Source of the DNA: a virus
Lineage: Duplodnaviria; Caudoviricetes
DNA: 56,357 bases
Virus record (IMG/VR): IMGVR_UViG_3300049982_000330
Location: 1 to 56,357 of that record
Reading direction: 5' to 3' (one strand)
Shown: positions 1 to 56,357 of the stretch, piece after piece
How the letters are laid out: every line of letters begins with the position of its first letter
Position numbering within the stretch: the stretch's first letter is position 1
The notes under the pieces: generated by a model
Told to the model about the DNA's origin: nothing
Seen by the model: the letters and a program-made list of their open reading frames with translations, nothing else
Databases searched by the model: none
Position numbers and translations under genes: made by a program

Positions 1-19
1 GCGGCCCTACCCCCGAGCC

Positions 20-54
20 GGCAAAGCTCCCCGCCCCTCGCGGGGAGCTTTGCC
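20..54. terminator. Intrinsic terminator-like hairpin
   Basis: Perfect 15-bp stem GGCAAAGCTCCCCGC/GCGGGGAGCTTTGCC with a 5-nt loop. Confidence 0.7.
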
Positions 55-280
55 ATGTGTTGACCTACGGTTTCTTATCCTGCCCGGCGTGAAACCACGG
101 TGGGTCGGCCCAGGCAACGTCGAGGTCGAGCACATCATCCTCGACGGCCGCTCCACGCTGCGCGTCTGCTGGCGCCGAGGTTCCCGCCGGTACGTGGTGG
201 CCTACTGCCGTTCCATCCGCGAGCTGACCCAGCACGTTGAGCTCGCGGACCTGGTCGAGGTGATCGAGTTGAAGCGGTAA
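50..280 (+). CDS. Small hypothetical protein (start may be GTG at 90)
   Basis: Plausible globular sequence VEHIILDGRSTLRV...YVVAYCRS...VELADLVEV. Confidence 0.6.
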   Translation: MPCVDLRFLILPGVKPRWVGPGNVEVEHIILDGRSTLRVCWRRGSRRYVVAYCRSIRELTQHVELADLVEVIELKR

Positions 281-367
281 CCCTGCTGACCAGATCCGGA
301 CACCCCGCCAACCACGCATGAGAGGTCCCCGTCTTCTCCTGTGCCCCATCCAGCACAGGAGGTTCTG

Positions 368-625
368 TTGCGCATCCGCTGCATGCTCTCCGCCGCGGCC
401 CTGGCCGCCGGCATGCTCGTCGCCCCCGTCGCCATCGGCACGGCCGAGGCGTCCACTGTCGCCACCTGCAAGTACCGGCGGGTCGTCAACCACTGGGAGT
501 GTGTGACCCCCGGCGCGTACTGCCCGGCCGCCGCGCACGGCAAGCTGGGCATCGCGAAGGCCACCGGTAACAGGTACCGGTGCACGCGATACAGCAACGG
601 GCGCTGGCGCTGGAAGCGCGCGTAA
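368..625 (+). CDS. Small secreted, basic, Cys-containing protein
   Basis: RBS AGGAGG before TTG 368; signal-peptide-like N-terminus ending AEA; 4 Cys in the mature part. Confidence 0.7.
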   Translation: MRIRCMLSAAALAAGMLVAPVAIGTAEASTVATCKYRRVVNHWECVTPGAYCPAAAHGKLGIAKATGNRYRCTRYSNGRWRWKRA

Positions 626-643
626 CAGCCCCGGACATGCCGA

Positions 644-683
644 AACGGCCCCACCTTCCCCATCGCGGGAAGGTGGGGCCGTT
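644..683. terminator. Bidirectional terminator between convergent genes
   Basis: Perfect 17-bp stem AACGGCCCCACCTTCCC/GGGAAGGTGGGGCCGTT. Confidence 0.8.
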
Positions 684-709
684 CGCCCACCGCAGGGTGT
701 CCCGGCAGA

Positions 710-937
710 CTAGCTGCCCTGGAACACGATGTGCCAGCCGAACCAGATCAGGAACCCGAGCAGCGCGGCCGACGTCACCATCCGCCAGTGCCGGACCGGG
801 CGGATACCCAGCCAGGCGCGGATGCTCTCGCTGAGCGTGTCGCCCTTCTCCTTGGTGATCAGCGCCCACGTCTCGAAGACGGCGAACGAGGCGACGAACA
901 GCCCGGCCCACACCGCCCAGATGACCGGCCAGTTCAC
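710..937 (-). CDS. Small 2-TM membrane protein (lysis region)
   Basis: GTGA overlap with the upstream gene; two hydrophobic Trp-rich helices. Confidence 0.75.
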   Translation of the reverse strand: MNWPVIWAVWAGLFVASFAVFETWALITKEKGDTLSESIRAWLGIRPVRHWRMVTSAALLGFLIWFGWHIVFQGS

Positions 938-1362
938 GTAGCCACCGGGCGCGGCTTCACCATGTTGTGCACGAATGCCACCGCAGCCGTGACGGCCGCG
1001 GTCGCACCCGCCGTACCGAGGATCCACGGGCTGAAGCTGCCCGACTGGGCGGCCGAGTAGATCGCCTCCCACCCTGCGAGCAGGCCGGCCGATACCGCGC
1101 CAGCGAGCAGGGTACGGCCCGCGCGGACCAGCGCCTCCAGTCCAGGCCCGGTCGCGCCGAGATAGGGAGCGACGACGGTGAAGCCGTAGGACGCCGCGGC
1201 GGTGACGAACGCCGTCACCACGGCGACCACGACGATCCGCGGCTGGAACCCGCCGCCTTGCAGCGCTGCCTGCCCGGCCTGCCACGCGGCGACCGCACCG
1301 GCCGCTACGGCGCCCTGGGCCAGCGAGCGAGCTGCTCGCGCCAGAGCCTCGAATGTGATCAC
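934..1362 (-). CDS. Putative holin-like multi-TM protein
   Basis: GGAGG RBS before GTG 1362; about 4 hydrophobic segments; downstream of endolysin. Confidence 0.65.
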   Translation of the reverse strand: MITFEALARAARSLAQGAVAAGAVAAWQAGQAALQGGGFQPRIVVVAVVTAFVTAAASYGFTVVAPYLGATGPGLEALVRAGRTLLAGAVSAGLLAGWEAIYSAAQSGSFSPWILGTAGATAAVTAAVAFVHNMVKPRPVAT

Positions 1363-1422
1363 TGCAACCTCCGTTGGAGGTAAGGGCCGCACATCCAAGC
1401 GCACGGCCGCGTCTGTTGGAAG

Positions 1423-1701
1423 TCAGCCCCTTGCCCAGACGGCCGTCGATACGACGTGCTGGACAAGGGGCGTTAGGGCAGTGGGATGCGCCAAAGCGGC
1501 CGGGTACCACGGCCCGGGCGCCGGATTCGGCCGCTGGACGTGCGCCGGGTTGGTACACCGGATGTGGTGGCCCTGGAAGTGCGCGTGCCCCGTGCACAGA
1601 TAGTCGGTGCCGTGGTGCATCGCCCCGCGGCGCACCATCCGGTCGTCATCGCACAGCCGACCCGCCATGGTGAACGGGTCGCTGCCGTCGAGATCGCACA
1701 T
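1423..1701 (-). CDS. Hypothetical protein, Cys/His-rich
   Basis: ORF fits the operon packing. Confidence 0.45.
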   Translation of the reverse strand: MCDLDGSDPFTMAGRLCDDDRMVRRGAMHHGTDYLCTGHAHFQGHHIRCTNPAHVQRPNPAPGPWYPAALAHPTALTPLVQHVVSTAVWARG

Positions 1702-1707
1702 GGGGCT

Positions 1708-1986
1708 CTAGCCCTCGTCGGCCGGGGTGAAGTCGAGGTAATACGACTTGCCGCGCTCGAAGCTGACGGCGGGGTTGTCGACCTGGATGGTGAGCTGGCC
1801 GGACGGCGTGGCCTGTGCGTAGCGCTCGTTCTCCGGCGTGCTGGAGTCGGTCACCGCGCTGAAGCGGTAGGTGCGCGGCCAGGTCTCGATGGTGGTCATC
1901 TCCTGGCCGTTCCAGCGCTGACTTTCGGTGGGCTGGTCGCTGGACATCTCGACGGTGTGGCAGAGGAACTTGGCGCGGACGGACAT
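1708..1986 (-). CDS. Conserved phage hypothetical protein
   Basis: MSVRAKF...ENERYAQATPSGQLTIQVDNPAV...YYLDFTPA; GGAG RBS. Confidence 0.75.
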   Translation of the reverse strand: MSVRAKFLCHTVEMSSDQPTESQRWNGQEMTTIETWPRTYRFSAVTDSSTPENERYAQATPSGQLTIQVDNPAVSFERGKSYYLDFTPADEG

Positions 1987-2053
1987 GAACTCTCCTTGGG
2001 ATTGCCGCCTCAAGTCGGGGCGGAAAACTATAAGCCCACGGCGTCGCCGCAGG

Positions 2054-2839
2054 TCAGGCGATCGGCATCTCCCACGCCGCGCGCCAGGTGTCCCTGCCGA
2101 CGACGCCGTCGACGTCCAGGCCGAACTCGCCCTGGAACTGGCGGCAGATGTCGCGGGAGTCCGGGCCGAACATCCTGTCGACGGTGATCCGCCAGCCGCG
2201 ACGCTTCATCTGCTTCTGCCAGGTCTCGACGTCATCGCCCACCACGGCGGGCGGGTAGGCCAGCAGCCGGCCCGGGAACGCGGGCGCCTTCTCACCGGCG
2301 GCCGGGGCGGGCGGCTTGGGCGCGGGTCCGCCAGGACGGGGCGCGCCCTTCTTCACCCAGGCGTACAGCTTCCCGCCGGGGCAGTCGGTGGCGTAGCCGT
2401 CGCGGTGCCCCTTGATCTCGCTGCCCGCGCCGCCGTGCTCGCGCAGGTAGTCGATGGCGTCGAGGATGCCGAGGAGCATCTCGTCCGGCGGCTCCACGAG
2501 CCCGGAGTTGCCGACCAGCCCGAGGACCGAGTAGTGGCCGGTGTTCAGCCCGGGGCCGTTGGCGGCCGTCAGGTGCCCGGGGCCGCGGCCGACCAGGACC
2601 TTGCGGTGCGGGCAGGCCACCATGGAGTAGGCGATGTCGAGCCAGCCGTTGCCGTCCATGTGCTCCCGCTGGATGCCTCTCACCGCGGCCGCGCATTTGG
2701 CGTGGTCGTGCACGATCGCCGGATCCACCCGGCCGCCCGTGTAGTGCACCTTGACGCCCTTGGTGGACCGCACGGTGTCATAGGAGCCCTTCGGCGCCCG
2801 CGCGCCCCATTCCTTGCGCGTGACCAGATCGATGCTCAT
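2054..2839 (-). CDS. Endolysin: N-acetylmuramoyl-L-alanine amidase plus peptidoglycan-binding domain
   Basis: [25 protein letters not shown] and GHRD...TDCPG amidase motifs; C-terminal [10 protein letters not shown]; true start ATG 2839. Confidence 0.92.
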
Positions 2840-3420
2840 GAATCCCCCGTTGTGCAGTGGTACTCCGTTGAGCCGGAAGAGTCCGGCTGGCACTGGTAGG
2901 CGACGCCGAGGAAGGTGAACGTCCATCGCGACGGCGGCGGCCCCGGCGGCCCCTGCTCGCCGGTCTCGCCTTGCGGCCCCTTCTCGCCTTGAGGTCCGGT
3001 CGCGCCCTCGGGACCGGGCTCGCCCTGCGGGCCGGCGTCCCCCTTCGGCCCCGCAGCTCCAGGCGTGCCGTCGGTTCCCGGCTGTCCCGAGGTGCCGGCA
3101 CTCCCCGAGGTTCCGGTGTCTCCGGACCGTCCCGGTTCCCCGCGTGGACCTGTCGGGCCCGGCGGCCCGGACGGTCCAGTGGGGCCTGGTGAGCCGGGGG
3201 TGCCTTGAGGGCCGGGCTGTGGTGTCACCGAGGGGACGCCGCCGAGCTGCCGCACCTGACCGGACAGGACGCTGACGTCCGTGCGCGCCTGGTCCAGGTC
3301 TGAGGACACGCGGGCCACCTGGGCGATGCCGTAGGCGGCGAGGGTCATCGCGGCCAGCAGGCAGACGATGACGGCGGCGTCGCGCCAGCGGAACCGGGGC
3401 GGAGCTCGGTGAGCGTCCAT
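2836..3420 (-). CDS. Membrane-anchored collagen-like protein
   Basis: N-terminal TM, long Gly-X-Y run, C-terminal Cys pair. Confidence 0.85.
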
Positions 3421-3747
3421 TCAGCTGCCTTTCAGCACCAGGGCGAGCACGATGGCGACGATGATGGGCGCCACGAAGCTGGACAACGCAAGGTTGAGCG
3501 CCCACCGGGTGCTCCCCCGCGCCCGCTCGGCGTCCTTCTCGATCCGGTCGAGACGGTCGCGCATGGCGCCCCGCTCCGCCTCGTAGAGGTCCCGGGTGAC
3601 GAACAGGTCGAGCCTCTGGTAGATCGCGTGCAGGTCGCGGTCATGCTGCTGGCGCATGTCGGCGATGTCGTCGCGGATGTCCCGGCGGGCGTCGTCGAGG
3701 CGGCGCGCCACCTCGCCCAGCGTGGGATCCGATCCCGCCTCGGTCAT
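3421..3747 (-). CDS. Coiled-coil protein with C-terminal TM (lysis region)
   Basis: PTLGEVARRLD..., hydrophobic C-terminus, GGAG RBS. Confidence 0.8.
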   Translation of the reverse strand: MTEAGSDPTLGEVARRLDDARRDIRDDIADMRQQHDRDLHAIYQRLDLFVTRDLYEAERGAMRDRLDRIEKDAERARGSTRWALNLALSSFVAPIIVAIVLALVLKGS

Positions 3748-3836
3748 GGATCTCCCTGGTAGGAACGGTCTTTTCGTGTCAACCTGGCGGACGAGGGCGG
3801 CGTCTAAAGGCATGCCCCCGACGAAGTGAGGACTCG

Positions 3837-4136
3837 ATGAGCCAGCCCCAGGGCCCCTACGGTCAGCAGCCCTACCCGCAGCAGCAGCCGTACGGCCCGC
3901 CCCAGGGGCAGCCCGCGCCGTACGGCCAGCCCGGGTACGGCTACGGCTACCAGCAGCCGATGCCGCAGCAGCCGTACCCTCAGCAGCCCATGCAGGTCCA
4001 GCAGGTTGGCTACTCGGTGACCAAGCCGGCGTGGACGATCGGCCAGATCATGCTGGTCATCTTCACGGGCGGGCTGGCGTGGCCGTTCATCTGGCTCAGC
4101 CGCCGGAGCAGGACGACGGTCACCCGCCACCACTGA
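3837..4136 (+). CDS. Pro/Gln/Tyr-rich membrane protein (opposite-strand moron)
   Basis: GAGGA RBS; QQPY repeats followed by hydrophobic IMLVIFTGGLAWPFIWL. Confidence 0.75.
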   Translation: MSQPQGPYGQQPYPQQQPYGPPQGQPAPYGQPGYGYGYQQPMPQQPYPQQPMQVQQVGYSVTKPAWTIGQIMLVIFTGGLAWPFIWLSRRSRTTVTRHH

Positions 4137-4140
4137 GCGG

Positions 4141-4344
4141 CTATTCCTTCAGAGCCGCGAGCTCGGTCTTCAGCTGGTCGCGTTCGGCCGCGAGTTCCTC
4201 GGCAGCTGCTCGCCACTGGGCGGCCTCGTTGAGGGCGGCGTTGCGCTGCCGCTCCAGCTGGTCGGCGTAGCGGCCAAGGTCGATGCTGAAGGAAGCGGAC
4301 CCCTGGCCGTCGGTCGACGGGTTCCCGGCAGCTTGATCACTCAT
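4141..4344 (-). CDS. Small coiled-coil protein
   Basis: LERQRNAALNEAAQW heptads; overlaps the upstream stop. Confidence 0.7.
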   Translation of the reverse strand: MSDQAAGNPSTDGQGSASFSIDLGRYADQLERQRNAALNEAAQWRAAAEELAAERDQLKTELAALKE

Positions 4345-4873
4345 TGAAGGCCGCCCCCAGTCGCGACTTTCTGACAGTCCGGATCTTTGTTGTCATGTCG
4401 GCGACCTTCTTCTTATCCAGCCTGCTCTTCAAGTCGGATCTCACCACGTCGAGACCTTGGACGGTCGATCCGCTTTTCGCGCCGAGGGTCATCAGGCGAA
4501 CATTCCGGTTGTCCACGATCGGAGCCTTGGCCTTGAACTCCTGTATATGACCGTGAATCCGCTGCTTCGCTTCGGCGGGATCCAGGTCATACGGGTTCAC
4601 GATTACTTCGTCGTGACGGCCGCTGCGGACCAGCATCTCATTGACGTACGCGGTGTAGAGAATCTGCTCGATCAGCAGCTCCACCTCGGCTTCGTCCTCC
4701 AGATCGTAGCCGTACAGCGCCGCCCATTCGTTCACCATCGCCTTTGGAAACGAGACATGGAAGGTGCCGCCTGTCCAGATGTTCGGGTCCACTTCATACA
4801 CGATCGTCCATCGCTCGCCGTCGGAGGAGTGGTGGGCGGCCATATCGATGACGTCCTTCACAACCCAGCTCAT
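4337..4873 (-). CDS. Hypothetical protein downstream of the tail-tip gene
   Basis: ATGA coupling at 4870-4873; lower-GC codon usage. Confidence 0.7.
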   Translation of the reverse strand: MSWVVKDVIDMAAHHSSDGERWTIVYEVDPNIWTGGTFHVSFPKAMVNEWAALYGYDLEDEAEVELLIEQILYTAYVNEMLVRSGRHDEVIVNPYDLDPAEAKQRIHGHIQEFKAKAPIVDNRNVRLMTLGAKSGSTVQGLDVVRSDLKSRLDKKKVADMTTKIRTVRKSRLGAAFNE

Positions 4874-7674
4874 GAGTGATCCCTCAATGTCCACCACGTG
4901 ATGTAGTCAGGCGGCCCAGTGAGTGACGGCCCCGTGATCGTCCACGTGAAGCTGCTGTTGGTCTCGCTTGTGATGTTGAACTGGATCGAGTTCCCAGCGC
5001 GAGGACTGATCATCGCACGTGCTGTCGAGATCATCGTGATGCCGTAGAACACCGTCCCGCCGGCCCCGCTCGTGTTTAGCCATCCTCGGTGCCACGGGTC
5101 TCGATCTCCACCTCCAGAGAAGGCACCGACGAAAGAGATATCCCCGGAGTTCCAAAGGGTCAATTCGGTGTTCTGCGCAGGATCCACGGTCGACATGTTG
5201 CCGAGGCTCACCCAGTCAGCCGAGAGGTAGAGCCGCCCCCACCGGTTGTTGAACGTTCCGGTGTGCATTTCCAGGTCGGCCCTGTCCCCTCCCCCGGTAG
5301 CCGACCAGATCCGCGCCTCTTCTCCAGTGTTGCTATAGAAATAGATCGACGGATCATAGGAGCCGGACGGGTTGAACACGATCTTCCGCCCGGAACCGGA
5401 GGTTGAACGCACCTCTCCCGTGATGACCACGTTGCCGGACGAGTTGATGTCGACGGTTTGGGTGCCGCCGCTGTTGTAGGCCTGCAGGCCCGATGCGCTC
5501 AATACGACGCGTGCGCCGGAGGCGGCGGTCTGAAGCGTGAAGGTTCCCGAGTTGGCGATGTTCACCGTCTGGGCGCCGCCCGAGTTGAAAGCCCGGAACC
5601 CGCTGGAGTCGAGTTCGACGCGGGCGCCCGATGCGGCGGAGCGCAGCGTGAACGCCCCGGTGTTGAGCAGGGTCACGGTCTCGATGCCGCCAGAGTTGAA
5701 GCCGTGCAGTCCGGTGGCGTTGAGCTCGACGCGCTGGCCGGTGCTGGCGGTGCGGATGGACGCGCCGATCAGCCAGTTCGCGCTGATGGTGCCCGCGGTG
5801 ACCTTGGTTACGGTCAGGTCGGAGATGTGAGCGTCGTCGATCAGCAGCGCCGTCGTGGTCGCTGCGGTGGAGGGCGAGGACCGGTTCCCGGACTCATCGA
5901 CGGCGATCACCTTGACATATCGGATGGTGGTCTCGGTAGCGGGCACCGTGCCCACCGCCGCGATCCCGGCCTGCATCATCCCCGCGTTCGCCGCTACCTT
6001 CCCACGCAGCGTGGTCGCGTCCGGGGTGAACCCCGAGGCGGCGCCGACGTGGACCTCCAGGTGGTCCAGGTCCAGCTCAAGGTTGAAGGTGCCGCCGCTC
6101 GCCTTGCCGAGCGTGTGCGTGATCTGGATGGCGATCAGCGACGCAGCCACCGTCGGCGGAGCGGGCGTCGACGGCGGGATCGTGTCCGGGTTGGCCGTGG
6201 CCGTCTGCGTGGCCGACCAGGCGCCCGCGTTGCCAGATGAGTCGACCGCCCTGATCCTGAAGTCATAGGTCACCCCAGGCGACAGGTCCCCGACGACGGC
6301 CTGCAGGTCACCCCACGCCGCATAGCCGGTCTCCCAGCTGGACGCCGGGGACACGCCGTAGCCGATCTCATAGTGGTCGCCGTCGAGGATCGTGCTGCCG
6401 TCGGCGTTGAGCGGCAGGTTCCACGCGACGATGATCCGCGCCCGGGTGTTGCCCAGGGCGTCTAGGTAGACGCTGGTCCCGAAGGGGGTCACCCAGCTGA
6501 CCACGCCGGGGATGGTGGAGTCCGGGATCGGCCGGTCCCCCACCGGCTCGGAGCCCGCGTTGGTCAACGACCGCGACAGCTCGCCCACCGTGATGGACGT
6601 CTGCCCCTCCTCGTACTGCACGTAGTCGGTGAGGTCCAGCCAAACGCCGGCCTGCGTCCGGAACGCGACGGTCATGCCCTTGGCCACCGGCCACGACGTT
6701 TCCACCGTCCGGAGCTTGATCGGGTTGAACCGCTGGCCGAGGAACATGATCTCGTTGTTCACATCGAACAGGCCGCTCTCGGCGTCGTACACCCAGACGT
6801 AATCGCCGACCTTGAACGTGCCGCGGATCTCGTAGTCCTGGGCGTTGAGCTTGAGCGCATTGCGGGTGCCGGTGAAGCGGTTGAGCTGGAGTTGGGCGCG
6901 CGCGGTCGCGTTGCCGGTCGCCGTGCCCGACTCGGAGATGAGCCTGGTGCGTTTCACCGGCTGGCCGCGCAGGTCGAGGTACGGGTTGGAAATGATGTCC
7001 GCGCTGCCGGTGGCGACCGCGTCGCCCTCCCCCTCGGCCAGCAGCACCACCCTGGTGGTGAAGTCCTCGACGTCGCGCTGCAGCGACATGTCACCGGGCA
7101 GGCCGGTCAGGGTGAGGTCCCGGCCCGCGCTGCCCTTGCGGATGATGACGCAGGTCGGGGTCGTGACATACAGGTTGGCGATCGGGCCAGCGTCCAACTT
7201 GCCGTCGCCGGTCACCCTCCACTCGGCGCCCATGGTCTGGCAGACATAGTCGACAGCCGCCTTCCGCGACTGCCACTGGTGGCGCCCGGTGTAGGTGCCG
7301 GCCACCGAGTACAAGGTGCCCTCGATGACGGATGTGCTGCCGCTGATGAGCGCTCGAATGGCGTTGGGGAAGGTCTGCCCGGTGATGACGACCGGGGACT
7401 CCAGCACTTCGCCCTTGTCGTCAGCATCGCCCAACCAGACGGCCATACCTTGACCGCTGATCTTCTTGGCGGTGTCGAGCTCGCGCGAGGTGAGCACCCC
7501 GACGTAGCGCGCCATCGTCAGCAGGGTGTCACCGTACTGGGCGGGGATAACCCTGCCGGGGACGATCGCCACGTGCCCGAAGTAGCCGAGCTGGTCAAGG
7601 GTGTCCTGTGGCGTCTCCTCGGCCAGGCCGATGGCCCAGGTGCCGAACGCCTGGACCTGCTCGGTGACGCTCAT
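4870..7674 (-). CDS. Large minor tail / tail-tip protein with FN3 domain and beta-repeats (934 aa)
   Basis: True start ATG 7674 coupled to the upstream stop; FN3 motif LSPGVTYDFRIRAVD; 37-aa repeats near the C-terminus. Confidence 0.85.
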   Translation of the reverse strand: MSVTEQVQAFGTWAIGLAEETPQDTLDQLGYFGHVAIVPGRVIPAQYGDTLLTMARYVGVLTSRELDTAKKISGQGMAVWLGDADDKGEVLESPVVITGQTFPNAIRALISGSTSVIEGTLYSVAGTYTGRHQWQSRKAAVDYVCQTMGAEWRVTGDGKLDAGPIANLYVTTPTCVIIRKGSAGRDLTLTGLPGDMSLQRDVEDFTTRVVLLAEGEGDAVATGSADIISNPYLDLRGQPVKRTRLISESGTATGNATARAQLQLNRFTGTRNALKLNAQDYEIRGTFKVGDYVWVYDAESGLFDVNNEIMFLGQRFNPIKLRTVETSWPVAKGMTVAFRTQAGVWLDLTDYVQYEEGQTSITVGELSRSLTNAGSEPVGDRPIPDSTIPGVVSWVTPFGTSVYLDALGNTRARIIVAWNLPLNADGSTILDGDHYEIGYGVSPASSWETGYAAWGDLQAVVGDLSPGVTYDFRIRAVDSSGNAGAWSATQTATANPDTIPPSTPAPPTVAASLIAIQITHTLGKASGGTFNLELDLDHLEVHVGAASGFTPDATTLRGKVAANAGMMQAGIAAVGTVPATETTIRYVKVIAVDESGNRSSPSTAATTTALLIDDAHISDLTVTKVTAGTISANWLIGASIRTASTGQRVELNATGLHGFNSGGIETVTLLNTGAFTLRSAASGARVELDSSGFRAFNSGGAQTVNIANSGTFTLQTAASGARVVLSASGLQAYNSGGTQTVDINSSGNVVITGEVRSTSGSGRKIVFNPSGSYDPSIYFYSNTGEEARIWSATGGGDRADLEMHTGTFNNRWGRLYLSADWVSLGNMSTVDPAQNTELTLWNSGDISFVGAFSGGGDRDPWHRGWLNTSGAGGTVFYGITMISTARAMISPRAGNSIQFNITSETNSSFTWTITGPSLTGPPDYITWWTLRDHS

Positions 7675-8846
7675 CGCCGTACCGCCCCAGTGGTCTCTGG
7701 CATCGTTGCGATGTACTGGTCCCTCAAGTTGACCGCTTGATCGCCGGACACTGCCGAGCCGCCGCCTGCCACGACGCCGAGGTAGAAGTCCATCGCGGTC
7801 ACGCTGCTCTTGGTCATCCCGCCGTTGGCGTGCGCCGTGTAGCTGCGCGCACTGCCGCACGTGGCACGGTTGCTGTTCGCGTCGTCGGTAGAGCGGACCA
7901 GGTAGCTGGTGTTGTTCGTCAGCGTCTCCGCAGTGGCCAGGTAGACGGAGATGGTGCCGGAGTCGCCGCGCTGGAGGTAGCCCTCGATGACTCGGGAGCC
8001 GCGGCGCACAGTGAGGTCCAGGGCGACCCGGCCGGGTGAGCGGGAGTCGGTGAGGCGGAGGGTGCAGGCTTCCAGGTCGTTGCGAAGGATCGACGCGGTG
8101 TCCCACGAGGTGATCGGCCCAGCGCCGATGTCGGCCTGCCACGTCTTCGGGCGCCAGGCCCCGCCAGTGTAGGACGCCACCTCGAAGCTGCCCGAGGTGA
8201 ATAGGAACGACGCTCGCACCAGGCTGTTGCCGATCTCCCACTGCGTCGGGCTGACCTCCTGGCCAAGGCCCGCGACCTCACGGCCCGGAAAGCCGGTGAG
8301 GATCCGGCACCGGCCCCGCTGGTAGTCGGACACCGCGCAGCCCCATCGAGGCGACACCCCCGAAGGCACTCCCCGGTAGACGGTCATCGTCCCGTCGGCA
8401 CCCGTCCGGGTCATCGTCGACGGGATCGTCGGGCCGGTGTAGTAGCCGAAGTGAGCGAGGGGCGGCGCGTGCCACCGCTCCCCCGCGAGGGAGAAGTCGT
8501 TCGCTCTCACGGCGCCGGTGAGCCGGGACTCGAGGTCGACCTGGGAGTGATGGCCATGCCTCACCAGGGTGAGCTTCCAGTCGGCGAACCCCGACTTGGT
8601 CGCGATGTCGGTCAGCGTCGAGTTGGCCGAGGTAACCGTGTAGTAGCCGTCCCGCTCGGTCTTCGGCGCGAGCTGCACCTGGACGAGCGCCCCAGAAAGG
8701 CCGAGCACGTCCTTGTGCCGCGCGATGACCTCAGCCCGGGTCAGCGCGCCGGGCCACGCCTCGCGACCGGACAGGCCCAGCGTCGACTCGCCGGTCTCGG
8801 CTATCTCGAACCCGTCAGTGACGGTGAGCCGACCGACAATGCTCAT
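7671..8846 (-). CDS. Minor tail protein (distal-tail position)
   Basis: Immediately after TMP, translationally coupled. Confidence 0.75.
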   Translation of the reverse strand: MSIVGRLTVTDGFEIAETGESTLGLSGREAWPGALTRAEVIARHKDVLGLSGALVQVQLAPKTERDGYYTVTSANSTLTDIATKSGFADWKLTLVRHGHHSQVDLESRLTGAVRANDFSLAGERWHAPPLAHFGYYTGPTIPSTMTRTGADGTMTVYRGVPSGVSPRWGCAVSDYQRGRCRILTGFPGREVAGLGQEVSPTQWEIGNSLVRASFLFTSGSFEVASYTGGAWRPKTWQADIGAGPITSWDTASILRNDLEACTLRLTDSRSPGRVALDLTVRRGSRVIEGYLQRGDSGTISVYLATAETLTNNTSYLVRSTDDANSNRATCGSARSYTAHANGGMTKSSVTAMDFYLGVVAGGGSAVSGDQAVNLRDQYIATMPETTGAVRR

Positions 8847-11800
8847 GCCGTCTCCCGGTCGAGCTTGCGCAGGCCTTCGCGGATCTCCACGAGCATCTGC
8901 CGCGCCGCTACCCCCGGGTTGCGGAAGTCCAGGTCGGCGCCATTGACGGTGAGGTTCAGGTTCTCCACGCTGACCCCTCCCCCGCTACGGCTCCCACCGG
9001 AAGCCACCGTTGACGCCACGCCGGCGAACGCGGACACCGGCGCCGGGCCGCCGCCGGCACCCGCCAGTGACAGGGCGGGCTGCACGCTGATCGTCGCCAT
9101 GTCGGCCATCCGCTGGGCAGCGGCCGAGACAAGGCCCGCCGCGGAGTCGATGCCCATCGCCAGGCCGGCGGGGATGAACTTGCCGAGCGCGGCAAAGAGC
9201 TTGCTCGGCGACGCGATGCCCAGTGCGTCCTTGACCCACTGCGGCATGATCGAGCTGAAGAAGCTCACGATCTTGTCGCGGAACCAGTTCCACATCCCCT
9301 GGATCCCGTTCCACAGGCCAGAGATGATGTCCCGGCCCGCGTTGCCGAGCAGGCTGCCGAGGTTCCCGATCGCCGAAAGGATCATGCCGGGCAGCGTCTT
9401 CAGCCAGTTGATCAACTCGTAGAACTTCGCGATGGCCCAGTCCTTGGCCCGGCCGAACCAGTCGGCGATCATGCCAGGCAGGTTGGCGAACCAGGAGATC
9501 GCGTCTCCGATCCACTTCACGCCGTCCTTAAACCACTTCGTCATCCCGTTGATCAGGTCCGGGATGATGCTGTGGCCGATCAAGGTGTCGAAGAGCCATT
9601 GGAAGATCCCGACCACCAGGTTGATGCACCAGGTGACCTTGTCGACCAGCCAGGCGAAGACCGGGATCAGCTGGCCCAGGATCGAGCCCGCTAGCTTGAT
9701 CACCCAGGTGATCAGCGGCGCGATCCAGGCGATCACCCCGGCTAGCAGCGGCAATAGCGGCGCTATCGCCGTGACCAGCTGGGCGACCGCCGACACCAGC
9801 TCGATGGCGACCGGCGCCAACGCCTTGATCAGCTCGACGGCGACCGGCAGAAGTGCGACCACCAGCTGAGCCAGCGCCGGCAGGATCGGCGACAGGGCGG
9901 GCAGCAGCTGCAGGAAGGCCCCGACGAGCTGCAACAGCGACGGCGCGATCTGAATCAGCGCGTCAAGGAGTGCCTGACCGACCATCTGCGCCATCTGTGA
10001 GATCACCGGCAGCAGCGGGGTGATGGCCTGAACGAGCAGCCCAAGGGCTGAGACGAAGAACTGGCCGATCGTCCCGGCGATCTGCGCGATGATCGGGATC
10101 AGCGGGGTGATGGCCGGGACCAGCCCGGACACCAGTTGGGTGATCAGTGCGGCGATCTGCGGGAGCAACGGTGCGAGCGCCGGAACCAGGGCGTTGATCA
10201 ACGTCGCGGCCAAGCCGAAGATCAGCGGCACGATCGGCGACAACGCGACCACGGCCTGCGCAAACGCCCCGACGAGCAGCTGAATCGACGGCAGAATCGC
10301 GATGATCCCCGACGCCAGGCTCGTGGCGATCAGCAGCACCAGCTGGCCGAGCACCGGCAGCAGCGGGGCGAACGCGGGCACCAGCTGGCCGATGACCGTT
10401 GCCGCCAGCCCGATGATCAGCGGGATGATCGGGGCGAGGGCGGTCAGCATCGAGGCGAACCCGCCGACGAGGACCTGAATCGGGCCCAACATCGCCTGCA
10501 TCCCGGCGGCCAGGCTGGAGGCGATCAGCGTGGCCAGCTGGGAGATCACGGGCAGCAGCGGGGACAGGGACTGCAGGATCTCGCCGAAGACGCGGACCAT
10601 CAGCTGGATCGACGGCAGCATCGCCTGTACGCCTGCAGCAAGCGTGGTGGCGATCAAGGCCGCGAGCTGGCCGACCACCGGTAGCAGAGGCGCGATGGCT
10701 GCGAGGATCCCGCCGAGCGCTGCTCCGATCGGGGCGAGCGCCGGCGCGAGCGACGCGAAACCCGTAGCCACCGCGCCGATGAACGCCTGCAAGCCGGGCA
10801 GGATCGCTGCGATGGCGGGACCGATGGCGGCGATCAGGGGCTGCACGGACGCGAAAGCGGCGCCGATGGCCTGACCGAGGGGAAGCATCGCGGGCGCCAG
10901 GGCGGCGACCGCCTGGCCGATGCCGGCGAACACCGCGATCATCCCCGGGCCGATCGCCGCGACGGCGGGACCGAGCGCGGTGATCGCCGTGGCGAGCACC
11001 GGGCCGACCATTTGAGCCAGCTGTGCGATGACGGGGGCGAGCTGGGCGATGACGCCCACAACGGCGGTGATCACCGGCAGGAACGATTTGGCGATGGCGC
11101 TCAGCGCGGTGAACACCGCGACCAGCGTTGACTGGCCCTGCGCTGATTTGAGGAACTGGTTCATCCCGTCGAGCAGCTGGCCGATGACGCCGAGTGCGCT
11201 CGCGCCAGAGGCCTGCATGGCGGTGAAGACCGACCGCACGATGCCGCCGACGTCGCCGACGATCGAGCCGAGCTGCTTGAAGACCAGCAGGGCGTTGTCC
11301 ATCCATTGCAACGCCTGACCGCTCGCCGCGGCGTTGTACATGAACAGGCCGAACCGCTGCGCCACGGCGGCGATCCCGGGCGCCAGGGCGGCCAGCCATC
11401 CGGCGCCGACCACACCGAGGTCTCTGAAGCCGTTGAGCAGGGGCGTCAGGGCGGGGATGAAGGCGGTCACCGCGTCATGCAGCGAGGTGAACACGCTGCG
11501 GATGGCCCAGATCGACTCCGATGACCGGGCGAATTCGAGGACCTTCAGCGCGGCCTGGCCGAACTGCCCGGCCACGCTCTCCACCCCGTCGGTCAGAGCG
11601 TTGAGGACGGGCAGCAACGACCACATCTGCCCGACCAGCGGCCCGAACAGGGCATCCTGAGCGGCGAACTTGAGGCCCTGGAAAGCGGGCGCCAGCTGGA
11701 AGAGCTCGTACGCCACCTGGCCGGCGGATGCGCCCAGCCCGGAGGCGGCCGTCATGAACTTGTCAAAATCGCCGGAGATGGCAGCCGCGAAAGCGTCCCC

Positions 11801-12238
11801 GACGCCCGAAAGCGCGAGCTTCAGGGTGCCCAGCGCCGCAGCGCCGAGCAGTATCCCTCCCGGCAGGGCGGCGAGAATGCCGACGGCGGGCGCCAGCGCG
11901 GACACCAGGCCGATCGCACCTGAGCTGGCCGTGGCCATCGCCGCGCTCAAGATCGCCATCTGCGCCGCGGCTGTGATCAGCTGAACGCCCGCGCTGGCCA
12001 GGCTGCCGATGAACGAGGCGATAAGACCCGTCACCCGGGAGGCCGCCTGGCCGAGCCCGTCGAGTCGCGGGCTCAGCGTGCTGAACACGCTGAACGTGTT
12101 CGACATGCTGCTGAGCTTGCGTTCGGTGTTATCGGCCTCGTCGGCGACTTTCCGCAGGTTCCGCTGAACCTTGTTGACGCCGTCGTCGGTGTCAGCGATC
12201 ACTCCCAGGCGGATCAGCAGGTTCTTGAACGTCGCCAA
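8843..12238 (-). CDS. Tape measure protein (helper, 1131 aa)
   Basis: Long Ala/Leu/Pro amphipathic repeats, C-terminal LGIASPSK motif, follows the chaperone pair. Confidence 0.95.
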   Translation of the reverse strand: MATFKNLLIRLGVIADTDDGVNKVQRNLRKVADEADNTERKLSSMSNTFSVFSTLSPRLDGLGQAASRVTGLIASFIGSLASAGVQLITAAAQMAILSAAMATASSGAIGLVSALAPAVGILAALPGGILLGAAALGTLKLALSGVGDAFAAAISGDFDKFMTAASGLGASAGQVAYELFQLAPAFQGLKFAAQDALFGPLVGQMWSLLPVLNALTDGVESVAGQFGQAALKVLEFARSSESIWAIRSVFTSLHDAVTAFIPALTPLLNGFRDLGVVGAGWLAALAPGIAAVAQRFGLFMYNAAASGQALQWMDNALLVFKQLGSIVGDVGGIVRSVFTAMQASGASALGVIGQLLDGMNQFLKSAQGQSTLVAVFTALSAIAKSFLPVITAVVGVIAQLAPVIAQLAQMVGPVLATAITALGPAVAAIGPGMIAVFAGIGQAVAALAPAMLPLGQAIGAAFASVQPLIAAIGPAIAAILPGLQAFIGAVATGFASLAPALAPIGAALGGILAAIAPLLPVVGQLAALIATTLAAGVQAMLPSIQLMVRVFGEILQSLSPLLPVISQLATLIASSLAAGMQAMLGPIQVLVGGFASMLTALAPIIPLIIGLAATVIGQLVPAFAPLLPVLGQLVLLIATSLASGIIAILPSIQLLVGAFAQAVVALSPIVPLIFGLAATLINALVPALAPLLPQIAALITQLVSGLVPAITPLIPIIAQIAGTIGQFFVSALGLLVQAITPLLPVISQMAQMVGQALLDALIQIAPSLLQLVGAFLQLLPALSPILPALAQLVVALLPVAVELIKALAPVAIELVSAVAQLVTAIAPLLPLLAGVIAWIAPLITWVIKLAGSILGQLIPVFAWLVDKVTWCINLVVGIFQWLFDTLIGHSIIPDLINGMTKWFKDGVKWIGDAISWFANLPGMIADWFGRAKDWAIAKFYELINWLKTLPGMILSAIGNLGSLLGNAGRDIISGLWNGIQGMWNWFRDKIVSFFSSIMPQWVKDALGIASPSKLFAALGKFIPAGLAMGIDSAAGLVSAAAQRMADMATISVQPALSLAGAGGGPAPVSAFAGVASTVASGGSRSGGGVSVENLNLTVNGADLDFRNPGVAARQMLVEIREGLRKLDRETA

Positions 12239-12518
12239 GACCGACCTCCTCCGCCGTGGTCCCCCAGCGGGGGAGGAAGTCGTTCAGGGTGAGCTTGCGA
12301 TCCTTGGAGTCGGTCAGGGCCGAGACGACGCGGTAGGAGATCAGCGCGGCCAGGACGTCGTAACGGTGTTCACCGATCGGCCCGGCGACCTGCTCGTAGG
12401 CCATCCACTCGGTGAGCTCGCGGGAGCTGATGCGCGTCAGGAGTTCGGCGACGGTGCAGCCGAGGTGCCCGGCGAGGCGGAAGTAGAACTGTCGCTCTGG
12501 CCGGGCTCGGAATTTCCC
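12192..12518 (-). CDS. Frameshift extension of the tail assembly chaperone (GT-like)
   Basis: The -1 frame after G GGA AAT reads FRARPERQFYFRLAGHLGCTVAELLTRISSRELTEWMAYE... Confidence 0.85.
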   Translation of the reverse strand, partial: GKFRARPERQFYFRLAGHLGCTVAELLTRISSRELTEWMAYEQVAGPIGEHRYDVLAALISYRVVSALTDSKDRKLTLNDFLPRWGTTAEEVGLGDVQEPADPPGSDR

Positions 12519-12871
12519 GTGATCTCGTCGATGTCCTGGTCGGTCATGCCGGACAGGCGCTGAGCGACCGCGACGAGCCTCTCCAGCGCCGCCGCGGACT
12601 TGGTGCCGAGCTTCAGCACGTCACCTGCGGTGAACATCGGCGAGAAGTCCTCATTGATCGCGCACGCCGCGACCAGGCGGGCCCGCGCGTTCCGCAGGTT
12701 GACCTCGCGGCCTCCGCGCTTGCCCTTCTTCAGCGACGCCTCCTCGAAGGCATCCCGCTCGTCGCCCGCCAGGCCGCGGATGCGGACCTCGCCACCCCAC
12801 TCGGGGACGGGCACGTCCTCGAAGGTGATGTCGGAGGCCTGCCAGATCTGTTCCTTGCTGAGTAGTGCCAT
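12437..12871 (-). CDS. Tail assembly chaperone (G-like)
   Basis: VPVPEWGGEVRIRGL motif; lies between tail tube and TMP. Confidence 0.9.
   Translation of the reverse strand: MALLSKEQIWQASDITFEDVPVPEWGGEVRIRGLAGDERDAFEEASLKKGKRGGREVNLRNARARLVAACAINEDFSPMFTAGDVLKLGTKSAAALERLVAVAQRLSGMTDQDIDEITGNSEPGQSDSSTSASPGTSAAPSPNS
12512..12518 (-). other. -1 programmed ribosomal frameshift slippery site GGGAAAT
   Basis: XXXYYYZ heptamer correctly phased near the end of the chaperone ORF. Confidence 0.85.
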
Positions 12872-12889
12872 CGGTGGTGGGTGCTCCTA

Positions 12890-13378
12890 TCAGGCGGGGA
12901 TGACGCCGTCTTCGGCGGGCTCGCGGGTGATGGTGAACTGGACCCGCAGGCGGGTCGCATCGTCGTCGCCGACGTTGGCGAGCTTGGTGGCCGACTTGAC
13001 GCGGATCGGGTATGCGTCGTACTTGCGACCAGCGATGTCACCGCCGAGCATGCGGACGATGAAGCCGCCGGTACCGCGCGGGAACATCGCGCGGACGTCC
13101 ACGCCGGAGGGGTCGAGGTAGAAGACGATGGCCGAGTCGTCCGCGGTGGTCTTGCCGGGGATCTTGCCGACGAACTCCGAGTCGCCGTCGGGCGTCTCGA
13201 TGTCCTCACCGGAGGTGGCCCAGCCCTCGGTGGAGTTGATCTCTCGGGTCAGATCGGTCCCGGCGTTGATCTCCGGGCGCGTGATGGCGCCGGGGTTCGC
13301 CACGGTCGGGCAGTAAAGCCACCGGGCGACACCGGTCGGCCAGTAACGGTCGACCTGCGTGATCTGGGTCGCGGTCAT
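12890..13378 (-). CDS. Major tail (tube) protein
   Basis: ITRPEINAGTDLT...GW...IETPD...KIPG motif of actinophage tail tubes; position. Confidence 0.85.
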   Translation of the reverse strand: MTATQITQVDRYWPTGVARWLYCPTVANPGAITRPEINAGTDLTREINSTEGWATSGEDIETPDGDSEFVGKIPGKTTADDSAIVFYLDPSGVDVRAMFPRGTGGFIVRMLGGDIAGRKYDAYPIRVKSATKLANVGDDDATRLRVQFTITREPAEDGVIPA

Positions 13379-13653
13379 TACTCATCCCCCTTGCTCGCGC
13401 GCCGAGCGCGCGGCGCCTTGTCGGTGTCCGGGTCCGGCAACGCAGAAGCCCCGGCGTCGGCCGGGGCTTCGTGGGTGGTGACCTGGTCTTTGGGTGGCGC
13501 GTCGCGAGGCGCGTCCTGCGGCGGATCCGGTGGTGCGTCGGCTTCGGCCAGTTGCCACCCGGCGCGCTGGTGAAGCTGAACCGACTGGACCGGCACACGC
13601 GCCGGCTGGCCGGGCAGCTTCGGGTGGGTCATCTCAACGAGTTGCAACTTCAT
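13378..13653 (-). CDS. Small phage protein with disordered tail
   Basis: MTHPKLPGQ...RAGWQ; coupled to the tail tube gene. Confidence 0.7.
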   Translation of the reverse strand: MKLQLVEMTHPKLPGQPARVPVQSVQLHQRAGWQLAEADAPPDPPQDAPRDAPPKDQVTTHEAPADAGASALPDPDTDKAPRARRASKGDE

Positions 13654-13661
13654 CCCCGCTC

Positions 13662-14162
13662 CTAGGAGGCCGCGCCGATGATGGCGATGTCGTAGGTGGC
13701 CGGGCTGGCTCCGGAGTTGACCATGTCGATCAGGTCACCGGTCGCGGGCGTCACGACGACACCTGCTGCGGACGGATCCATCCACAGGAACACCCCGCCG
13801 GGCTTCACCGCGATCGAAGTGCTGACGGCCGAGAACAGCGGCACGCCGTTGGTCGCCCCGCGGCTGATGCTGACGTTGGTGACGTTGACCAGGGGCGTGG
13901 CAACGATCAAACCCTTGATCCGGGCGAAGGTGATCGGTCCGCCGAGTGCCGAGGTGAGAGATCCCGCCAGGTCGATACTGTCGGTCGCCGACGGGCCGAC
14001 CGTGCGGGTGTCGGTCCAGATCAGGTTGGCCTGCCCTGCGCCCGCGCCGTCGGCGAAGTTGATCTGCCGTCCGATGCTCATGGGCGCCTCGACCGTGGTC
14101 AGGTCGAGAGCGCTGGTCAGCGAGGCCACCAGCTGCATAGTCAGCCGGGCATCAAGAGTCAT
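13662..14162 (-). CDS. Putative virion structural protein
   Basis: AAGGA RBS; beta-rich; within the morphogenesis operon. Confidence 0.7.
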   Translation of the reverse strand: MTLDARLTMQLVASLTSALDLTTVEAPMSIGRQINFADGAGAGQANLIWTDTRTVGPSATDSIDLAGSLTSALGGPITFARIKGLIVATPLVNVTNVSISRGATNGVPLFSAVSTSIAVKPGGVFLWMDPSAAGVVVTPATGDLIDMVNSGASPATYDIAIIGAAS

Positions 14163-14231
14163 GCTGTGTCCTTTCGATCACGTGATGACGACTGGCCCGG
14201 CGGAGAGGACGGGCTGCTCAGGTGCTGCCGG

Positions 14232-15419
14232 TCACCCGGCGGGGTATCTGGTGGGCTGGCCGGCGGACCAGACGCGGCGCGGCGGATAGGCGGGGCCGAG
14301 GTTGCGGAGAATCGTCGCGGCGAGCGTGTCGGCCGCTGCGGCGCCGTCTGTGAGGGTCTTGAAGCTGACCGGCGAGGCGACCAGGGCATCGGAAGCCGAC
14401 GCCGCCTCGGCGAGGCCGAGGCCCGCCACCGCCGCCAGGGCGTCGGCGGCCGTACCGGTCTGGGTGAGCGGTGTGGTGGCCTGTGCGGCGAGCACGTCGA
14501 CCGCTGAGGCGGTGTCGGTGGGCGTCTTCTGTACGCCCACGCTGATCGACTCGACCGCGCTCGCGCTGTCGGCCAGGGCGATGCTGGCGGTGACGACGAG
14601 GCTCTGCGCCGCCGATCCCGCGTCGGCCCCTGGGGCCGTGGCGGCCACCGTGACCGTGTCGCCGCCCGAGGCCGCCTGTGCCAGTGGCACGCTGCCCGCC
14701 ACGGCGAGCGCCTCGGAGGCGGCTCCGGTGTCGTTGAGCTGGATGACGATAGGCGGCGCGGGGGGCAGGATGATGCGGCGGGGACCCCAGCTGATGCCGG
14801 GGCCGTCCTCCTTCGCCGTACCGGCGCCGCCCGACAGGGTGAACCCGCCACCGGAGTAGTCGACGGTCTCGGGCGTCAGGAGCGGGTGCCAGGCACGCAG
14901 GTTGGTTGTGCGGCGCGGCAGGTAGCTCCACGCCTCGTTTTCCAGCTCAGCCTGTGTAAGCGTCGCCGTCCAGAATTTGACGGCGGCGACGGATCCGTTG
15001 AGCCACCGAGCGGCATAGACCGGTTTTCCGATCCGCCAGTTGGTCGCAGTCACGGTGGCGGCGCCGAAGGCCCACGTGGTGACCGTGGAACTGGTGTCCC
15101 CCAACGCGCGGGTGATCATGGTTCCGTTGGCGCCGTTGACGCTGACCCCCGCGTAGTACCAGGTCCCCACCGTCAAGGCTCGGCTGCCGAACACCGACGC
15201 GCTGGACTCGATGAACTGCAAGGTGGTGCCGTCGGTGTCCGTGGCCAGGTAGGCGTTGTCGAAGCCGCCGGAGTTTCCGTCGTCCAGGGACCAGATGCCG
15301 CTCGTGTCGTTCTGGTCGACGGCTATTTTCAGCCAGCAGGTCACGGAGAACGAGCTGATGGCGCCGAGGCTGGCGGTCCTGGTGTACTCCTGGCCCGAGG
15401 CGTTGAACCGGACCGCCAC
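14232..15419 (-). CDS. LamG/ConA-like lectin-fold protein with Ala-rich repeat stalk (paralog 1)
   Basis: FSVTCWLK, GTWYYAGV and WLNGSVAAVKFW motifs; about 19-aa repeats. Confidence 0.8.
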   Translation of the reverse strand: MAVRFNASGQEYTRTASLGAISSFSVTCWLKIAVDQNDTSGIWSLDDGNSGGFDNAYLATDTDGTTLQFIESSASVFGSRALTVGTWYYAGVSVNGANGTMITRALGDTSSTVTTWAFGAATVTATNWRIGKPVYAARWLNGSVAAVKFWTATLTQAELENEAWSYLPRRTTNLRAWHPLLTPETVDYSGGGFTLSGGAGTAKEDGPGISWGPRRIILPPAPPIVIQLNDTGAASEALAVAGSVPLAQAASGGDTVTVAATAPGADAGSAAQSLVVTASIALADSASAVESISVGVQKTPTDTASAVDVLAAQATTPLTQTGTAADALAAVAGLGLAEAASASDALVASPVSFKTLTDGAAAADTLAATILRNLGPAYPPRRVWSAGQPTRYPAG

Positions 15420-15433
15420 GGCCTACCCCCCGA

Positions 15434-15946
15434 TCAGCTGTCGCTGTAGCTGAGCCGGACCGAGGTGAGGATCGCGTCGATGGCCGTCATGGTGTCCCCG
15501 GCGTCGGCAGGCAGGCGGGAGATCCGCAGCCAGCACTCGTCCCCGACCGCGACCGAGTCGAGGCTGGCGCCTGACAGGGTGATCGTCGCCAGGTGGAGAC
15601 GCTGAGCGGTCGTGCCGAGGTGGCTGTCGGCGACCTGGGCGGCGGTGGCGAGGGCTTTGGTTTCGATGTCGGTGGTGTCGGTGTTCGGGGTGATCGCGGC
15701 CAGCGCCGCCTCCCACACCACGGCGCCGGTCGTCCCCGAGTCGGCATACCAGAGCACGTCGACGGTGATCGACCCGGAGCCGTACAGCGCGGGGTTGAAC
15801 TTCCAGTACGCGCGCTCAGCCGTCGTGCCGTCGAATGCCAGGCCGGTCACCGGATAGTTCGTCCCTTGGTTGCGGACGAACTGCGGGAACGCCGACGCCA
15901 GATAGGCGGCTTCCTCCGGAGCGAGGTACAGCGGGATGGTTGCCAT
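15434..15946 (-). CDS. Putative virion structural protein
   Basis: Start ATG 15946 overlaps the upstream stop; beta-sandwich-like composition. Confidence 0.7.
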   Translation of the reverse strand: MATIPLYLAPEEAAYLASAFPQFVRNQGTNYPVTGLAFDGTTAERAYWKFNPALYGSGSITVDVLWYADSGTTGAVVWEAALAAITPNTDTTDIETKALATAAQVADSHLGTTAQRLHLATITLSGASLDSVAVGDECWLRISRLPADAGDTMTAIDAILTSVRLSYSDS

Positions 15947-16233
15947 CAGATGATCACCACAGGTCCGGCGCGCAGCACGGGTTCCTCCGCGACGGTGGTG
16001 ACCCGGACCCACATCTGGTAGGTGCCGTCGACTAGGACGGCCGTTGTCCCAGGGCCGATGAGGATCCGGGCGTCCGCTCCGGCGGGGGTGATGTTGTCCC
16101 ACGCCGCGGCCTTCCAGTCGGGCGCGGTGGGTTTGGCTGCCTGGATGAACGCAACTTCGACTGTCTCGCCACCGGTCGCGCCCTCCACCCACGAGTAGAC
16201 GTACTCCTTGCTGAGCGAGCTGATCTCCTCCAA
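15946..16233 (-). CDS. Small Ig-like phage protein
   Basis: GGAGG RBS before TTG 16233; DGTYQMWVRVT motif. Confidence 0.7.
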   Translation of the reverse strand: MEEISSLSKEYVYSWVEGATGGETVEVAFIQAAKPTAPDWKAAAWDNITPAGADARILIGPGTTAVLVDGTYQMWVRVTTVAEEPVLRAGPVVII

Positions 16234-16243
16234 CGCGGACCTC

Positions 16244-17515
16244 CTATCTCGTGCGGGGTGGACCGGCGGAGTAGCGGCGACGAGGCACGGCGGCCTCCCA
16301 CGCGCGGCCGGGGTCGCCCGCCGTCCAGGCGCGTGCCGGGCGAGCGGCGGTCCAGGCGCGGCGGGGCGGGTGGATGCGGCCGATGTCGCGTTGCAGCCGC
16401 GCGATGAAGGTGTCAGCCCCGTTGGCGGTGTCGGTGAGGGCCTTCGCCAGAAGCGGACCGCCCGTGATGGTGTCGGCGGCGCTGCCTGTCTGGGTGAAGG
16501 CCCCGGTGGCGGTGGCGGTGAGCGTGTCGGCTGCGGCGCCGGCCTGCGCGAGCGCTGGCCCCCCGGTGACCGACACCGTGTCCACTGAGGTCGCGGTGTC
16601 GGTGAGGGGCTTCGGCACACCCGCCGTCATCGACTCCGAGGCGGATCCGGTGTCGGTGACGGCCAGGCTCACCGTGGCGGTGAGCGCATCGGCGTTGCTC
16701 GCGGACTCGGCGAGCGGGACGGTCGTGGTGGCCACCAGCTGCTCGACGGCCGACCTTGCATCGGCAAGAGACGCCGCCGTCGAAACCGACAGGCTGTCGG
16801 CCGCCGCCGCGGACTCCGGCAGGCCGGCGAGGGTCAACGGCGCCGGCCGCCATAGGCGTCGACGGCCCAGTCCCCACGAGATACCTGGCCCGTCCTCGAC
16901 TGCCGTCCCCGCGCCCCCGGACAGGGTTTGCGCCTGACCGGAGTAGTCCACGGTCTCCGGCGTGAGGAAGGGGTACCAGGCGCGAAGGTTGGAAGTTCGC
17001 CGCGGGAGGTAGCTCCAGGCCTCGCCTTTCATCTCATCGGCGGTCAGCTCGGCGGTCCACACCTTGACGGCCGCCAAGGTGCCATTGAGCCATTCCCCGC
17101 CGCCATGCGATTGCCCGAGCATCAGGGATGACCCTGAGACGGTAATCGCATCGAACGTAGATGAGTCCTCAGAGAAACTGGATGCGGTGATCTGACGCGA
17201 CACGATCCTGAGGTCATTCGGTGGCCCGAAGGAAAGGCCGACAAAGACCCACTCCTGAAGCGAATAGGGTGCGACCCAGTTGTAAAAGTGGGTACCGCCC
17301 GACTCCGCCCAGGTGGTTATCAAGGAGTTCGCGTCAAACCGGAACTTCATCGAAACGTAATCGATGACTCCGCTGCCCACCGACCACAGCGCCGAATCGG
17401 CCCCTGACCCGGTTCCCTGCTTCCGCGCCCAGCACGTCACCGTGAACGCTGACGTAGTGCCCAGGCTCAGCGTCCGGCTGTAGCTCTGCCCGTTGGCGTT
17501 GAACCGGACCGCCAC
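16244..17515 (-). CDS. LamG/ConA-like lectin-fold protein with Ala-rich repeat stalk (paralog 2)
   Basis: Shares the MAVRFNA start and EAWSYLPRRT.NLRAW..LTPETVDYSG block with 14232-15419. Confidence 0.8.
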   Translation of the reverse strand: MAVRFNANGQSYSRTLSLGTTSAFTVTCWARKQGTGSGADSALWSVGSGVIDYVSMKFRFDANSLITTWAESGGTHFYNWVAPYSLQEWVFVGLSFGPPNDLRIVSRQITASSFSEDSSTFDAITVSGSSLMLGQSHGGGEWLNGTLAAVKVWTAELTADEMKGEAWSYLPRRTSNLRAWYPFLTPETVDYSGQAQTLSGGAGTAVEDGPGISWGLGRRRLWRPAPLTLAGLPESAAAADSLSVSTAASLADARSAVEQLVATTTVPLAESASNADALTATVSLAVTDTGSASESMTAGVPKPLTDTATSVDTVSVTGGPALAQAGAAADTLTATATGAFTQTGSAADTITGGPLLAKALTDTANGADTFIARLQRDIGRIHPPRRAWTAARPARAWTAGDPGRAWEAAVPRRRYSAGPPRTR

Positions 17516-17557
17516 CGCACCCCTCCTACGTGCTCAGGGCCGCGGAGCGCGAACGCC

Positions 17558-17998
17558 TCACCGGAACCCGGCCTTCCTGGCGGCCTCGTCCACCGTGGCG
17601 GACAGCTCGGCGTCGATCTTCTCGAAGTACGGCCGCGCGCCCTTCACCAGGAACGGGCGGGCCACCTGGGTGTACCAGTGCTTGCGGTTGCCGAACAGCG
17701 GATGGCGGAAGGTGCCCTCTTTGTCGTCGTTGTTGTACGGCCGGGCGTGCGGGGCCTTGTTCCGGTCCACGGTGATCGCGATGCCCGGGTTGCGCTTGGA
17801 CAAGCCGATCGACAAACGGGTCGCACGAGGAATCCGCGTCGACCAGATCGTCTGCAGCCGGACGTTGAACAACGCCGCCTGCCCGATCCCCTTCATCCGG
17901 GGCCGCAGATCCCGACGGACGTCCTTCGGCATCTTGCCGAGCTGCACGATGAACGCCCGCAGCTCCAGGGAGCCCTTCGGGCCCGTCGCGGCGGCCAT
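17558..17998 (-). CDS. Neck / tail-completion protein (HK97 gp10-like position)
   Basis: Basic protein with FRHPLFGNR..W..Q.ARPF motif; start ATG 17998. Confidence 0.75.
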   Translation of the reverse strand: MAAATGPKGSLELRAFIVQLGKMPKDVRRDLRPRMKGIGQAALFNVRLQTIWSTRIPRATRLSIGLSKRNPGIAITVDRNKAPHARPYNNDDKEGTFRHPLFGNRKHWYTQVARPFLVKGARPYFEKIDAELSATVDEAARKAGFR

Positions 17999-18459
17999 CA
18001 GCGGCCCGTGAACGCGTCCACGGCGACGACGAACCGGACGACCGCCACCGCGCCGTCCTCGGTCTGCGCCTGGGCCAGCGAGTCGGTCGACACCCGGGTG
18101 CGCATCACCGCGCCGCCCAAGGTCGGGTCCACGGCGAGCTCGGCGGCCAGCGCGTTCACGAACCCGTAGGCCGCCTCCCGCACCACCTCGGGGTCGACCT
18201 CGCGCCCCTTCCACGACGACGCCAGGCACGTCACGGCGTACGACTCGCGGTCAGGGTCCACGGTGCCCTGCTGCTGGGAGCGCGTCGACTCGACGGCGAC
18301 CTCGCTGGCGTCGCCGGTGAACCCGATGCAGATGATGTCGTCGGCGTCCTGGTGCATAGCGGGCTGCCCGTCGACCACCAAGGCGCCGGGGTTGGCCCGC
18401 GTCGCCGCGGCCACCAGAGCCTTCAGGCAGGCCGGGATCGTGGAGACGGTGCGTGGCAT
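17998..18459 (-). CDS. Tail terminator-like / head-tail joining protein
   Basis: Acidic, DPTLGGAV motif, position. Confidence 0.7.
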   Translation of the reverse strand: MPRTVSTIPACLKALVAAATRANPGALVVDGQPAMHQDADDIICIGFTGDASEVAVESTRSQQQGTVDPDRESYAVTCLASSWKGREVDPEVVREAAYGFVNALAAELAVDPTLGGAVMRTRVSTDSLAQAQTEDGAVAVVRFVVAVDAFTGR

Positions 18460-18485
18460 GGCCTACTTCCCGTTCGTCGTTTCGA

Positions 18486-18531
18486 GGTCAGGTTCGACCT
18501 GACCCGGCACACGGTCAGGTCGAACCTGACC
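18486..18531. repeat. Nested inverted repeat (19-8-19)
   Basis: GGTCAGGTTCGACCTGACC-N8-GGTCAGGTCGAACCTGACC; each arm is itself an 8-3-8 palindrome. Confidence 0.9.
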
Positions 18532-18569
18532 CTGGAATCGCGAACTCCGGCGGTCCGGCCGACCGGGCC

Positions 18570-19409
18570 TCATCCGATCAGCACCTCGTCCTGAGGGCGC
18601 TTGTCGAGGCCGAGCAACTGACGCACGTTGTACGGCAGCGCGAACGAGCTCCCCGGCAGCACGACCTCATCCACCCCGACCGCCGGACGGCCGCCGCCGG
18701 AGTTGAGCTGGCTGGTGCGCCACAGGTGGGCGGTGAGGTCCAGTGCCGCCAGGCGGAAATTCGCCGGGACCGGGGAGCGCCCGGCCCGGTAGGTGACGCG
18801 CACCCGATCCGACCAGCCAAGGCCGGTCACCCTGAGCACTCCCTCGGCGGACTCCAGCGTCCAGCCATGGGCGCCCGTCGCCGCATCGGCCGCAGCAACG
18901 ACCTCGAGACCAGGGAGCTTCTGCACGCTGGTGATGGAGATGACCGGGCGCGTCGGGAGCACGAGCTCGCCGCGGTGAGGCCGCCGGTCGGCCACCACGG
19001 TCAGCGGTGACACCTGCCCCTTCCGATCGGTGATCATCTGACAGGCGGCGGACACGAAGACCCGCAGCTTCTCCGCATCCGCCGTGACGCTCTTCTTCTT
19101 CATGTGCTCGATGGCGTCCGCAAGACTGATGAAGTCCCCGTCGTCGGCGGGCTGCACGTCGAAGGTGTCGCTGTAGGCGGAGGCGTTGAGCCCGGTCGCC
19201 ACCCAGCGGGCGTGATGCCGGCCCGCCTGCACCGTGGGGTAGTCGTAGTCGTAGACCCCGGGCGTGGTGGAGACGATCGGCCCCTGCGTGACGGTGGTCC
19301 CGTCCGGCAGGGTGACGGTCAGGTTCACCGCCGTGGCGTCCGCCGGATTGCCGTCCGCGTCCGTCACCGTGATCGACAAGGGAACCAGGTCCCCGAGGTC
19401 GAAACTCAC
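18570..19409 (-). CDS. Head-tail adaptor with N-terminal Ig-like domain
   Basis: FISLADAIEHM...VRVTYRAGR..VP..FRLAAL gp6/gp15-like pattern. Confidence 0.8.
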   Translation of the reverse strand: MSFDLGDLVPLSITVTDADGNPADATAVNLTVTLPDGTTVTQGPIVSTTPGVYDYDYPTVQAGRHHARWVATGLNASAYSDTFDVQPADDGDFISLADAIEHMKKKSVTADAEKLRVFVSAACQMITDRKGQVSPLTVVADRRPHRGELVLPTRPVISITSVQKLPGLEVVAAADAATGAHGWTLESAEGVLRVTGLGWSDRVRVTYRAGRSPVPANFRLAALDLTAHLWRTSQLNSGGGRPAVGVDEVVLPGSSFALPYNVRQLLGLDKRPQDEVLIG

Positions 19410-20635
19410 CCGCCACCTCCCATCGTCGCGCCCGAACGGGTTCGTGCAGTCATCGCGGACGCCTCGCCGGGCGAGTAGGACACCGCGGGGCCCTCCACGT
19501 GGCGCCCCGACGCCCCAGGCGCCGGCCGGACTCGCGGTCCCATCGCTCCGCGGGTCACTGTTGGCTCGGGGCCGGTCGCCAGCAGGACGGTCGTCGCGGT
19601 GGCGCCGTCGCCGAGCATCGCCGTCGCCGCCGCCAGGAGGACCTCGGCCCCCACGCCGCTGTCGACCAGACCGATCGTCATCGACACCGTCAGCGCCTCA
19701 GAGCCCGCCCCGGAGTCGCCGAGCGTCTTCGGCGTGCCCACCGACACCGACTCGGCCGCGGAACCGGCCTCACCGAGCGGCAGCTGCGCGGCGAGCGTGG
19801 TGAGCTCGGCGGCGCTCGCGACATCCCCGAGCTCGAGCTGGACCGCCACGGCGAGGGCGTCGGCGGCGACAGCCGCCTCGATCAAGGCTGCCGGGTTGCC
19901 GAGCGAGACGCTCTCTGCGGCCGACCCGGCTTCGGACAGGGCGACCGTCACGGCGCCCGTGAAGGCTTGGGTGGCCGCCCCGGCGTCCGCCAGCGCCTTG
20001 GGTGTGCCGGTCGTAGCGTCGTCCGCGCCGGACCCGCTGTCGGCCAGTGGCACCGTTGCGGCGGCGGCCAGACCGTCGGCGCCCGACGCGGCCTGGCTGA
20101 GCGCGACCACCGCAGCGACCGTGAGCGCATTCGCCGCGGCGCCGGAGTCGGCCAGCGTGACGGTCGCGCCGAGCGACACCGCCTCAGCACCGGACCCGGA
20201 GTCAGCGAGAGGCGCCTGCGCGGAGCCGCCGGCGGAATCGGCTGCCGAACCCGCGTCGGTCAGGGACGCCGAGGCGGCGACATTCAGGCTTTCAGCGCCG
20301 GCGGCAGAGTCGGCGAGGGCCTTCGGGATGTTGGCACCCAGGGTGTCCGCGCCTGAACCGGCCTCAGCCAGGGGCGCCGAGACGGTGATGGTGAAGCTCT
20401 CCGCCGCGGCGGCCGTATCGGCTATGGATGGTTGGAAAGCTACCGAGAGCGCGTCGGCGGCCGAGCCCACCTGCGGCAGCGAGGCCTGAACAGTGACCGC
20501 GAAGGCCTCGGCCGTGGCCGAGGAATCGCTGAGCGGTACTGCTGCGGTGGCCAGCAGTGCGTTGGCGGCCGATCCCGCGTCGGCCAGCGCCACCGCCGTT
20601 GCGGAAGCCGAACGGGGGACCAGCAGGAGCGGCAC
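19406..20635 (-). CDS. Ala/Ser-rich tandem-repeat fibre-like protein
   Basis: About 19-aa LADSGSAAEALxV repeats over most of the length. Confidence 0.75.
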   Translation of the reverse strand: MPLLLVPRSASATAVALADAGSAANALLATAAVPLSDSSATAEAFAVTVQASLPQVGSAADALSVAFQPSIADTAAAAESFTITVSAPLAEAGSGADTLGANIPKALADSAAGAESLNVAASASLTDAGSAADSAGGSAQAPLADSGSGAEAVSLGATVTLADSGAAANALTVAAVVALSQAASGADGLAAAATVPLADSGSGADDATTGTPKALADAGAATQAFTGAVTVALSEAGSAAESVSLGNPAALIEAAVAADALAVAVQLELGDVASAAELTTLAAQLPLGEAGSAAESVSVGTPKTLGDSGAGSEALTVSMTIGLVDSGVGAEVLLAAATAMLGDGATATTVLLATGPEPTVTRGAMGPRVRPAPGASGRHVEGPAVSYSPGEASAMTARTRSGATMGGGG

Positions 20636-20645
20636 CTAGGCCCCC

Positions 20646-22373
20646 TTAGAAGAGCTGGAGCGCCATCATCGGGATGTTGTCGGCCTGCGTCGCACCCGAC
20701 GCCGCGACATCGGCCAACGCCCCGGTGCCCTGACTGGCCAGCGAGTAGCCGATCCCCGGGAGGCTCAGCCCGGTGGTCTGGATCATGTTCGGCATCAGGA
20801 ACGCTCCCGGACCCATGAGATTCGCGAAGTTCTGGCCGCTGCCCACGGTGATGCACTTGACCGACAGCCAGTACAGGCCCGGGTCCAAGGTCAGGTTCAT
20901 CGAGCCTGTGCCCGACGCCGGGGATTGGACCAGCACGCTCGCAGTGTTCGGGACCGACAGCGCGCCCGCGGCCGTCAGCTCCTGCACCAGGCACTGCGGG
21001 TAGCCGCTCCAGCCGACGTCATCGTAGATGCCCCACCGGATCGTGGACTGGGTGGTGCCGGCCGTCACCGTGGCGAGCGCCATCCGGATGTACCGCTCCC
21101 TGCCCTGGCAGACCACCCAGGGCAGCCAGTACTGGGTTTGGGCGACCATGGGCGCAGCGATGCCGTTGGTCCGGTGCTCCGCCGTGTAATAAACGCCGGT
21201 GCGGCGTGACCGTACGACGGCACCCTGCCGGGGTGAGGGTACGTTGAAATTGGCCGCGATCCCGTGCTCGGTGGTCGGGGTCATGCGGCGGAGCGCCACC
21301 ATGCACGCATCAGCGCACCGCGCTGCGCCCAGCTCGTTGGGGTGCAGGCCGTCCCAGTAGTAGGCGGCGGTTTTGTTCATGGCGCTGTCGATGTCGGCGA
21401 TCTGCACCATAGCGTCGAACTCGGCCACCACGCCGGCGATGACCGCGTTCAAGTCGAGCACGTTCTGGTCCTTGGCCGCCTCGGTGCCCGTCCATGCCGC
21501 GTACAGCCCGTACCCCGTGGCGGTGAGCCGGGCCACGTTGCACACGACGACCGGCGGGGCGGCTCTGGCTTCCATCCACCAGCAGTCGAACGACACCGAC
21601 CCGCCCGCGTCCAGCGAGGTGACGGTCCCGACGATGGTCTGCCCGGCGTTGGCCGAGGTCAGGTTGGTGATCCGCCGCACCATTTTGGAGTGGGTGAACA
21701 GGGCGGCGGCGACAACGCCCGACGTGACCGTGGTGCCGGTGACCCCGGCCGTGCCCGACCATGTGACCGTGCCGCCGTTGGTGCTGTTGCCGTCCAAGCA
21801 GATCGCAACCGGCGACCCGTCGTAGTCGGACGGAAGGGTGATCGTGAACGTGGCGCTCGTCGTGGTGGTGGCATTGCGGGTGCTGTTACCGAACGACCAG
21901 TCCGAGGTGCCGGCACCCACCGTGAACCCGGCGCCATAGGCGATCGACGCGTCGGTGTCGTCGAACACCCGGGCCGCCCGCCACAGGGAGATAGCCGCCC
22001 GCAGCACATGCCCGAACGTGGTGTTCAGGGAGGTGAACCCGGCGCCGGGACCGCTGTTGCCCAGGTCGTTGATGCCGTAGCACATGAGCAGCGCGCCACC
22101 GTCGGCGGTGTACGGGGCGCCCCGGCTGGTGTTCTTGCCGTTCTCCTGGAACACCCTGCCGAACCCGCCCAGCTTGCGGCCCTGAAGGATCAACTGGGCG
22201 CCGGAGACCGCACGGTTACGCCAGTTGGTGTACTCGATGTCCAGGGAGGCGCGGAACAGGGCGTCGAACCGGCCCGTCTGGTCCACCGCGCCACCGGTGA
22301 ACTGGAGATATGAGTGGCCGAAGGTGTTCCACATGTCCGGGGTCGGATACTGGGTGCGCTGCGCGAGAGGCAT
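20646..22373 (-). CDS. SGNH/GDSL hydrolase-domain protein
   Basis: FGHSY (block I), YGINDL (block III), DGLHPN (block V). Confidence 0.85.
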   Translation of the reverse strand: MPLAQRTQYPTPDMWNTFGHSYLQFTGGAVDQTGRFDALFRASLDIEYTNWRNRAVSGAQLILQGRKLGGFGRVFQENGKNTSRGAPYTADGGALLMCYGINDLGNSGPGAGFTSLNTTFGHVLRAAISLWRAARVFDDTDASIAYGAGFTVGAGTSDWSFGNSTRNATTTTSATFTITLPSDYDGSPVAICLDGNSTNGGTVTWSGTAGVTGTTVTSGVVAAALFTHSKMVRRITNLTSANAGQTIVGTVTSLDAGGSVSFDCWWMEARAAPPVVVCNVARLTATGYGLYAAWTGTEAAKDQNVLDLNAVIAGVVAEFDAMVQIADIDSAMNKTAAYYWDGLHPNELGAARCADACMVALRRMTPTTEHGIAANFNVPSPRQGAVVRSRRTGVYYTAEHRTNGIAAPMVAQTQYWLPWVVCQGRERYIRMALATVTAGTTQSTIRWGIYDDVGWSGYPQCLVQELTAAGALSVPNTASVLVQSPASGTGSMNLTLDPGLYWLSVKCITVGSGQNFANLMGPGAFLMPNMIQTTGLSLPGIGYSLASQGTGALADVAASGATQADNIPMMALQLF

Positions 22374-22374
22374 G

Positions 22375-22761
22375 TCAGGCCGCCGTCGCCAACGTCGAAA
22401 GGATTGTGCCGCCAGCGACCGCGCCGGCCATGGAGATGGCCAGTGTGGACAGCTGCACGGGCACCTCCCACCGGTCGCCCGGGTCCAGGTACCAGTGGTG
22501 AGCGGCTGCGCTGGGGACGGTGGAATCGAAGCGGAAGTACACCCGTCCGTTTGCGGCCGACTCGATGAGCACGGCGACCCGGCCGGCGTCGGCGGCGATC
22601 TGGCCGGCCTGCCCGGCGGTGGTCACCGTCCAGGTGTTGAGCGTGCCGACCGCCGTGGCACGGGCTTCGCGCACCACCTGCTGGTGGTCGCCGCCAGCAA
22701 CCGCGAACGTGTCGATGCTGGTCCCGGCGCCAGCGGTGATCGCTACCGAGCTGTCGGCCAT
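22375..22761 (-). CDS. Putative virion decoration protein
   Basis: Tight operon packing; beta-rich. Confidence 0.65.
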   Translation of the reverse strand: MADSSVAITAGAGTSIDTFAVAGGDHQQVVREARATAVGTLNTWTVTTAGQAGQIAADAGRVAVLIESAANGRVYFRFDSTVPSAAAHHWYLDPGDRWEVPVQLSTLAISMAGAVAGGTILSTLATAA

Positions 22762-22765
22762 TGGA

Positions 22766-23389
22766 TCAGGTGAACGTGATCGTCGCGGTGGCGGTCCAGG
22801 TTTGGCCGGCGGCCTTCGTGCCCTGGGCGATGCCGGCTTTCCTGTTGAACAGCAGTGCGCCGACCACGGCGCTCGCCGCCGCTGTGCCCGAGGTGACGTC
22901 CAGCCCGAATTCGTTCCACGCGAAGTTCCCGTCGGCCGTGCCGAACGTCGCGCTGAACGCCAGCGTCCGGGTGCCGAGGGTGCCCGCGCCGGACACAGGC
23001 TGGAACCAGCGGTTGGCCGAGCCCGCCGCGGCGATCAGGTCGGTGTCGGTGTACGCCTCGGCTGTGGAGCTGTTCCCGACACCGATACGGGTGTGGGTCG
23101 CGTCGAGCGCTTGCGTCGCCCCCTGATTGCTCAGGAGGTTCATCAACCTGGTCCACCCGTTGTTCGTGATCAGGTTGCCGTGGACCTCGGACACCTCGTA
23201 CGGCTGCACGCCCAGTCGCATGAAGTCGTCCCCGGCCGGGGCCACCAGGCCGGACCGGCGCTGAGCCCATCTCGTCTGCTCGGCATCCCAGCGCTGCACC
23301 AGCCAGTCCGTGGTCCCGCGGACCACCTCGGGCAGCGCGGCACCCACGCCGACCGACATGCGGTCAGCCGCCTGCGCGATATCGCTCAC
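22766..23389 (-). CDS. Putative virion structural protein
   Basis: GNLITNNGW...IGVGNS...NFAWNEFG...GTK motifs seen in phage structural proteins. Confidence 0.7.
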   Translation of the reverse strand: MSDIAQAADRMSVGVGAALPEVVRGTTDWLVQRWDAEQTRWAQRRSGLVAPAGDDFMRLGVQPYEVSEVHGNLITNNGWTRLMNLLSNQGATQALDATHTRIGVGNSSTAEAYTDTDLIAAAGSANRWFQPVSGAGTLGTRTLAFSATFGTADGNFAWNEFGLDVTSGTAAASAVVGALLFNRKAGIAQGTKAAGQTWTATATITFT

Positions 23390-23667
23390 TTGTCCCCCTC
23401 CGGAGTACGCGACTTGTCGGCCGGCCGACGCCCCGCCTTGTTGGCCGCGGCGGGCGTCTTCTTCTCCGGCTCGGCCTGCTCCTGGTCCTCCGGCTCTGGT
23501 GCGGCCTCGCTGGACTCCAGCAGGCCATACCGGGCCGCGGTGGCGTGCGACACCTCGCCCCCCTTCGGGCAGAGCAGGAACATGGCCTCCGGGTCGCCGT
23601 CCTCGACGACCCGGCTCTTGTCCTCCACCAGGTACAGCCGCCGGCCGATGCGCACGTTGCCGCTCAT
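23386..23667 (-). CDS. Small phage protein
   Basis: RVVEDGDPEA.FLL motif; ATGA coupling. Confidence 0.7.
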   Translation of the reverse strand: MSGNVRIGRRLYLVEDKSRVVEDGDPEAMFLLCPKGGEVSHATAARYGLLESSEAAPEPEDQEQAEPEKKTPAAANKAGRRPADKSRTPEGDK

Positions 23668-23987
23668 GCGATCGTGGCCCCCCCGGTCAGCGCGGCCAGC
23701 TGCCAGGCCGACCCGTCGTAGGCGACGATCGCGCCCTCCCCGACCGCGTTCAGCGTGATCGTGCCGCCAGAGACGGCCAGCGTGTACGCGCCCGTGGACG
23801 ACCACGCCCGCAGCGCCACGACCACCACGTGGCCGGCCTGCGTCGCCGTCATGGTCACGGTCTTGGTCGCCGCGTCCGTCGACGAGAGGCTGACCACGCC
23901 GTCGTCGCGTGCCAGCACCGCCGCGGCGTTGGCGGCCAGGACCCGAACCGCACCCGGGCGCGGCTGGACGCCCTCGATGATCGCCAT
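23664..23987 (-). CDS. Putative capsid decoration protein
   Basis: AGGAG RBS; small beta-rich protein after the capsid gene. Confidence 0.6.
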   Translation of the reverse strand: MAIIEGVQPRPGAVRVLAANAAAVLARDDGVVSLSSTDAATKTVTMTATQAGHVVVVALRAWSSTGAYTLAVSGGTITLNAVGEGAIVAYDGSAWQLAALTGGATIA

Positions 23988-23995
23988 GTCGTCTC

Positions 23996-24406
23996 CTAGT
24001 CGGGCAGCTGGACGTAGAACAGGACCACGTCGAAGGTGCCGGCGGTCAGCGCCGCCGTCGCGACCGTGGCCGTGACCTTGCGCGCCGCGGTGGTCTTCAC
24101 CGTGGACGCGCCCGTGAAGACCGGGACCACGCTCTTGCGGCCGGTGGTCGACCAGGGCGCACCGGAGACGGCGGCGGCCGCGACGATGTCGCCTGCGCCT
24201 TCGACGGTGACGGCGACGGTCGCTGCGCCGCCGGAGGTGAGCGCGACGTCCACCTCGACGAACCCGCCGAGGACGATCGCGTTGATCGGTATCACGCCCG
24301 CCGGGGTCAAATCGATGTCGCCGACCGCGCCACCGTCGACCGAGAAGTCATAGCGACCACGCACGACCTTCATCTCGGTGGCGCGCGGGTATCCGCCTGA
24401 GTACAT
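23996..24406 (-). CDS. Putative capsid cement/decoration protein
   Basis: GAGGAGG RBS; directly follows the capsid gene. Confidence 0.65.
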   Translation of the reverse strand: MYSGGYPRATEMKVVRGRYDFSVDGGAVGDIDLTPAGVIPINAIVLGGFVEVDVALTSGGAATVAVTVEGAGDIVAAAAVSGAPWSTTGRKSVVPVFTGASTVKTTAARKVTATVATAALTAGTFDVVLFYVQLPD

Positions 24407-24460
24407 GGATTCCTCCTCGCATGCGGAAGGGGAGGGCACAGGGCCCTCCCCTCCGGTGAT

Positions 24461-25723
24461 TTACAGGCCCGTGGTCTCGGCGAACGCGAGCGGCCGGTAG
24501 TGCACGACCGTGCAGCGCAAGTCGGCGCGGATGGCCAGCTGGCCACGGATGAAGTAGTCCCCGTGGCTGTTGCTGACCTGCACGTCGATGCCCCTGCGGA
24601 CGGCGAGCTCGGCGAAGTTGGCGTAGTCGCCCATCAGCGCCTTGGTCGCCGGCGCGGCCACCGTCTCCACGACCGGGACACCCCAGATGGTCATCGGGCC
24701 GGGCATGGCCGGGTGACCCCAGATGTAGACGCCGTCCGCGGTGCGAAGCAGCCTCACGGGCTCCCATTTGGCCGGGGTGATGAACACCACGCTCGGCTCG
24801 GCGAACCCGGTGTCGCGGATGCGCCGCATCGACTTGTACAGCGCGTCGGGCACCGTGTCGGTGCCCTTGGCCTGGCTGATGATGCCGGTGACGTTCTCGG
24901 TGCCCAGCAGATTCGGCGCCGTGCCGTTGCCCCGCAGGATCTGCAGGTCGAGCCTCTGCCTCAACATAAAGGGGAGACGATTCTCGACATACGCCCTGGC
25001 CCGCGGCTCGTCTTCGAACAGCTCGTCGGTGACGGGCAGGAAGATCGGGATCTTGCGGACCTGGCTGTTCTTCTCGTCCAGCTTGAGCTGCGCCTCGGGG
25101 AACTGGTCACCCTCGGCGGTCTCCTGCGAGGTGTTGTTGTACACCGTCTCTTCCATGTAGACCACCGCCGCCTGAGTGGTGGTGGTCTGCGGAATCAGGT
25201 CCGCGATGTGCGGAGCCGGCCGGGTCGGGAACATCTCCAGGTGGCCGGTGCGCGTGGTCTCCGGCTGCCACCCGCCGGTTGACAGAAGCGTCTTCAGCGA
25301 GATCTCGATGCTGGCCTGAGGGCCGCCACCGGACCCCCGGTTGTATCCCTTCACCGCCTGGCTGGCCATGAACTGCTCACCGAACGAGCGTTCCCGGCCG
25401 TCCTTGGTGCGCAGGCGGTCCTCGTCGAGGTCCTTGTGGCCGGACTCGGTCTGCTCCGCCTCCTTCGCGGCGCCTGCCGCGCGGGCGATGACCAGCAGTT
25501 CGTCTACCTTGGCCTTGCGCTCGTCGATGTCGGCGTTGAGCTGGCGGATGAAGTCGACTTTCGCCGAGGTGTCGCCCTGGACGGACTTCACCTTGCTCAT
25601 GTCGTACTCGGGGCCGGCCTCGTCGAAGATCTCCTTCAGGCTCTTACGCTTGGCGTCGAGCCCGGCCTGCGCTTCCTTGAGCGCCGGAAACTCTATGACC
25701 CTCTCGGGTACCGCGACAGTCAT
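24461..25723 (-). CDS. HK97-fold major capsid protein
   Basis: N-terminal coiled-coil delta domain; AEG..PE, ILRGNGT..NLLG and IWGVPVV motifs. Confidence 0.95.
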   Translation of the reverse strand: MTVAVPERVIEFPALKEAQAGLDAKRKSLKEIFDEAGPEYDMSKVKSVQGDTSAKVDFIRQLNADIDERKAKVDELLVIARAAGAAKEAEQTESGHKDLDEDRLRTKDGRERSFGEQFMASQAVKGYNRGSGGGPQASIEISLKTLLSTGGWQPETTRTGHLEMFPTRPAPHIADLIPQTTTTQAAVVYMEETVYNNTSQETAEGDQFPEAQLKLDEKNSQVRKIPIFLPVTDELFEDEPRARAYVENRLPFMLRQRLDLQILRGNGTAPNLLGTENVTGIISQAKGTDTVPDALYKSMRRIRDTGFAEPSVVFITPAKWEPVRLLRTADGVYIWGHPAMPGPMTIWGVPVVETVAAPATKALMGDYANFAELAVRRGIDVQVSNSHGDYFIRGQLAIRADLRCTVVHYRPLAFAETTGL

Positions 25724-25730
25724 GATCTCC

Positions 25731-26828
25731 TCACAGTCCTTGAAGCTGAGCCACAGACCGCGCGAACACCGAGGCGAGCTCGGCGTCGGTCGGGTCCTCA
25801 GGGCCCAGAGGTGTGGAGAGCAGGGCCTTCAGGCGCTGAAGGTCGGCGTCGATCCAGTCCAGGAGCTCGGCCGAGCGGGGCGCCATGCCCTTGCCCTTGA
25901 GTGCGCGGAGAGCCACGACTTCCGCAGTTCGATCGACGAAGGCGGACACCGCGGCTAGGACCGCGTGTCCCTCTTCGGCGTACTTCAGCGAGCCGCCGAG
26001 GGCTTCTTTCAGCTCCGGCGGCTCAACATCGGCATCCCGCAGGTGCCCCGCGAGATGCTCGTAGACGCCCTTACGGTCGGCATCCGGAATGCCGCCCTTG
26101 GCGTCGTTCAGGCGGGCGATGCCCATCAGGCACGCCCGCACGTTCGCCGGCCCGCCCACGCCGTGGTGATGCGGGATCCGATACGACGACTTGGCCTCGG
26201 GGTCGCCGGCGCCGTCCACCCAGGCGTACACGGTGCGCAGCTCGGACGGCCGGGCGTCGTCCGCCAGGTCCGCGACCGTTTTGGCGCCGTCCCAGCTCCG
26301 CGAGGTGACCTCGCAGTCGTGCGGCGCGATCGGCCGGCCCAACCGCAGCGGCGCATCTGCCCCGGCCGACTTCGCGCTGAGGGTCCGGGTGTTCAGCCCA
26401 GCGCCACGAAGCACCGGAGAGACCTCGAAGACCTTCAGCTTGTTCAGGAAGCGGACCTTGCGCCCCTCGAAATCGCCGTACGACCACTCCACAGGGTCAT
26501 AGCCGTACGACCACTCCCCCAGCCCGGCCTTCGCCAGTTCCTGGACCGTCAGGAAGGCGTTCTTGCCGTGGTCGGTGTTCATGAGGAACTGGCCCTCGAA
26601 AACGGCCTCTTTCTGGGTCTGCCGAATCGTCCCGGTGCCCACCGGAAGCTCGCCGTCCCATGAGCTGTGACCGTAGGCGGAGATCAGCACCGGCGCGCCG
26701 TCCTCGAACGCGCCCTGCTGTGTCACATCCCCGTCGGAGTCGATCGCGTTGAAGGTCGAGAAGACCGCCTTGACCAGGCCCTTCGCCTCGTCCTTGATCT
26801 CGACTCGGAGGTTCTTGGTATCCATCAC
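25731..26828 (-). CDS. HK97-family prohead protease (helper)
   Basis: FSTFNAIDSDGD, GH, EWSYGY and FEVSPV motifs; between portal and capsid. Confidence 0.9.
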   Translation of the reverse strand: MMDTKNLRVEIKDEAKGLVKAVFSTFNAIDSDGDVTQQGAFEDGAPVLISAYGHSSWDGELPVGTGTIRQTQKEAVFEGQFLMNTDHGKNAFLTVQELAKAGLGEWSYGYDPVEWSYGDFEGRKVRFLNKLKVFEVSPVLRGAGLNTRTLSAKSAGADAPLRLGRPIAPHDCEVTSRSWDGAKTVADLADDARPSELRTVYAWVDGAGDPEAKSSYRIPHHHGVGGPANVRACLMGIARLNDAKGGIPDADRKGVYEHLAGHLRDADVEPPELKEALGGSLKYAEEGHAVLAAVSAFVDRTAEVVALRALKGKGMAPRSAELLDWIDADLQRLKALLSTPLGPEDPTDAELASVFARSVAQLQGL

Positions 26829-27251
26829 TGCTCCTTTGCCGGATCGGTAGTCGGCGTGGTCTGGCCGCCGGCGGGCGGCTGGTCTGGTGGAACGACTGGA
26901 ATGGCCTGCGCGGTAGTGCCAGGCGGCTGGAGCTGGACGGAAACAAGCCCGGTGTGCACCAGGAGGCTTTCGTCCTCGGCCGCGACGGCCGCCTTCGCCG
27001 AGTCGGAGGTGAAGCCCTCCCGGACCAGACCGGTGATCGTCCGGGCTCGGATCTCAAAGATCTCGGCGGCGTCCTTGCGGTCCTCCTGCAGGAACCGGAT
27101 GTCGCGGTCGTCGTACCAGAGCTCCGCGTTGTCCGGCACCGCGACCAGGGGCGCGAGTGCCCCGGCCGCGCCGCGCCACAAAGACCTCAGCGTGCCGTCC
27201 GCGAAGCGCCTGCGGGCCATCCCGTAGTTGCCCGCGTTCAGCGAGCTGCCG
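26825..27251 (-). pseudogene. Portal protein, 3' fragment (restorable by excision)
   Basis: GSSLNAGNYGMARRRFADGT continues the 5' fragment in frame; its stop is coupled to the protease start. Confidence 0.9.
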
Positions 27252-27275
27252 TCAAGTCCGCGCTAAGGCGAAGCT
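27230..27275. other. att junction at the portal 3' side (core CGG 27249-27251, minus strand)
   Basis: Portal coding begins abruptly after ...TAG CGC GGA CTT GAC GG. Confidence 0.8.
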
Positions 27276-27380
27276 CTACTTTCATCGATCTCCAGGCGGA
27301 CGGCCAGACGGCCGCGAGCCGTGTCCCGGCAGCGCGATGCCCTCGCCAACCGGTACTTGGCGAGGGCATCGGTCATTCTC

Positions 27381-27617
27381 TTACGGGTGGCGCGGCCTGT
27401 GGGGCTCTGCGTCGTCTACCAGGCGCGGCGGCCCGGCTGGGCCGAACAGCAGCCGCGCGAGCTTCCGGGCCTGCTCGGGAGTCGGCAGCGGGGCTTTCGC
27501 CGTTTCTCGCTCGATGTGCTCGGCCGTCTCGTCGTCCAGCTCGAACAGGCGCTGTATCTCCCGCATCTCAGGCGACAGCTCGGGGGACGGCGCGGCAGCC
27601 CTGCTGCTCTTGGTCAC
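27381..27617 (-). CDS. Small protein with RDF-like C-terminal motif
   Basis: HIERETAKAPLPTPEQARKLARLL resembles the 40404-40646 product. Confidence 0.6.
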   Translation of the reverse strand: MTKSSRAAAPSPELSPEMREIQRLFELDDETAEHIERETAKAPLPTPEQARKLARLLFGPAGPPRLVDDAEPHRPRHP

Positions 27618-27790
27618 TTCTTCTTCCCCTTCTCGGGCAACGCGGCGCCTTCCTCATCCACGTACCAGCGCCACATTTCGACCGTCACCTTGGACACGTC
27701 TCCATCGGGCGCTTGCTCGCGAACCTTCTTCACCAGTTCCTCGGATGCCCCCCGGATCCCAACGAGCTTGTGCCGGTGCTGGCTCGGCAT
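27614..27790 (-). CDS. 58-aa ribbon-helix-helix-like regulator (absent from the ORF track)
   Basis: MPSQHRHKLVGIRGASEELVKKVREQAPDGDVSKVTVEMWRWYVDEEGAALPEKGKKK; GAGGGAGG RBS; GTGA coupling. Confidence 0.7.
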   Translation of the reverse strand: MPSQHRHKLVGIRGASEELVKKVREQAPDGDVSKVTVEMWRWYVDEEGAALPEKGKKK

Positions 27791-27809
27791 CGGGCCGCCC
27801 TCCCTCTTA

Positions 27810-27855
27810 GGTGGTTGACCACCCGACAGTAACAGGTCTAAGGTGGTTAACCACC
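27810..27855. promoter_or_regulatory. Pair of palindromic operators in a divergent promoter region
   Basis: GGTGGTTGACCACC (27810) and GGTGGTTAACCACC (27842), 32 bp apart. Confidence 0.75.
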
Positions 27856-27949
27856 CCCTCTTTTGAGGGAGAGGCGCCTAACCGCAAGACGGCCCCCGCC
27901 AGCGATTGCAGCGCACGGCGAGGGCCTTGATCGGAAGCAGGTCCGACCC

Positions 27950-28297
27950 ATGTCCAACCCAATCACATGCCCGACTTGGTGCGAGCGCGAGCACCCCACC
28001 AGCTACCTCGCCCATGAGCGCTACGTCGCCGAGCTCAACGCCGACGGCGGCGAGCTCGTCATCGAGGTCACCGTGAATCAGCACGTGCAGCCCGGCCGTG
28101 TCGACGCGCCCGTCATGCGCCTGTTCGCCCACCAGGGCGGCGACCACGGAGAGACCACGATCCTGGACTTGGCCGCCGACCAGGCCGCCACCCTCGGCCG
28201 GATCATCGCGCTGCTGGCGTCGCACGGCCCGGGGCACCGGTTCGGCGTGGCCCTGACCGACGCCGCCGCGGTGATCCTCGCGGGCGGTGGGCGGTGA
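27950..28297 (+). CDS. CPxWC-motif protein (DUF6907-like)
   Basis: TCPTWCEREH...H and DLAADQAATLG pattern. Confidence 0.65.
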   Translation: MSNPITCPTWCEREHPTSYLAHERYVAELNADGGELVIEVTVNQHVQPGRVDAPVMRLFAHQGGDHGETTILDLAADQAATLGRIIALLASHGPGHRFGVALTDAAAVILAGGGR

Positions 28298-28536
28298 AGG
28301 CCGAGCGCCGACCGGCCGCCACGGTCACGATCAGCGTCGAGGACCTCGACCGGCTGACGGCGGCAGCTACCACGCTGTTCGGCATCGCCAGCGAGCTCCG
28401 CATCCGCTGGGAGAACGCCGAGATCCAGGCCGGGGGCGTCCCGGACGGCATCAATCCCGCATGGGTCGCGCAGAAGCGCGCCGCCGACGGCGACCAGCTG
28501 GCCGCCCGCCGGGCCTCGAAGGGTGGCGTGCGATGA
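28294..28536 (+). CDS. Hypothetical protein
   Basis: Stop/start coupling on both sides. Confidence 0.6.
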   Translation: MKAERRPAATVTISVEDLDRLTAAATTLFGIASELRIRWENAEIQAGGVPDGINPAWVAQKRAADGDQLAARRASKGGVR

Positions 28537-28697
28537 CCACGGCCGAAGAGATCGCGTTCGTCGACGCCATGACGGCCGACGAGCTGCGCCAGGCGCTGAT
28601 GCACCTGGCCGGGTACTCACCCGACGGGTTCGCCGACGCCATCGCCAAGGTCCAGCGTGACCGCGCCTGGCGTGCCGAGATCGAGGTGTCGAAGTGA
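28533..28697 (+). CDS. Small hypothetical protein
   Basis: ATGA coupling; MTTAEEIAFVDAM... Confidence 0.55.
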   Translation: MTTAEEIAFVDAMTADELRQALMHLAGYSPDGFADAIAKVQRDRAWRAEIEVSK

Positions 28698-29464
28698 AGG
28701 GGGCCCGTGCGATCCGCTGGTCGACGGCGGCCGTCGTGGTGGCGCTCGCGGCCGTCGCCGCCGTGGTGTCCTACCGGCACGCCCTGGAGGTGATCCGCGC
28801 CCACGGCGAGAGCGGGTTCACCGCCTACCTGGTGCCGCTCACGGTCGACGGCCTGATCTACGCGTCATCCATGGTGCTGCTCGACGCCTCCCGGCGCGGC
28901 GTCCGTGTGCCGCCTCTGGCGCGGTGGACGCTCGCTCTCGGCATCGTGGCCACCCTCGCCGCCAACGTGGCTCACGGGCTCGCTCACGGCGTCGTCGGGG
29001 CGGTCGTGGCCGCGTGGCCCGCCGCCGCGTTGGTGCTGTCGTATGAACTGCTGATGGCGCTGATCCGGGGTGCGGCCGTACGGGCGACTGTCCAGAATTG
29101 GACAGTCGAGGCGGTAGCCGCACCCGTGGCCCGGGTGCCGGTGAGTCGCGAGGTGTACGACTGGGCAGCCGAGCGGGACCTGTTCGACTCCGTCGCGGCC
29201 GATGCACCCGGCGCTGTACCCGCCGACGGGCCGCCCGCCGTGGACGTACCCGGCGATGCACCCGAGGCCGACCCCGATCCCGAGTGCGCACCCGGCGACG
29301 TACCCGAGCGCGATCCGCTGTACCCGGAGGCCGTTCGCTTGTACCTCGGCGACGTCGCGAGCGGCGCCGTCCCGCCGCTGCGAGCCATCAAGGCCGACCT
29401 CGGTATAGGCCAAACCAAGGCGCAACAGGTGCAGGGCTATCTACGGACGCTCGCCGCGAGCTGA
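28694..29464 (+). CDS. DUF2637-like membrane protein with C-terminal HTH
   Basis: AAVVSYRH, PLTVDGLI, TLAANVAH, VAAWPAAAL; C-terminal PPLRAIKADLGIGQTKAQQV. Confidence 0.8.
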   Translation: MKGARAIRWSTAAVVVALAAVAAVVSYRHALEVIRAHGESGFTAYLVPLTVDGLIYASSMVLLDASRRGVRVPPLARWTLALGIVATLAANVAHGLAHGVVGAVVAAWPAAALVLSYELLMALIRGAAVRATVQNWTVEAVAAPVARVPVSREVYDWAAERDLFDSVAADAPGAVPADGPPAVDVPGDAPEADPDPECAPGDVPERDPLYPEAVRLYLGDVASGAVPPLRAIKADLGIGQTKAQQVQGYLRTLAAS

Positions 29465-29473
29465 ACGAGTCGA

Positions 29474-29511
29474 GCAGAATGCCCCGCCGGTCGACCGGCG
29501 GGGCATTCTGC
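29474..29511. terminator. Perfect 38-bp palindrome / terminator
   Basis: GCAGAATGCCCCGCCGGTCGACCGGCGGGGCATTCTGC. Confidence 0.75.
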
Positions 29512-29539
29512 GTTCCGGGGTAAGGAGTCTTCAAGGCTC

Positions 29540-29594
29540 TTGACAGCACTCCGGAGGAGGCTGACGATGCGCTGGTCCGAGAAATCTCCGGAAA
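29540..29594 (+). promoter_or_regulatory. Putative promoter and operator
   Basis: TTGACA-N17-GACGAT followed by AGAAATCTCCGGAAA, a motif repeated at 31195. Confidence 0.55.
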
Positions 29595-29616
29595 CACTCA
29601 GGAGAGGGAAAGATCG

Positions 29617-29832
29617 ATGCGCCTACAGTTCCTTGGCAAGGAAACCGACGGCGGTAACTCCCCTACGCTGTGGGACACCGACGGCGACGAGTACGTGATC
29701 CAGGGCTTTACGGTGACCGACGCCGAGGCCCTCGCGGACATCGGCGCCGTTCCTGATGGGGAGCTGATAATCCGCATCCCCAAGCGCCTGATGGACCACC
29801 TGCCGAAGGAGACACATGGACCTGCTGACTAA
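29617..29832 (+). CDS. Small protein of the DUF6879/XRE cassette
   Basis: MRLQFLGK...SPTLW...YVIQG pattern; RBS. Confidence 0.8.
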   Translation: MRLQFLGKETDGGNSPTLWDTDGDEYVIQGFTVTDAEALADIGAVPDGELIIRIPKRLMDHLPKETHGPAD

Positions 29833-30343
29833 GGAGGAATTCCAGCAGAGATTCCACGGGTCGAAGCGGGCCTTCCACCTCGAACTACGGGACGCCTACA
29901 ACGTCACCGCCGAGGATGAGCCGTTCCGGAAGTGGCAGGCCGGCGAGTACGACGACCACGCGTGGCGGCGCCCGTGGCAGGCATTCATTCGCCAGGTGAC
30001 AGGCGCCGGCTGCGCGATGCAGCGGGTCAGGGTCGTCACCGTGCCCCATGCGCGCTACACGCGATGGCTGCTCGACATCGCCGGCGACAACGTTGAGGCC
30101 GGGGAGGACATCCGATACCTGCCACGACACCTCGCCGCGGACATCGACTTCCCCCCGGAGGACTGCTGGTTGTTCGATGACGACCAGCTGGTGCTCAGCG
30201 TGTTCCCGGGCGACGGCCGGGCCGGTGCGTTCGTCGCCGAGACCGATCCCGACCTGATACGCAGGTACCTGATCGCCCGCGATCTGGTGTGGGAGCGCGC
30301 GATCCCGCACGCCGTTTATGTTCACGCGCAGCGCCGCGCCTGA
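29816..30343 (+). CDS. DUF6879-like protein
   Basis: AFHLELRDAY, RVRVV, NVEAGEDIRYLPR and DCWLFDD motifs. Confidence 0.85.
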   Translation: MDLLTKEEFQQRFHGSKRAFHLELRDAYNVTAEDEPFRKWQAGEYDDHAWRRPWQAFIRQVTGAGCAMQRVRVVTVPHARYTRWLLDIAGDNVEAGEDIRYLPRHLAADIDFPPEDCWLFDDDQLVLSVFPGDGRAGAFVAETDPDLIRRYLIARDLVWERAIPHAVYVHAQRRA

Positions 30344-30358
30344 TTCGCCGCTTCGACC

Positions 30359-31195
30359 GTGTCACAGCCGACCGACCAGGCCCGCCAGGCGCTAGGTTCC
30401 CGCCTCCGTGAGATGCGCCAGGACGCGCGGCTCACGGGCCGGGAGCTCGCCGCGCGAGCCGGTTGGCGGCCCCCGAAGGTGTCCAAGCTGGAGCACGGGC
30501 AGCAGAACGCCAGCGAGGAGGACATCCGTACCTGGTGCCAGGTGTGCGGCGCGCGGGACCAGATCCCTGAGCTGATCGCCACGGTGCGCGCGATCGAAGC
30601 GCAGTACATGGAATGGCGACGACAGATGCGGGGAGGTCAACGCCGCGTCCAGAGCGTGCTCCGCGCCGAGGATCTCTCCACCCGCCTGTATCGGATCTTC
30701 GAGCCGTTCCACATCCCCGGCTTCCTCCAGACCCGCGATTACACCCGGGTCATCATGGCGCGCAGTGCCCATTTCTACGAGGCACCGAACGACCTGGAAG
30801 CCGCTGTAGCGGCCCGTCTGGGGCGTCAGACCATTCTTCGAATGGGTGACCGCCGGTTCCACATCGTCGTGGCCGAGCAGGCCCTGTACACCCAAGTGGG
30901 CGGCCCTGAGGTGATGCGCGGCCAGCTCGCCCACCTCCTGGACGAGATGGCCGCGCTGCCCCGGCTGCGTCTCGGCGTCGTTCCCCGCGCCGCCGACTAC
31001 GAGCTCGGCCCCCACGCGGGTTACTGGATCTTCGACGCGCGGCTGGTCATGACGGAGACGGTCACGGCCGTTCTGAACGTCACCCAGCCGCGAGAGGTCG
31101 CCATGTATGAGCGGCACTTCGACGGAATAGCGGGCCTCGCGGTGTACGGCCAGGCGGCCGCTGCCCGAATTACGGCAGCGAGCGAAGCTCTCTAA
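30359..31195 (+). CDS. XRE HTH plus DUF5753-type regulator
   Basis: LREMRQDARLTGRELA...VSKLEHG; IPGFLQT.DY; EQAL. Confidence 0.9.
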   Translation: MSQPTDQARQALGSRLREMRQDARLTGRELAARAGWRPPKVSKLEHGQQNASEEDIRTWCQVCGARDQIPELIATVRAIEAQYMEWRRQMRGGQRRVQSVLRAEDLSTRLYRIFEPFHIPGFLQTRDYTRVIMARSAHFYEAPNDLEAAVAARLGRQTILRMGDRRFHIVVAEQALYTQVGGPEVMRGQLAHLLDEMAALPRLRLGVVPRAADYELGPHAGYWIFDARLVMTETVTAVLNVTQPREVAMYERHFDGIAGLAVYGQAAAARITAASEAL

Positions 31196-31321
31196 GAAAT
31201 CTCAGGAAATCTCGTTGAGTGTGACGCGTGTGCCTGCCGACGATCGGGGGGACGAAAGGCGGGCCCGCCTGGCGCTGATGACGACCAGACGAGCCCTTGA
31301 TCGGACGCGGAGGTCCGACCC

Positions 31322-31531
31322 ATGGCACACCTTAAAGCCACCTCAGTGGACGCGCCCCCAGGATGGCGGGTGTTCCGAAGCGATAAGGGCCGCTTCTGGG
31401 CCACCCGCGAGGAGCCCTACCCCGAGCCCGAGCAAACCGCGTGGCGGACCGTGGACGCCGACGACTTGACCACGCTGTGCCGGACCATCGCCGAGCAGGA
31501 GAGCCGAGCCGAGCTGGGAGCGTCATCATGA
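31322..31531 (+). CDS. Small hypothetical protein
   Basis: GGAGG RBS; GWRVFRSDKGRFWATR...RTVDADD. Confidence 0.7.
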   Translation: MAHLKATSVDAPPGWRVFRSDKGRFWATREEPYPEPEQTAWRTVDADDLTTLCRTIAEQESRAELGASS

Positions 31532-31809
31532 GCGAGTCCGATCTCCACGTCGTGGACACCGACCAGATCAGGGAACAGAAGATCGCCGCCCTGGCCCAGA
31601 CCTACCCGGCGTGGCAGATCCGGTTCGTCGGATCCACCATCGCGGGCCCCATGGGCTGGTGGGCCATGCGGCACGCTCCGCTGACCGAGGCCCAGCGCGC
31701 GGCCGGCCTGGTGCCGTCCATCGCCCGCGGCGACATCGTGTCCCTGGTGATGGAACTCGACGTCCAGGATCAGATCGCCCATCGGACCGGCTACGCGGCC
31801 CGCCCATGA
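31528..31809 (+). CDS. Hypothetical protein
   Basis: ATGA coupling; YPAWQI...WWAMR. Confidence 0.65.
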   Translation: MSESDLHVVDTDQIREQKIAALAQTYPAWQIRFVGSTIAGPMGWWAMRHAPLTEAQRAAGLVPSIARGDIVSLVMELDVQDQIAHRTGYAARP

Positions 31810-32159
31810 GCAGGCCCGGCGGTCGTCCCGCTTCCCAGGTGGAACCCGCCGGGCCGCCGCCGTGCCCAGCGTGGTGCGACTTCCAGCACTCCGAGACTGA
31901 GCCGAGCTGGCGCTGGTACTGGCGCACACATCTCGGCATGGGTCGTACGGTGCCGCTGACGGCGATGCCTTCGGTGGCCAGCCACATCCCGATGCTGATG
32001 TACGACCTCATCCAGCAGCCCGACGGCGAGCCGATGATCCGGATGCGCCGCGACGGCCGTCCGCTGGTGCGGCTCACCTCCGGCGAGGCTCAGCGCCTCG
32101 CCATGGGCCTGGTCGCGCTCGTCGACCAGGCCCGCGCGGAGGCCGAGGGCAGGGCATGA
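31806..32159 (+). CDS. Second CPxWC-motif protein
   Basis: CPAWCDFQH...H; LTSGEAQRLA. Confidence 0.6.
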   Translation: MSRPGGRPASQVEPAGPPPCPAWCDFQHSETEPSWRWYWRTHLGMGRTVPLTAMPSVASHIPMLMYDLIQQPDGEPMIRMRRDGRPLVRLTSGEAQRLAMGLVALVDQARAEAEGRA

Positions 32160-32265
32160 GCGCGCATGCCAGCACCCCGGTTCAAGGGACCTGCTCGTCT
32201 CGTGGCGGCCGAACGCTCGGCCCGCATGGACGGCCCCGGGCGCGGCCGGGCCGCCATGGTCGCGG

Positions 32266-32574
32266 TCATGGCGGGGGCGGGCCGTGGTGCTCGGTGAAGA
32301 AGCGGAGCTCCTCCCACGCCTCCGGGTCCAGCGCGGCGGCCTCGTTGAGCACCTCAGCGAGCAGGCGGCGGGGCAGGCCCGACTCTTCCCACACCGCCCC
32401 GCACGAGCACCGTACGTAGCTCGGATCGTCGCCTGTCTCGTCGAGCAGCACCGACACGGTGAGGATGTGCCGCTCACCGCAGGCCGGACAGCCGATGGGG
32501 CCGTTCAGCCCGATGGCCCCGTTCACCAGGTGCAGGGTGACCTGGGTGATCTGGTGTTCTGCGTGCCCGCTCAC
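32266..32574 (-). CDS. Zinc-ribbon protein coupled to the satellite TMP
   Basis: CPACG...CSCG; GTGA overlap. Confidence 0.65.
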   Translation of the reverse strand: MSGHAEHQITQVTLHLVNGAIGLNGPIGCPACGERHILTVSVLLDETGDDPSYVRCSCGAVWEESGLPRRLLAEVLNEAAALDPEAWEELRFFTEHHGPPPP

Positions 32575-35500
32575 CTCGAACCTCGTTCGACTTGGCGCAG
32601 CCCCTCGCGGATCTGCATGAGGATCTCCCGCCCCGCCACGGTGTGGTTCTCGAAGTTGAGCTTGGCCCCGTTGATGTTGAGCACGAAGTCTCCCTGAATG
32701 GTCGGGCCGCCTCCACGGCCGCTACTTGACGAGGTGCTCACGCTGGCGCCGGACACACTCAACGTCGACCCGCCGGAGGTCGCGAGCGCCGGCCCGCCCC
32801 CGCCGGCGAACCCGAACGTCGGTTGTATGTCCATGGTGGCCATGTCGGCCATGCCGCGAACGGCGTCGAGCACGTGCCCGTACCCGCCTTGGATGCCGCT
32901 GGCCAGGCCCATGGGGATGAACTTGCCGATCGCGGCGAACACCTTGGACGGCGAGGCGATGCCGAGGATCTTCTTGGCCCAGTCGGGCAGCAGGGCGCCG
33001 AACAGGTTCCCGATCTGCTGCTTGAACCAGTTCCACATGCCGACGATGCCGTTCCACAGCCCCGTGATCATGTTGTGGCCAAGCGTGCCGAACATGCCGG
33101 CGAGGTCGCCGATCGCGCCGAGGATCAACCCGGGCAAGCCCTTGAGCCAGGTCACCAGGTCGTTGAACTTGCTGATGGCCCAGTCCTTGGCCTTGCCGAA
33201 CCACTCGGCGAACATGGCGGGCAGGCCCGAGATCCACTTGACGATCCCGTTGACCAGGTCGGGAATGATGCTGTGGCCGATCAACGTGTCGTACAACCAG
33301 GTGAACCAGCCGACAATGGTTTTGATCTTGTCGGCGATGTCGGCGGCGAATGTCGTGATGGCCGGGATGACCACCCCAAGGATCACGCCGACGAGCTTCA
33401 CGAACATGATTTGGACCGGCGCCCACAGCCTGATCAACTCGGCGACCATCGGCAGCATCGGCGTCATCGCGGTGATGAGCTGGACGGCGGCGCCTGCCAG
33501 CTGCACCACGACCGGCGCCAACACCTTGATCCACTCGGCCATGACCGGCAGCAGCGCCTTCACGAGCTCACCCACCACCGGCAGGATCGGCGTGAGCGCT
33601 GTGATCAGCGACAGGAACGCGCCGATCAAGCCAGGCAGCAAGGGGGCGAGCTCCTGCAGATACTTCACCAGCGCCAACCCGATGGTTTGCGCGAGCTCCG
33701 ACAGCACCGGCAGCAGCGGCACGACGGCCTGCACCAGCAGCGAGAGCCCGGTCACGAAGTTCGTCGCGATCAATCCGGCGATCTGCGCGATGATCGGGAT
33801 CAGCGGGGTGATAGCCGGGACCAGCCCGGACACCAGTTGGGTGATCAGTGCGGCGATCTGCGGGAGCAACGGTGCGAGCGCCGGAACCAGGGCGTTGATC
33901 AACGTCGCGGCCAAGCCGAAGATCAGCGGCACGATCGGCGACAACGCGACCACGGCCTGCGCAAACGCCCCGACGAGCAGCTGAATCGACGGCAGAATCG
34001 CGATGATCCCCGACGCCAGGCTCGTGGCGATCAGCAGCACCAGCTGGCCGAGCACCGGCAGCAGCGGGGCGAACGCGGGCACCAGCTGGCCGATGACCGT
34101 TGCCGCCAGCCCGATGATCAGCGGGATGATCGGGGCGAGGGCGGTCAGCATCGAGGCGAACCCGCCGACGAGGACCTGAATCGGGCCCAACATCGCCTGC
34201 ATCCCGGCGGCCAGGCTGGAGGCGATCAGCGTGGCCAGCTGGGAGATCACGGGCAGCAGCGGGGACAGGGACTGCAGGATCTCGCCGAAGACGCGGACCA
34301 TCAGCTGGATCGACGGCAGCATCGCCTGTACGCCTGCAGCAAGCGTGGTGGCGATCAAGGCCGCGAGCTGGCCGACCACCGGTAGCAGAGGCGCGATGGC
34401 TGCGAGGATCCCGCCGAGCGCTGCTCCGATCGGGGCGAGCGCCGGCGCGAGCGACGCGAAACCCGTAGCCACCGCGCCGATGAACGCCTGCAAGCCGGGC
34501 AGGATCGCTGCGATGGCGGGACCGATGGCGGCGATCAGGGGCTGCACGGACGCGAAAGCGGCGCCGATGGCCTGACCGAGGGGAAGCATCGCGGGCGCCA
34601 GGGCGGCGACCGCCTGGCCGATGCCGGCGAACACCGCGATCATCCCCGGGCCGATCGCCGCGACGGCGGGACCGAGCGCGGTGATCGCCGTGGCGAGCAC
34701 CGGGCCGACCATTTGAGCCAGCTGTGCGATGACGGGGGCGAGCTGGGCGATGACGCCCACAACGGCGGTGATCACCGGCAGGAACGATTTGGCGATGGCG
34801 CTCAGCGCGGTGAACACCGCGACCAGCGTTGACTGGCCCTGCGCTGATTTGAGGAACTGGTTCATCCCGTCGAGCAGCTGGCCGATGACGCCGAGTGCGC
34901 TCGCGCCAGAGGCCTGCATGGCGGTGAAGACCGACCGCACGATGCCGCCGACGTCGCCGACGATCGAGCCGAGCTGCTTGAAGACCAGCAGGGCGTTGTC
35001 CATCCATTGCAACGCCTGACCGCTCGCCGCGGCGTTGTACATGAACAGGCCGAACCGCTGCGCCACGGCGGCGATCCCGGGCGCCAGGGCGGCCAGCCAT
35101 CCGGCGCCGACCACACCGAGGTCTCTGAAGCCGTTGAGCAGGGGCGTCAGGGCGGGGATGAAGGCGGTCACCGCGTCATGCAGCGAGGTGAACACGCTGC
35201 GGATCGCCCAGATCGACTCCGATGACCGGGCGAATTCGAGGACCTTCAGCGCGGCCTGGCCGAACTGGCCGGCCACGCTCTCCACCCCGTCGGTCAGGGC
35301 GTTGAGGACGGGCAGCAGCGACCACATCTGGCCGACCAGCGGCCCGAACAGGGCATCCTGAGCGGCGAACTTGAGGCCCTGGAAAGCGGGCGCCATTTGG
35401 AAGAGCTCGTACGCCACCTGGCCGGCGGATGCGCCCAGCCCGGCGGCGGCCGTCATGAACTTGTCGAAATCGCCGGAGATGGCGGCCGCGAAAGCGTCCC

Positions 35501-35975
35501 CGACGCCGCTCAATGCGAGCTTCAGGGTGCCCAGCGCGGCGGCGCCGAGCAGTATCCCTCCCGGCAGAGCGGCGAGGATCCCCACAGCGGGCGCCAGCGC
35601 GGACACCAGGCCGATCGCACCTGAGCCGGCCGTGGCCATCGCAGCCGACAGGACGGCCATCTTCGCCGCGGCGGTGACCAGCGAGACGCCCACACTGACC
35701 AGCGAGCCCACGAAGCTCGCGACGTGGGAGGTTGCCTGGGAGACAGCCGTACTCAGGAGGGCGAACACGGCGCCGATGCCGCTGGAGCCACTGCCGAGAC
35801 GGAGGAAGCCCGCGTTCATCGAGCTCGAGATGCCGTCGAGGCTGCGGAAGCTGCGCTCGGTCCTGTCCGCCTGCCGCGCGACCTTCTCCAGGTCTCGGTT
35901 CACCTTGCCAATCCCGCGATCGGTGTCAGCCATCACCCCAAGGCGGATCATGAGGTTCTTGATTGAGTTCGCCAT
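32571..35975 (-). CDS. Tape measure protein (satellite copy, 1134 aa)
   Basis: True start ATG 35975 with AGAAAGGG RBS; collinear with the helper TMP. Confidence 0.93.
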   Translation of the reverse strand: MANSIKNLMIRLGVMADTDRGIGKVNRDLEKVARQADRTERSFRSLDGISSSMNAGFLRLGSGSSGIGAVFALLSTAVSQATSHVASFVGSLVSVGVSLVTAAAKMAVLSAAMATAGSGAIGLVSALAPAVGILAALPGGILLGAAALGTLKLALSGVGDAFAAAISGDFDKFMTAAAGLGASAGQVAYELFQMAPAFQGLKFAAQDALFGPLVGQMWSLLPVLNALTDGVESVAGQFGQAALKVLEFARSSESIWAIRSVFTSLHDAVTAFIPALTPLLNGFRDLGVVGAGWLAALAPGIAAVAQRFGLFMYNAAASGQALQWMDNALLVFKQLGSIVGDVGGIVRSVFTAMQASGASALGVIGQLLDGMNQFLKSAQGQSTLVAVFTALSAIAKSFLPVITAVVGVIAQLAPVIAQLAQMVGPVLATAITALGPAVAAIGPGMIAVFAGIGQAVAALAPAMLPLGQAIGAAFASVQPLIAAIGPAIAAILPGLQAFIGAVATGFASLAPALAPIGAALGGILAAIAPLLPVVGQLAALIATTLAAGVQAMLPSIQLMVRVFGEILQSLSPLLPVISQLATLIASSLAAGMQAMLGPIQVLVGGFASMLTALAPIIPLIIGLAATVIGQLVPAFAPLLPVLGQLVLLIATSLASGIIAILPSIQLLVGAFAQAVVALSPIVPLIFGLAATLINALVPALAPLLPQIAALITQLVSGLVPAITPLIPIIAQIAGLIATNFVTGLSLLVQAVVPLLPVLSELAQTIGLALVKYLQELAPLLPGLIGAFLSLITALTPILPVVGELVKALLPVMAEWIKVLAPVVVQLAGAAVQLITAMTPMLPMVAELIRLWAPVQIMFVKLVGVILGVVIPAITTFAADIADKIKTIVGWFTWLYDTLIGHSIIPDLVNGIVKWISGLPAMFAEWFGKAKDWAISKFNDLVTWLKGLPGLILGAIGDLAGMFGTLGHNMITGLWNGIVGMWNWFKQQIGNLFGALLPDWAKKILGIASPSKVFAAIGKFIPMGLASGIQGGYGHVLDAVRGMADMATMDIQPTFGFAGGGGPALATSGGSTLSVSGASVSTSSSSGRGGGPTIQGDFVLNINGAKLNFENHTVAGREILMQIREGLRQVERGSR
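33775..35642. repeat. About 1.9-kb direct repeat of 10074-11941 (offset 23,701)
   Basis: Identical shadow ORFs at constant offset; scattered substitutions mostly toward the high-coordinate end. Confidence 0.9.
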
Positions 35976-35977
35976 CG

Positions 35978-36223
35978 TCACCCTTTCTCTGGTTCTCGTC
36001 GGGCCACCTGCCGGCTCGCTCGGGCGCACTCCTGCGAGCACGTGCGCCGACGGCGGCCACCCGACCAGGTGGCCTCGAAGGTCTGGCCGCACACCGAGCA
36101 CGTCGCCTCGTGCCGCGCGCGACGGCACGGCCGGCAGACCCGCAACCCGGCGGGCAGCGAGGTGCTGGTCGACCAGAGCAGGACGCCGCACATCGCGCAC
36201 GGGACATCGGGCCGCCGAGCCAT
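35978..36223 (-). CDS. Multi-CxxC zinc-finger protein
   Basis: CAMC, CRPC, CSVC, CSQEC; GGAGG RBS before ATG 36223. Confidence 0.65.
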   Translation of the reverse strand: MARRPDVPCAMCGVLLWSTSTSLPAGLRVCRPCRRARHEATCSVCGQTFEATWSGGRRRRTCSQECARASRQVARREPEKG

Positions 36224-36301
36224 CCCGTCACCTCCCTGTCGCCGACTACGCCGGGTGACCAGCACGCGGTCACTCTGTGCCATCTCTTCGCCCTCACTCT
36301 G

Positions 36302-36436
36302 AGTGATGATCTTGAGGCCGATTACTCTGTGAAGTGGGGAGGGAAAAGGGCGCTAAGGGCGCGGGTCCCCCGTGATCGTTGATCTACGTCGCGAGGGTGC
36401 CCCCTCCGGCGCTATGACCTGCGAAAACGTCGCCGC
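36302..36436. repeat. Satellite copy of the putative cos/packaging site
   Basis: 132/135 identical to 46227-46361, same orientation, non-coding. Confidence 0.85.
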
Positions 36437-36964
36437 ATTGTCGCTGAGGGTCGATTGCATGCTGTTTATATGTTTGATCTTCGTCACTGAGCGTGTTTGG
36501 CGCAGTGTCACGTAACGTCATCACTTACGTCATCGCTTACGTGTTGATCTTCACGTTGTTTGCGTTGTGTGATCGGTGACTGGCTGGCCACCGCGCCATC
36601 CGCACCGCTCGGCCTCGGCTCGCGCGCATCAGCACGACGTGACGCTGTCGCGCCAGGTATGCACAGATGATCACGACTGCGAGACGCGTGAGCAGCGAGC
36701 GTCGAGCGGCGACTGTGGAAGCACGATCGCTGTGACGTACATCGTCGGCTGATGCATCGAGCTGCGTGTGATCGCTGTGTGCGAGCCATGGTGGCTGTGG
36801 TGGATAGGTGGCAGAACCGATGCTGATCAGCTCGGCGGGCGCGGTGTTCGAGCGTGACCGGCAGCGCCTGTGCCGCGTGCGGCTCGGCCGCCAGGAGGAC
36901 AGGGCCCACCGAGTGTGCCGGGCCCCCAAAGGTCGCCACCGCTCATTGGCGAATGGGCCCCGGG

Positions 36965-37495
36965 TCATGCCGTCTCCCGTGCGGCGGCCCGACGCTCGAG
37001 GTGGCACCGCTCCTCAATCCGGATCAGGGTCCGGCGTGCTGCCCCGAGGCGCTCGCCCGCCGCGCTCCGCGCCCTGTAGAGCCGACTCTCCGCAGCTTCC
37101 AGGACGTGACGCCGTGCCTGTGTGGGTTCCCTCGCGGGGTAGTCCGCCGGGGAGAGCATTGCGCCCCTCGGCCCCGTGTTCGCCCCCGCGGCCGTGGCCT
37201 CGATCAGCGCCCGTTGGTGCGCCATATCGGCCATGGTGTAGCTCGCGAGCGCCTCGTCGACGGCCTGCTGCGCCTCGGCTATCTGCGGCGCGAACCGGTC
37301 GATCACCTCCTGCTCGGCCTCGCCGATCGGGTCCGGCGCCGGACCGAGCAGCTTGCTCGGGTCGATGACCAACCCGTCGCGCCAGCAGAACCAGCCCGAG
37401 GGCATCGGGCGGCACCGCTTGGCCCCATATCCGACCGGCCTCCCGCAGCGATGGCACCGCTCGCTCGCGGCCTTGTTCTCGGCTGACAGCCTCAC
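36965..37495 (-). CDS. Hypothetical protein (Cys motif plus helical region)
   Basis: GTGA coupling to the upstream gene. Confidence 0.55.
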   Translation of the reverse strand: MRLSAENKAASERCHRCGRPVGYGAKRCRPMPSGWFCWRDGLVIDPSKLLGPAPDPIGEAEQEVIDRFAPQIAEAQQAVDEALASYTMADMAHQRALIEATAAGANTGPRGAMLSPADYPAREPTQARRHVLEAAESRLYRARSAAGERLGAARRTLIRIEERCHLERRAAARETA

Positions 37496-38496
37496 CTCGT
37501 CGCCTCCAGCCAGTAGGTGGCGCGCGCCATTTCCTCGTAGGCGCGCGCGGCATCCTCGTCGCCGCCGGCCATGTGCCTGACCTCGTGCCCGGTGATCGCG
37601 TCCAGCTCAGCCGCCTGGCACAGCGCGTCGGCGTTCAACCAGACTTCACCCGCCCAGGACACCGCCTTGCCGAGCAGCTGGTCACTCGGCCAGCCGAAGC
37701 CCGGCCGGGCGGACTCGCCGTACATCTCCAGGTAGTCGCGTTCGCCGTCGGTCTCGCTGCGGAACCAGCGCAGCCGAGGCCGCGGGGCGACCTTCAACCG
37801 CTCGCAGTGCTTGGTAAGCGCCGAGTCGACGATGACGCGTTTCCAGGCCGGAACCTCATCCGCCGCGAGTTCGACGTACCAGCTCGACACGTGCCGCTCC
37901 GCTTCCATCAGGACCGTGCGCGCGTGCTCGCGTTCCTCAAGATCCCGAAGGTTCCGCTTCACGATTTCGCAGGTGTTGACGACGGCGAGCCGCTCCATCC
38001 ACGCCCGGGTCTCGGCGTCGAGTTCGCCGGGCGGCCTGTTGTGCTTGACGGCGAGGGTCCGCGTGCCCACGCCAGCCCCGCGAAGGACTGGGCTGACCTC
38101 GAACACCTGTACCTCTTCGATGAAGCGCACCCGCTGGCCGGCGAACTCGCCGAACGACTCCTTGGTCACGTTGTAGCCGTAGCTCCACTCCTGGAGGCCG
38201 CCGAGCTGCTTGACGACGGTGAAGGTGTCGCGACCGGCCATGGTGTCGAGGAAGAACCGGCCTTCCAGGATCGCCTCATTGGCGGTCTGCCGGATGGTGC
38301 CCAGCCCGACCGGAAGCTCGCCGTCCCAGGTCCTGTGGCCGTAGCTGGAAATCACGACGGGCGCACCGTCGGCGAACGCTCCCGGCCGTGTCACATCCCG
38401 ATCGGAGTCGATCGCGTTGAACGTCGAGAAGATGGCCCGCACTTCGCCCTTGGACTCGTCCTTGATCTCCAGCAGGAGACTCTTGGTGTCCACCAT
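37492..38496 (-). CDS. Prohead protease paralog fused to an HEXXH domain
   Basis: First ~150 aa align with the helper protease; C-terminal ITGHEVRHMAG. Confidence 0.85.
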   Translation of the reverse strand: MVDTKSLLLEIKDESKGEVRAIFSTFNAIDSDRDVTRPGAFADGAPVVISSYGHRTWDGELPVGLGTIRQTANEAILEGRFFLDTMAGRDTFTVVKQLGGLQEWSYGYNVTKESFGEFAGQRVRFIEEVQVFEVSPVLRGAGVGTRTLAVKHNRPPGELDAETRAWMERLAVVNTCEIVKRNLRDLEEREHARTVLMEAERHVSSWYVELAADEVPAWKRVIVDSALTKHCERLKVAPRPRLRWFRSETDGERDYLEMYGESARPGFGWPSDQLLGKAVSWAGEVWLNADALCQAAELDAITGHEVRHMAGGDEDAARAYEEMARATYWLEATR

Positions 38497-38886
38497 TCAC
38501 CCCTCCCTTCTGCGCGCGGCCTCGGCCGCGACGGCGTCGCGCTCGAAGACCCACCGGCCCCGCTCCAGGCGTCCGCCGAGTTCGGCGGCGAGCTGGCGCA
38601 CGCGGCGCGCGGTGAGTCCGAGCAGCGCCGCGACCTGATCGGCGCTCAGAGGCGAGGATCGCCCGATTTCCGCGATCGGCGTTTCCGAGCTTCCGTTCGG
38701 CAGGTCAGGGCGTTTCCGCGCCCGTCCGGCTCGCTCCAGGTCACCGATCGCGGCCAGCAGCTCGGCACGCGCGTGCGGCGCCACCCGATCGAAGTAGCCC
38801 TTCCGCGCCAGGTCGCGAAGGGCGACGCCGGCGAGCTGCGCGATCTGCCCGGACAGGACCGCGGCGTCCTGGACGTAGGCCACCAA
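38497..38886 (-). CDS. HTH DNA-binding protein (excisionase/AlpA-like C-terminus)
   Basis: LSADQVAALLGLTARRVRQLA...GRWVF. Confidence 0.75.
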   Translation of the reverse strand: MVAYVQDAAVLSGQIAQLAGVALRDLARKGYFDRVAPHARAELLAAIGDLERAGRARKRPDLPNGSSETPIAEIGRSSPLSADQVAALLGLTARRVRQLAAELGGRLERGRWVFERDAVAAEAARRREG

Positions 38887-38887
38887 C

Positions 38888-39055
38888 TCACCTGCCGTCC
38901 GCGGCTCGGACGGGCCAGCGCTCGCTAAAACAAAGGACGTGCATCCAGTCGCCTCGGGCGCCGATGCGGCAGATCCGTTCCCCGATGTGGATCGCGCGAC
39001 GACACAGCGGACAACGGCTCTCCCTGCGCGCCTTCCGCGCGTGGGTGGCGATCAT
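38888..39055 (-). CDS. Small zinc-finger protein
   Basis: CPLC...IHIGERI...WMHVLC. Confidence 0.6.
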   Translation of the reverse strand: MIATHARKARRESRCPLCRRAIHIGERICRIGARGDWMHVLCFSERWPVRAADGR

Positions 39056-39888
39056 GCCGACCTCGCCATGGCCCGGCACTGCGGGCACTGCGGCAGACCG
39101 GTGTCCGGGCGCGCCTGGTCGCCGCCGGGTGTGCCGTGCTCGCACGGCGGCATCTGACCGATCGAGGCCAACCACACGCCGATGTCGGACCGGCCGCGCG
39201 CCGTACGTACCCGCACGAGCACCGGGGCCAGGTCCCCGTGATGGGCCATGGTGCGCAGGAGGCCGGGAAGCGATCGGACCTTGTTCTCAGCCTCGATCGT
39301 CTTGATGACGCTCTCTGCCTCCTCCTCGGTGGCGCCCGTGGCGGCCGTCACGATCCGTACGGCTCGCGCCCGCGCGGATGAGGAGTTCTTGAGGATCTCT
39401 GAGGAGATGGGTCCCCCGCTTGGGGGAGCTTCAGCACTTGAAGCTCTCCCGCTTGGGGGAGCTTCGGGACCAGGCGGGGGAGCTTCAGCACTCGAAGGTC
39501 TCCCGGATGGGGGAGCTTCAAGCTCTCCCGCTTGGGGGAGCTTCAGCGCCGGGCATTCGCCGGGCCTCGGAATGTAGAACTCCATGGCATGGCCGTTGCA
39601 GGCGAAGAGCATGCGCCCCCGGTCGTCAGTGACCGCCTGGCCCTGCTTGTCGCGGACCGGCACGCGGAGCTCGATGCCGTTCGCTCCGAGTTTGCCCAGC
39701 ACCTTGCCGAGCTGCTTGAGGTCTGCAAAGCCCGTCCGGCGGATCACCGTCGCGATCACCGCTCCGCCGTACGCGCGGCGAGTCCGCTCGTTGGCCTGGT
39801 CGGCGATCTCCAGGGCCACCAGCCGCTCGCCGGAGGACAGGCCAGGCGGCAGATGCTCGGCGAGCCAGCGCCGCAGCTCGTAACCCAT
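39052..39888 (-). CDS. Putative replication initiator
   Basis: LSSGERLVALEIADQAN wHTH-like N-terminus, internal iterons, C-terminal CEH...CPQC; start ATG 39888. Confidence 0.7.
   Translation of the reverse strand: MGYELRRWLAEHLPPGLSSGERLVALEIADQANERTRRAYGGAVIATVIRRTGFADLKQLGKVLGKLGANGIELRVPVRDKQGQAVTDDRGRMLFACNGHAMEFYIPRPGECPALKLPQAGELEAPPSGRPSSAEAPPPGPEAPPSGRASSAEAPPSGGPISSEILKNSSSARARAVRIVTAATGATEEEAESVIKTIEAENKVRSLPGLLRTMAHHGDLAPVLVRVRTARGRSDIGVWLASIGQMPPCEHGTPGGDQARPDTGLPQCPQCRAMARSA
39422..39544. repeat. Five GGGGGAGCTTC direct repeats (putative ori iterons)
   Basis: Copies at 39422, 39455, 39476, 39509 and 39534. Confidence 0.8.
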
Positions 39889-40169
39889 CAGGTCTCGCCG
39901 GCTTCCTGCTCTTCGCGCTCCCGGCGAAGCGCCTCGGCACTGATCTCCACCAGGGCCCGGCGCCGCGGCGAGGTGTTCATCTGGTCGCCGTGCATCGCGG
40001 GCGGCAGTCGGCCGTTCCACATATCCGGCGTACTGAAGAACAGCGGCGCCTGCGTGAGCCGGGCGCGCAGGTCGACGTACGCGAGCACCCGGGCCCGGCG
40101 CGCGGCGCACTCAGCTCGCTCATCGGCAGCGGCCTTCCTCAGCAGCGCTGCCCACTCCTGGCCCTTCAC
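39888..40169 (-). CDS. Hypothetical protein
   Basis: Coupled within the operon. Confidence 0.6.
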   Translation of the reverse strand: MKGQEWAALLRKAAADERAECAARRARVLAYVDLRARLTQAPLFFSTPDMWNGRLPPAMHGDQMNTSPRRRALVEISAEALRREREEQEAGET

Positions 40170-40414
40170 GGCGTCACGCCCGCGAGCGTGCCGCGCTGCC
40201 GGGCGATCTGACCCAGCTCCTCGAGTTGGGTCAAGCGGTCAAGGACGCGTTGCCGATCAGCTGGCCGCAACGACCGCAGCGCGGCGGCAGCAGACCGCCC
40301 ACAGGAGTTTGCCCGCGCTCTGTCGGACCGGCGCTGTACGCTGACACCATCGTCGTTAACGCGTTTCGAGGCCGCTCCTGCCCGGGGGCGGCCTTCGGCG
40401 TTCTCAGGCCACAT
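40166..40414 (-). CDS. Hypothetical protein
   Basis: GGAGG RBS; coupled to the next gene. Confidence 0.45.
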   Translation of the reverse strand: MWPENAEGRPRAGAASKRVNDDGVSVQRRSDRARANSCGRSAAAALRSLRPADRQRVLDRLTQLEELGQIARQRGTLAGVTP

Positions 40415-40646
40415 GGCGCACCTCCCCGCCCGCGTCCTGGTGGCCGAGGAGCACCTGAGCGAGGCGCACGCGTTGCTCGGGAGTCGGACTCGGTTCTGAA
40501 CCGATGAGCCGCTGGATGTAGTCCTCTGCGGCTAGGACCTTGAGGTCCCGGCGCTGGGTTTCAACCAGCTCAAGCCGATCCGGATGATGGCGCCTGGTGG
40601 CTGCGTGCTGTGCCCGTAAGCGGCGGCGCTCAGGAGAAAGAGACAT
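40404..40646 (-). CDS. Putative recombination directionality factor (phiRv1 Rv1584c-like)
   Basis: RRDLKVLAAEDYIQRLIGSEPSPTPEQRVRLAQVLL matches my recollection of the phiRv1 RDF pattern; downstream of the serine integrase. Confidence 0.65.
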   Translation of the reverse strand: MSLSPERRRLRAQHAATRRHHPDRLELVETQRRDLKVLAAEDYIQRLIGSEPSPTPEQRVRLAQVLLGHQDAGGEVRHVA

Positions 40647-40795
40647 GGATCCCCCAGAAGGCAAATGCCTTGTAAGGGGCTCCTCATACGTGGCCGTCTC
40701 GGGAGCCGGTTTCGCGTCGCCGGGTAGACCAGGCCCCACGTAGGCCCCGCGACACGCCCTGCCGTGCACAGGACAGTAGCAAGTCACCCAGGCGT

Positions 40796-41095
40796 TCACA
40801 TGCCATATCGGCTAGGAGGCTGGAGAGATTCAGTCGGACCGTAACTCTCGTCCAGATTGGAATGATCAACACGAGAAAGCCCCGGACCTTGGTCCAGGGC
40901 TTCGTCTCTGCACTGAGCACAATGGCACTGCGGCGGAGGATCGACGGGCAGGCCGGCGGCTATCTTCTGCCGTCGCCGTTCCAGCGCCACGGCGAGCATG
41001 CGCACCGTCCGATGCACCCTCGCCGTCATGCCAGCGGAGTTTTCCTCGGGATCGTGGGTCTCAGACATGGCTGGAAATATCCTTTCCTTGCGCAT
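40796..41095 (-). CDS. Hypothetical protein
   Basis: ORF with CHCAQC; weak support. Confidence 0.35.
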   Translation of the reverse strand: MRKERIFPAMSETHDPEENSAGMTARVHRTVRMLAVALERRRQKIAAGLPVDPPPQCHCAQCRDEALDQGPGLSRVDHSNLDESYGPTESLQPPSRYGM

Positions 41096-41098
41096 AGC

Positions 41099-41131
41099 AA
41101 AGAGCCGCGAGGGATATGCTCGCGGCTCTTT
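41099..41131 (-). terminator. Terminator downstream of the integrase
   Basis: 13-bp stem AAAGAGCCGCGAG/CTCGCGGCTCTTT. Confidence 0.75.
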
Positions 41132-41154
41132 CGCTGGGTTTAGGTGCAGCGCGC

Positions 41155-42849
41155 CTACCGGCGCCAGGTGATTGTCATTCGGTCAGTGTTCGCCGTTGGG
41201 CGACGATTCTTCCCCGGGCCGGGCTCGTACCCCAGTTCTTGGATGGCGGCTCTCACACGCTTCTCCAGTTCGGGTGACTTGGCCTTTCCCAGGATTACCA
41301 GACTGACGAACCCCTGACTGACACCAGCGTGCTCGGCAACGTCCTTCTGCGTCACGCGCTTGGTGGAGTGAAGGGACCGATTCTCGTAGTGGATCGTGAC
41401 CTTTGCGATCCAGTCATCGACGAATTTCCGTTGCTCGTCGAGATGCATCTCCGGCCACAAGGTCCGAAGCTCCTCGGGGTCGATGTCCCCGACCGGTGCA
41501 GGCAGCTCGGCGAGCTCGCGTTCGAACGTCTGAGCCTCCTTCATCAGCCCGTCATTCATGACGTTGAACTGCTCCGTGGTGAGCTTGCGCCCGTTCCACA
41601 TCTGAGCCAGCTCACCGCGCCGAAGGTCGAGGGCATCGAGTTTCTTCACCAGGTCTTCGCGGCGCGCGAAAAAACTGTCCTGTGCGAGCAGTCGGGCGGC
41701 GTTGTACTCCTTCAGCTTCTTGAAAAGGTGAACGGCTACGTGTCCTTCTGCCGCCCTGGCGTCGATGGTCGTCCGGCCACATCCGCCGGTCACCTTCGTG
41801 TCGCAGGCGTAGTAGGCGTAGTCGCCGCTGGGCCGCGCCTGCATTGGCTTGTCACAGACCCCGCAGAACGCCCGGTAACCGGTCAGCAGGTAGGCACGCC
41901 CCGACCTGCGTCGCGTCTTCTTCCGCGAACCGATGACGGCGCACAGCGCCCGCCATGTCACCTCGTCAAGGATGGGGGGCCAAGTCGCTTTACCCACGAT
42001 CTCGCCTCGGTGGACACGCAGCCCGGCAACGCACGGCGCGGTCAGGAAGTCGGCAACGCTCGTGGCAACGAACCGGCCGCCGTGCTTGCCTCGCAGGCCC
42101 CTGCTGTTAAGCCACGCGGCTACGTGCGCCAGGCCCCATCCGTTCAGGATGCGGTTGGCGCACTCCGTGATGATCTCGGCTTCCTCGGGCATGATCTCGG
42201 CGCTCTTGCGTCCCTGCTCATCGAGGACGGCCCGCCCGCCCGCAGGCCGCGGATTGTCGGCCTTCCACTGCCGCATCTCCTGGCCGCGGATCCTGGCCTG
42301 ATGGCGGCGCTCCTGCCACTCCTGGAGGCGGCTCTGCTCCTCCGGAGTCAGGATCACCTGCCGGTAGCCGTAGCCGAGACGGCCAGGCGGGCGCCCCTGT
42401 GAGGCAAGTTCGCTTTTTTTATCGAGGATGCGCTTCCGGAGCTGCTTGACCTCGTGCGCGCCGAGAACCGCATTGATCCCCGCGAAGACGCCGTCAACGT
42501 CGATGACGCCGTTCCGCTTGGTGTGAACCTCCGTGACACCAGCCTGCGCGAGGTCGGCCGCCAAGCTGAACCACTCGACCTCGCGGCGGGTGAGCCGGTT
42601 CTGCTCGACGGACCACAGGTGAGCAGACTCGCCGCGCCGGATCGCGTCCCGCATCTTCTCGAACTCCGGGCGAAAGACATCGTCCTTGGCCGCCGACAAG
42701 TCGTTGTCGGCGAAGACCTTGATCGGCATGTCGGGCCACCGGTCCCCGGCGTACTCGCGGCCCCACTTCTCCTGTGCCTGCACCCCCTCGGCGCGTCCTT
42801 GCTGGTCGGCGCTGATCCGGCAGTAGATGAAGACGTATCCCGTGCTCAT
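41155..42849 (-). CDS. Large serine recombinase (integrase) with LacI-type HTH insert
   Basis: YCRIS catalytic motif, DNDLSA, RPEF, NRLTR; zinc ribbon CGVC...YYAC...C; coiled coil. Confidence 0.95.
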   Translation of the reverse strand: MSTGYVFIYCRISADQQGRAEGVQAQEKWGREYAGDRWPDMPIKVFADNDLSAAKDDVFRPEFEKMRDAIRRGESAHLWSVEQNRLTRREVEWFSLAADLAQAGVTEVHTKRNGVIDVDGVFAGINAVLGAHEVKQLRKRILDKKSELASQGRPPGRLGYGYRQVILTPEEQSRLQEWQERRHQARIRGQEMRQWKADNPRPAGGRAVLDEQGRKSAEIMPEEAEIITECANRILNGWGLAHVAAWLNSRGLRGKHGGRFVATSVADFLTAPCVAGLRVHRGEIVGKATWPPILDEVTWRALCAVIGSRKKTRRRSGRAYLLTGYRAFCGVCDKPMQARPSGDYAYYACDTKVTGGCGRTTIDARAAEGHVAVHLFKKLKEYNAARLLAQDSFFARREDLVKKLDALDLRRGELAQMWNGRKLTTEQFNVMNDGLMKEAQTFERELAELPAPVGDIDPEELRTLWPEMHLDEQRKFVDDWIAKVTIHYENRSLHSTKRVTQKDVAEHAGVSQGFVSLVILGKAKSPELEKRVRAAIQELGYEPGPGKNRRPTANTDRMTITWRR

Positions 42850-43865
42850 AGTTCGGATTGTGGTTTAGGTGGGGTGCAACCGGCGAGCCCTTCGCTGAAG
42901 CCCACGATGACCGCCGGGACACCGGCCGCCGCCGCCATGCGCGTCTCGCCGGCGCCCTGGGTCGCCTTGAAGTCGAGCTGCTGCAGGTCCTTGCCGACGA
43001 CGTTCACATCCGCGCCGCCGCCCAGGTAGAGCGTCTTGTACGCGTTGTCGACGCCCCGGTGCTGCTCGTTCATGACGGCGATGAACCGCTTGAGCATGTC
43101 GGGCGTGACGCTGGCGTCCAGCGACACAACGACCTGCGGCGTCGCGCCGTTCTCGAAGAACGCGCCCTTGTGCTTGGTCGCCGCGAGGTCGGAGGAGATC
43201 TCCCGCAGGATCGGGGTGATCCAGCTCATGCCCCGCCAGTGGCACTCCGGGTCCGGGATGGGCGCGAAGTGCGCCACCTGCGACGGAAGGAGGAACCACT
43301 CCTTCTTCGTCATGGGCGGCGCGTAGAAGTAGCCGAGCACCTCGGCGTCCAGCGCGTGGCCGTACAGCTCCGGCTCGGACTTGGAGCCGCTGACGATCGT
43401 CACCCAGTCGGGCCGGAGCCGGCGCAGGCGGCCGGGCTGACCGGGCACCTTGGCGATGAAGGAGTTGCCCGCCAGGTCGACGTCTTGGATCTTCCTGGCC
43501 AGCAGGTCACCGGTGGTGCCGTTCGGCCACGGCCGCTCGAGCAAAGCGAGGTCCTTGTTGCCGAACAGGTCACCCGGGCGGCCGTTCTTGATCCGCCGGA
43601 ACTGGAAGCGGGCCTCGGAGAAGACGAGCATCCGGGTCGCCATCAGCGCGAAGATGGGGCCGTTGGACTTCGCGATGCCCTGGACGTAGCCCTCGAAGTC
43701 GTTCTCGATCTGCTCGCGCTCACCGTTCAGCGACGTCGAGCCGAGGAACGGGAAGCGCAGCCGATCGAGATCCCAGAAGTCTGGCTCCGACCAACCCTTC
43801 TGCGGATTCCGGGCAGGCTTACGCCCGCCACGGTGCGCCGCCGTGACCCGCTCGATCAGGCCCAT
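42846..43865 (-). pseudogene. Portal protein, 5' fragment (HK97-type)
   Basis: LLERPWPN, LAGN, LRPDWV, GMSW, FFENGATP and AAAAGVP motifs; follows terL. Confidence 0.92.
42850..42900. other. att junction at the portal 5' side (core CGG 42880-42882, minus strand)
   Basis: Portal-like sequence ends at ...GFSEGLAG, followed by 10 unrelated codons and a TGA overlapping the integrase ATG. Confidence 0.8.
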
Positions 43866-44101
43866 CAGCCCGGGTCAGCCTCGGCGAGCTCGTCACGCCG
43901 GAACGCGGCGACCTGCTCGACACCGCCGCCAAAGAAGAAGACCTCGACATCCGGGAACCGCTCCTTGAGCATCGGCGACACCTGCTCGCGGAGCCTGACG
44001 AACTGCTCGACGGTCACATCGGTACCGAGCCGGAGGACCAGCAGGTCCCCCGGCCGCACGACGACGGCCTGCTCGATCGCGGGCAGCTCCAGCTCAGCCA
44101 T
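43865..44101 (-). CDS. Hypothetical protein
   Basis: VRPGDLLVL motif; coupled. Confidence 0.65.
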   Translation of the reverse strand: MAELELPAIEQAVVVRPGDLLVLRLGTDVTVEQFVRLREQVSPMLKERFPDVEVFFFGGGVEQVAAFRRDELAEADPG

Positions 44102-44330
44102 CCTCGCCGTCCTTCGCCGTGCTGGTCCGCCCGGCCTCGCGCCAGCCGATCACCAGTGCCGTCCGCAGCATCACCAGCCCCAGCCAGACCTTCCGCAGCG
44201 TCCAGCCGAGGGCGTAAGGCACCGCCAGGACCAGAGTCCAGAGCAGGCGGGCCGCCGCGAACAGCGCCTTACGCACGTCCACCTGGCGGGCCTCGGCCGA
44301 GATCTCCTCGACCGGAATGGTCAGCGCCAT
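44094..44330 (-). CDS. Small membrane protein between terL and portal
   Basis: GGAG RBS; hydrophobic segment. Confidence 0.65.
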   Translation of the reverse strand: MALTIPVEEISAEARQVDVRKALFAAARLLWTLVLAVPYALGWTLRKVWLGLVMLRTALVIGWREAGRTSTAKDGEDG

Positions 44331-44340
44331 CTGCTCTCCC

Positions 44341-45906
44341 TCACACCCACACCGCGAACGGTTCGACGACTTCTTCCTCGATGTGGCCCCGGGTCGCCAA
44401 CCCCCAGGCGGCCGACGTGACCGCGACCAGCGCGCTGATGTCCACCGTCGCCGCCTTGGAGTCCCAGGCCTTGGCATCCCCGAGCGGCCGCGTCACCGCG
44501 CCGGCCAGAGCGACGTCCAGGGCGGGGTGAGGCAGGTACCGCAGCGTCGGCTCGCCCTGCTCCGGCATCACCGCGTCGACGAACTGGCCGAACGCGTGCC
44601 CGACTTCCCTTGCGGTGGGCTTCACGATGTCCAGCTTCACGACCTCGCCGGTCGCCGGATCCACGATCTTCACCGCTTCCAGATCGGCGATCAGCGACCC
44701 GGCGGGGCTCCCGGCATCCACCACCCACGCGCACGGATCCCACCGCTCCTGCAGCTGCTTCGCCCGAGCCGGAACCCACTTGGTCCCAGGCCGGTAGTCG
44801 ATGACCTCGATGTGCGTCAGCCCGTCCGCGCGCTGCCCCGCCGTACCGATCGCCGCCCAGCTGCGGTCAGGGGCGACGTGAATGGCGAACGCCACCCGGC
44901 CGACCGCCTCCGACCCCCGGTAGATCAGGGTGCCGTCGTCGTCCCGCACTTCCGGATCGGCCAGCGCCCGCCACTTGTCCTCGGGGATGACCTCCCACTT
45001 GGACTCCTCATCCACCGGCCAGTCGCCGACGCCGAGGCGCTCGCGAGCAAAACCCTTCGCGCCCATGGACGCACGCTCGCGTTCGACGTGCTCCAGGGAG
45101 ATCCGGATGCCGAGCGCCGGGTTCGCCTTCGCCACGCTCACCGGGTCTTCGGGGTTGTCGTGCTCGGTGCAGGTGATGACGTTCCGCTCGTCGCGCTCGC
45201 ACTGGTCGGTGTGCGGGTTGATGCTCCACTCCGCGTAGACCAGGCTCAGGTCACCGCCCTTGATGCCCCGCCGGCGCACCCGGGCCAGCTGCTCGCACGG
45301 GGCGATCGTCTTGTCGGCGGCCGACGACCCGTACCACAGCTGCGGATTCTCCCTCGCGCTCATCGTCGGCATCAGCGCGTCCACGCTGGTCGCAGGCAGG
45401 TTGAACGCCTCGTCCATGATGTTGACGTCGCCCGAGAAGCCACGGCCGGAGCCGGTCGAGCGGGCGACGAAACGGAGCCTCTGCCCCGACAGCAGCTCGA
45501 TGCCCTCATCGCCGTGCGAAGTGCGGATGCGCCGCACACGCTTGCGGAAGTCGTCATGGTTCTCGACCAGCGCCTGCATCCGCAGGAACATCTCCTGCGC
45601 CGTCTTGAACTCGTGCGCGCTGTAAAGGATCAGCTGCTCGCCGAACAGGAACAGACCGCCCAGGCACCTGGCCTCGAAGATCGACCCCTTGCCGTTCTGC
45701 CGGGAGACCACGATGCCGACCTCGAAGGCCGCCCATCGGCCGTCCTCGCGCTCGCCCAGGCCGTGGTGGAGGCAGTACTCCTGCCAGGGGTCCATCGTCA
45801 GGCCCGCCGAGGCCGCCAGTTCGACGACCTCCTGGCCGGCGGAGGAGACGTAGGGCGGGATCCACGAGATCCGCGGAGTCTGGACGCCGATGAGCGTCTC
45901 GGTCAT
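44341..45906 (-). CDS. terL: Terminase large subunit
   Basis: DPWQ, Walker A VSRQNGKG, GRGFSGD..IMDEA, ANPALG, RERLG; start ATG 45906. Confidence 0.95.
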   Translation of the reverse strand: MTETLIGVQTPRISWIPPYVSSAGQEVVELAASAGLTMDPWQEYCLHHGLGEREDGRWAAFEVGIVVSRQNGKGSIFEARCLGGLFLFGEQLILYSAHEFKTAQEMFLRMQALVENHDDFRKRVRRIRTSHGDEGIELLSGQRLRFVARSTGSGRGFSGDVNIMDEAFNLPATSVDALMPTMSARENPQLWYGSSAADKTIAPCEQLARVRRRGIKGGDLSLVYAEWSINPHTDQCERDERNVITCTEHDNPEDPVSVAKANPALGIRISLEHVERERASMGAKGFARERLGVGDWPVDEESKWEVIPEDKWRALADPEVRDDDGTLIYRGSEAVGRVAFAIHVAPDRSWAAIGTAGQRADGLTHIEVIDYRPGTKWVPARAKQLQERWDPCAWVVDAGSPAGSLIADLEAVKIVDPATGEVVKLDIVKPTAREVGHAFGQFVDAVMPEQGEPTLRYLPHPALDVALAGAVTRPLGDAKAWDSKAATVDISALVAVTSAAWGLATRGHIEEEVVEPFAVWV

Positions 45907-46184
45907 GCGCCCTTGCGCCGGTCCTCGCGGCGCTTGCGGAGCTCGTCGACCGTGTCCTTTTTCTTGTCCGCCGGCTTGGCCACCTTCGCCAGCTCGGCGA
46001 GCGTCGCGCGCAGCTGGGCGTGCAGCATGGCCGCCGCGGCCGGCCGTACGCCCGTTGCGCCGAGCCGTTCGGCCAGGTCCAGCGCGCTGGCGGCCATCGC
46101 CGACTCCGCAGGTATCGCCCACCGCTTCAGGTCGGCCCGGACGGCCGCCACCAGGCCCCGCTCAGCGTCGTCACGATCTGTCAC
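45903..46184 (-). CDS. terS: Terminase small subunit (putative)
   Basis: Helical, QLRATLAEL...DTVDELRKRR; coupled to terL. Confidence 0.75.
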   Translation of the reverse strand: MTDRDDAERGLVAAVRADLKRWAIPAESAMAASALDLAERLGATGVRPAAAAMLHAQLRATLAELAKVAKPADKKKDTVDELRKRREDRRKGA

Positions 46185-46226
46185 TCCGACCCCCTCACGC
46201 AGCGTGATTCCAGGATGGTCACTCCA

Positions 46227-46361
46227 AGTGATGATCTTGAGAGCGATTACTCTGTGAAGTGGGGAGAGAAAAGGGCGCTAAGGGCGCGGGTCCCCCGTGA
46301 TCGTTGATCTACGTCGCGAGGGTGCCCCCTCCGGCGCTATGACCTGCGAAAACGTCGCCGC
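46227..46361. promoter_or_regulatory. Putative helper cos/packaging site
   Basis: Non-coding, between HNH/AAA and terS (the usual cos position), and duplicated in the satellite. Confidence 0.7.
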
Positions 46362-46442
46362 GTGATCGCCGGGAGCCGATTACGCACCGTTCGCGTGCTG
46401 ATCTTCGTCACGATATGCAACGAGTGTGATCGTTGCATTCAG

Positions 46443-46880
46443 TCACCAAGCTCGTGACGATGTCTGTGCTGTTTGCGCAACGTGACTGAAGCTGGCATAC
46501 CAACGCTCGGCCATGGCCACCGTGGAGGCAGGGTAGGTCTCTGCTATCCGCCTCATCACGACGTCACGTCCAGGGTCCACAGTCACGATGCGAGCGTCGT
46601 GCTCGGCGTATCGTGCGAGCGCGTTGGGTGTGGGCATGGCGTGCACGATGTACACGTCGACGCAGTCAGCGTGCTGTAGGGCTTCCTGTGTGGCTGCTGT
46701 GCGGGCACGTGAGGCCACCTCGCGCAGCGCACGAGGGTAGCTGGTGGTGTCCGCGCCTGGTGGTGTGAGGGCCCGCGCGATGAGCTCCCAGTCCACCACG
46801 ATGTCCCCAGGCTTGGCGTGCTGCCGTACCCACGTGGACTTCCCCGAGGCAGGCGGCCCCGTCACCACGATGAGCCCCAT
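46443..46880 (-). CDS. P-loop (AAA_33-like) protein
   Basis: VTGPPASGKSTWV. Confidence 0.85.
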   Translation of the reverse strand: MGLIVVTGPPASGKSTWVRQHAKPGDIVVDWELIARALTPPGADTTSYPRALREVASRARTAATQEALQHADCVDVYIVHAMPTPNALARYAEHDARIVTVDPGRDVVMRRIAETYPASTVAMAERWYASFSHVAQTAQTSSRAW

Positions 46881-46934
46881 CAGTGCATGCCCCCTCGAAC
46901 TACCAGCCCGGCATGAACTGGCCCCATCCGGTAA

Positions 46935-47219
46935 TCACCACGCCCGGGAGTTCTTCTGAGGGGGAAGGCCGCTCTTGGCCCCCTTGGACTGGTTGCACTT
47001 CCGCCCGCACGTTGGGCATCCCTCGATGCCGTGCGCGGGCCGCATGTAACGCAGGTCGGTGGGGTCCAGGCCGTGCGCCTCGAGGACCTTCAGCGAAGGC
47101 TCGTGGTCGGCGTTGGTAGCCCCGTCATGCCCGCACAGCCAGCAGATGCGGCTGATGGCGAGCAGCTGCTTACGGGCCCGGCGGTAGGGACGGCCGGTGC
47201 GGCCTCTACTCCGGGGCAT
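46935..47219 (-). CDS. HNH endonuclease (packaging-associated)
   Basis: CWLCG...ADH...PAH...CN..KG. Confidence 0.85.
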   Translation of the reverse strand: MPRSRGRTGRPYRRARKQLLAISRICWLCGHDGATNADHEPSLKVLEAHGLDPTDLRYMRPAHGIEGCPTCGRKCNQSKGAKSGLPPQKNSRAW

Positions 47220-47492
47220 TCACACTCGGGGCGGCCAGGACCACTGGCCGGGCTCGTCGCCGGGCTTCACGTTGTACTCGGCGAACCCGCCTTGCTCGCC
47301 GGGGGTGAACACCCACAGGTGCACGCTGAGCTCGTCGTCGAGGGCGGGCACGTGGCCGGCTTCCACGCCTCGCGGGTCGAGGGTGTCGACGGTGGCGGTG
47401 ACGATGGCGGCGCGCACCGCGTGAATCCCCTGCTTGCCCCGGTACCAGACCATGCTGCCGAGGGTGGGCTTGGACACGTGCATGCCGATCAT
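47220..47492 (-). CDS. Conserved phage hypothetical protein
   Basis: KPTLGSMVWY...RAAIVT...WSWPPRV. Confidence 0.75.
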   Translation of the reverse strand: MIGMHVSKPTLGSMVWYRGKQGIHAVRAAIVTATVDTLDPRGVEAGHVPALDDELSVHLWVFTPGEQGGFAEYNVKPGDEPGQWSWPPRV

Positions 47493-47504
47493 GTGTCTCC
47501 CCTG

Positions 47505-47633
47505 TCAGTTGCGCCTTTTGTGCTTCTCGCCGGTGACGATGACGCGGGTCTTCGGGCACTTCTTGCACTGCTGGGTCTGCACGAAGCCGATGACCTCGAC
47601 GGTCTTCCAGACGTGGGACAGGAAGCAGCCCAC
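47505..47633 (-). CDS. Very small Cys/His protein
   Basis: GGAGG RBS plus GTG; CFLSHVW...CKKC. Confidence 0.5.
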   Translation of the reverse strand: MGCFLSHVWKTVEVIGFVQTQQCKKCPKTRVIVTGEKHKRRN

Positions 47634-47863
47634 GGCACCTCCGTCAGGGGTAGTTGCCGTTCTCGTCGCCGCACTCGCACTCACACGGGCCCTTGTGGTT
47701 CTTGATCCGGACGCAGCGACAGGAGCCGCCCCAATGGTCGATGCATCCGGACCCCCAGGTGCACGGGCAGAGTCGACCGGTGGCGGGCGGCCTTTTGAGA
47801 GCGATGAGGTAACACCTCCCGCCGAGACGCGACACGGCCCCACATCTGTTCGAGACTGTTCGA

Positions 47864-48139
47864 ATGCGCCGCTATCAAGAACTCGCCGAAGTCGAGGCCC
47901 AGCCGCAAAGCGATGGCAGCGCGCGACCGCTCAAGTTCCGAGCGTGGAACCGGGACTACCTGATCTCGGAGGTGCTGGATTACTGGTGCCAGGACCGGCA
48001 GTGGTGGGTGCGAGGTGCGGACCCGGAGGCTCTGCGGCCGGTGTGGATGTGGCGGGTCAAGGCCCTGGGGACCCGGCAAGCGATCGTGATCCTGCGCGAC
48101 GTCGACCGGGTGTGGCACGTCATCGGCGTCGAGGATTAG
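47864..48139 (+). CDS. DUF6504-like protein
   Basis: P..FRAWNRDY.I.EVLDYW....WW...WRV...W.VIGVED. Confidence 0.65.
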   Translation: MRRYQELAEVEAQPQSDGSARPLKFRAWNRDYLISEVLDYWCQDRQWWVRGADPEALRPVWMWRVKALGTRQAIVILRDVDRVWHVIGVED

Positions 48140-48199
48140 CCCGAAAGACACGAAAAGCCCGGTTTCGGCCGGGCTCTAAAGACAGTTCTCTACGGCGAA

Positions 48200-48424
48200 T
48201 TATGCGGCCTTAAATCCTCCAAGGTCAACACGGGCGCGCATCACCACAGCATGGGCTTCCTGCAGCTTGCTGGAGTCGTACGTCGGGAGCGGCCGGCCTC
48301 GGCGGCCGGTCCGGCGCGAACTGTACGGCGGGATGGCGAACAGCTCGATCATCGCGCGAATCTCAGCGGCCGTGAGGACGGGGGAAAGCATGCTGACCGC
48401 GTCATCGACCGTCCATGCGTCCAC
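48200..48424 (-). CDS. Small DNA-binding-like protein
   Basis: WTVDDA...RRGRP..TYD. Confidence 0.55.
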   Translation of the reverse strand: MDAWTVDDAVSMLSPVLTAAEIRAMIELFAIPPYSSRRTGRRGRPLPTYDSSKLQEAHAVVMRARVDLGGFKAA

Positions 48425-48439
48425 GGATCCATCATGGCG

Positions 48440-48895
48440 TCAAGTAGACGATCCCGCCTCCGATGCCTTCTCGGCACTGTCCTTGACAACGGCGCCTAGA
48501 GCAGACGCGACGCGGTAAGCGTCAAGTCCTCTGTGGTGCAGAAACACCCCATCCACAGCCAAGAGGCCCACTGCCAGCATCCCTAGCATGTCCCCGTCGA
48601 GCGTGCCCGCCAGTAGCGTCGCAGCAAGGATGCCGCCACCTGCAATCATCACCATGCGAGATATACCCCACATGACATAGAGCAGGTTCGTCCGGAAAAA
48701 CGCTGTATATTCCTCCGGATTCCGCCTGAACTGATCGATCCGGGCCTTGAACTTAACATCCACGGCGAACAACTTCTCGGCCGCGCGCTGACTGCGCTTC
48801 GCACTCCATGCCTGGAAGCGTGGCGTGAGGATATTGGCGAAGATGCTGAGCGGGATAGCGAGCACGAGCCCTGCGAAGAAGAGGGAGAGGTCCAC
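48440..48895 (-). CDS. Lower-GC membrane protein (moron)
   Basis: Three hydrophobic segments; atypical codon usage; start uncertain. Confidence 0.6.
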   Translation of the reverse strand: MDLSLFFAGLVLAIPLSIFANILTPRFQAWSAKRSQRAAEKLFAVDVKFKARIDQFRRNPEEYTAFFRTNLLYVMWGISRMVMIAGGGILAATLLAGTLDGDMLGMLAVGLLAVDGVFLHHRGLDAYRVASALGAVVKDSAEKASEAGSST

Positions 48896-49239
48896 GTTAG
48901 GGACTTTAAGTCTGAAACGGTCCACAGAGGGCAGTCTTCTCCACTTTGTAACAGTCCGAGCCGCCGTCGGCGGGACCGCCCACCCATCGCCACCTGCCAG
49001 CCGCCAGGGCCCTCGAAGCGCTCGCCGCACTCGCATGTGACCGGCCACCGTACGCGAGCAGACGGGTCAGCGGCGCCAGTACCCGTCACGGCAAATGTAG
49101 GAAAGAATCCGCCCCTCCGGTTATCAGGGATCGGGCGGACGGTCCGTCAGAACGCCCACCCGCCTGAAGCCGCCCTGCCGGCTGTCGCCATAGGGTGAAG
49201 GGCCGTCCGTTCTGGCTGGACTATGACGGGCGGTGTGGA

Positions 49240-50037
49240 CTAGGGCTGAGCGTCTGGGCGCAGGACTTCCTCGCGAAGGATCCGTGCTATGTCCTTGGCG
49301 TCGGCGTTGTGACTGGTCTGACGTCGAACCTCCTTGCGGATGGCCTCGAGCACCACCTCGGAAAGCACCACCTGCCCTAGGGCCTTGGGAGAGGTGGCGG
49401 CCCGCGCCTTCCAGAGATCGTCGATGAGACGTCGCTTGAATGCCTCCTTGCTCAAGTAGAACAGCGCGTCCGTCTTCACTGCCAGGGTCACATCGCCGAG
49501 AAGGTCAACATCCAGCGCGAGGTCTATCACAACGGGAAGGCCGCCGGTCATGTGGTACACCTGCCATACCTGGCCGTTGGTGAGGATCATCCACTCGACA
49601 CCCTCGTTCACGGCATACATCTGCACCTGCCGTAGGTGCTTGACACCAAGCTTTTGTGTGCAGCGCTTGACCTCAATAAACGCTACAAGCTGCTTCTCGA
49701 TTCGAATGCCATAGTCGGCGAACTCGCCCTTGACCTGGTATTCCGTGGTTAGTTCTTCATACTTGTCGTACCCGAGTCCGTCACACAGGAAGTCGGTGAC
49801 GAGCAGTCGCGTGTCTCCCTCATTGGCGTCTCTCGCAACGAGATCGGTGAGGGGCTTGGAATAACGCCGGATAGCCGCCCGGACGCGATCCCTAGCATCT
49901 GATTCCCACTTAGGTGCGGTTCGCGACGGCGCGGTCTTCTTGGCAAGCACCGGCTCGGTGCTCAGGACCTTCACGGGCACTGGCGGTTCGGCCGCCTGGT
50001 CGGAAGTGGTTGATGTACCCACTGTCTGCTCGCCCAT
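49240..50037 (-). CDS. Type I restriction HsdR N-terminal-like PD-(D/E)xK nuclease
   Basis: NEGDTR, LGY, EY, ADY...IEVK, Q...YA and ILTNG..W motifs. Confidence 0.8.
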   Translation of the reverse strand: MGEQTVGTSTTSDQAAEPPVPVKVLSTEPVLAKKTAPSRTAPKWESDARDRVRAAIRRYSKPLTDLVARDANEGDTRLLVTDFLCDGLGYDKYEELTTEYQVKGEFADYGIRIEKQLVAFIEVKRCTQKLGVKHLRQVQMYAVNEGVEWMILTNGQVWQVYHMTGGLPVVIDLALDVDLLGDVTLAVKTDALFYLSKEAFKRRLIDDLWKARAATSPKALGQVVLSEVVLEAIRKEVRRQTSHNADAKDIARILREEVLRPDAQP

Positions 50038-50276
50038 GATTCCTGCCTTGTCTTCGATGTTGCGTGACAAGGCAGGATAATGGGTTACCACTACTCACGC
50101 ATAGTGATTGTGGGATCGGTCCAAAATTCGGCATTATGGACAGCAGTATCTCGCATTTAGTACACGTCAAAACTTCCGTCGCAGATCCAAGAGCTGAGTC
50201 ACTCTAGGGATTTAGGAACGTCCGATGAGCTCGTACCGGGCCTCGATGAATGCGATCAGCTCTTGCGTGCGCGGGC

Positions 50277-50543
50277 TCATGGCCGCCACTCCTCGGGCCA
50301 GTCGGGGTGCTTGGTATTGACGTGCTCGCGTGCCTTTCGGGCGACTTCCTCGACCCGCCCGAAAACCTTCTCGCCGCAGGAGCAGCGGAAGGTCGCGTAC
50401 CCGGTGGGCTCGTGCTCGACGAACGGGCCGTCGGAGGGTCTCTCCCGGCTGTGGCTCTCAAGCTCCCAGATGGTGCCCTCACCCCAGCCGCTCAATGGCA
50501 CCTTCGTCCAGTCGATGCCCTCGACGGGCGCAAGATCGCTCAT
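50277..50543 (-). CDS. Hypothetical protein with C2H2-like C-terminus
   Basis: CSCG...HVNTKH; coupled. Confidence 0.55.
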   Translation of the reverse strand: MSDLAPVEGIDWTKVPLSGWGEGTIWELESHSRERPSDGPFVEHEPTGYATFRCSCGEKVFGRVEEVARKAREHVNTKHPDWPEEWRP

Positions 50544-50791
50544 GGCCGCCCATCCCGCTCGTTCAGAAGGCGGCGAATGTCGGCGACGGCGTGCTGGAGG
50601 AACGCGGCGACGGCCTCCGTGCGCTCGACGTCGGCCACGTCAGCGGGCCCCGGGCTGAACGTCGTCATGATCTGGACGGGGCCCACATGGATCCAGTCCG
50701 TGAAGTACTCGGCGTCGTACTCGCGTTCGACCTTGCTCCAGTCGAGGCCCTCGACGGCGGCCAAGCGCGCGCGGATGTCCTCGTGGCTCAC
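50540..50791 (-). CDS. Hypothetical phage protein
   Basis: AFLQHAVADIRRLL; GTGA coupling. Confidence 0.55.
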   Translation of the reverse strand: MSHEDIRARLAAVEGLDWSKVEREYDAEYFTDWIHVGPVQIMTTFSPGPADVADVERTEAVAAFLQHAVADIRRLLNERDGRP

Positions 50792-50970
50792 GACGCCTCG
50801 CCGACGTGGCCGGTGATGTCGATTCCTGCGGCGATCTCCTCCGACCGCGGAGCGTCTGGAGTGCGGGCATATGGCACGTACACCGTGCGGGGCGGTTGGT
50901 GCTGGCATTCGCACCACGTCCCGCCGGGGCATTCGCCGTGGTTCCGGTCAGCGCATGGCGTGCAGATCAT
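50788..50970 (-). CDS. Small Cys-rich protein
   Basis: MICTPC...H.EC...CECQH. Confidence 0.6.
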   Translation of the reverse strand: MICTPCADRNHGECPGGTWCECQHQPPRTVYVPYARTPDAPRSEEIAAGIDITGHVGEAS

Positions 50971-51668
50971 GCTGCCCCCTGGTAGTAGATGGCGCGCCCG
51001 TCGGCCCACACCAGCATCGCATCACCGTTGATCTGGTTCTTGTCGATCCGCCCGCGCGGCCGGTCACCGTTCGAGTCCACGCACTTGCCGTTCACGCACG
51101 CCACCCGCCCCGACTCCTGGGCGATCCGCAAGCTGAACGTCTTGCAGTACGGGCACGCCGGCGGGAGGTGTCCGCGGGGCACGTGGATGGGGATCCACTT
51201 CTCGGACTCGCCGATGTCGCGGATCTGCCGGGCCTGTTCGATCCACCATTCCAGCTTGTGACGGGCGTCCCGGGCGACGTCCTCGGGCAGGCCGTGCACC
51301 AGCTTCACGATCGAGTCGAGCGCGGCGGTGGTGTTGGCGTCCGAGCCGCCGCGGTCGGCCTCGGCCGCGATGGCGTGGCGCACCAGCTGGCCGCCGCGGC
51401 GTTCGACCGTCTGGTGCTGGACGCGGAGACGACTGCGCCCGACCACCTGGTAACGCAGGTCGGCCTCGAGGTCGCGGACGCCCGCGTGGATCGTCATGAG
51501 CACGGGGCCGGCCTCGGGGTGCCACGGGGCGGGCGAGCCGGTGACCTTGTGATGCTGGGTGCTGCCCTTGGTGGCGTCGGCGACAGGTTCGGCCAGGAGG
51601 TCACCCAGCTGGTGGATGAGCGGCTTGAGTTCGGCGACCAGGAGAGGGATCTCGTCAGCAGGGGTCAC
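50967..51668 (-). CDS. Phage protein with C-terminal zinc ribbon (possible late regulator)
   Basis: GSPAPW; CPYC...ACVNGKC. Confidence 0.65.
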   Translation of the reverse strand: MTPADEIPLLVAELKPLIHQLGDLLAEPVADATKGSTQHHKVTGSPAPWHPEAGPVLMTIHAGVRDLEADLRYQVVGRSRLRVQHQTVERRGGQLVRHAIAAEADRGGSDANTTAALDSIVKLVHGLPEDVARDARHKLEWWIEQARQIRDIGESEKWIPIHVPRGHLPPACPYCKTFSLRIAQESGRVACVNGKCVDSNGDRPRGRIDKNQINGDAMLVWADGRAIYYQGAA

Positions 51669-51853
51669 AAACCCACGTTACGGCTGGGCCGTAATCCTCA
51701 ACCACTCTTCCACGGTCATCGACAGAACGTGCTCGGGGACGTGCACGGGCAGCGTGTGGGGGACCCAGAGCACACCGCCGTCCGGGTGTGGGAAGACGGC
51801 GGGTTTGTCGAGGAGATCGAGGATCGTCATGGTGAGCCCATTCTCCAGGACCG

Positions 51854-52357
51854 CTACGTGCCGTACTTGGCTGCCGCCGCACGGAAACCCGCAAGAGCTT
51901 CCTCGTATTCAGCGCAGCTGGCCTTGTACACGTCGTCTTTGCCCGCCATTGACTCCGCGAGCTGGCCTACGGCGTCGCTGAACTGTCGAGCAGCAGACAC
52001 GATGGGCCCGTGCTTACGAACCTTCCAGAGGGATATTTCAGTGAGTTTGTGAACCAAAGGCCCCATGTGTGGCATGAGCATGTTCATGAAATCGGTGACG
52101 ATCGCTCGCTTGTCGGGAGTACGCAGTCTGGCTAGCAAAGTGTGATCCACCCAGGCGACTCGATATGCCTGAACGGCTGTCGAGAAGCCGACGGCAGCGG
52201 CCAGGGCTTCCACGGCAGCCCCATTTCGAGTCTGCTGGTCGCCCGCTCGTGATTGCTGCCACTGCATCAGCCATGTGCTGAGCCACGTGATCACGCCGCC
52301 CACGAGTACTCCGCCAACAGCGATCCATGCAGCGTGAACCTCTGGCTCCAATTCCAC
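51854..52357 (-). CDS. Lower-GC single-TM helical protein (moron)
   Basis: IAVGGVLVGGVITWL TM; start uncertain. Confidence 0.55.
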   Translation of the reverse strand: MELEPEVHAAWIAVGGVLVGGVITWLSTWLMQWQQSRAGDQQTRNGAAVEALAAAVGFSTAVQAYRVAWVDHTLLARLRTPDKRAIVTDFMNMLMPHMGPLVHKLTEISLWKVRKHGPIVSAARQFSDAVGQLAESMAGKDDVYKASCAEYEEALAGFRAAAAKYGT

Positions 52358-52501
52358 GGTTAGGGCTCTCTCAGCTGCACGGGGGGTTATGACGACCAGT
52401 GATCGTCCTGCTGCTGTCTGAGACGGCGCGGCTCGCCGTTTGGTTCCGCGATAGGGCGACTTCTTCGTGCTGCCGTTCCACAGCTCTAGATCATCTTGCA
52501 A

Positions 52502-52524
52502 ATCCTACATAGCCTATGTAGGAT
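52502..52524. promoter_or_regulatory. Palindromic operator upstream of the PadR gene
   Basis: ATCCTACATAG-C-CTATGTAGGAT, adjacent to TTGCAA at 52496. Confidence 0.75.
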
Positions 52525-52531
52525 CTTCGAC

Positions 52532-52867
52532 ATGGAGACTCACATCAGCGTCACCCCCAAGGTGGCGCAGATCCTCAAGGTCTTCCTGGAGGACGTCGAG
52601 CAGCCGCGGTACGGCTTCGAGCTCATGCAGCTCACCAGGCAGCCCAGCGGCACCGCGTACCCGATCCTGGCCACGCTGGAGCGTGCCGGCTGGATCGAGA
52701 GCCGCCAGGAAGACATCGATCCGTCGAGGGCCGGCCGACCTCGCCGACGCATCTACGTCATCACCCCAGACGGGGCTGCCCTGGCCGCCACCAAGCTGGA
52801 GGCTCTCAGCGAGGCGTACCGTCCACCCGTGCAGTCTCGTCTCAGACTGCAGGGCGGAACCGCGTGA
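52532..52867 (+). CDS. PadR-family transcriptional regulator
   Basis: YGFELMQ...SGTAYPILATLERAGWI...GRPRRRIY.ITPDG. Confidence 0.9.
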   Translation: METHISVTPKVAQILKVFLEDVEQPRYGFELMQLTRQPSGTAYPILATLERAGWIESRQEDIDPSRAGRPRRRIYVITPDGAALAATKLEALSEAYRPPVQSRLRLQGGTA

Positions 52868-53556
52868 TCAACAGTTTCCTAGTCGGCGCCAGTCTCTACT
52901 TCCTAGGTGGGCTCGCCGTCGTGCTGGCCACCATCGTCGGAGTGGTGTGCACTACCTGTAGCGACCTCATCAAGCAGGAGGCAGCGACGAGGCTGGAGCG
53001 GTTTCCGCTGTGGCTCCTGACCCGCGCCGCTCTGGGACTGCCAGAGGACTGCCGTGATGAGATCTTCGAGAACGAATGGCTCCCCGAACTGCAATACATC
53101 AGTCGTAGATCTGAAGGACTCCCTCTTACCCGGCTCTACCACTCGATCAGATTCGCGATACGCCTCCTAGGCGGCCCAGCTATCGTCATCGGCGAATCAC
53201 TCAAAGTGCTGCGCACAAACGATCGCCCTCAGCTCGATGATCGTATAACTATCGAGCTTGCCGGCACGACGCTCAGAGCATGGGTGGACTTTGAGACTAG
53301 GTTAGAAATAGAGGGAATCAGCATTGCAGAGGCCTTGAAGATGCGAGACATGATCTCGCACGGATTTATCAATAAAAGGCATGAATTGTTCGATAAGAAC
53401 ACAAAAGAAATGCCTGCATGGCTCATGGATCCACGAAATGTTCTGATGCTAGACCTGGCACGGTACATGCTGCGTGCAAGCGGAAAGCTCGCCTACCTGA
53501 GCGCTTCAGAGGACCCTCTCAGCCGTATACAGCTGAGGAAAAAACGTCGGGGTTAG
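52864..53556 (+). CDS. Membrane protein coupled to PadR, with low-GC C-terminal domain
   Basis: GTGA overlap; TM; LP...EW..EL motif. Confidence 0.7.
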   Translation: MINSFLVGASLYFLGGLAVVLATIVGVVCTTCSDLIKQEAATRLERFPLWLLTRAALGLPEDCRDEIFENEWLPELQYISRRSEGLPLTRLYHSIRFAIRLLGGPAIVIGESLKVLRTNDRPQLDDRITIELAGTTLRAWVDFETRLEIEGISIAEALKMRDMISHGFINKRHELFDKNTKEMPAWLMDPRNVLMLDLARYMLRASGKLAYLSASEDPLSRIQLRKKRRG

Positions 53557-53673
53557 CATATTGAGATGGTCCCCTTCTCGGTGGACCAGGACCGGCGGGT
53601 TGCCTGCGGCCTCGGCCGCCCCGCCGGTCCCCACGCGAAAGCCCCCGCCGTAGCGGGGGCCGGAGAAGCGGGG

Positions 53674-54045
53674 TCAGTTCATGCCGTCACGTTCGTCGAG
53701 CATCGCCATGGCGAGCGCCACGAGCCCTTCGACCTGGTTGAGCGAGTCGAGGAACGCGAGGTCGAGCCACTGCTCGCCGGTCTCGGCGTAGGCGGCGAGG
53801 AGTTCCCCGGTGGCCAGCCACCGCAGCGTCATCGCGACGATCGCGCCCTTGGCGTGATCGGGGGCGGGCCGGTCGTCGACGAGGTCGAGCGCGAGGATCA
53901 TGGCCGACTTGATGTCCTCAAAGTCGCCGTCGGCGGGGACGCGGATGCCGATCCGGCCGAGGATCTTGGCGCAGTGGGCGAGGGAGTGCGCCCAATACTG
54001 CACGAATTCGATGACGCGGGGGGATTCGTCCATGACGGTCTCCAT
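53674..54045 (-). CDS. Hypothetical protein
   Basis: Helical ORF followed by a GC-rich hairpin (~53641-53660). Confidence 0.55.
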   Translation of the reverse strand: METVMDESPRVIEFVQYWAHSLAHCAKILGRIGIRVPADGDFEDIKSAMILALDLVDDRPAPDHAKGAIVAMTLRWLATGELLAAYAETGEQWLDLAFLDSLNQVEGLVALAMAMLDERDGMN

Positions 54046-54138
54046 TTCTCGGTGGTGGGGTTGCCTGCCCCATTTCCCTACGATTTAAGAGTACTCTCCC
54101 GCACCGACATTTCCTGTGCCCTATGAGTCATATTGACG

Positions 54139-54384
54139 TTATTGGCGAGGGTCATTTACCAGCCGGAACCCTGTCAATTCGTCGTCGCTCTCCCCCACCG
54201 TCAAAACCGCCATGAATTCCCTGCCCGGCAATTCATTGACCACCAGACCGGCATCCGCGGCGATACGCGCGGCCGGCACGACGACCGAGGTGTTCGTGCC
54301 GCGGATCGCGACATGCGCCATGTCCGGATCGGTGCCGATGCCGTCGGCGACGGCGAGCACGATCACGGTTACATGGTCGCTCAT
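54139..54384 (-). CDS. Hypothetical protein
   Basis: GAGGAG RBS; ATGA coupling. Confidence 0.55.
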   Translation of the reverse strand: MSDHVTVIVLAVADGIGTDPDMAHVAIRGTNTSVVVPAARIAADAGLVVNELPGREFMAVLTVGESDDELTGFRLVNDPRQ

Positions 54385-54905
54385 GGGCGCAGCTCCTCTG
54401 TCGCGGTGATATCGTCCACGCTGGCGTTGTTACGCAACCTCTGCGCCAGAGCGTCGAGGATGCCGGTATCTGTTGCTCCCATGTTTCGGCAGGCCGCTCG
54501 GGAGCTGACATCCTGCCACCCGTATCCGTTATGCCAGTACAGGCCTATGGGTGGCCTGCCATCGCGCAGCTTGAGGTACATCTTCAGCACCTCACTGTGG
54601 TGCGCTTGACCGAACAGCGCTAGAACCGGCGGGAGAGCCGACTGGGCAGAGTAGGCCAAGACCTGACGTACTCCCGTTCTCCAGCCTCCTAACGACTCCA
54701 CTTCATAGACCGCCGTCGCGGTTAATACGTCGGCGCGACCGTACGGCAGTCGAGCTTCGGTCACACCTCCTAGCCGTCGGGCCAGCTCGTCACGGAGTAA
54801 GTGCTCAAGTTGACTTACTCCTGAGAGCCCTGGCGCCCTACCGGTAATGCTGCGTCCGTCTGCGAGCTGAATCCTGCGTTCCTTGTAGCGGTCCAGATAG
54901 GCCAT
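54381..54905 (-). CDS. Possible PD-(D/E)xK-like nuclease
   Basis: E.RLPYGRADVL....YEVE...GVRQVLAY; the motif Lys is replaced by Glu. Confidence 0.55.
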   Translation of the reverse strand: MAYLDRYKERRIQLADGRSITGRAPGLSGVSQLEHLLRDELARRLGGVTEARLPYGRADVLTATAVYEVESLGGWRTGVRQVLAYSAQSALPPVLALFGQAHHSEVLKMYLKLRDGRPPIGLYWHNGYGWQDVSSRAACRNMGATDTGILDALAQRLRNNASVDDITATEELRP

Positions 54906-55045
54906 GCAGCATCTCCAGAGGTCGAGGGGAAAGAGCCGCTGTTAAAGAGAGTGCCGCGCGCTGCTCGGCGAGCGCCATCCAGGTGGCGGAGTCGGTGGTG
55001 CCGTTCCTGTCGGCGAGCACGTCGTCGATCACGTCGAGGGTCTGG

Positions 55046-55336
55046 TCAGGATCGCTCACGGGGCTCGTCCTTCCGCGGTCGGCCGCCGCCGGCGCCGCGG
55101 CCGGGGCGTTTCCAGCCGATGATGGTCGCCGGCCGGTAGACAGGTGAGGCGCCGAAGACGCGGTCCTCCTTGGGCAGCCCGTTGGGGTCCCCTTTCTTGC
55201 CGCGGTTGCGGTAGACGATGACCGTGGACTCCTGCACGCCGAGGTAGGCGGCGACCTCGGCGATCGTCCAGTAGTCCGCCTCCGGGTCAGGGCGCGAGCC
55301 CTCGGCGGGCTCAGGGCCGGTGTCCTCGCCGGTCAT
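55046..55336 (-). CDS. AlpA/excisionase-like HTH protein
   Basis: WTIAEVAAYLGVQESTV..YR...LP..D..FG.SP...W...RPGRG. Confidence 0.75.
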   Translation of the reverse strand: MTGEDTGPEPAEGSRPDPEADYWTIAEVAAYLGVQESTVIVYRNRGKKGDPNGLPKEDRVFGASPVYRPATIIGWKRPGRGAGGGRPRKDEPRERS

Positions 55337-55413
55337 AGGCAGCTCCTTGTCATGGTTACCGTGACAAGGATTATGGCCGTACCAGCGTTCTGCCGGCACG
55401 GCCACGAGCAGGG

Positions 55414-56130
55414 TCATGCCGATTCCTCGCGGGCCCGGCTCCTGGCGGTGGCCTTCTCCAGGCCGCGGTTACAGGCGTCGACCAGCTTGCCCAGGTGCTT
55501 GACGATCGCGTAGACGTCGGGCGGGTCGCGGCGCGCGGTGCCGAGTGGCTCGGCCTCCTTGGCGAGCCTCACCATCTCGCCGACCCGGAAGCTCACGCCG
55601 ATCACCTCGATGCGCAGCTGCTCGTAGGGGTCCATGACGTCGTTGAGACGGTCGACGTGGATGCGCAGTTCCTCGATCGTCGCGGTGTGGGTGCGGCAGT
55701 CTCGCCATCGGCCCGCCTCGGCGAGCTCGCGGCGACGGGCGTCGACGGCCTGGGCGTGGGCGCCGGCGACACGGGCCTCGGCCTTCAGGGCGCGGGCCTG
55801 CCAGTGGGTGAGCCACCGTTCCAGGTAGGCGGCGTTGGGCGGCTGGTCTGCGGGGTCGAGCTGGTACTGCTCGCCGCGGGGGTGGCAGTCGCACCGGCAC
55901 GGGGTGACGTTGCCTTCGAGGAAGCCGAGGCACAGGCCGCAACCGCCGGCGCGGCAGGAGGCTGACAGGTGGGGCGGCTCGTCGCAGGCGCAGTCGTCGG
56001 CTCGGGGCTTGAGCTCGGGGTCGATGATGCGCAGGAGGTCTTCCTCCTGGCCCTCGGTGACGACGTGGCCGAGCTCGAGGCGGCGGCAGTCGAGCTCGAT
56101 GGTCACCATGCGGTGCCGGGTCCGGTTCAC
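55414..56130 (-). CDS. Hypothetical protein (Cys cluster plus coiled coil)
   Basis: GGAGG RBS before GTG 56130. Confidence 0.55.
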   Translation of the reverse strand: MNRTRHRMVTIELDCRRLELGHVVTEGQEEDLLRIIDPELKPRADDCACDEPPHLSASCRAGGCGLCLGFLEGNVTPCRCDCHPRGEQYQLDPADQPPNAAYLERWLTHWQARALKAEARVAGAHAQAVDARRRELAEAGRWRDCRTHTATIEELRIHVDRLNDVMDPYEQLRIEVIGVSFRVGEMVRLAKEAEPLGTARRDPPDVYAIVKHLGKLVDACNRGLEKATARSRAREESA

Positions 56131-56357
56131 AGTCCCTCCCCGATGCGGGCGACTCCGTCGACCGACAGCACGGCGCGGCCGGTCGCCTCTACCTGCTCGG
56201 CGGTGGCCAGGGCCTGGGAGCCGGGGGTCCCGAGCTGGGCCCTGAGCTGGCTCAGGGTGCACGCGCAGATCTCCCAGGACTGGAAGACCATGCCGCCGTC
56301 GGTGGTGCGCTCAGCCAGGCTCAGGGTGGCGCTGGGGTGGTCGTCGTGCTCGTGCAT
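56127..56357 (-). CDS. Hypothetical protein (may be truncated by the window edge)
   Basis: ORF reaching the edge and coupled to the next gene. Confidence 0.4.
   Translation of the reverse strand: MHEHDDHPSATLSLAERTTDGGMVFQSWEICACTLSQLRAQLGTPGSQALATAEQVEATGRAVLSVDGVARIGEGL

Follow-up and report, generated by a model that had tools for sequence, protein, structure and literature searches.

The 56,357-nt window, that is, the whole stretch of viral DNA that was analysed, holds a prophage whose portal gene is divided by an inserted element of 15.6 kb (Table 1). The prophage, hereafter the helper, is best explained as a soil actinobacterial (Streptosporangiaceae-type) siphovirus with an HK97-type portal (PF04860). 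The 5' part of the portal gene lies in the minus-strand frame 43865..42846, which ends in GFSEGLAG followed by 11 foreign residues. This part matches PF04860 (Phage_portal; E 4.7e-29, profile positions 35-241 of 321 in Pfam) and is 84% identical to an intact 470-aa portal. The 3' part lies in the minus-strand frame 27262..26825, which reads DG and then SSLNAGNYGMARRRFADG up to the stop, and it aligns with the C-terminal 140 residues of eight intact portals (79% identity to P0003). In the alignment with these eight homologs (450-470 aa) the two pieces abut as GFSEGLAG/SSLNAGNYG with no column lost or duplicated, and both halves retain open frames and conserved residues. Joining them (986 + 424 = 1410 nt) gives 469 aa and a stop, the nearest intact homolog having 470 aa, so that the uninterrupted portal proposed in the first-pass annotation was borne out. 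Because the insertion brought no replacement sequence, the portal is truly split and could be restored only by precise excision.

Table 1. Features of the split portal locus and of the helper prophage.
Feature	Position	Strand	Remarks
Helper tape measure gene	8843..12238	-	1131 aa
Helper major capsid protein	24461..25723	-	PF05065; after prohead protease
Helper prohead protease	25731..26828	-	PF04586; directly downstream of portal 3' part
Portal gene, 3' part	26825..27248	-	140 residues + stop; translation
Core copy, left junction	27249..27251		ccg on +, CGG on -; read directly; within invariant Gly codon of portal
Inserted element	27252..42882		15,631 bp, ~89% coding; bounded by the two portal parts
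Oppositely oriented block	27863..32159	+	DUF6907, 80-aa ORF, DUF2637, DUF6879, XRE-HTH/DUF5753 regulator, second DUF6907 (Pfam)
102-aa ORF	32266..32574	-	Overlaps tape measure stop; high GC3
Insert tape measure paralog	32571..36200	-	1209 aa; PHROG tape measure families
Non-coding segment, insert copy	36294..36487	-	~95 nt upstream of insert tape measure gene
p176	36965..37495	-	Four-Cys zinc-ribbon-like N-terminus and helical hairpin (zinc-ribbon coiled-coil protein)
Two-domain protease	37492..38496	-	N-terminal S78 prohead serine protease, C-terminal HExxH...E domain
129-aa protein	38497..38886	-	Weak C-terminal HTH_17 (excisionase/AlpA-type)
131-aa ORF	40404..40799	-	RDF or regulator candidate
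99-aa ORF	40796..41095	-	Directly after integrase; RDF or regulator candidate
Large serine integrase	41155..42849	-	564 aa; insert begins with it
Core copy, right junction	42880..42882		CGG on -; read directly
Portal gene, 5' part	42883..43865	-	327 portal residues; translation
Non-coding segment, helper copy	46219..46411	-	Between terS (46880..46443) and terL (46122..44341)

The same 3-nt core stands at both ends of the insert. Both arms were matched in 26 related prophage loci. The spacing between them is exactly 3 nt in 20 of these, and in the remaining six the alignments stop short of the arm ends. The central xGG of the core is shared by 33 of 40 related portal sites, and the junction block, VGFSEGLAGSSLNAGN, ranked 1-3 of 454 windows in conservation across 119 portals. 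The insertion target is non-random and is the most conserved block of the portal. The integrase carries Resolvase, Recombinase, Zn_ribbon_recom and C-terminal LacI-type HTH domains (PF00239, PF07508, PF13408, PF00356). Separated from the core by 30 nt, its gene runs in the direction of the late operon, and its start codon (ATG) forms an ATGA at 42846-42849 with the stop codon (TGA) of the truncated portal frame; the 40 nt upstream contain no Shine-Dalgarno-like run. These data demonstrate that a large serine integrase put the 15.6-kb element at a 2-3-bp core in an invariant Gly codon of an HK97-type portal gene. The earlier proposal of a site-specific insertion whose precise excision would restore the gene thus agrees with the junctions. 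Only one case of an element inside the portal was found: the gene is uninterrupted in all 58 related IMG/VR prophage loci carrying both portal halves, and the six portal C-terminal fragments in the protein database that start at positions 327-344 compare with ~6.5 expected and form no pile-up. Of the integrase relatives, none could be placed beside a portal, and the 18 closest are on short metagenome contigs only.

We then searched the insert ORFs for protein families. The integrase, the protease and tape measure paralogs and the absence of capsid, portal and terminase genes, all listed in the first-pass annotation, were confirmed with Pfam, PHROGs and a paralog search with 47 helper ORFs, of which only the tape measure and protease ORFs have paralogs in the insert. 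Tail, lysis and recognisable replication genes were likewise absent from the insert ORFs (Pfam, PHROGs), and the 47 helper queries uncovered no pseudogene debris from the capsid, the terminase, the portal or the tail. The rep/iteron genes of that annotation were not recovered, since no insert ORF is recognisable as a replication protein and only two short tandem repeats were found. Its RDF-like label also lacks a secure footing, as the HTH_17 match of the 129-aa protein is below the Pfam cut-off (E 0.0026). Directly after the integrase, the 99-aa ORF matches no Pfam or PHROG family; a homolog at L007:1841-1984 (62%, 48 aa, tblastn) directly follows the 51%-identical integrase of L007. Homologs of the 131-aa ORF, for which profile scans matched no family, lie just after serine integrases in contigs L091 and L106 and also occur in L060 (tblastn). 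The plus-strand block showed no defence-system family beyond weak HTH matches. The element is at most 0.38 of the size of the helper (15.6 kb vs at least 40.7 kb), close to the one-third ratio of P4 to P2 and of SaPI to 80alpha.

The S78 domain of the two-domain protease is 56% identical to the helper's protease, and the HExxH...E domain is absent from the latter. H304, E305 and H308 are invariant in 25 sequences. The fusion is a conserved family, for which 23 full-length cluster representatives were chosen among the 150 matches listed. An AF2 model (pLDDT 88.3) had the minigluzincins selecase and abylysin as best Foldseek matches, with weak E values (0.026-0.33) and probability 0.95-1.0; the C-terminal domain had no match in the phage collection. 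No match to p176 was found in Pfam, PHROGs or the phage collection, and its residues 58-176 align to helical hairpins in the Atlas structure rows; its gene position suggests a scaffold-like role. The order HTH, protease fusion, p176 and tape-measure-like gene recurs in an unrelated metagenome contig, L074, in which a 34%-identical homolog of the 129-aa protein occupies the same position and a 44%-identical homolog of p176 follows the protease. L074 also carries DUF2637, another serine integrase and a HerA/FtsK-like DUF87 protein.

The insert and helper tape measure proteins are 77% identical (BLASTP), and insert positions 33814-35204 equal helper positions 10113-11503 base for base, an exact run of 1,391 bp. 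The overlapping 102-aa ORF matches no Pfam or PHROG family. In the Logan assembly the unitig of the exact run has a depth of 43.6 vs 21-26 in unique parts, as expected of two true copies. In principle, assembly could also have produced a 1.39-kb repeat that is exact. The two proteins are not all that is shared, since a 143-nt core of the non-coding segment (36294-36436) is 96.5% identical to the helper terS-terL spacer (blastn, alignment). This core and the exact tape measure run show that the element and the helper prophage exchanged DNA recently. The shared segment had been called a cos copy. That it copies a helper non-coding segment holds, and the cos label is putative: sigma-70-like promoter matches occur only twice within 27000-46600, as TTCACA-16-GATCAT once in each copy, so that the segment may equally be a late promoter or a cos site. 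It had no Rfam match and an RNA fold z-score of -1.0.

We consider it somewhat more probable than otherwise that the insert is a helper-embedded, phage-satellite-like element. Its gene content argues for this reading, with no head, terminase, tail or lysis genes, yet helper-related parts; so do the precise and restorable portal split, the conserved target, the stop-start overlap of the integrase, the recent DNA exchange with the helper, the conserved family of the protease fusion and the recurrence of the module in L074. The size ratio points the same way, as does the same architecture and logic established by experiment for helper-embedded PICIs (HE-PICIs; PMC10111431). Several observations weigh against it: only one case was found, portal fragments do not accumulate at the site, no integrase relative could be placed beside a portal, the Logan contigs contain no excised form, the insert ORFs yielded no recognisable replication gene and only candidates for an RDF, the shared segment may be a promoter, the helper may be defective, and the exact repeat may have arisen in assembly. 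Of the earlier description as a satellite in its helper, the site-specific restorable split, the satellite-type content and the DNA exchange stand, the rep genes were not recovered, and the RDF and cos labels are putative. If the satellite reading is right, induction of the prophage would lead the helper to replicate the composite, and helper late transcription and translation would run from terL via the portal stump into the integrase gene. The integrase and a putative directionality factor would then excise the element, rejoining the portal along with the downstream late operon. The excised element would be packaged by the helper terminase and capsid, and its protease fusion, p176 and tape measure protein would perhaps alter capsid or tail assembly.

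It is unlikely that the insert is instead a stranded remnant, in which a related temperate phage or mosaic element entered the portal, lost most genes and became fixed, leaving the portal permanently broken and both partners decaying. In favour of a remnant are the phage nature of the tape measure and protease paralogs and the single case found. The window contains no helper integrase, and CheckV puts the helper at 84% completeness, so that the helper could be defective in its own right. Sequencing depth is the same in insert and helper (Logan), and the excised form is absent from the assembled Logan contigs. However, the large insert ORFs are all intact and ~89% of the insert is coding, the helper queries found no morphogenetic debris, both portal halves kept their open frames and conserved residues, and the module was found again in L074. 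In the insert, the protease is followed by p176, the shared segment and the tape measure gene, an arrangement that departs from that of a phage genome and could not arise by simple deletions.

An integrative island of non-satellite type, with the portal block as no more than a handy attB, or a prophage-disabling lock to the advantage of either the cell or the element, is equally improbable; both would imply no packaging by this phage. Islands typically choose conserved sites such as this block, the plus-strand block (DUF2637, DUF6879, XRE/DUF5753) resembles actinobacterial island cargo, L074 pairs the module with DUF87 and DUF2637, hinting at conjugative-type transfer, and the shared segment could serve as a promoter and not as cos. 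Yet no scanned insert ORF matched DUF87/HerA, relaxase or Rep (Pfam), and morphogenetic genes such as the protease fusion and the tape measure gene make little sense without a virion. The late-operon orientation and the stop-start overlap agree with expression driven by the helper, and the near-identical copy of the spacer that precedes terL corresponds to the sequence that HE-PICIs have in common with their helpers at cos (PMC10111431). Although the metagenome contig has an exact 1.39-kb internal repeat and Logan unitigs break within the tape measure gene, an assembly chimera of two co-occurring phages is very improbable, because the junctions lie far from the repeat, have only 3 nt in common, fall in phase at one portal codon, unlike those of a random chimera, and are both crossed with 0 differences by independent Logan contigs from the probable source run (record 1, 26300-28023; record 8, 36407-44300), which measure 5,358 and 9,891 nt and do not differ in depth (~24).

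Large serine recombinase elements that split host developmental genes include skin (SpoIVCA) in sigK and SPbeta (SprA) in spsM. As in our element, a coding gene is split at a tiny core. Precise excision of skin and SPbeta rebuilds the gene at a defined stage and benefits the cell's programme, whereas here the gene that would be rebuilt belongs to another mobile element, the prophage. PLEs of Vibrio cholerae are satellites that, like our element, have a large serine recombinase, which they use for integration and excision. They show no gene-content similarity to it, occupy chromosomal repeats rather than a prophage portal, parasitise a lytic phage and obtain the directionality factor from that phage.

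The first-pass annotation had placed the satellite families known to it in host chromosomal sites. That premise is superseded by the description of 491 HE-PICIs, which occupy 14 sites within late genes of prophages, portal sites among them (Tommasini, Mageeney & Williams 2023, NAR Genom Bioinform, PMC10111431). The novelty of a satellite in a helper portal was therefore overstated, as such elements have been known in enterobacteria since 2023, and that study also made the 'regulated gene integrity' argument and showed staged excision by experiment. The two arrangements are alike in several respects: HE-PICIs are co-oriented with the late operon, bring no replacement sequence so that the gene is restored on excision only, have captured helper late genes, and have in common with the helper a non-coding stretch of ~200 bp at ~90% identity (258 bp at 90% in 11capE). 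What is new relative to it is the recombinase family, the phylum and the gene content. [quoted passage not shown] In contrast, our element has a large serine integrase acting at a core of 3 nt, none of these zones or AlpA recognised, an actinobacterial host with an HK97-type PF04860 portal, and a different cargo of protease/HExxH fusion, p176 and tape measure gene. HE-PICI excision was seen by experiment, whereas our element is known here from sequence alone.

EPIPs are satellites, ~11 kb in size, of a Mycolicibacterium prophage (Qian et al., bioRxiv Dec 2025, PMC12822802). They were isolated as free particles, and terS, head-to-tail adaptor and stopper genes were reported for them, none of which was found here. 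Compared by description only, integration in a helper gene, as in our element, is not reported in the main text of that work. Nonetheless, the two share an actinobacterial host, a small genome, a serine integrase, an HTH protein, scaffold-type head genes, closest similarity to prophage proteins and, unusually for satellites, a tape measure gene (PMC12822802).

The portal gene of the helper, the prophage around the insert, is split by foreign DNA. The frame starting at 43865 encodes the N-terminal part of the portal, ending ...AVIVGFSEGLAG, followed by 11 foreign codons and a TGA; this piece matched the Pfam family Phage_portal (PF04860, E 4.7e-29). The frame ending at 26825 reads ...DG SSLNAGNYGMARRRFADG... 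and runs on to the portal C-terminus. When the two pieces were aligned with eight intact portals (450-470 aa), as the first-pass annotation had proposed, they were contiguous, joining at GFSEGLAG/SSLNAGNYG with no column lost or doubled, and together they make up a full-length HK97-type portal, with the N-terminal piece corresponding to PF04860 and the whole aligning end to end with the intact proteins. The only DNA common to both junctions is CGG on the minus strand (27249-27251 and 42880-42882); the portal is cut at one codon, and past this 3-nt core the flanking DNA is foreign. We also used 90 nt from each side of the junctions (the junction arms) as separate queries against related prophage loci. 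The arms lay exactly 3 nt apart in 20 of the 26 loci that matched both, and in the other six the alignments ended before the arm ends. An essential helper gene is split here without a scar at a serine-integrase core, by an element co-oriented with the late operon. The junctions, the eight-portal alignment and the arm spacing confirm the split noticed in the first-pass annotation, and they give the same lengths, 15,631 bp for the insert and 469 aa for the restored portal. Two other readings of the site were discarded. An attP within the phage's own portal was rejected because the foreign DNA sits between the halves rather than outside them, and an 8-bp inverted repeat of the rejoined site was rejected as the symmetry axis of the recombinase because its centre lies 2-3 nt off the core.

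Features of the helper prophage and of the insert (strand as in the window)
Feature	Position	Strand	Remark
HNH endonuclease (helper)	47219..46935	-	
terS (helper)	46880..46443	-	
terL (helper)	46122..44341	-	
78-aa ORF (helper)	44101..43865	-	between terL and portal
Portal (helper)	split by insert	-	between 78-aa ORF and prohead protease
Prohead protease (helper)	26828..25731	-	
Major capsid protein (helper)	25723..24461	-	
Head-tail adaptor (helper)	19409..18570	-	
Major tail protein (helper)	13378..12890	-	
Tail assembly chaperone (helper)	12871..12437	-	
Tape measure protein (helper)	12238..8843	-	
Minor tail protein (helper)	8241..4870	-	
Endolysin (helper)	3505..2054	-	
Integrase (insert)	42849..41155	-	
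Protease fusion, 334 aa (insert)	37492-38496	-	N-half S78 prohead protease, 56% identical to helper's
p176 (insert)	37495..36965	-	
Tape measure protein, 1209 aa (insert)		-	
102-aa ORF (insert)			overlaps tape measure stop
Opposite-strand block (insert)	27.9-32.2 kb	+	DUF6907, DUF2637, DUF6879, XRE/DUF5753 regulator, second DUF6907

The window is a single IMG/VR provirus record of 56,357 bp with 68% G+C and an estimated completeness of 84%. Almost all of its phage genes lie on the minus strand, and, the portal aside, the helper retains a full set of morphogenesis and lysis genes. Neither a helper integrase nor a tRNA was found within the window. Among intact portals, its closest homologs are found in genomes of Streptosporangium, Sphaerisporangium, Nonomuraea and Microbispora, as well as in soil metagenomes.

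We then asked whether the site within the portal is a special one. Of 454 windows of 16 residues across 119 aligned portal homologs, VGFSEGLAGSSLNAGN showed the highest conservation, and the window centred on the junction ranked third. The core sits in the codon of an invariant glycine, and the three central bases read xGG in 33 of 40 related portal genes. A serine integrase requires identity at the central dinucleotide only, so that the GG of an invariant GGN codon would be supplied by nearly every variant of the target; such enzymes need no homology beyond these 2 bp and leave no scar. Judged from these alignments, the portal is a chosen and not an accidental target. No second split portal was detected in the collections searched. 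Among the best 120 homologs listed, the only truncated portal was the window's own protein; the starts of 57 other C-terminal portal fragments in the database were scattered, with no pile-up at the insertion site, and the portal was uninterrupted in all 58 IMG/VR loci carrying both halves.

Directly behind the right junction lies the integrase gene of the insert. Its 564-aa product is a large serine recombinase by its domains (Resolvase PF00239, E 1.1e-13; Recombinase PF07508, 3.7e-12; Zn_ribbon_recom PF13408, 1.1e-06), and R11, I12 and S13 of the R-x-S catalytic serine motif are near-invariant in the 19 clade members. The C-terminus carries an unusual LacI-type HTH (PF00356, residues 502-543, window 41155-41350). 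The TGA of the portal stump overlaps the integrase ATG in the ATGA at 42846-42849, the ATG being 30 nt from the core, and no purine-rich ribosome-binding run is present in the 40 nt upstream.

The 18 closest relatives of the integrase (P0122-P0139) form a small clade of 43-78% identity, mostly with the LacI-type tail, which precomputed Pfam annotation places in 12 of the 18; all were found on short contigs from metagenomes, with no isolate genome among the sources. A search with the protein retrieved five loci in genome contigs (31-65% identity) and none in viral contigs, and a search with the clade alignment A2 retrieved 80 loci in metagenome contigs and 80 in viral contigs. The first-pass annotation had proposed a search for split portals beside this integrase clade. 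When the fetched, more distant integrase loci were searched by tblastn with both portal halves and 12-25 insert and helper proteins, no portal was found beside any of them, and the sequences upstream of the six integrases closest in similarity bore no relation to the attP arm. One retrieved contig, L007, whose integrase is 51% identical, has only the small ORF after the integrase in common with the insert; it carries a Fic/DOC-family gene at 3729-4355, YdjM and a phosphoesterase, and does not carry the gene module described below.

The genes for the integrase, an HTH protein, the protease fusion, p176 and the tape measure protein share the minus-strand orientation of the portal. Behind the integrase, and in the same direction, come several small ORFs that match no family. 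A homolog of one of these, the 99-aa ORF (40796-41095), lies just downstream of the serine integrase in L007, and homologs of the 131-aa ORF (40404-40799) lie just downstream of serine integrases in two further contigs (L091 and L106); a 129-aa protein (38497-38886) encoded 2.3 kb from the integrase has an HTH_17 match below threshold. In scans against Pfam and PHROGs, the insert ORFs matched no family of head (capsid, portal), terminase, tail, lysis or replication (primase/Rep) proteins, and PADLOC returned weak HTH matches only. When 47 helper ORFs were compared with all six frames of the insert, paralogs of only two turned up, the tape measure protein and the protease. The gene content is thus of the satellite type. 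A conjugative element of the AICE type was rejected, since the Pfam scan of the insert ORFs gave no DUF87/HerA or Rep match. A 25-bp tandem repeat (two copies, partly palindromic) lies at 39495-39545 within the long ORF 39052-40110, and a 12-bp repeat (2.3 copies) lies at 36515-36542, just upstream of a non-coding segment that the insert shares with the helper; these repeats may be what the first-pass annotation called iterons.

The C-terminal half of the protease fusion is unrelated to the helper protease, and its HExxH motif and a downstream Glu are invariant in 25 aligned homologs. In an AlphaFold model of the fusion (pLDDT 88.3), the best fold neighbours of this half were the minimal zinc peptidases selecase and abylysin, with weak E-values (0.026-0.33), and the domain may be shaped like a minigluzincin. 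At least 23 full-length cluster representatives of the fusion were picked among the 150 matches listed from a library of 1.84 billion proteins (e.g., P0280-P0287, and 313-1344 of contig L074). No relatives of the fusion were found in IMG/VR or the phage collection, and its alignment A6 returned only ordinary N-domain proteases from IMG/VR. p176, a 176-aa protein which combines a four-cysteine ribbon with a helical hairpin, likewise had no relatives in phages or IMG/VR. The gene order HTH protein, protease fusion, p176 and tape-measure-like protein recurs in L074, a metagenome contig of 14.4 kb. The occurrence of this module in L074, together with the position of the fusion family outside IMG/VR and the phage collection, points to a family of elements which virus-detection tools do not classify as viral. 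In positions 1-11004 of L074 the module is accompanied by a HerA/DUF87 ATPase, a DUF2637 protein and an unrelated serine integrase.

The insert has exchanged DNA with its helper very recently. The tape measure proteins of insert and helper share 77% identity over their whole length, and 1,391 bp of their genes agree at every base (33814-35204 and 10113-11503). Identity falls abruptly to about 67% on one side of this run and declines gradually on the other; outside the run, which is longer than a short read, the genes are 67-97% identical. In Logan, the unitig of the run is about twice as deep as unique sequence, which fits two real copies. The repeat looks like the product of recent gene conversion. 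In addition, a non-coding segment upstream of the insert tape measure gene (36294-36487) matches the helper terS-terL spacer (46219-46411), with a core of 143 nt at 96.5% identity. Within 27000-46600 there are only two sigma-70-like matches, one in each copy. The segment is possibly a copy of cos, as the first-pass annotation named it, and it could equally be a late promoter that places the insert tape measure gene under helper late control. Rfam gave no hits for the segment, its RNA fold was not unusual (z -1.0), and it had no match in the phage collection.

On balance we lean towards the explanation that the insert is a helper-embedded satellite-like element which is excised and then packaged on helper induction. 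The satellite interpretation of the first-pass annotation is supported in part, namely by the split, the satellite-type content and the exchange with the helper. On induction, the composite would be replicated under helper control, which would explain an insert without a replication gene. Late transcription from upstream of terL would run into the element, and ribosomes ending the portal stump would re-initiate on the integrase. With a putative directionality factor, the integrase would then excise the element and restore the portal. Excision would also bring the genes for protease, capsid and tail, and probably those for lysis, back under the late promoter, from which the convergent plus-strand block would cut them off while the element is in place. 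The excised 15.6-kb circle would be packaged, and heads or tails may be altered by three of its products, namely the protease fusion, p176 and the tape measure protein. Classical satellites are about one-third the size of their helpers, and the ratio of insert to helper, at most 0.38, is near this value.

That the insert is instead a stranded remnant appears unlikely. The coding fraction of the insert is about 89%, and the six-frame search with the 47 helper ORFs found no pseudogene debris. The assembled Logan contigs of four runs showed no excised form, which does not argue against excision; joints near the site in run X2 were rejected as such a form, since they are inexact and stem from intact portals that have diverged. 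It is similarly improbable that the insert is a non-satellite island or a prophage lock. An assembly artefact is highly improbable: contigs of the probable source run in Logan cross both junctions without a mismatch (5,358 nt on the left, 9,891 nt on the right) at the same depth for insert and helper, about 21-26, which makes a chimera unlikely.

Elements that interrupt a host gene and rebuild it through a serine recombinase have long been known (skin, SPbeta), and the PLEs of Vibrio cholerae are satellites with serine integrases. The first-pass annotation had assumed that satellites integrate only in chromosomal sites. This premise is contradicted by the helper-embedded PICIs (HE-PICIs), of which Tommasini, Mageeney and Williams (2023, PMC10111431) describe 491; their 14 insertion sites are in cognates of lambda late genes and include several in portals. 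They are described there as co-oriented with the late gene and without replacement sequence, and the authors propose a 'regulated gene integrity' that serves the satellite, together with capture of helper late genes. [quoted passage not shown] One of them, 11capE, has 258 bp at 90% in common with its helper, at cos (PMC10111431, section 22). Our insert likewise splits a late gene, with foreign sequence on the inner side of the core, and its key genes are co-oriented with that gene. However, the HE-PICIs of that main text, which contains neither 'serine' nor 'actinobacteria', have tyrosine integrases throughout, of the 11capE clade, whereas the insert has a large serine recombinase; they also have AlpA next to the integrase and a primase/replication zone, whereas the scanned ORFs of the insert offer only the sub-threshold HTH_17 and no primase or Rep. 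By integrase type and by the AlpA and primase zones, the insert falls outside the HE-PICIs, though it may work like one.

A second likeness is to the EPIPs, satellites of a Mycolicibacterium prophage (PMC12822802). Besides genes for a serine integrase and an HTH protein they have one for a tape measure protein, which is unusual. Compared by description and not by sequence, the insert shares these three features at 15.6 kb versus about 11 kb, but the EPIPs are reported to carry terS, a head-to-tail adaptor and a stopper, none of which was found in the insert ORFs with Pfam and PHROGs. The article texts searched contained no report of a serine-integrase element in an actinobacterial prophage portal with this gene set. 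The novelty is real, and much smaller than the first-pass annotation claimed.

A broader proposal, which we put forward tentatively and with some doubt, is that helper-embedding has a second origin independent of the HE-PICIs. In this view, a lineage of actinobacterial satellites, whose large serine integrase bears a LacI-type HTH tail, would have taken as its target the GG of an invariant Gly codon, within the block of HK97-type portals that is conserved best. The integrase would be translationally coupled to the portal stump, so that helper late translation triggers excision; the replication genes would have been given up, with the helper replicating the element in cis, and helper particles would be reshaped by a dual serine/metallo-protease, a zinc-ribbon coiled-coil protein and the element's own tape measure protein. 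If this is confirmed, satellite embedding in a helper late gene would no longer look peculiar to a single clade of enterobacterial integrases; it would be a recurrent solution, arrived at here in a different phylum, with a recombinase of an unrelated family and in a portal of another family. The scar-free reaction of serine integrases and their 2-bp requirement would make a cleaner gene switch than tyrosine integrases do, and would offer a natural portal-specific attB/attP pair. The two uncharacterised, co-recurring families, the prohead protease-HExxH fusion and the zinc-ribbon coiled-coil protein, are candidate factors for redirecting capsid or tail assembly in actinobacterial phages. For prophage annotation, a 'broken' portal may be an occupied one.

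Two other regions of the helper deserve mention. The first, 14232-22373 on the minus strand, separates the head-tail connector genes from the major tail gene and contains some 8 kb of large ORFs that match no phage family, an unusual length for this position. Among these ORFs, one of 575 aa weakly matches a GDSL lipase, one of 395 aa has a LamG-type match, and two more are 409 and 423 aa long. The second is the early region (49240-50091 and 52496-52867), which encodes a protein whose nuclease domain resembles HSDR_N of type I restriction systems (PHROG 17239) and a divergent PadR-type regulator.

Follow-up and report, generated by a model that had tools for sequence, protein, structure and literature searches.

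A 15.6-kb phage-like element interrupts a portal gene in an actinobacterial prophage, and the integrase gene of this element may possess a promoter that overlaps the attachment site attP and that would be complete only in the excised form, in which the two ends of the element are joined. We assign this reading a probability of about 0.5. The stretch of DNA analysed here, called the window below, measures 56,357 bp, has a G+C content of 68%, and is a provirus record of IMG/VR that comes from soil. The prophage, referred to below as the helper, flanks the element with its late operon, which lies on the minus strand and comprises an HNH endonuclease (46935–47219), the terminase, the portal, the prohead protease, the capsid, and the tape measure (8843–12238). 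At the right end of the element lies the gene of a large serine integrase of 564 aa (41155–42849, minus strand), and the features that characterize a circle-junction promoter are found before it: the -35-like and -10-like hexamers come from opposite ends of the element, take up a working spacing once these ends are joined, and face the integrase gene.

The element spans 15,631 bp (27249/52 to 42879/82), and the trinucleotide CCG, located at 27249–27251 in the left junction (attL) and at 42880–42882 in the right junction (attR), is the only sequence common to both. The 5’ part of the portal gene (42883–43865, minus strand) was recognized by positions 35 to 241 of the PF04860 profile and by alignment with the portal of Rhodococcus phage Shagrat; the 3’ part lies at 26825–27248 on the same strand. 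The gene is broken within the codons for the motif SEGLAGSSLN, between SEGLAG and SSLN, and the truncated ORF ends within the element arm. In-silico excision at the CCG core brings the 3’ part back into frame and yields a single open frame of 1410 nt, whose 469-aa product can be aligned to the Shagrat portal over 435 aa at 51% identity, colinearly and ungapped at the junction motif. Among 80 related portals from IMG/VR, 78 are colinear over the insertion site and two carry in-frame, intein-like inserts, while integrase matches are found in none of the 80. Since excision restores a colinear portal and nearly all the related portals are colinear at this site, the crossover that the initial annotation had placed at the core is well founded on sequence grounds. 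The symmetry of attB (TTCAGCGA/TCGCTGAA) was also considered as a guide to the crossover and was rejected, as its axis falls outside the shared core. Exact searches in IMG/VR gave 0 matches to a second copy of either element arm.

Assembled contigs from the Logan collection bridge both junctions without differences, at a depth of about 24: record 1 covers 26800–28023, across attL, and record 7 covers 36407–43300, across attR. None of the 15 joints listed, out of 50, for the Logan contigs of runs X1 to X3 corresponds to attP or attB, a result to be read with the fact that contigs cannot reveal rare forms. One run, the soil metagenome X1, is listed with the locus, and there are no RNA runs among those listed with it. 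The two portals with in-frame inserts (L228, 4819–5891, and L234, 3896–5121) hold about 1.1–1.2 kb of additional sequence that ends with HN followed by S or T, as inteins do, near the conserved SEGL..SS motif that constitutes attB in the window.

Read on the minus strand, the joined ends present TTGACG, a spacer of 18 nt, CACAAT, 7 nt, and the integrase ATG (42849–42847), as the initial annotation had described. The -35-like TTGACG (27250–27255) takes its TTGA from the left end and its CG from the core, agrees with TTGACA in five of six positions, and stands at -35 spacing to the -10-like CACAAT (42857–42862) in the joined form only. At the integrated junction the same position reads TCGCCG, and the two states differ there by two bases only (TTGA versus TCGC). 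The TTAG and CTAA arms were also located correctly, each 11 nt from the CGG core. Because the integrase ATG is only 31 nt from the core, a normal two-part promoter for this gene is present only with the ends joined. When we scanned the 235 nt of the in-silico attP for an xAxxxT -10 together with at least four of six matches in the -35, the TTGACG-18-CACAAT arrangement was the sole promoter-like match, and the same criterion gave none in attR. Random junctions drawn from the window are expected to show a hexamer with at least five of six matches to TTGACA at a spacer of 16–19 nt in 0.8% of cases, and sites of equal quality (9/12) are found only twice on both strands of 27000–46999. The -10 itself is weak, with four of six matches and a C in its first position.

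The leaderless start that had been proposed for the integrase holds as far as its geometry goes, with the -10 7 nt before the ATG, no Shine-Dalgarno sequence, and a -10 that recurs in the family, whereas the activity of the promoter stays a prediction. We regard it as quite probable that CACAAT acts as the -10 of a leaderless integrase transcript. That attP would be a better integrase promoter than attR is a proposition for which we see roughly even odds. The left-end arm between the hairpin described below and the core (27252–27335, minus strand), which forms the distal arm of attP, has no similarity to the upstream regions of related integrases.

The surroundings of the junction differ between the two states. 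A perfect hairpin with a 14-bp stem (27336–27370, minus strand), a likely terminator or insulator, follows the small minus-strand genes of the left end; the 96-nt stretch that contains it has a minimum free energy of -51 kcal/mol (z -3.55), and none of 200 shuffled sequences was as stable. According to this folding prediction, the hairpin would be expected to stop the transcription of the left-end genes before attP. Once the ends are joined, the reading frame terminating at the integrase start is open for 45 nt only and lacks a start codon, so that the integrase is not translationally coupled to an upstream ORF in the circle. With the hairpin on one side and no coupling ORF on the other, the excised form would have to initiate integrase expression within about 115 nt, and the junction motif is the only promoter candidate in that interval between the hairpin and the gene.

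In the integrated state, the helper terminase gene (44341–46122; phrog_9, E 2.5e-74) lies upstream of the truncated portal and the integrase, all three are co-oriented on the minus strand, and the stop codon that ends the truncated portal ORF shares bases with the integrase start codon in an ATGA (42846–42849, minus strand). No terminator-like site was found on the minus strand from 46122 to 42849. Because of this co-orientation and of the lack of a terminator-like site between terminase and integrase, helper late transcription should read into the integrase and the other minus-strand genes of the element, and this read-through is probably the first mode of control that the initial annotation presupposed when it called the junction promoter a second one.

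Our proposed mechanism is thus as follows. In the integrated element, portal sequence would occupy the -35 position and the integrase would be expressed mainly by read-through of the helper late operon, along the path of terminase, truncated portal, ATGA overlap, and integrase. Upon excision, the left end would supply TTGACG at a spacing of 18 nt and thereby give the free element its own leaderless integrase promoter. The integrase made in this form would be needed for integration into a new portal gene, and once bound to attP it could cover the junction promoter. The reintegration role that had been attributed to integrase expressed from the circle may be understood in this sense.

The layout of the junction was compared with that of related integrase loci, for which upstream DNA was available from relatives more distant than the closest integrases (62–78% identity). 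From 160 loci, we kept 80 non-duplicate ones in which the N-terminal 160 residues matched from within query residue 14, an in-frame start was present near the aligned start, and the upstream sequence extended to 45 nt or more. An xAxxxT motif ending 5–8 nt before the start occurs in 43 of these 80 loci, against a null of 9.2% obtained from other positions in the same loci, and an SD-like motif occurs in 34; the loci are phylogenetically non-independent, and such counts overstate their independence. Under the same filter with 60 nt upstream, again 43 loci have the -10, and 12 of them carry TTGnnn (or at least five of six matches to TTGACA) at a spacer of 16–19 nt, with a null of 3.9%. Fourteen of these 43 loci reach an N-terminal identity of 47% or more, and ten of the fourteen have TTGnnn 17–18 nt upstream of the -10, against the same null of 3.9%. 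Given the -10 in 43 of 80 loci and the -35 in 10 of the 14 closest of these, the normal design of this clade is, as predicted from its upstream regions, a leaderless promoter of the form TTGnnn, 17–18 nt, -10, 6–7 nt, ATG. The closest relative with available DNA (L002; 51% identity), left out of the 80 loci by the length rule, has TAGAGT, 7 nt, and ATG, and a TTG hexamer at the -35 position is absent from its 42 nt of upstream sequence.

Where the crossover of a relative could be placed, its position relative to the promoter can be compared with that in the window. Seven elements from different genomes (L006, L082, L083, L085, L088, L094, and L101) occupy one site in a VOC (glyoxalase-like) gene that lies on the opposite strand. 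In six of the seven, a TTG(C/T)nn hexamer starts within the element, 4–5 nt from its edge, and a correctly spaced -10 accompanies it in five, a layout in which the putative promoter touches the crossover and is not split by it. The window junction aligns with these junctions: host GGGCTCG is followed by 4–5 nt and then by TTGCAC (42874–42879, minus strand), the positional counterpart of the relatives’ -35 and the same hexamer as the -35 of L006 and L085, which in the window lies 11 nt from the -10 instead of 17–18 nt. Since TTGCAC is too close to the -10, the working -35 slot would be shifted 7 nt upstream, to a position across the core, and TTGACG from the left end falls exactly into this displaced slot. 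We read the combination of a displaced TTGCAC and a TTGACG in its place as the strongest argument for the split promoter that the initial annotation had suggested.

Other arrangements occur among the relatives as well. In L087, the -10 lies a few nucleotides inside the element and the -35 falls in a block of 32 bp whose sequence does not differ between attP and attB, and the promoter would therefore be the same in both states. In L101, a Shine-Dalgarno sequence is present and the junction -35 is absent. The insertion of L100 is in a DUF222 gene, where the family match stops 44 nt short of the ATG, and the TTGCCA of L100 probably belongs to the element side; a DUF222 fragment (L168) was considered as the far end of this element and was rejected as a paralogue because it covers the same motif. 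Since the junctions that could be placed have their -35 either on the side of the element or in a block common to attP and attB, the split promoter is, judging from these alignments, not a family trait.

These comparisons also bear on the best of the alternatives, which is that CACAAT drives the same low, and perhaps autoregulated, expression from attP and attR, with TTGACG being either a coincidence or a part of the distal arm that the integrase recognizes. Actinobacterial promoters often function without a -35, and the integrated junction may be equally active. This explanation is consistent with several of our observations: the conserved part of the family layout is the geometry of the -10, most of the loci with a -10 lack the TTGnnn hexamer, the relatives do not split their promoters, the difference between the two states is confined to two bases, and the TTGA on the side of the core could have been kept for integrase binding rather than for transcription. 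It accounts less well for the conservation of the -35 in the closest clade, for the low expectation of such a match at a random junction, and for the poor -10 of the window, which is more likely to need a -35. Taking its versions together, we consider a state-independent promoter possible and clearly less probable than one that is completed by the joining of the ends.

The gene content of the element ties it to its helper. On the minus strand, downstream of the integrase, there are small ORFs, a weak HTH_17 protein, a homologue of the head-maturation protease (37492–38496; PF04586, phrog_80) with an N-terminal part that is 70% identical to the helper protease, and a tape-measure gene encoding 1209 aa (32571–36200). 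Between 32833 and 35702, the latter has 87% DNA identity to the helper gene at 9090–12001, a likeness that suggests a recent exchange between element and helper; within these regions, runs of 100% identity extend over about 1.7 kb. The plus strand encodes a repressor-like DNA-binding protein (30359–31195) and DUF6879, DUF2637, and DUF6907 proteins. No capsid, portal, or terminase genes were found within the element, and 29 element ORFs used as queries against Pfam and PHROGs gave no matches to primase or AlpA families, the only related hit being the weak HTH_17. The ORFs of the element are intact and their third-position GC is high. Just after the integrase, a 99-aa ORF (40796–41095) has 62% identity over 48 aa to a protein adjoining the L002 integrase, and, the integrase aside, it alone among the element proteins has a match there; we consider it a candidate recombination directionality factor.

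Element and helper also share a non-coding block. The helper copy (46219–46361, minus strand) lies upstream of the terminase and contains the promoter-like TTCACA-16-GATCAT (46258–46231), and the element copy (36294–36436, minus strand) lies upstream of the tape-measure gene with its promoter-like site at 36333–36306; a stretch of 118 nt differs between the copies by one mismatch. A scan of both strands of 27000–46999 found promoter-like sites only within these two copies. The block may serve both units as a late promoter or control region, or may be a packaging site of the cos type. No Rfam families were detected in the window, the shared block included, and the 143-aa and 145-aa ORFs upstream of its two copies show no similarity to each other.

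The wiring and gene content just described leave room for a second alternative, in which integrase comes from the helper late operon alone, by read-through and ATGA coupling, and the motifs near the integrase ATG are no promoter at all; the integrase of the free element would then depend on some other signal or not be made, as might be the case for a decaying embedded remnant. Co-orientation, the ATGA overlap, and the uninterrupted path from terminase to integrase fit this explanation, as does an element without capsid, portal, and terminase genes, and the same wiring has been proposed for helper-embedded satellites (HE-PICIs; PMC10111431). Intact ORFs with high third-position GC argue against a remnant, however, and the circle offers no other start for the integrase. 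Moreover, a leaderless -10 is kept even in relatives whose target gene lies on the opposite strand, where read-through is impossible. We therefore find it doubtful, and less probable than a state-independent promoter, that the late operon is the only source of integrase. That the insertion or its ends are an assembly chimera, formed through the tape-measure repeat of two phage-like units, is suggested by the 100%-identical runs at 33.7–35.5 kb and 10.0–11.8 kb and the approximately doubled contig depth there, but is very improbable, since independent Logan contigs bridge both junctions without differences and since a repeat misjoin would not place both junctions at one codon-precise, portal-restoring site.

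Returning to a promoter assembled at attP, the setting in which it would operate resembles that of the HE-PICIs (Tommasini, Mageeney & Williams 2023, PMC10111431). These satellites reside inside a helper late gene and are co-oriented with it, with portal sites among those occupied; they carry no replacement sequence, so that the late gene stays broken until excision; they have taken up late genes of the helper; and they share with the helper, near the terminase genes, a short non-coding block that is almost identical in both. The HE-PICIs are characterized by one clade of tyrosine integrases, by AlpA, and by a primase, and they come from Enterobacteriaceae and other Gram-negative bacteria. The element studied here shares with them the split, co-oriented late gene, the captured late genes, and the shared non-coding block, but it differs in having a serine integrase with a LacI-type HTH, in the lack of detected primase and AlpA genes, and in its GC-rich, actinobacterial soil setting. 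In terms of the features that define the HE-PICIs, the late-gene split, the captured genes, and the shared block are present, and the tyrosine integrase, alpA, and primase are absent. The element is thus, to judge by its sequence, one that works like an HE-PICI without being a member by descent, and it appears to be a serine-integrase analogue of these Gram-negative satellites.

A broader and more tentative proposal, which we hold to be, as a whole, less likely than not, is that the element represents a serine-integrase counterpart of the helper-embedded satellites, resident in an actinobacterial portal gene, with a two-state switch wired in cis. When the element is embedded, the helper late operon would drive the integrase and the whole 10.6-kb minus-strand operon, and induction of the helper would lead to excision and repair of the portal gene. 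When the element is free, the hybrid leaderless attP promoter would provide integrase for the capture of the next portal gene, and the LacI-type HTH of the integrase, or its binding to attP, may switch the junction promoter off.

State-dependent expression of this kind has precedents. For ICEKp1, ICEclc (with its promoter Pcirc), and ICEEc1, PMC13023037 reports that the integrase promoter is switched between states: in the integrated form, the integrase gene is read from the promoter of the target gene, which lies next to it in the same orientation, and after excision its transcription relies on sequence at the element's far end. The integrated state of our element conforms to this scheme in that the integrase lies co-oriented behind the operon of the target gene. 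The three ICEs have tyrosine integrases, reside at tRNA genes, and use a complete far-end promoter with a long, structured 5’ UTR; in contrast, the promoter predicted here is a hybrid, with its -35 from one end and its -10 from the other, and has no leader.

The division of the two hexamers between the ends of the element recalls, in turn, systems of other types. Circles of the IS911 type likewise combine a -35 from one end with a -10 from the other, but there the junction is formed through transposition by a DDE transposase, while here it arises by site-specific recombination. The clostridial mobilisable transposon Tn4451 reportedly creates a promoter for its large serine recombinase by the joining of its ends, and the activity of this promoter is said to have been demonstrated. 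The likeness to Tn4451 consists in the large serine recombinase gene at one end and in a promoter made by end joining; the differences are that we deal with a phage-like element in an actinobacterial prophage, that its start is predicted to be leaderless and its promoter is predicted from sequence, and that the integrated copy is also wired to the operon of a helper phage.

A state-dependent promoter of the Tn4451 or ICEclc kind in a serine-integrase, helper-embedded satellite is therefore plausible, with chances that we judge to be balanced, and it would belong to a known kind, that of serine-recombinase circle promoters (Tn4451) and of integrase promoter switching (ICEclc, ICEKp1, ICEEc1), without a new principle. 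What would be new is a hybrid leaderless promoter on the attP of a phage-type serine integrase, an ancestral -35 that appears to have been displaced, and, as the setting, a helper-embedded satellite with a serine integrase. Our literature search returned no paper on a serine-integrase satellite in a prophage portal gene with its helper, nor on a leaderless attP promoter of a serine integrase. Junction-assembled and state-dependent recombinase promoters have been shown for Tn4451 and for ICEs with tyrosine integrases; if correct, the proposal would add to them the case of a phage-type serine integrase whose start is leaderless, and it would show how an element embedded in a helper gene tells the inside of the helper from the free state. 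The family data lead to a testable rule, namely that in this group of actinobacterial serine integrases the integrase promoter lies on or beside the attP crossover, from which it follows that integrase binding and integrase transcription should compete. The element that carries this junction is notable in itself as a counterpart of the helper-embedded satellites that has a serine integrase and is found outside the Gram-negative bacteria.

The assignment of the integrase to the large serine integrases is based on its N-terminal catalytic resolvase domain and its recombinase and zinc ribbon domains (Pfam Resolvase, Recombinase, and Zn_ribbon_recom; PF00239, PF07508, and PF13408, all past the cut-off; phrog_95) and on the 3-bp core CCG, and its R-I-S motif is nearly invariant in the alignment of the family (A1). 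Residues 502–543 form a C-terminal LacI-type HTH (PF00356, 33.2 bits versus a cut-off of 27 bits). All 18 relatives at 43–78% identity are metagenomic, and the LacI HTH is on record for 11 of them. On the plus strand, the arm hexamer and the core read TGCAACCG, which we take to resemble a half operator of the LacI family consensus. Searches by peptide patterns found no integrase relatives in IMG/VR, the matches in the phage collection reach at most 28% identity, and no close relative of the element with both of its ends was found.

Among the relatives with serine integrases, two are elements of about 9 kb in VOC-family genes (L101, 9995–18800, and L087, 9992–19280). The common core of L101 measures 8 bp, its arms bear an inverted AACAACAC motif, it includes a capsid-like gene, and at its far end there is a second copy of the 3’ part of the target gene, 74% identical. 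In the family of the Actinophytocola MAG, 400 other genomes, with three candidates scored per genome, held no integrase match at E ≤ 1e-60. The related integrase of the MAG itself (L100, 9396–9991) lies directly after the truncated DUF222 gene, and the phiRv1 attachment site of M. tuberculosis lies in a gene of the same DUF222 family. Three contigs of this MAG end inside such integrase genes.

Follow-up and report, generated by a model that had tools for sequence, protein, structure and literature searches.

A satellite-like element nested in the portal gene of a helper prophage carries its own tape measure gene, TMP2, which is a mosaic of the helper's tape measure gene, TMP1, and of the same length. 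A preliminary description of the window (the whole 56,357-nt stretch of viral DNA analysed) had drawn this picture, and both the insertion and the alignment data bear it out. The existence of TMP2, its mosaic structure, its surroundings and the nesting of the insertion are all directly seen, as is the fact that the gene is intact. Judged from the sequence, TMP2 may be a working structural gene whose product enters helper-made tails, with satellite-specific ends and a central ruler that recurrent gene conversion holds close to the helper's; we hold this reading tentatively and give it somewhat less than an even chance.

TMP2 (35975-32571, minus strand, ATG start) encodes 1134 aa and TMP1 (12238-8843, minus strand, TTG start) encodes 1131 aa. 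Both are clear tape measure proteins by their family matches. Against phrog_305 the E values were 3.4e-78 for TMP2 and 5.7e-84 for TMP1, and both proteins also matched other tape measure PHROGs; TMP2 matched phrog_6090 at E 1.3e-71, and 16 of its 17 PHROG matches are named tape measure. Pfam gave no match for either protein at E<=0.01. In a tblastn search of cultured phages, all 25 matches listed (of 77) are annotated tape measure genes, and the genomes of the phage collection among these 25 measure 38-94 kb. TMP1 lies between the helper tail assembly chaperone gene (12437..12871, minus strand; phrog_344, E 1.6e-26) and the minor tail genes, the position between tail chaperone and distal tail genes that TMP2 does not share. 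The two proteins are 76-79% identical overall. Homology between the two covers almost all of the ORF, aa 3-1128 in TMP1 numbering, and all 1134 codons of TMP2 can be read through without a stop or frameshift. No remnants of the helper genes flanking TMP1 (the chaperone and the next tail gene) were found in the element.

Codon alignment of the two genes revealed a graded mosaic. The N-terminal ~110 codons of TMP2 (35646..35975, minus strand; dS 0.73, omega 0.60, GC3 0.89) are diverged, and codons 1-110 share 54-78% DNA identity with TMP1. They are followed by a 5' shoulder at codons 111-257 (35205..35645, minus strand) that is 90-99% identical to TMP1, with dS 0.16 and dN 0.021, and then by a perfectly identical tract of 1,391 nt (TMP2 33814-35204, minus strand, corresponding to TMP1 10113-11503). 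From codon 734 on, identity drops abruptly to ~43-79%, and the C-terminal ~413 codons (32574..33813, minus strand) show dS 0.67, omega 0.61 and GC3 0.93. The preliminary description had given the same two protein sizes, which the translations reproduce, and had reported a nearly identical central ~1.9 kb between homologous but diverged N-terminal ~110 aa and C-terminal ~400 aa. This outline is accurate: codons 111-733 (1,869 nt) contain 26 mismatches, which corresponds to 98.6% identity, and dS is ~0.7 over the ~110 codons at the start and the ~413 at the end. The GC3 of the diverged parts, 0.89-0.93, is like that of helper genes. The 1,391-nt tract is probably the product of recent gene conversion and the shoulder that of an older exchange. 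TMP2 would have exchanged sequence with TMP1 in two tiers or more (no differences in the tract, dS 0.16 in the shoulder, ~0.7 in the flanks), which suggests that the two have long resided together and not that TMP2 was captured in a single event.

The record is of metagenomic origin, and a second TMP, or its perfect identity to the first, could have arisen because a soil metagenome was misassembled or over-polished, a concern raised by the 1.39-kb repeat, which no single short-read Logan contig bridges. However, the Logan contigs of sequencing run X1 reproduce both element/portal junctions with 0 differences at a depth of ~24, and the unique TMP2 flanks likewise with 0 differences. The identical tract has a depth of 43.6, about twice that of the flanks, which speaks against polishing as its cause. 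The source sample is probably X1 itself, and its contigs therefore count as another assembly and not as independent evidence. In addition, 25 mismatches persist in the shoulder, which over-polishing would erase, and the two portal halves fit exactly. We regard an artefact as very improbable indeed. No joint skipping the element was found in X1. Joints skipping ~15.8 kb appeared only in runs X2 and X3, with short sides and low likeness, and are probably owed to related phages whose portal genes are uninterrupted. X2 and X3 barely cover 36005-42674, and the sequencing runs listed include no RNA runs.

The element occupies 27249..42879 (15,631 bp), with a 2-bp GG ambiguity at each junction. The portal halves and the junction sequences demonstrate that the prophage portal gene is split exactly: its N-terminal part (aa 1-331) is located at 42880..43865 and its C-terminal part at 26825..27248, both on the minus strand. 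When the element is cut out in silico, a portal ORF of 469 aa is regained, and 10 of 10 related portals are without interruption. A large serine integrase with a C-terminal LacI-type HTH (41155..42849, minus strand) starts ~30 nt from the junction. The element therefore has what is expected of a satellite in this respect, an integrase of its own and discrete ends whose removal restores the portal ORF. Serine-recombinase elements such as skin in sigK and the phage-regulatory switches likewise split a gene and restore it precisely on excision; the split gene here differs in being a phage portal gene in a prophage and not a host gene.

Besides the portal ends, only TMP2 and a protease-like gene of the element have homologues among 24 helper proteins searched by tblastn. 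Capsid, portal, terminase, tube, lysis and further tail families were not found among the element ORFs by Pfam, PHROG and tblastn; likewise, Pfam, PHROG, PADLOC and Atlas assigned no ORF to another tail family, several small ORFs being left without assignment. A small terminase was not found in the element, the helper chaperone had no tblastn match there, and neither a chaperone nor a hub homologue was detected with helper proteins in tblastn or with PHROG/Pfam. PADLOC applied to 10 element proteins returned generic HTH matches only. Two further points of the preliminary description are supported: no other tail gene is present, as far as homology tells, and the integration target suspected to be a resident prophage is one, with attB within the portal gene. 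The lack of most virion and lysis genes is also characteristic of satellites, and we infer from the gene content that this satellite-like element depends on the prophage in which it is nested.

TMP2 is packed tightly between two small ORFs. A 101-aa zinc-ribbon ORF (35978..36283, minus strand) stops 2 nt short of the TMP2 start codon, and a 102-aa ORF (32266..32574, minus strand) overlaps the TMP2 stop by 4 nt. The zinc-ribbon ORF has a GC3 of 0.81, a weak match to phrog_1271 (E 2.9e-6) and Atlas matches to zinc-ribbon-like clusters only. An Atlas feature search with the two flanking ORFs was uninformative, and the 102-aa ORF is unrelated to the next tail gene of the helper and is no piece of it. 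Directly ahead of the three ORFs lies a 194-nt copy (36294..36487, minus strand) of the non-coding region that the helper carries at 46219..46411 (minus strand) upstream of TerL (46122-44341). The two copies are 88% identical overall, with a nearly identical core of ~135 nt. The TerL-upstream region is conserved in the related phage L004, and the single promoter-like site in 31800-38900 falls within the copy of the element. Satellites of the P4 type likewise mimic helper cis sites, carrying a copy of a helper non-coding site that adjoins terminase genes; the copy described here is a candidate packaging site or late promoter.

The protease-like gene (37492..38496, minus strand) combines an S78 prohead-protease N-domain, 55% identical in amino acids to the helper protease, with a C-domain carrying an invariant HExxH. 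It is adjoined by a gene for an HTH_17 protein (38497..38886, minus strand), and the two are syntenic in L019, an island with a primase and a small terminase that lies next to host genes. No TMP follows the module in L019, which is the sole related island with readable context. Nearer relatives occur on metagenome contigs, with identities of 46-78% for the integrase (P0244-P0260) and 53-61% for the protease-like protein (P0124-P0126). None of the 120 TMP matches listed seems to belong with P0124, P0125 or P0160, a faint hint that those contigs are without a TMP2-like gene. Megablast of both window halves against cultured phages gave no match. Viral contigs searched with the integrase, TMP2, P0160 and an alignment of the protease-like C-domain (6 of its 10 sequences, realigned) gave nothing useful, and genome contigs searched with TMP2 and the same alignment yielded none. 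The integrase and the integrase-family alignment (A6) retrieved distant relatives, mostly below 40% identity overall. No portal, TMP or protease-like match was found near any of the 19 distant integrase loci scanned, nor at L016, the nearest genome-borne integrase fragment, which is located within a DUF222 gene beside ATP synthase genes and not in a portal gene.

Alternatively, TMP2 could be a passenger or relic, acquired through recombination with a phage of the helper type and retained without any role for itself. Its intact look would then reflect a recent capture, a middle refreshed by conversion and the slow appearance of stops in G+C-rich coding sequence. Several observations are consistent with this and count against a working gene. 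TMP1 is the nearest relative of TMP2 even for the diverged ends, and nothing outside is closer to the TMP2 C-terminus than 45% identity among 5.8 billion proteins. In the C-terminal part, TMP2 has evolved faster than TMP1 against 14 of 14 outgroups (chi-square >3.84 in 9 of these), and it has kept 72 of the 92 outgroup-conserved columns compared with 82 of 92 in TMP1. Constraint appears weak, and an omega of ~0.6 in both diverged parts fits relaxed constraint equally with specialisation. No TMP accompanies the related module in L019, and the element is without a chaperone or hub partner. Segments with the specific C-terminal part of TMP2 were matched at 92-94% by X2 records 12 and 13 and X3 record 21, two runs from another study, and these could belong to an ordinary donor phage. 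Furthermore, conversion requires flanking homology, so diverged ends around a converted middle may arise by neutral conversion alone.

On the other hand, the homology covers the whole ORF and ends with it, flanking helper remnants are absent, and the full-length frame of 1134 open codons has the GC3 of its host and helper. The motif alignment indicates that the main C-terminal motif blocks of the family are retained in TMP2. The gene is closely coupled to its neighbour ORFs behind the conserved, helper-like upstream region with its promoter-like site, and the tiers of exchange suggest a prolonged association with TMP1. The element also bears satellite hallmarks, namely its precise insertion, its missing virion and lysis genes and a module that recurs elsewhere. 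On balance, a passenger or relic seems rather unlikely to us, and a working gene remains our tentative preference.

A working TMP2 has precedents. Satellite-encoded TMPs are not a new category, since PLEs and EPIPs are in print (PMC12987554, PMC12822802). PLE satellites of the Vibrio cholerae phage ICP1 encode a TMP that replaces the helper's in virions to give chimeric tails, and its deletion cuts transduction by 96-99.9% (PMC12987554, Nature 2026). The PLE TMPs are ~20% identical to that of ICP1 and 95 aa shorter, with tails shorter by 10 nm; the sections of that paper available to us describe how the satellite TMP is picked over the helper's as unknown. In its gene content, the element resembles PLEs in being a satellite without a full tail module that bears its own TMP. 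In contrast to PLEs, as described in those sections, its TMP is 76-79% identical to the helper's, shares a 1.39-kb identical tract with it and has the same length. PLE TMPs are accompanied by a chaperone and a hub gene, a partial tail module of which the element has a TMP with neither partner detectable. The PLE helper is a lytic myovirus, whereas in the present case a temperate prophage of siphovirus type serves as helper and houses the satellite.

Satellites bearing a TMP in actinobacteria, a point that the preliminary description had referred to the literature, have been reported as EPIPs, which lowers the novelty of the element. These are 11-kb satellites of the Mycolicibacterium aichiense prophage HerbertWM (bioRxiv Dec 2025, PMC12822802). 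As far as the available text goes, both have an actinobacterial host, a serine integrase, an HTH protein and a TMP but no tail-tube or lysis genes (PMC12822802). However, EPIPs have genes for a small terminase, a capsid protein and head-tail adaptors, which searches of the element did not turn up; they have ~8.5% coverage against their own helper with almost no similarity, and longer, variable tails; and they were isolated as free particles inducing the prophage (PMC12822802). Compared by description, the element thus shares integrase, HTH and TMP with EPIPs but lies outside their class, at 15.6 kb versus ~11 kb. Putative tmp genes have also been named in cf-PICIs and PLE-like elements, as HHpred predictions only (PMC12987554, Extended Data Fig. 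10 legend); a TMP is thus predicted in other satellite families, and that legend does not describe its relation to the helper TMP.

If TMP2 is a working gene, the following course of events can be proposed. Upon induction, the serine integrase would excise the element and restore the helper portal gene. The zinc-ribbon ORF, TMP2 and the 102-aa ORF would be transcribed from the copied TerL-upstream region alongside the helper late genes, and the helper tail chaperone and tube proteins would accept TMP2, resulting in chimeric tails as in PLE satellites. Repeated gene conversion would hold the central ruler helper-like, leaving tail length and the fit to chaperone and tube unchanged. In siphophages the TMP has its N-terminal part near the head and its C-terminal part at the tail tip, and the C-terminal part is the first to leave when the phage infects. 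Particles of the satellite may accordingly differ in how they enter or assemble, owing to the ~413 diverged aa at the C-terminus and the ~110 at the N-terminus of TMP2.

The nature of this difference can be read in several ways: TMP2 might alter ejection, let the satellite escape superinfection exclusion or poison the tails of the helper, and these three appear indistinguishable on sequence grounds. In one version, TMP2 is a selected entry key: the converted ruler is accepted by the helper and the ends are held different to pass an injection block aimed at TMP1. The element would then integrate only in the portal gene that the helper provides and so would have to enter cells already holding the helper and its exclusion, which such a key would serve; we nevertheless judge this version improbable. 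Equally improbable in our view is that TMP2 acts as a poison subunit, co-assembling with TMP1 through the identical 464-aa middle while its altered ends spoil the bundles and lower the helper titre, which would be a kind of interference by the satellite. The identical central segment would be expected to permit mixed assembly, the C-terminus has diverged faster than that of TMP1, and PLE11 Rta interferes with tail assembly by targeting the TMP (PMC12987554). Nevertheless, the main family motifs are retained in TMP2, and no precedent for a poisonous TMP was found in the literature searched. Apart from TMP2, no tail gene could be recognised in the element, and if it spreads in tailed particles like the satellites described to date (PMC12987554), it needs helper-made tails, which also counts against poisoning.

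Satellite TMPs have been demonstrated only recently, in PLEs (PMC12987554), and the system described here may interest specialists beyond the TMP itself for its nested portal insertion, helper-like cis site and HExxH protease-like gene. The graded mosaic would constitute a record of repeated genetic exchange between satellite and helper, and if the entry-key version is true, the two would be a pair co-evolving within one gene. With an identical middle and different ends, TMP1 and TMP2 form a natural domain swap, which, at constant tail length, would reveal whether incorporation, tip fit or entry is decided by one end of a TMP or the other.

The helper prophage lies in a single IMG/VR provirus record of 56,357 bases (G+C ~68%; CheckV completeness estimate, 84%), and its structural genes form a long operon that is on the minus strand throughout. 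The operon starts with the large terminase gene (TerL, 46122-44341), followed by the portal gene in two pieces, the prohead protease (26828-25731), the major capsid protein (25723-24461), the head-tail genes, the major tail protein (13378-12890), the tail chaperone (12871-12437), the tape measure protein (TMP) gene TMP1 (12238-8843), the minor tail genes (8846-7671 and 8241-4870) and, last, the endolysin (3505-2054). The annotated start of TerL may not be the true one: ~70 codons at the beginning of that frame lack any PHROG alignment and are overlapped by a 93-aa ORF (45903-46184; phrog_6975, E 1.4e-6). Two unassigned helper ORFs of 395 and 423 aa have common segments of ~74% DNA identity (14785-15005 with 16872-17092, and 15333-15429 with 17429-17523) and may be paralogous structural genes. 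Since the closest relatives of the window's proteins come from Streptosporangium, Nonomuraea, Planomonospora and a Nocardioides MAG, the host is probably a member of, or close to, Streptosporangiaceae.

The element interrupts the helper portal gene exactly. The N-terminal portal piece (residues 1-331; 43865-42880, minus strand) and the C-terminal piece (~137 residues; 27238-26825, minus strand, in a half spanning 26825-27248) both align to the intact 453-aa portal of a related locus, L003, and match it end to end. The portal was uninterrupted at the insertion point in all 10 related portal loci fetched, and GG is common to both junction sequences of the element. In silico removal of 27249-42879 (15,631 bp) yielded an open portal frame of 469 aa. 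At the joint this frame reads GLAGSSLNAGNYG, matching L003, and over 438 aa it shares 75% identity with the L003 portal. Because the portal is split exactly and is mended by this removal, the helper is predicted to be unable to make heads unless the element excises. The preliminary description had regarded the insert as a satellite, and this framing is well supported.

The element encodes a large serine integrase (41155-42849, minus strand) whose gene starts ~30 nt inside the left junction, several small ORFs without assignment, an HTH_17 protein, a protease-like protein (37492-38496), a 176-aa ORF, a non-coding stretch of 681 nt (62.6% G+C), a zinc-ribbon ORF followed by the second TMP gene, TMP2 (35975-32571, minus strand), and a 102-aa ORF, and a converging plus-strand arm with DUF6907, DUF2637, DUF6879 and HTH_31/DUF5753 genes. 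A perfect 38-nt palindrome (29474-29511) lies directly past the DUF2637 gene. Among the element's genes, none for a capsid, portal, terminase, tube or lysis protein was found. When 24 helper proteins of a 41-protein query set were compared with the element by tblastn, only the protease (55% over ~180 aa), TMP1 and the split portal's own ends matched, in agreement with the earlier claim that TMP2 is unaccompanied by any other tail gene.

The protease-like protein fuses an S78 prohead-protease N-domain to a C-domain of ~170 aa, in which H, E, H, G and E are invariant among 10 sequences in an HExxH..G..E pattern, a motif that suggests a metalloprotease-like domain. It has at least 13 full-length relatives with 41-61% identity; family members include P0124-P0132, P0137, P0139, P0160 and P0186, and a gene of the related island L019 (4178-5212; 31% identical). 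Gene context was readable in one of the two loci fetched, that of L019, where a primase/helicase, a small terminase, HTH_17, the protease-like gene and a 173-aa ORF precede host genes; no TMP is present in this one island. The element's integrase has an unusual C-terminal LacI-type HTH (Pfam E 4.4e-8), and the ~18 full-length relatives found for it (43-78% identity, P0244-P0260 among these) come without exception from metagenome contigs 1.9-10.7 kb long. The closest integrase fragment carried by a genome (L016, 9408-10240; 65% over 79 aa) directly adjoins a DUF222 gene next to the ATP synthase operon, so other targets are used by related integrases. This DUF222 target resembles the target family of phiRv1.

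Both TMP1 and TMP2 match tape measure PHROGs strongly. The second, helper-like TMP is confirmed, and so are the sizes first reported for the pair (TMP2, 1134 aa; TMP1, 1131 aa). Codon alignment divided them into four zones: codons 1-110 (dS 0.73, omega 0.60), a shoulder at codons 111-257 (dS 0.16, omega 0.13), a tract of perfect identity over 1,391 nt (TMP2 35204-33814, TMP1 11503-10113), and codon ~734 to the end (dS 0.67, omega 0.61). The division first proposed, ~110 aa, ~1.9 kb and ~400 aa, was thus right in its figures. The identical tract has a graded 5' edge and an abrupt 3' edge. Since 1.39 kb without differences lies beside a shoulder of dS 0.16 and flanks of dS ~0.7, these loci or their ancestors must have exchanged sequence two or more times, on separate occasions. 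That conversion stayed within the middle may be due to selection on the TMP ends, or equally to the mere requirement of conversion for flanking homology. TMP1 is also the closest match to the diverged TMP2 C-terminus (roughly 55%); in a search of 5.8 billion proteins, the best of 407 hits reached 45% identity. We read the mosaic as a sign that the satellite lineage has long been co-resident with this helper lineage. Both rulers hold internal direct repeats of ~200 nt with ~70% identity (10160-10695 and 33861-34396).

We considered whether the second TMP is an assembly artefact. Because contigs of sequencing run X1 break at the 1.39-kb repeat, phasing of the two TMP loci depends on the original assembly. 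However, X1 contigs match 26000-28023 and 36407-45999 without differences, both junctions included, and also reproduce the unique TMP2 flanks (32045-33467 and 35597-36372). Contig depth within the identical tract is 43.6 versus ~24 elsewhere, the expectation for two exact copies per genome. The Logan contigs of X1 contain 94% of sampled words. X1 is probably the source sample, so its contigs are not independent support. On this evidence an artefact is very improbable. Soil metagenomes of a second study (runs X2 and X3) hold contigs 92-94% identical to TMP2 over 32839-35785, its specific C-terminal part included, and one such contig is ~141 nt shorter in the ruler.

The functional readings of TMP2 remain hypotheses. 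In favor of a live gene, its frame is open with a GC3 of 0.89-0.93 in the diverged parts, its C-terminal part has the family's main conserved motif blocks, and homology to TMP1 spans the whole ORF and nothing beyond, with a 2-nt gap from the upstream ORF and a 4-nt overlap with the downstream one. We tentatively favor a working TMP that is built into helper-made tails. Against a live gene, lineage-specific changes in the C-terminal 400 aa were more numerous in TMP2 than in TMP1 in 14 of 14 outgroup comparisons (chi-square >3.84 in 9), and TMP2 keeps 72 of 92 outgroup-conserved columns versus 82 of 92 in TMP1. The 14 outgroup TMPs were picked by likeness to TMP2, so this asymmetry is not an effect of their selection; N-terminal counts were small and mixed. 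Either relaxed constraint or specialization could account for such faster change. That TMP2 is a passenger gene is a less probable reading, and that it is a subunit poisoning the helper's tails we consider improbable.

Upstream of TMP2, 36294-36487 matches 46219-46411 at 88%, with a nearly identical core of ~135 nt. The helper copy separates TerL from a PHROG 'small terminase'/AAA_33 gene, and the region contains repeated blocks with GATCA. Blocks of this region are kept upstream of TerL in a related phage (L004, 160-480) whose TerL is only 75% identical to the helper's, which argues that the region functions as a cis site throughout this phage group. The sole sigma-70-like site found within 31800-38900 falls in the TMP2-upstream copy, oriented to TMP2 (1 found versus 0.4 expected, a weak excess). 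This copy may act as a late promoter, as a packaging site, or in both roles; in each case the element would be linked to the late programme of the helper.

Satellite-encoded TMPs are already known from PLEs and EPIPs. According to the available text of the PLE study, PLE-encoded TMPs replace that of ICP1 in PLE virions and their deletion lowers transduction by 96-99.9%, the mechanism choosing the satellite TMP is still unknown, and putative tmp genes are named in PLE-like elements and cf-PICIs in an Extended Data legend (PMC12987554). Actinobacterial examples exist too: the EPIPs of Mycolicibacterium aichiense are described, in the text available, as satellites of 11 kb that encode a TMP alongside a serine integrase, an HTH protein and scaffold and capsid proteins (PMC12822802), whereas no capsid gene was found in our element. 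EPIP tails exceed the helper's in length (PMC12822802). In contrast, TMP length is stated to set tail length (PMC12987554) and the net difference here is just 3 residues, so tail length should stay the same, as anticipated. The accessible text on mycobacterial PICI candidates has no occurrence of 'tape measure' (PMC10654092), and titles cited in another source connect the HK97 TMP with injection of the genome and with an exclusion protein of a prophage (PMC11364771). Supplementary maps aside, our searches turned up neither a satellite TMP described as a close paralogue, identical in part, of its helper's TMP nor a satellite nested in its helper's portal gene. The satellite TMP as a kind is therefore already known, and this instance is a distinctive variant: a helper-derived TMP of the same length, with a converted middle and without partner tail genes, in an element nested in the helper itself.

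Follow-up and report, generated by a model that had tools for sequence, protein, structure and literature searches.

We think it likely that the DNA analysed here records a case of cos piracy, in which a satellite is embedded in its helper, an HNH-associated cos siphophage present as a prophage. The window, by which we mean the whole stretch examined, comprises all 56,357 bases of an IMG/VR provirus record whose completeness is estimated at 84%, and it consists of high-GC, actinobacterial-type DNA with nearly all of its genes on the minus strand. A non-coding block in the packaging region of the helper recurs almost unchanged within an inserted element that splits the helper portal gene, and because of this near-identical copy of the cos region aboard, the element can probably get packed in helper particles.

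A non-coding block present in two copies

The first-pass annotation of the window had reported a duplicated and non-coding block of 135 bp, and recomputation gave the same result. By direct comparison, 132 of 135 bases are identical between 36302-36436 and 46227-46361, with mismatches at 36317, 36318 and 36342 and an exact run of at most 94 nt. A repeat search reports the pair as 36294-36456 and 46219-46381 (93% identity), and blastn widens it to 36294-36487 and 46219-46411 (88% identity). The limits from blastn agree with another observation in the annotation, namely that weaker similarity continues out to a common 13-mer; this 13-mer occurs at exactly two places in the window, 36475-36487 and 46399-46411, and there is likewise no third copy of the block in the whole record. 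Neither copy is coding, as judged from third-position GC and from the lack of a frame across either, and genes start just downstream of both copies on the minus strand (46184 to 45903 on the helper side, and 36283 to 35978 in the element). In the following, the predicted helper cos region is delimited as 46219..46411 (minus strand), with the near-identical core at 46227-46361, and the element-borne copy as 36294..36487 (minus strand), with the core at 36302-36436.

Packaging genes of the helper

On the minus strand, the gene order of the helper is HNH, AAA_33, the block, a 93-aa gene, TerL and the first ~330 codons of a portal gene of the PF04860 type. The HNH endonuclease gene (46935..47219, minus strand; phrog_338, E = 7e-7) is syntenic in relatives, and it is followed by the gene of an AAA_33 ATPase that is polynucleotide-kinase-like (46443..46880, minus strand; PF13671, E = 4e-10; phrog_4581). 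The gene at the homologous position in phage Eyre is annotated as polynucleotide kinase / HNH. The large terminase gene TerL (44341..45906, minus strand; phrog_9, E = 2.5e-74) begins with an ATG that overlaps the stop codon of the small gene. A 593-aa ORF at 44341-46122 was considered as an N-terminally extended TerL and was dropped, since frame analysis resolved it into a separate small gene and a TerL start at 45906.

The small gene (45903..46184, minus strand; GC3 0.86-0.97) encodes a conserved helical protein of 93 aa, which is 66-76% identical across six relatives and is terS-like by position only. Searches of Pfam and PHROG gave no family beyond the uncharacterized phrog_6975. Foldseek matched nothing to the structural model of the protein (four helices, pLDDT 75) at E <= 0.001, and a sequence search of the PDB yielded nothing below E = 0.019. 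The earlier placement of the helper copy between HNH/AAA and terS was therefore right as to position, and the name terS in it should be read as a positional label.

The order HNH-AAA-block-small gene-TerL-portal-protease-capsid recurs in relatives, which are prophages and MAG contigs titled Nocardioides, Streptomyces, Nonomuraea, Planotetraspora and Thermoactinospora. In one related viral contig (L008, 402-2951), the TerL match is split into two parts about 1 kb apart (402-695 and 1692-2951), suggesting an intein or a homing-endonuclease insertion.

Genome ends of related phages

Alignment of the intergenic regions of the relatives revealed a near-invariant C/T-rich motif, consisting of TTTCTCTCCCC, nine bases and AGTAATC, along with other short conserved elements. 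Searches with TerL, with the motif and with the small gene yielded seven distinct viral records. In four records of the linear class (G001, G002, G003 and G009), the contig ends lie 8, 8, 4 and 0 nt before the motif, respectively, so that the ends of four different phages fall within 8 nt of one another. The linear record G003 spans 83,685 nt, with a completeness rating of 93%, and its two ends abut inside the block without overlap: the AAA_33 homologue is 148 nt away from one of them, and the small gene is 91 nt away from the other. From the GATC site to the motif anchor, G003 has 13 nt, and the prophage-state sequences (the helper, L003, L004 and L005) have 24-25 nt; the shorter distance could mean either an indel or that a single-stranded overhang was lost. 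The site is internal, and not at the record end, in the provirus G010 and in L078. A more distant relative, L077 (TerL 55%), continues past the position without the block, and it is uninformative on the ends because the block is absent and the HNH gene abuts the small gene.

The same interval between genes contains the ends of the genomes deposited for two cultured phages with a TerL 38-39% identical, BaileyBlu and Eyre. At the right end, the HNH gene is 158 nt away in BaileyBlu, and in Eyre 41 nt separate that end from the HNH/kinase gene plus a small gene; at the left end of both, a small gene starts 110-115 nt in and is followed by TerL. The first bases of these two genomes resemble those of G001 and G002. 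A scan of metagenome contigs with the motif returned 17 matches, two of them genuine (G001 and G002 themselves, of 7,478 and 12,487 nt) and 15 by chance, and a scan of genome contigs returned 18, comprising four true relatives, with the site internal in all, and 14 chance matches. With the motif variant carried by the element, the scan gave a single match, by chance. At the nucleotide level, the block had no match in 50,697 phage records, and an exact 28-mer of its core had 0 matches in viral contigs and 0 in genome contigs.

It is conceivable that the contig ends of relatives reflect breaks in the assembly, and at this repeat the k=31 contigs of the run that contains the present record do break. 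Such a reading of the ends is weakened by the agreement of four phages within 8 nt, by the abutting ends of G003 and by the absence of a second motif copy from related viral records. A second copy was found in 0 of 5 host genomes and in 0 of 5 related viral records; it is specific to the present record among those compared. With records of relatives ending inside the block, both ends of G003 included, and with the ends of BaileyBlu and Eyre in the same gap, the first-pass proposal that the block serves the helper as cos is well supported, and we regard it as very likely that the block is a cos region of the helper type. The left genome end, near which the nicking site of the helper is predicted, would then sit at ~46279 in the helper (range 46271-46279), and its equivalent at ~36354 in the element (range 36346-36354). 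The comparison locates the predicted cos, together with likely terminase-binding motifs, for a whole group of uncultured actinophages.

Sequence features around the predicted end

Putative binding motifs are concentrated in the two regions: the sequence WAGATCR occurs 14 times on the minus strand of the 56 kb window, and seven of these occurrences are in the two cos regions. The helper has three such sites, which bracket the predicted end (46232-46238, 46305-46311 and 46399-46405, minus strand), and the element has four (36307-36313, 36380-36386, 36475-36481 and 36545-36551, minus strand), that is, one extra site upstream relative to the helper. The spacings are 73 and 95 nt in the element (the first two) versus 73 and 94 nt in the helper, and the sites are conserved in relatives. 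The outermost shared site is the 13-mer, which is identical at 13/13 positions in a flank that is only ~50% identical. These arrays probably represent candidate terminase-binding sites of a cosB/cosQ-like kind, and the whole layout looks like the cosQ-cosN-cosB type. In lambda, which has this layout, protein-binding repeats lie on either side of the nicking site, and the small terminase gene comes next.

Two other features of the surroundings were observed. At 46330-46350, and in the corresponding regions of relatives, a CAGGTCA.AG element is conserved and a small palindrome of a G-run and a C-run occurs, some 50-85 nt before the predicted end. In the interval 36510-36900, ~400 nt upstream of the cos copy of the element, GC3 is low in all frames, and short direct repeats and the fourth AGATC site are present; for these reasons, the ORFs at 36508-36939 and 36537-37007 are perhaps not real genes.

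The position of the block, with each copy directly upstream of a co-oriented operon, is also what might be expected if its role were mainly transcriptional, that is, if it were a late promoter or activator target common to the packaging operon of the helper and the Zn-ribbon/TMP operon of the element, with cos secondary or separate. Both copies indeed contain TTCACA-16-GATCAT on the coding strand (46258 to 46231 and 36333 to 36306), which amounts to one sigma-70-like match per region versus 0.1 expected. However, this match, the only signal found for the late promoter that the first-pass annotation had considered possible, is only 9/12, its -35 hexamer is not conserved in relatives and its -10 hexamer overlaps the repeated AGATC site, and the most conserved bases of the region coincide with the record ends, not with promoter-like hexamers. 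We thus consider a mainly transcriptional role improbable. The proposal that the block encodes a structured RNA, either a leader or a small RNA, common to both replicons is very hard to credit: the single-sequence fold had z = -2.8, but no Rfam family was found, and RNAalifold with seven sequences gave -17.5 kcal/mol over 294 columns with a covariation term of +1, which does not support a conserved structure.

An element inserted in the portal gene

The second copy of the block lies within an inserted element of 15,631 bp (27249..42879, minus strand), which is co-oriented with the late operon of the helper and has GG as the core of each junction. It divides the portal gene into an N-terminal part on the attL side (42880..43865, minus strand; PF04860) and a C-terminal part on the attR side (26825..27248, minus strand), which were both located by tblastn with an intact portal and by the junction alignment. 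With the intact portal of a relative as the query, residues 45-329 matched 43736 to 42873, and residues 324-452 matched 27259 to 26873. The two halves are contiguous in all relatives having the sequence (7/7). Alignment placed the junctions at base level between 42880 and 42879 and between 27249 and 27248, which defines the extent of the insert, and when the outer portal parts are joined there, the frame is restored to the codon and the sequence matches that of the relatives.

The contigs of the run bridge both junctions with 0 differences and at similar depth (36407-46297 and 26601-28023), confirming the integrated state, although they are not independent support because this is the only run holding the sequence and probably its source. 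The latter point, together with the presence of two repeats (the block and an identical patch in the tape-measure genes described below) that could mislead an assembler, bears on the possibility that two phages were chimerically joined at repeats. The portal junctions, however, are unique sequence, each bridged by contigs as stated; the portal halves fit to the codon; and the helper-side gene order is that of all relatives. An assembly artefact is therefore a very remote explanation of the arrangement. The joint of an excised form with restored portal, 27248 to 42880, had no match among the joints listed for that run (sides of 20-32 letters).

At the attL end, the element encodes a large serine integrase of 564 aa (41155..42849, minus strand) with Resolvase, Recombinase and Zn_ribbon_recom domains (PF00239, PF07508 and PF13408; phrog_95, E = 2e-68). 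The truncated portal frame stops at a TGA (42846) that overlaps the integrase ATG (ATGA, 42846-42849), and because of this stop/start overlap the integrase is possibly translated by re-initiation upon late expression of the helper. Integrase searches of viral contigs, genome contigs and phage records found no related element. Viral contigs gave no relatives of the integrase; those in genome contigs are 31-39% identical, save one N-terminal fragment of 65%; and in phage records, the best match is <=28%, with all matches among those listed being in records of at least 41 kb. The closest relative (L055, 9408-10240) is 65% identical over the first 79 aa and is cut by the contig end. It adjoins a 191-aa DUF222 protein, which is maybe truncated, and an ATP synthase operon; the predicted target of this relative is a chromosomal gene, not the portal.

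Gene content of the element and exchange with the helper

In the element, the Pfam and PHROGs matches comprise the integrase, a protease, a tape-measure protein (TMP) and regulators, and neither database gave a terminase, capsid or portal family, with several small ORFs having no family. Together with the serine integrase and the split portal, this agrees with the view taken in the first-pass annotation that the second copy is borne by a satellite-like element. An HTH_17 protein is encoded, and a regulator module with DUF6907, DUF2637, DUF6879 and HTH_31/DUF5753 is in the opposite orientation.

Directly downstream of the cos copy of the element is the gene of a double zinc-ribbon protein of ~100 aa (35978..36283, minus strand; phrog_1271, E = 2.9e-6). 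In the distant relative L077 (875-1546), an HNH endonuclease of 223 aa has N-terminal Zn-ribbon repeats to which this protein is similar (39% over 67 aa, E = 5e-7), and the endonuclease gene directly precedes the small gene and TerL there; the protein of the element has no HNH domain.

The full-length TMP gene of the element (32571..35975, minus strand; ~1,134 aa; PHROG TMP families) is a paralogue of the helper TMP gene at 8843-12238, with 87% nucleotide identity. The two share a 100%-identical run of 1,391 nt (33814-35204 and 10113-11503), flanked by sequences of 91-97% identity and then of 55-75%, which points to a recent gene conversion. Since exchange between the helper and the element is active, as the TMP patch indicates, the identity of the block copies is no proof of selection.

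The same patch bears on the possibility that the block copy is a passive by-product of recent recombination or gene conversion with no packaging role, the element being maybe a decaying and immobile mosaic. A recent exchange of this kind could yield the block identity without selection, and the lack of an excised form among the joints listed for the one run and of relatives of the element in the integrase searches fits such a by-product as well. So does a substitution in the element copy, T to C (G at 36342 on the plus strand), affecting a position of the motif that shows no variation across all helper-type sequences; the site might be weakened by it. On the other hand, long ORFs are intact in the element, including those of the integrase (564 aa) and the TMP (~1,134 aa), and the preservation of the 13-mer outside the core amid a diverged flank suggests constraint. 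Moreover, the copied stretch is just the part conserved around the termini among helper-type phages, and an element without a terminase has an obvious use for such a site. We consider a passive by-product unlikely, and cos piracy remains our preferred reading.

The element also carries a paralogue of the S78 prohead protease (37492..38496, minus strand; PF04586, phrog_80), whose helper copy is at 25731-26828. The paralogues have 70% nucleotide identity over 38053-38495, and they are alike in the N-terminal protease domain only, the C-terminal halves being different. The protease of the element could interfere with head assembly or remodel it. In the interval 39422-39544, there are three copies of a 44-nt unit with palindromic GGGGGAGCTTC...GAAGCTCTCCC elements and a weak coding signal, and these iteron-like repeats may be a candidate replication origin or an operator array.

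Comparison with known satellites

Cos piracy by satellites is already known. According to passages of PMC5052747, the cos SaPIs SaPIbov4 and SaPIbov5 (helpers phi12 and phiSLT) have no terminase genes and carry a highly conserved copy of the helper cos, their helpers are HNH-associated cos phages, and the efficiency of transfer tracks the similarity of cos. Like those islands, as they are described there, the present element is without terminase genes and has a helper-like cos and a paralogue of a head protein (Ccm in the islands, the protease here). Unlike those islands, which are chromosomal and come from Firmicutes, it lies inside the portal gene of its helper, has a large serine integrase and a TMP, consists of high-GC, actinobacterial-type DNA and is known here from sequence alone.

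The position within the helper recalls the HE-PICIs (e.g. 11capE in prophage 50icd), which are embedded in late genes of the helper, portals included, and have captured helper late genes (PMC10111431). For one HE-PICI, the same source gives in part of its text a 258-bp stretch, 90% identical to the helper, at a position that maps to the cos of lambda, and packaging by means of the helper cos was presumed. The HE-PICIs form one integrase clade from Gram-negative hosts with an Int/AlpA-Bro-replication-late layout, and the paper on them makes no mention of serine recombinases (PMC10111431); tyrosine integrases are given as typical of phage satellites in the relevant part of PMC10690885. The present element is likewise embedded in one of its helper's late genes, the split portal, and co-oriented with it. 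It differs in its large serine recombinase, in having no AlpA/Bro family among its Pfam and PHROG matches and in a portal of the PF04860 type; on account of the recombinase and the lack of an AlpA/Bro family, it would work like an HE-PICI without being a member of that group. The serine-integrase, actinobacterial-type and helper-embedded form appears to be new: among the papers listed by literature searches on helper-embedded satellites, there was no actinobacterial or serine-integrase example, the strategy being described only for one Gram-negative integrase clade (PMC10111431). If the element is active, it would represent convergent evolution of the helper-embedded strategy with a different recombinase.

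An active element would also connect this strategy with the EPIPs, actinobacterial satellites that bear a TMP and were reported recently. Those of Mycolicibacterium aichiense are found as free 11-kb particles and encode a serine integrase, an HTH protein, a scaffolding-type head protein and a TMP, which is unusual in satellites (PMC12822802). They also encode terS, a head-tail adaptor/stopper and capsid-related proteins, they have little similarity to their helper, and the main text of the report has no mention of cos (PMC12822802). When the element is set against the EPIPs by description, it shares with them the serine integrase, the HTH, a scaffold-type protein and the TMP, and it differs in its size of 15.6 kb, in its embedding in the helper, in the absence of terS, adaptor and capsid families from its Pfam and PHROG matches and in its long stretches identical to the helper. 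Capsid genes of their own are present in the Streptomyces satellites MiniFlayer, MulchRoom and Ando, according to passages of PMC10690885 and PMC13587820.

For P4, it is stated in part of PMC10690885 that the terminase of the helper P2 packages the satellite through the satellite's own cos sites. The P4/P2 and lambda sites have a layout similar to that of the present block and no sequence relation to it, the binding role of WAGATCR and an overhang being putative here.

Beyond these likenesses, we tentatively propose, as a possibility that we regard as somewhat doubtful, that the element is the actinobacterial, serine-integrase counterpart of the helper-embedded satellites and is independent of the Gram-negative HE-PICIs. 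Its features would be a portal held hostage, an ATGA-coupled integrase, a pirated cos, its own TMP and protease paralogues and, directly after cos, a nuclease-less Zn-ribbon protein, which together with the extra AGATC site and the T to C change could bias the helper terminase toward the satellite. The helper and satellite copies of cos form a natural variant pair for tests of packaging specificity.

A possible course of mobilization

We infer that the element would be packaged by the helper terminase, that the site would be cleaved in this phage and that the element would excise and replicate. In such a course, late transcription of the helper would cross the small gene, TerL and the portal stub and pass into the co-oriented element, and the stop/start overlap could couple translation of the integrase to late expression of the helper. 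Excision, for which a directionality factor would be needed, would rebuild the portal gene, and because excision restores that gene, capsid assembly of the helper would depend on the element leaving. The excised circle would then replicate, perhaps from the iteron-like repeats at 39422-39544, and the helper terminase, with HNH, would cut at the cos copy of the element and package it. At 15.6 kb, the element is ~38% of the helper part, a rough ratio because that part (40.7 kb) is incomplete and the share of a complete genome would be smaller. A size of this order comes close to the range in which small capsids are used, or multimers packaged, by known satellites.

Follow-up and report, generated by a model that had tools for sequence, protein, structure and literature searches.

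Genes and features of the locus

The window, i.e. the whole stretch of 56,357 nucleotides of IMG/VR virus record IMGVR_UViG_3300049982_000330 that was analysed, holds an HK97-like prophage with its portal gene in two pieces and, between these pieces, an inserted element that carries an intact gene for a two-protease protein. The features that the argument draws on are the following:

24461..25723, minus strand: major capsid protein of the prophage (HK97 type, extended at its N-terminus), encoded by the one Phage_capsid gene that the window has
25731..26828, minus strand: prophage prohead protease (365 aa, S78), paralog of the N-terminal domain of the fusion
26825..27250, minus strand: portal gene, C-terminal piece
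27250..42880, unstranded: inserted satellite-like element, about 15.6 kb, ends placed at a shared CGG core
32571..35975, minus strand: tape measure gene of the element, 77% amino acid identity to that of the prophage (8843..12238)
35978..36283, minus strand: 101-aa zinc-ribbon protein, directly after the shared segment, weak HNH-endonuclease PHROG match
36294..36487, minus strand: shared non-coding segment, 88% identical to 46219-46411
36965..37495, minus strand: 176-aa gene, GTG start overlapping the stop codon of the fusion
37492..38496, minus strand: S78 protease-helix-zincin fusion gene, 334 aa, ATG start, stop codon 37492-37494
37495..37884, minus strand: minimal zincin-like domain of the fusion, residues 205-334 (alignment, AF2 model, fold searches)
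37555-37557, minus strand: codon of Glu314 of the fusion, an invariant residue
37573-37587, minus strand: HEVRH of the fusion, residues 304-308
37885..38043, minus strand: linker and helix of the fusion, residues 152-204 (AF2 model)
38044..38496, minus strand: HK97-type (S78) prohead protease domain of the fusion, residues 1-151 (Pfam, paralog identity, T4 gp21 fold)
38497..38886, minus strand: 129-aa gene directly upstream of the fusion, weak HTH_17 match
41155..42849, minus strand: large serine integrase with a C-terminal LacI-type HTH
42881..43865, minus strand: portal gene, N-terminal piece, which covers 35-241 of the 321 positions of the Pfam Phage_portal profile

The insertion is codon-precise, and the two portal pieces abut in frame in all 38 of the related loci that hold both of them. 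Because the element splits the portal gene in frame, its excision would rebuild the gene. The integrase gene begins 31 nt from the crossover with an ATG that overlaps the stop codon of the truncated portal ORF; the integrase itself has no relatives in IMG/VR, and cultured actinophage integrases are at most 28% identical to it. The DNA was found in a single soil sequencing run, from which it probably derives, and no RNA dataset is listed as containing it. Contigs of this run include both insertion junctions, each on a single contig, and the joints listed for the run are short-sided noise, none of which links 27250 to 42880 as clean excision would; this absence speaks neither for nor against excision. 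An assembly artefact at the 1.39-kb tape measure repeat was considered and rejected: the alternative path orphans both portal pieces, and the junctions lie on single contigs. SPbeta in spsM and skin in sigK (PMC4191935, PMC5025042) likewise have a large serine recombinase at the edge and split a gene in frame; those elements interrupt developmental genes of their hosts, the one described here a phage portal gene that itself belongs to a mobile element.

Pfam and PHROG scans of the ORFs of the element detected no capsid, portal or terminase gene, and the only structural-type genes identified by these scans are the tape measure gene and the protease domain. Accordingly, the statement in the preliminary description that the fusion occurs with no capsid gene holds for the inserted element and fails for the window as a whole, in which the prophage supplies one at 24461..25723. 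Judged by its gene content, the element appears to be satellite-like: small, with an integrase of its own and without capsid, portal and large terminase genes. The satellite setting implied by the preliminary description is strongly supported by this 15.6-kb serine-integrase insertion in the portal gene together with capsid-less islands in two other genomes.

Element and prophage share only three stretches, i.e. the tape measure gene, the sequence of the protease domain and the non-coding DNA that precedes the small-terminase-like gene. The two tape measure genes have in common an exact DNA core of 1391 bp (33814-35204 = 10113-11503), and in this gene recent gene conversion accompanies the nesting in the portal gene. 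In the shared non-coding segment a core of about 150 bp is nearly identical, and the prophage copy lies just upstream of the small-terminase-like gene; this segment is a candidate cos site and/or late promoter. The co-resident HK97-like prophage is the probable helper of the element.

The element resembles P4, PICI, cf-PICI, PLE and the actinobacterial EPIPs in being a small integrative element with an integrase and without a capsid or large terminase gene, and in having a helper-like DNA segment at the start of the packaging genes or late operon. EPIPs of Mycolicibacterium (PMC12822802) resemble it further in their serine integrase, HTH gene and tape measure gene; the protease-zincin fusion is not listed in the main text on EPIPs. 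In contrast to the known satellites, the element of the window is integrated inside the portal gene of its presumed helper, and no capsid or scaffold gene was found in it.

A head-protease module joined to a predicted zincin

The N-terminal domain of the fusion is recognized by Pfam Peptidase_S78 (PF04586) over residues 19-148 (E 1.3e-8; 35.6 bits against a gathering cut-off of 21) and by the PHROG family phrog_80, head maturation protease (E 6.7e-22). In BLASTP it aligns with the prophage protease over residues 1-182 with 103/184 identities (56%; E 1e-68). These data confirm the earlier proposal that residues ~1-150 are a paralog of the helper protease, and all four motifs quoted in its favour lie within the aligned block; that the C-terminal half is unrelated to the prophage protease was also correct, as BLASTP aligns nothing past residue 182. 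The fusion retains His54 (YGH), Ser104 (EWSYGY) and the end motif ...GAGVGTRTLAVK151. The His of YGH and the Ser of EWSYGY, which we take from HK97 gp4 and MEROPS to be the catalytic residues, are also kept in the prophage paralog, and each of the full-length fusions (21/21) has the S78 His and Ser motifs as well as the ...VK end motif. At the level of structure, residues 5-139 match T4 gp21 (5jbl_A; Z 9.7, rmsd 3.0, 129 aligned), the S78 domain matches the VZV protease (Z 6.7), and a BFVD structure search returns prohead proteases with E down to 1e-9. The fusion misses the equivalog cut-off of NCBIfam TIGR01543 (25.3 bits against 59), as does the protease of the prophage itself (20.4 bits).

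In its S78 match, its His and Ser motifs and its gp21-like fold the N-terminal domain is like an HK97-type prohead protease (HK97 gp4; the fold of T4 gp21 and herpesvirus assemblin). The fusion differs from these proteases in that its C-terminal module is a helix plus a zincin and in that its element has no capsid gene. Moreover, the fusion gene does not lie between portal and major capsid genes and is instead flanked by the HTH_17 gene and the 176-aa gene, to both of which it is translationally coupled; the 176-aa protein has a Cys-rich, zinc-ribbon-like N-terminus followed by helical sequence. The conserved ...VK boundary is where ordinary proteases of the clade attach variable C-terminal modules, and the S78 module of the fusion ends exactly there. 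The N-terminal domain is closer to proteases of other proviruses (62-69% identity) than to the co-resident protease (56%), and in a tree built with a quick method it is not sister to the latter.

In the AF2 model, residues 142-154 form a low-confidence linker and residues 161-203 one long helix, which leads into the C-terminal domain. Sequence searches with the C-terminal half gave no match in Pfam, PHROG, NCBIfam or the PDB; in the PDB the single sequence returned nothing and a profile only stromelysin-3, at E 1.2. HExxH is present in 46/46 family members, and W286, H304, E305, H308 and E314 are invariant in an alignment of 20 sequences. In the model Glu314, 6 residues past the second His, stands at the start of the next helix and is a candidate third metal ligand. 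Folds that match the C-domain model include the catalytic domain of M1 aminopeptidase (Z 8.7), selecase (Z 8.3; Foldseek probability 1.00), HtpX (Z 8.0), abylysin (Z 7.7), Wss1 (Z 7.2) and PprI/IrrE (Z 5.9), and the top rows of the search, from Z 8.7 to about 5.4, are almost all HExxH zinc hydrolases, with Z 6-9 being middling on the tool's own scale. The presence of HExxH in all 46 members, the invariance of H304, E305, H308 and E314 and the zincin fold of the model together argue that HEVRH is not a chance motif. We therefore describe residues 205-334 as a minimal zincin fold and, on the strength of the model, as a predicted zinc metallopeptidase (HExxH plus Glu). The HEXXH metallopeptidase-like domain of the preliminary description thus stands, and the objection that the domain might lack a zincin fold falls away now that it models as one.

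The preliminary description had mentioned ImmA/IrrE antirepressors, and membership in that group is not established, as the fusion has no match to Pfam Peptidase_M78 (PF06114) at E <= 1; M78 appears below threshold in 2/22 homologs scanned (18.9 and 18.2 bits against a cut-off of 22). The fusion has no match to DUF6782 (PF20573) either, and in homologs this family mostly scores 16-24 bits against a cut-off of 27, with only P0052 reaching 27.2; some homologs have sub-threshold Pfam matches to SprT-like. The top BFVD match of the C-domain is an IrrE-like protein (E 3.6e-4), and structure neighbours in BFVD and the ESM Atlas include polyvalent-protein and ArdC-type MPTase entries. The minigluzincins selecase, abylysin and jannalysin match in fold (Z 7.3-8.3), yet there is no PDB sequence or profile match to their solved members. 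With the minimal zincins as a whole (selecase, proabylysin, projannalysin, the HtpX/M48 core, SprT/Wss1/Spartan, ImmA/IrrE M78 and DUF6782) the domain shares a size of about 130 residues and a beta-sheet plus HExxH helix after which the next helix begins with an invariant Glu (fold Z 5.9-8.3), whereas it differs from them in lacking a sequence-level match, in having its Glu only 6 residues after the second His and in being attached to a head protease.

Family members and related islands

The 46 members of the zincin family that were found include 21 full-length S78 fusions, which recur at 28-59% identity, and one fusion to a ClpP-type protease. In about 20 members the zincin stands alone, in proteins of 129-254 aa, from which it follows that it needs no protease partner in cis. 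P0004, P0018 and P0020 were excluded from the 22 representative matches, and rejected as members, as long repeat proteins with many short matched stretches and unrelated Pfam matches. In P0027 the same zincin follows a ClpP-type head protease (PF00574, E 4.6e-26), a family unrelated to S78, and this arrangement speaks, short of proof, more for a role linked to the capsid than for an ImmA-like one confined to the cytoplasm. The identities of the N- and C-terminal domains are discordant (43/57% for the window protein and P0002, 61/36% for the window protein and P0017, 38/65% for P0013 and P0017), and trees of the two domains were also compared for module swapping. The protease module has been swapped repeatedly between lineages, which suggests an arms race tuned to helper identity.

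The protease-zincin fusion seems, from the databases searched, to be a rare family. The zincin is present in 0/86 canonical protease relatives and in none of 71 further IMG/VR loci. Scans of IMG/VR with the whole protein, the C-domain alignment, a back-translated HExxHxxGGDE pattern, P0044 and P0040 gave no zincin domain, JGI metagenome scans gave none among the matches listed, and a scan of genome contigs gave N-domain relatives only. None of the 50,697 cultured phage records searched contains the fusion, and tblastn against INPHARED phages and PLSDB plasmids found no match. Genomes from the family of a Streptomyces (G002) yielded 0/401, as did those from the order of a Nonomuraea (G001; 0/401), and the orders and class around G951 and G910 contained no further matches; weak matches occur in G1050 and G925 (E 3e-5 to 8e-4).

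Genomic context covers three family members, i.e. the window and two further genomes, G910 and G951, both of which carry the zincin gene in a small, capsid-less integrase island. The G910 island is a 5.9-kb tyrosine-integrase island with a small terminase, an HTH_17 gene, a fusion that is 43% identical to the window fusion over 312 aa, and after it a 177-aa gene, a weak homolog of the 176-aa gene. A prophage is also present in G910; its protease and the N-terminal domain of the fusion are 57% identical, and island and prophage have in common a 62-bp, 90%-identical segment upstream of the ORFs before the portal gene, analogous to the segment that element and prophage of the window share. In the G951 island the zincin adjoins a ClpP-type head maturation protease (phrog_94, E 3.5e-65). 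Homologs of the 129-aa HTH_17-like gene precede the zincin gene in both of these islands, so that such a gene lies upstream of it in 3/3 islands.

Possible roles in a satellite life cycle

The preliminary description had put forward competition in helper head maturation, control of head size or a protease cargo such as an antirepressor carried into particles, all of which are candidate roles. Combining the architecture of the fusion with its setting, our likeliest reading, at somewhat less than an even chance, is that it is a satellite-encoded dual protease aimed at the procapsids of the helper, in which it would remodel maturation and/or place the zincin in particles. In this model, the head-protease module would direct the fusion to procapsids built of the helper capsid protein, the usual site of such proteases, and the fusion would work there beside or instead of the helper protease. 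The zincin would be carried along as a second enzymatic payload, which cleavage at the conserved boundary may set free, and the outcome would be a capsid maturation remodelled for a small satellite genome and/or a zincin inside the particles. Procapsid entry, self-cleavage and the substrates of the fusion are what we infer here. In HK97 the capsid-targeting signal reportedly lies in the C-terminal tail of the protease; procapsid entry is not assured because this region is exactly the part that is replaced in the fusion.

Alternatively, the fusion could act without being packaged, as a cytoplasmic, mistargeted or dominant-negative head protease that cuts or traps precursors of the helper capsid together with its zincin, in which case the helper yield would be lowered or the host defended. 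The replacement of the helper-type C-terminal module, the conservation of both catalytic sets and the long helix 161-203, which in the model could drive self-association, would all suit such interference, and known satellites commonly depress helper yield (PMC12822802). Nevertheless, the same data fit encapsidation, and two conserved active sites are more than a pure decoy would require; we consider this reading rather unlikely. A further candidate is an ImmA/IrrE-like regulatory protease in which the zincin cleaves a repressor of the helper or of the element and thereby triggers induction, the protease domain being secondary. The IrrE-like best viral fold match and the PprI/IrrE match at Z 5.9, the two sub-threshold M78 homologs and the HTH gene ahead of the zincin gene in each of the three islands speak for it, and Mycolicibacterium EPIPs (PMC12822802) induce a helper prophage although they are without canonical antirepressors. 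However, the window protein itself has no M78 match, and SprT/Wss1, minigluzincin and M1-type folds score equally well or better. Head proteases of two unrelated families are moreover the fusion partners or neighbours of the zincin, and a cytoplasmic antirepressor would need neither; nor would it need the S78 catalytic residues that all 21 fusions (21/21) have kept. On balance we regard a purely regulatory role as unlikely.

The protease-like domain and the long helix could instead make the fusion an alternative internal scaffold that forces small shells for the 15.6-kb genome, with catalysis dispensable. Other satellites redirect capsid size with scaffold-like proteins or capsid-protein homologs, as in P4 Sid, SaPI CpmB and Ccm. 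The element takes up 15.6 of the 56.4 kb of prophage-sized DNA in the window, or about one third, and the gene is placed where a scaffold gene would come after the protease, with the helical 176-aa protein next. Both domains have invariant catalytic motifs, however, which point to enzymatic roles, and a capsid-size factor of this kind seems quite improbable to us. Least probable, and already disfavoured, is that we are looking at the remains of a second prophage, with the fusion as a functionless deletion product. Such a relic would account for late-region fragments (protease domain and tape measure gene) that are without the genes normally between them, but the ORF is intact and coupled to both neighbours, the architecture recurs in 21 proteins with invariant catalytic residues in spite of identities as low as 28%, and the cassette of HTH gene, fusion and small protein recurs in G910.

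The dual protease aimed at helper procapsids has a partial parallel in effector enzymes that ride with DNA in a particle. Metallopeptidase (MPTase) modules are reportedly part of polyvalent proteins of phages and conjugative elements, and T4 internal proteins are delivered through the capsid. The likeness is one of analogy: the presumed capsid ticket of the fusion would be a whole protease domain. Both halves of the protein are of known protease kinds, and their union and their home in a capsid-less island matched no described system in the literature that we found; our literature search listed neither a prohead protease fused to a zincin nor a satellite that resides in a portal gene. If the fusion enters helper capsids, satellites would have a new means of interfering with, or travelling in, the head of a helper, and the fusion would provide a sequence marker for actinobacterial satellites, which are barely known.

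A bolder version, which we put forward as a long shot, is that the element represents an undescribed class of actinobacterial satellites in which the head-protease module smuggles the zincin into helper-built particles. There the zincin would be cut loose in the capsid, ejected together with the satellite DNA into the next cell and free to cleave, in that cell, either the repressor of a helper prophage residing there or a protein of the host's defence, thereby switching the helper on. Sitting in the portal gene, the satellite would hold the helper hostage, its integrase gene being read straight out of the helper late operon, and no helper virion would form before excision. Nesting in the portal gene of a helper would be a clean case of a parasite that makes the reproduction of its host conditional on its own excision.

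A protease domain joined to a predicted zincin domain

The fusion gene (37492..38496, minus strand) is an open frame with an ATG start that encodes 334 amino acids; its third-position G+C is high (0.89), like that of real genes in the ~68% G+C window. The upstream gene ends where the fusion gene begins, and the next gene opens with a GTG that overlaps the fusion stop codon. Pfam assigns residues 19-148 to Peptidase_S78 (E 1.3e-8; 35.6 bits versus a cut-off of 21), and the protein matches the PHROG 'head maturation protease' (E 6.7e-22). By BLASTP, residues 1-182 are 56% identical (E 1e-68) to the product of ORF 25731..26828, the S78 protease in front of the sole HK97-type capsid gene in the window, and no alignment between the two extends past residue 182. 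The protease motifs quoted in the preliminary description all lie inside this block, and its observation of a protease paralog with an HEXXH motif is borne out by these matches and by HEVRH at residues 304-308. In structure comparisons the N-terminal domain model matches T4 gp21 (Z 9.7), herpesvirus proteases and many phage prohead proteases. By sequence, motifs and fold the N-terminal domain is an S78 member; the position of its gene does not fit S78.

AlphaFold2 gave a confident model of the whole fusion (mean pLDDT 86.6) and, for the C-terminal domain alone, a pLDDT of 81.5 and a pTM of 0.74. The model consists of:

Residues 9-138: beta-rich protease domain
Residues 142-154: low-confidence linker
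Residues 161-203: single long helix
Residues 205-334: compact alpha/beta domain

The C-terminal half has no sequence match in Pfam, PHROG, NCBIfam or the PDB. A HMMER search with residues 160-334 against 1.84 billion representatives returned 22 proteins at E <= 0.001, three of which were dropped as long repeat proteins, and further family members were added by profile searches. HExxH is present in 46 of the 46 retained members, and W286, H304, E305, H308 and E314 are invariant in a 20-sequence alignment; in the model, HEVRH lies within helix 295-309 and Glu314 starts the last helix. Foldseek against the PDB placed selecase at the top (probability 1.00, E 0.02) with nothing at E <= 0.001. An exhaustive structural aligner, on whose own scale the values are middling, matched the domain to the M1 aminopeptidase catalytic domain (Z 8.7), selecase (Z 8.3), HtpX (Z 8.0), abylysin (Z 7.7), Wss1 (Z 7.2), BepA (Z 7.2), Spartan (Z 6.2) and PprI/IrrE (Z 5.9), and HExxH zinc hydrolases make up nearly all of its best 33 rows. 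The top matches among predicted viral structures are IrrE-like, SprT-like and polyvalent-protein entries, and neighbors in the ESM Atlas are SprT-like, DUF6647 and ArdC-type metallopeptidase clusters. Because these Z values and the invariant motif go together, the assignment as a zincin, anticipated in the preliminary description, is firm at the level of the modeled fold. Given that homologs match such Pfam families at sub-threshold level only, the domain is placed to fold only and is not a demonstrated member of the M78, SprT, DUF6782 or minigluzincin families.

An element without head genes inside the portal gene

In the ORF at 42846..43865, similarity to Pfam Phage_portal ends at profile position 241 of 321, where the ORF enters foreign sequence, and the portal C-terminus is found 15.6 kb away (26825..27250), immediately before the prophage protease. 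Among 86 loci with related proteases, 45 have a portal match and 38 hold both pieces, which abut in frame in all 38; the window therefore carries a clean insertion between ...SEGLAG and SSLNAG.... Both junctions have a CGG core, which is flanked by an 8-bp inverted pair: TTCAGCGA and TCGCTGAA in the two halves of the portal attachment site (42881-42900 and 27230-27250). Independently assembled Logan contigs (25500-28023 and 36407-45000) cross both junctions without mismatch; they come from the only public run in which this DNA occurs, probably the sample from which it was obtained. The inserted element (~27250-42880) has no capsid, portal or terminase genes and contains:

41155..42849: large serine integrase, beginning 31 nt inside the element, its ATG overlapping the stop of the truncated portal frame
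Several small genes
38497-38886, then 37492..38496 (-): HTH_17-like gene, then the fusion, followed by a 176-aa Cys-rich/helical protein
Non-coding gap
Zinc-ribbon protein with a weak HNH match
Tape measure protein, 1134 aa
27863-31809 (+): plus-strand block with DUF6907, DUF2637, DUF6879 and an HTH_31/DUF5753 regulator (Sco1979-like)

The integrase has a C-terminal LacI-type HTH (residues 502-543), and the overlap of its ATG with the truncated portal frame implies that it could be read from the prophage late operon while integrated. The plus-strand block may be a cargo or control module.

DNA and protein comparisons identified exactly three stretches common to the element and the rest of the window: (i) the protease domain, with 70% nucleotide identity, (ii) the tape measure gene, with 77% amino-acid identity, and (iii) a non-coding segment (36294-36487 and 46219-46411) with a nearly identical core of ~150 bp. 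The tape measure genes share an exact 1391-bp DNA core (33814-35204 and 10113-11503), at which the Logan contigs break and depth approximately doubles; an exact core between diverged ends indicates recent gene conversion between element and prophage. In element and prophage alike, the non-coding segment immediately precedes the opening gene of a late-type operon, and it contains a sigma-70-like promoter site (TTCACA, 16 nt, GATCAT). Its prophage copy is downstream of an HNH gene and just upstream of a 93-aa small-terminase-like gene and the large terminase (PHROG E 2.5e-74); in HNH-dependent HK97-like phages, cos sites occupy this position. The element carries helper-like DNA at a late-operon or packaging start; this segment could act as a packaging site, as a late promoter or in both roles. 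An element that is small and integrative, lacks head genes and copies such a segment fits a phage satellite.

A rare family with exchangeable protease modules

The family comprises (i) 21 full-length S78-type fusions of 313-366 aa and one fragment, (ii) one ClpP-type fusion, P0027 (PF00574, E 4.6e-26), which ends in this same zincin, and (iii) ~20 stand-alone zincins. All 21 full-length fusions retain the S78 motifs around His and Ser as well as the ...GAGxxTxTxxxK end motif; two conserved catalytic modules are joined in one protein. In the 86 ordinary proteases of related (pro)phages this end motif recurs, but all similarity is lost beyond it: their tails of 29-425 residues are unrelated C-terminal modules that fall into two or more length classes. 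The junction in the fusions accordingly sits at the natural boundary between modules in this protease clade. None of these 86 proteases has the zincin, and a search of 71 further IMG/VR loci yielded none.

Identities of the N-terminal and C-terminal domains are discordant: 43% and 57% between the window fusion and P0002, 61% and 36% between the window fusion and P0017, and 38% and 65% between P0013 and P0017. In a quick tree, the fusion N-terminal domains are interspersed with phage proteases of the ordinary kind throughout a branch supported at 99%, and groups in the C-terminal domain tree contain both N-terminal types (support 81-92). These patterns show repeated exchange of the protease module, which would be expected if it must suit different helpers.

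Among 401 sampled Actinomycetota genomes two gave strong matches. In the first, G910, an island of ~5.9 kb (locus positions 1574-7456, on contig C27), next to which host genes follow, encodes a tyrosine integrase, a weak replication-initiator match, a small terminase (Terminase_4), an HTH_17 gene, a 177-aa protein weakly similar to the 176-aa protein of the window and a 331-aa fusion that is 43% identical to the window fusion over 312 aa. A separate contig (C6) holds an HK97-like prophage with an intact portal gene, a capsid protein 56% identical to that of the window and a protease 57% identical to residues 7-186 of the island fusion. Island and prophage share a 62-bp segment (90% identical), which in the prophage lies upstream of two ORFs preceding the portal that are named by position only. 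G910 presents a second satellite-like island, with its own small terminase, coexisting with a related HK97-like prophage.

The second, G951, has an island of ~8 kb between host genes (locus positions ~7300-15240, on contig C64) with a serine integrase, primase, helicase, HTH_17-like gene, stand-alone zincin, small genes, WhiB and a ClpP-type head maturation protease (phrog_94, E 3.5e-65). The island has no capsid gene, and a search of the genome gave no matching prophage protease (best 32% identity). In the window (38497-38886), in G910 (locus positions 5538-5921) and in G951 (locus positions ~10142-10498), the zincin gene is preceded by one for a ~128-aa protein whose C-terminal domain is HTH_17-like. 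Thus, in all three known contexts the zincin is in a small capsid-less integrase island, behind an HTH gene, and fused or adjacent to a head-protease domain, and it is tied to two unrelated head-protease families. The fusion gene is a member of a rare, unnamed family marking capsid-less satellite-like islands of Actinomycetota. The HTH_17-like protein could be a DNA-binding protein for packaging or excision, or a regulator.

Proposed role and relation to known satellites

The most likely reading, to which we give a little less than an even chance, is that the head-protease module takes the fusion protein to procapsids of helper capsid protein and that the zincin acts there or rides in the particle; self-cleavage may occur at the ...VK boundary, which is conserved but poorly ordered. 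Against such targeting, the fusion lacks the helper-type C-terminal module, and the C-terminal region of the HK97 protease holds a capsid-targeting signal; moreover, many zincins of the family stand alone and the co-resident protease is not the closest relative of the fusion N-terminal domain.

A protease that interferes in the cytoplasm is an alternative that we consider unlikely. An ImmA-like regulatory protease, with IrrE-like entries among the structural matches, is quite improbable. More doubtful still is a scaffold that determines head size, and a relic, in a family that keeps its catalytic motifs, is very improbable.

The element resembles known satellites, above all the recently described EPIPs of Mycolicibacterium; these 11-kb elements induce their helper, and their genes include a serine integrase, an HTH gene and one for a tape measure protein (PMC12822802). 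The element of the window differs in the protease-zincin gene and in being lodged in the portal gene of its probable helper. Among Streptomyces satellites, Ando, MulchRoom and MiniFlayer have capsid genes of their own (PMC13587820). In outline, the portal insertion recalls SPbeta and skin, which split host genes. Our literature search returned no account of a prohead protease-zincin fusion or of a satellite nested in a portal gene. This setting, a satellite in the portal gene of its probable helper and recent recombination linking them, deserves no less notice than the fusion.

The tail region of the prophage encodes two paralogous Laminin_G_3 (concanavalin-like) proteins (14232-15419 and 16244-17515) and a 1123-aa fibronectin-III-bearing protein (4870-8241).
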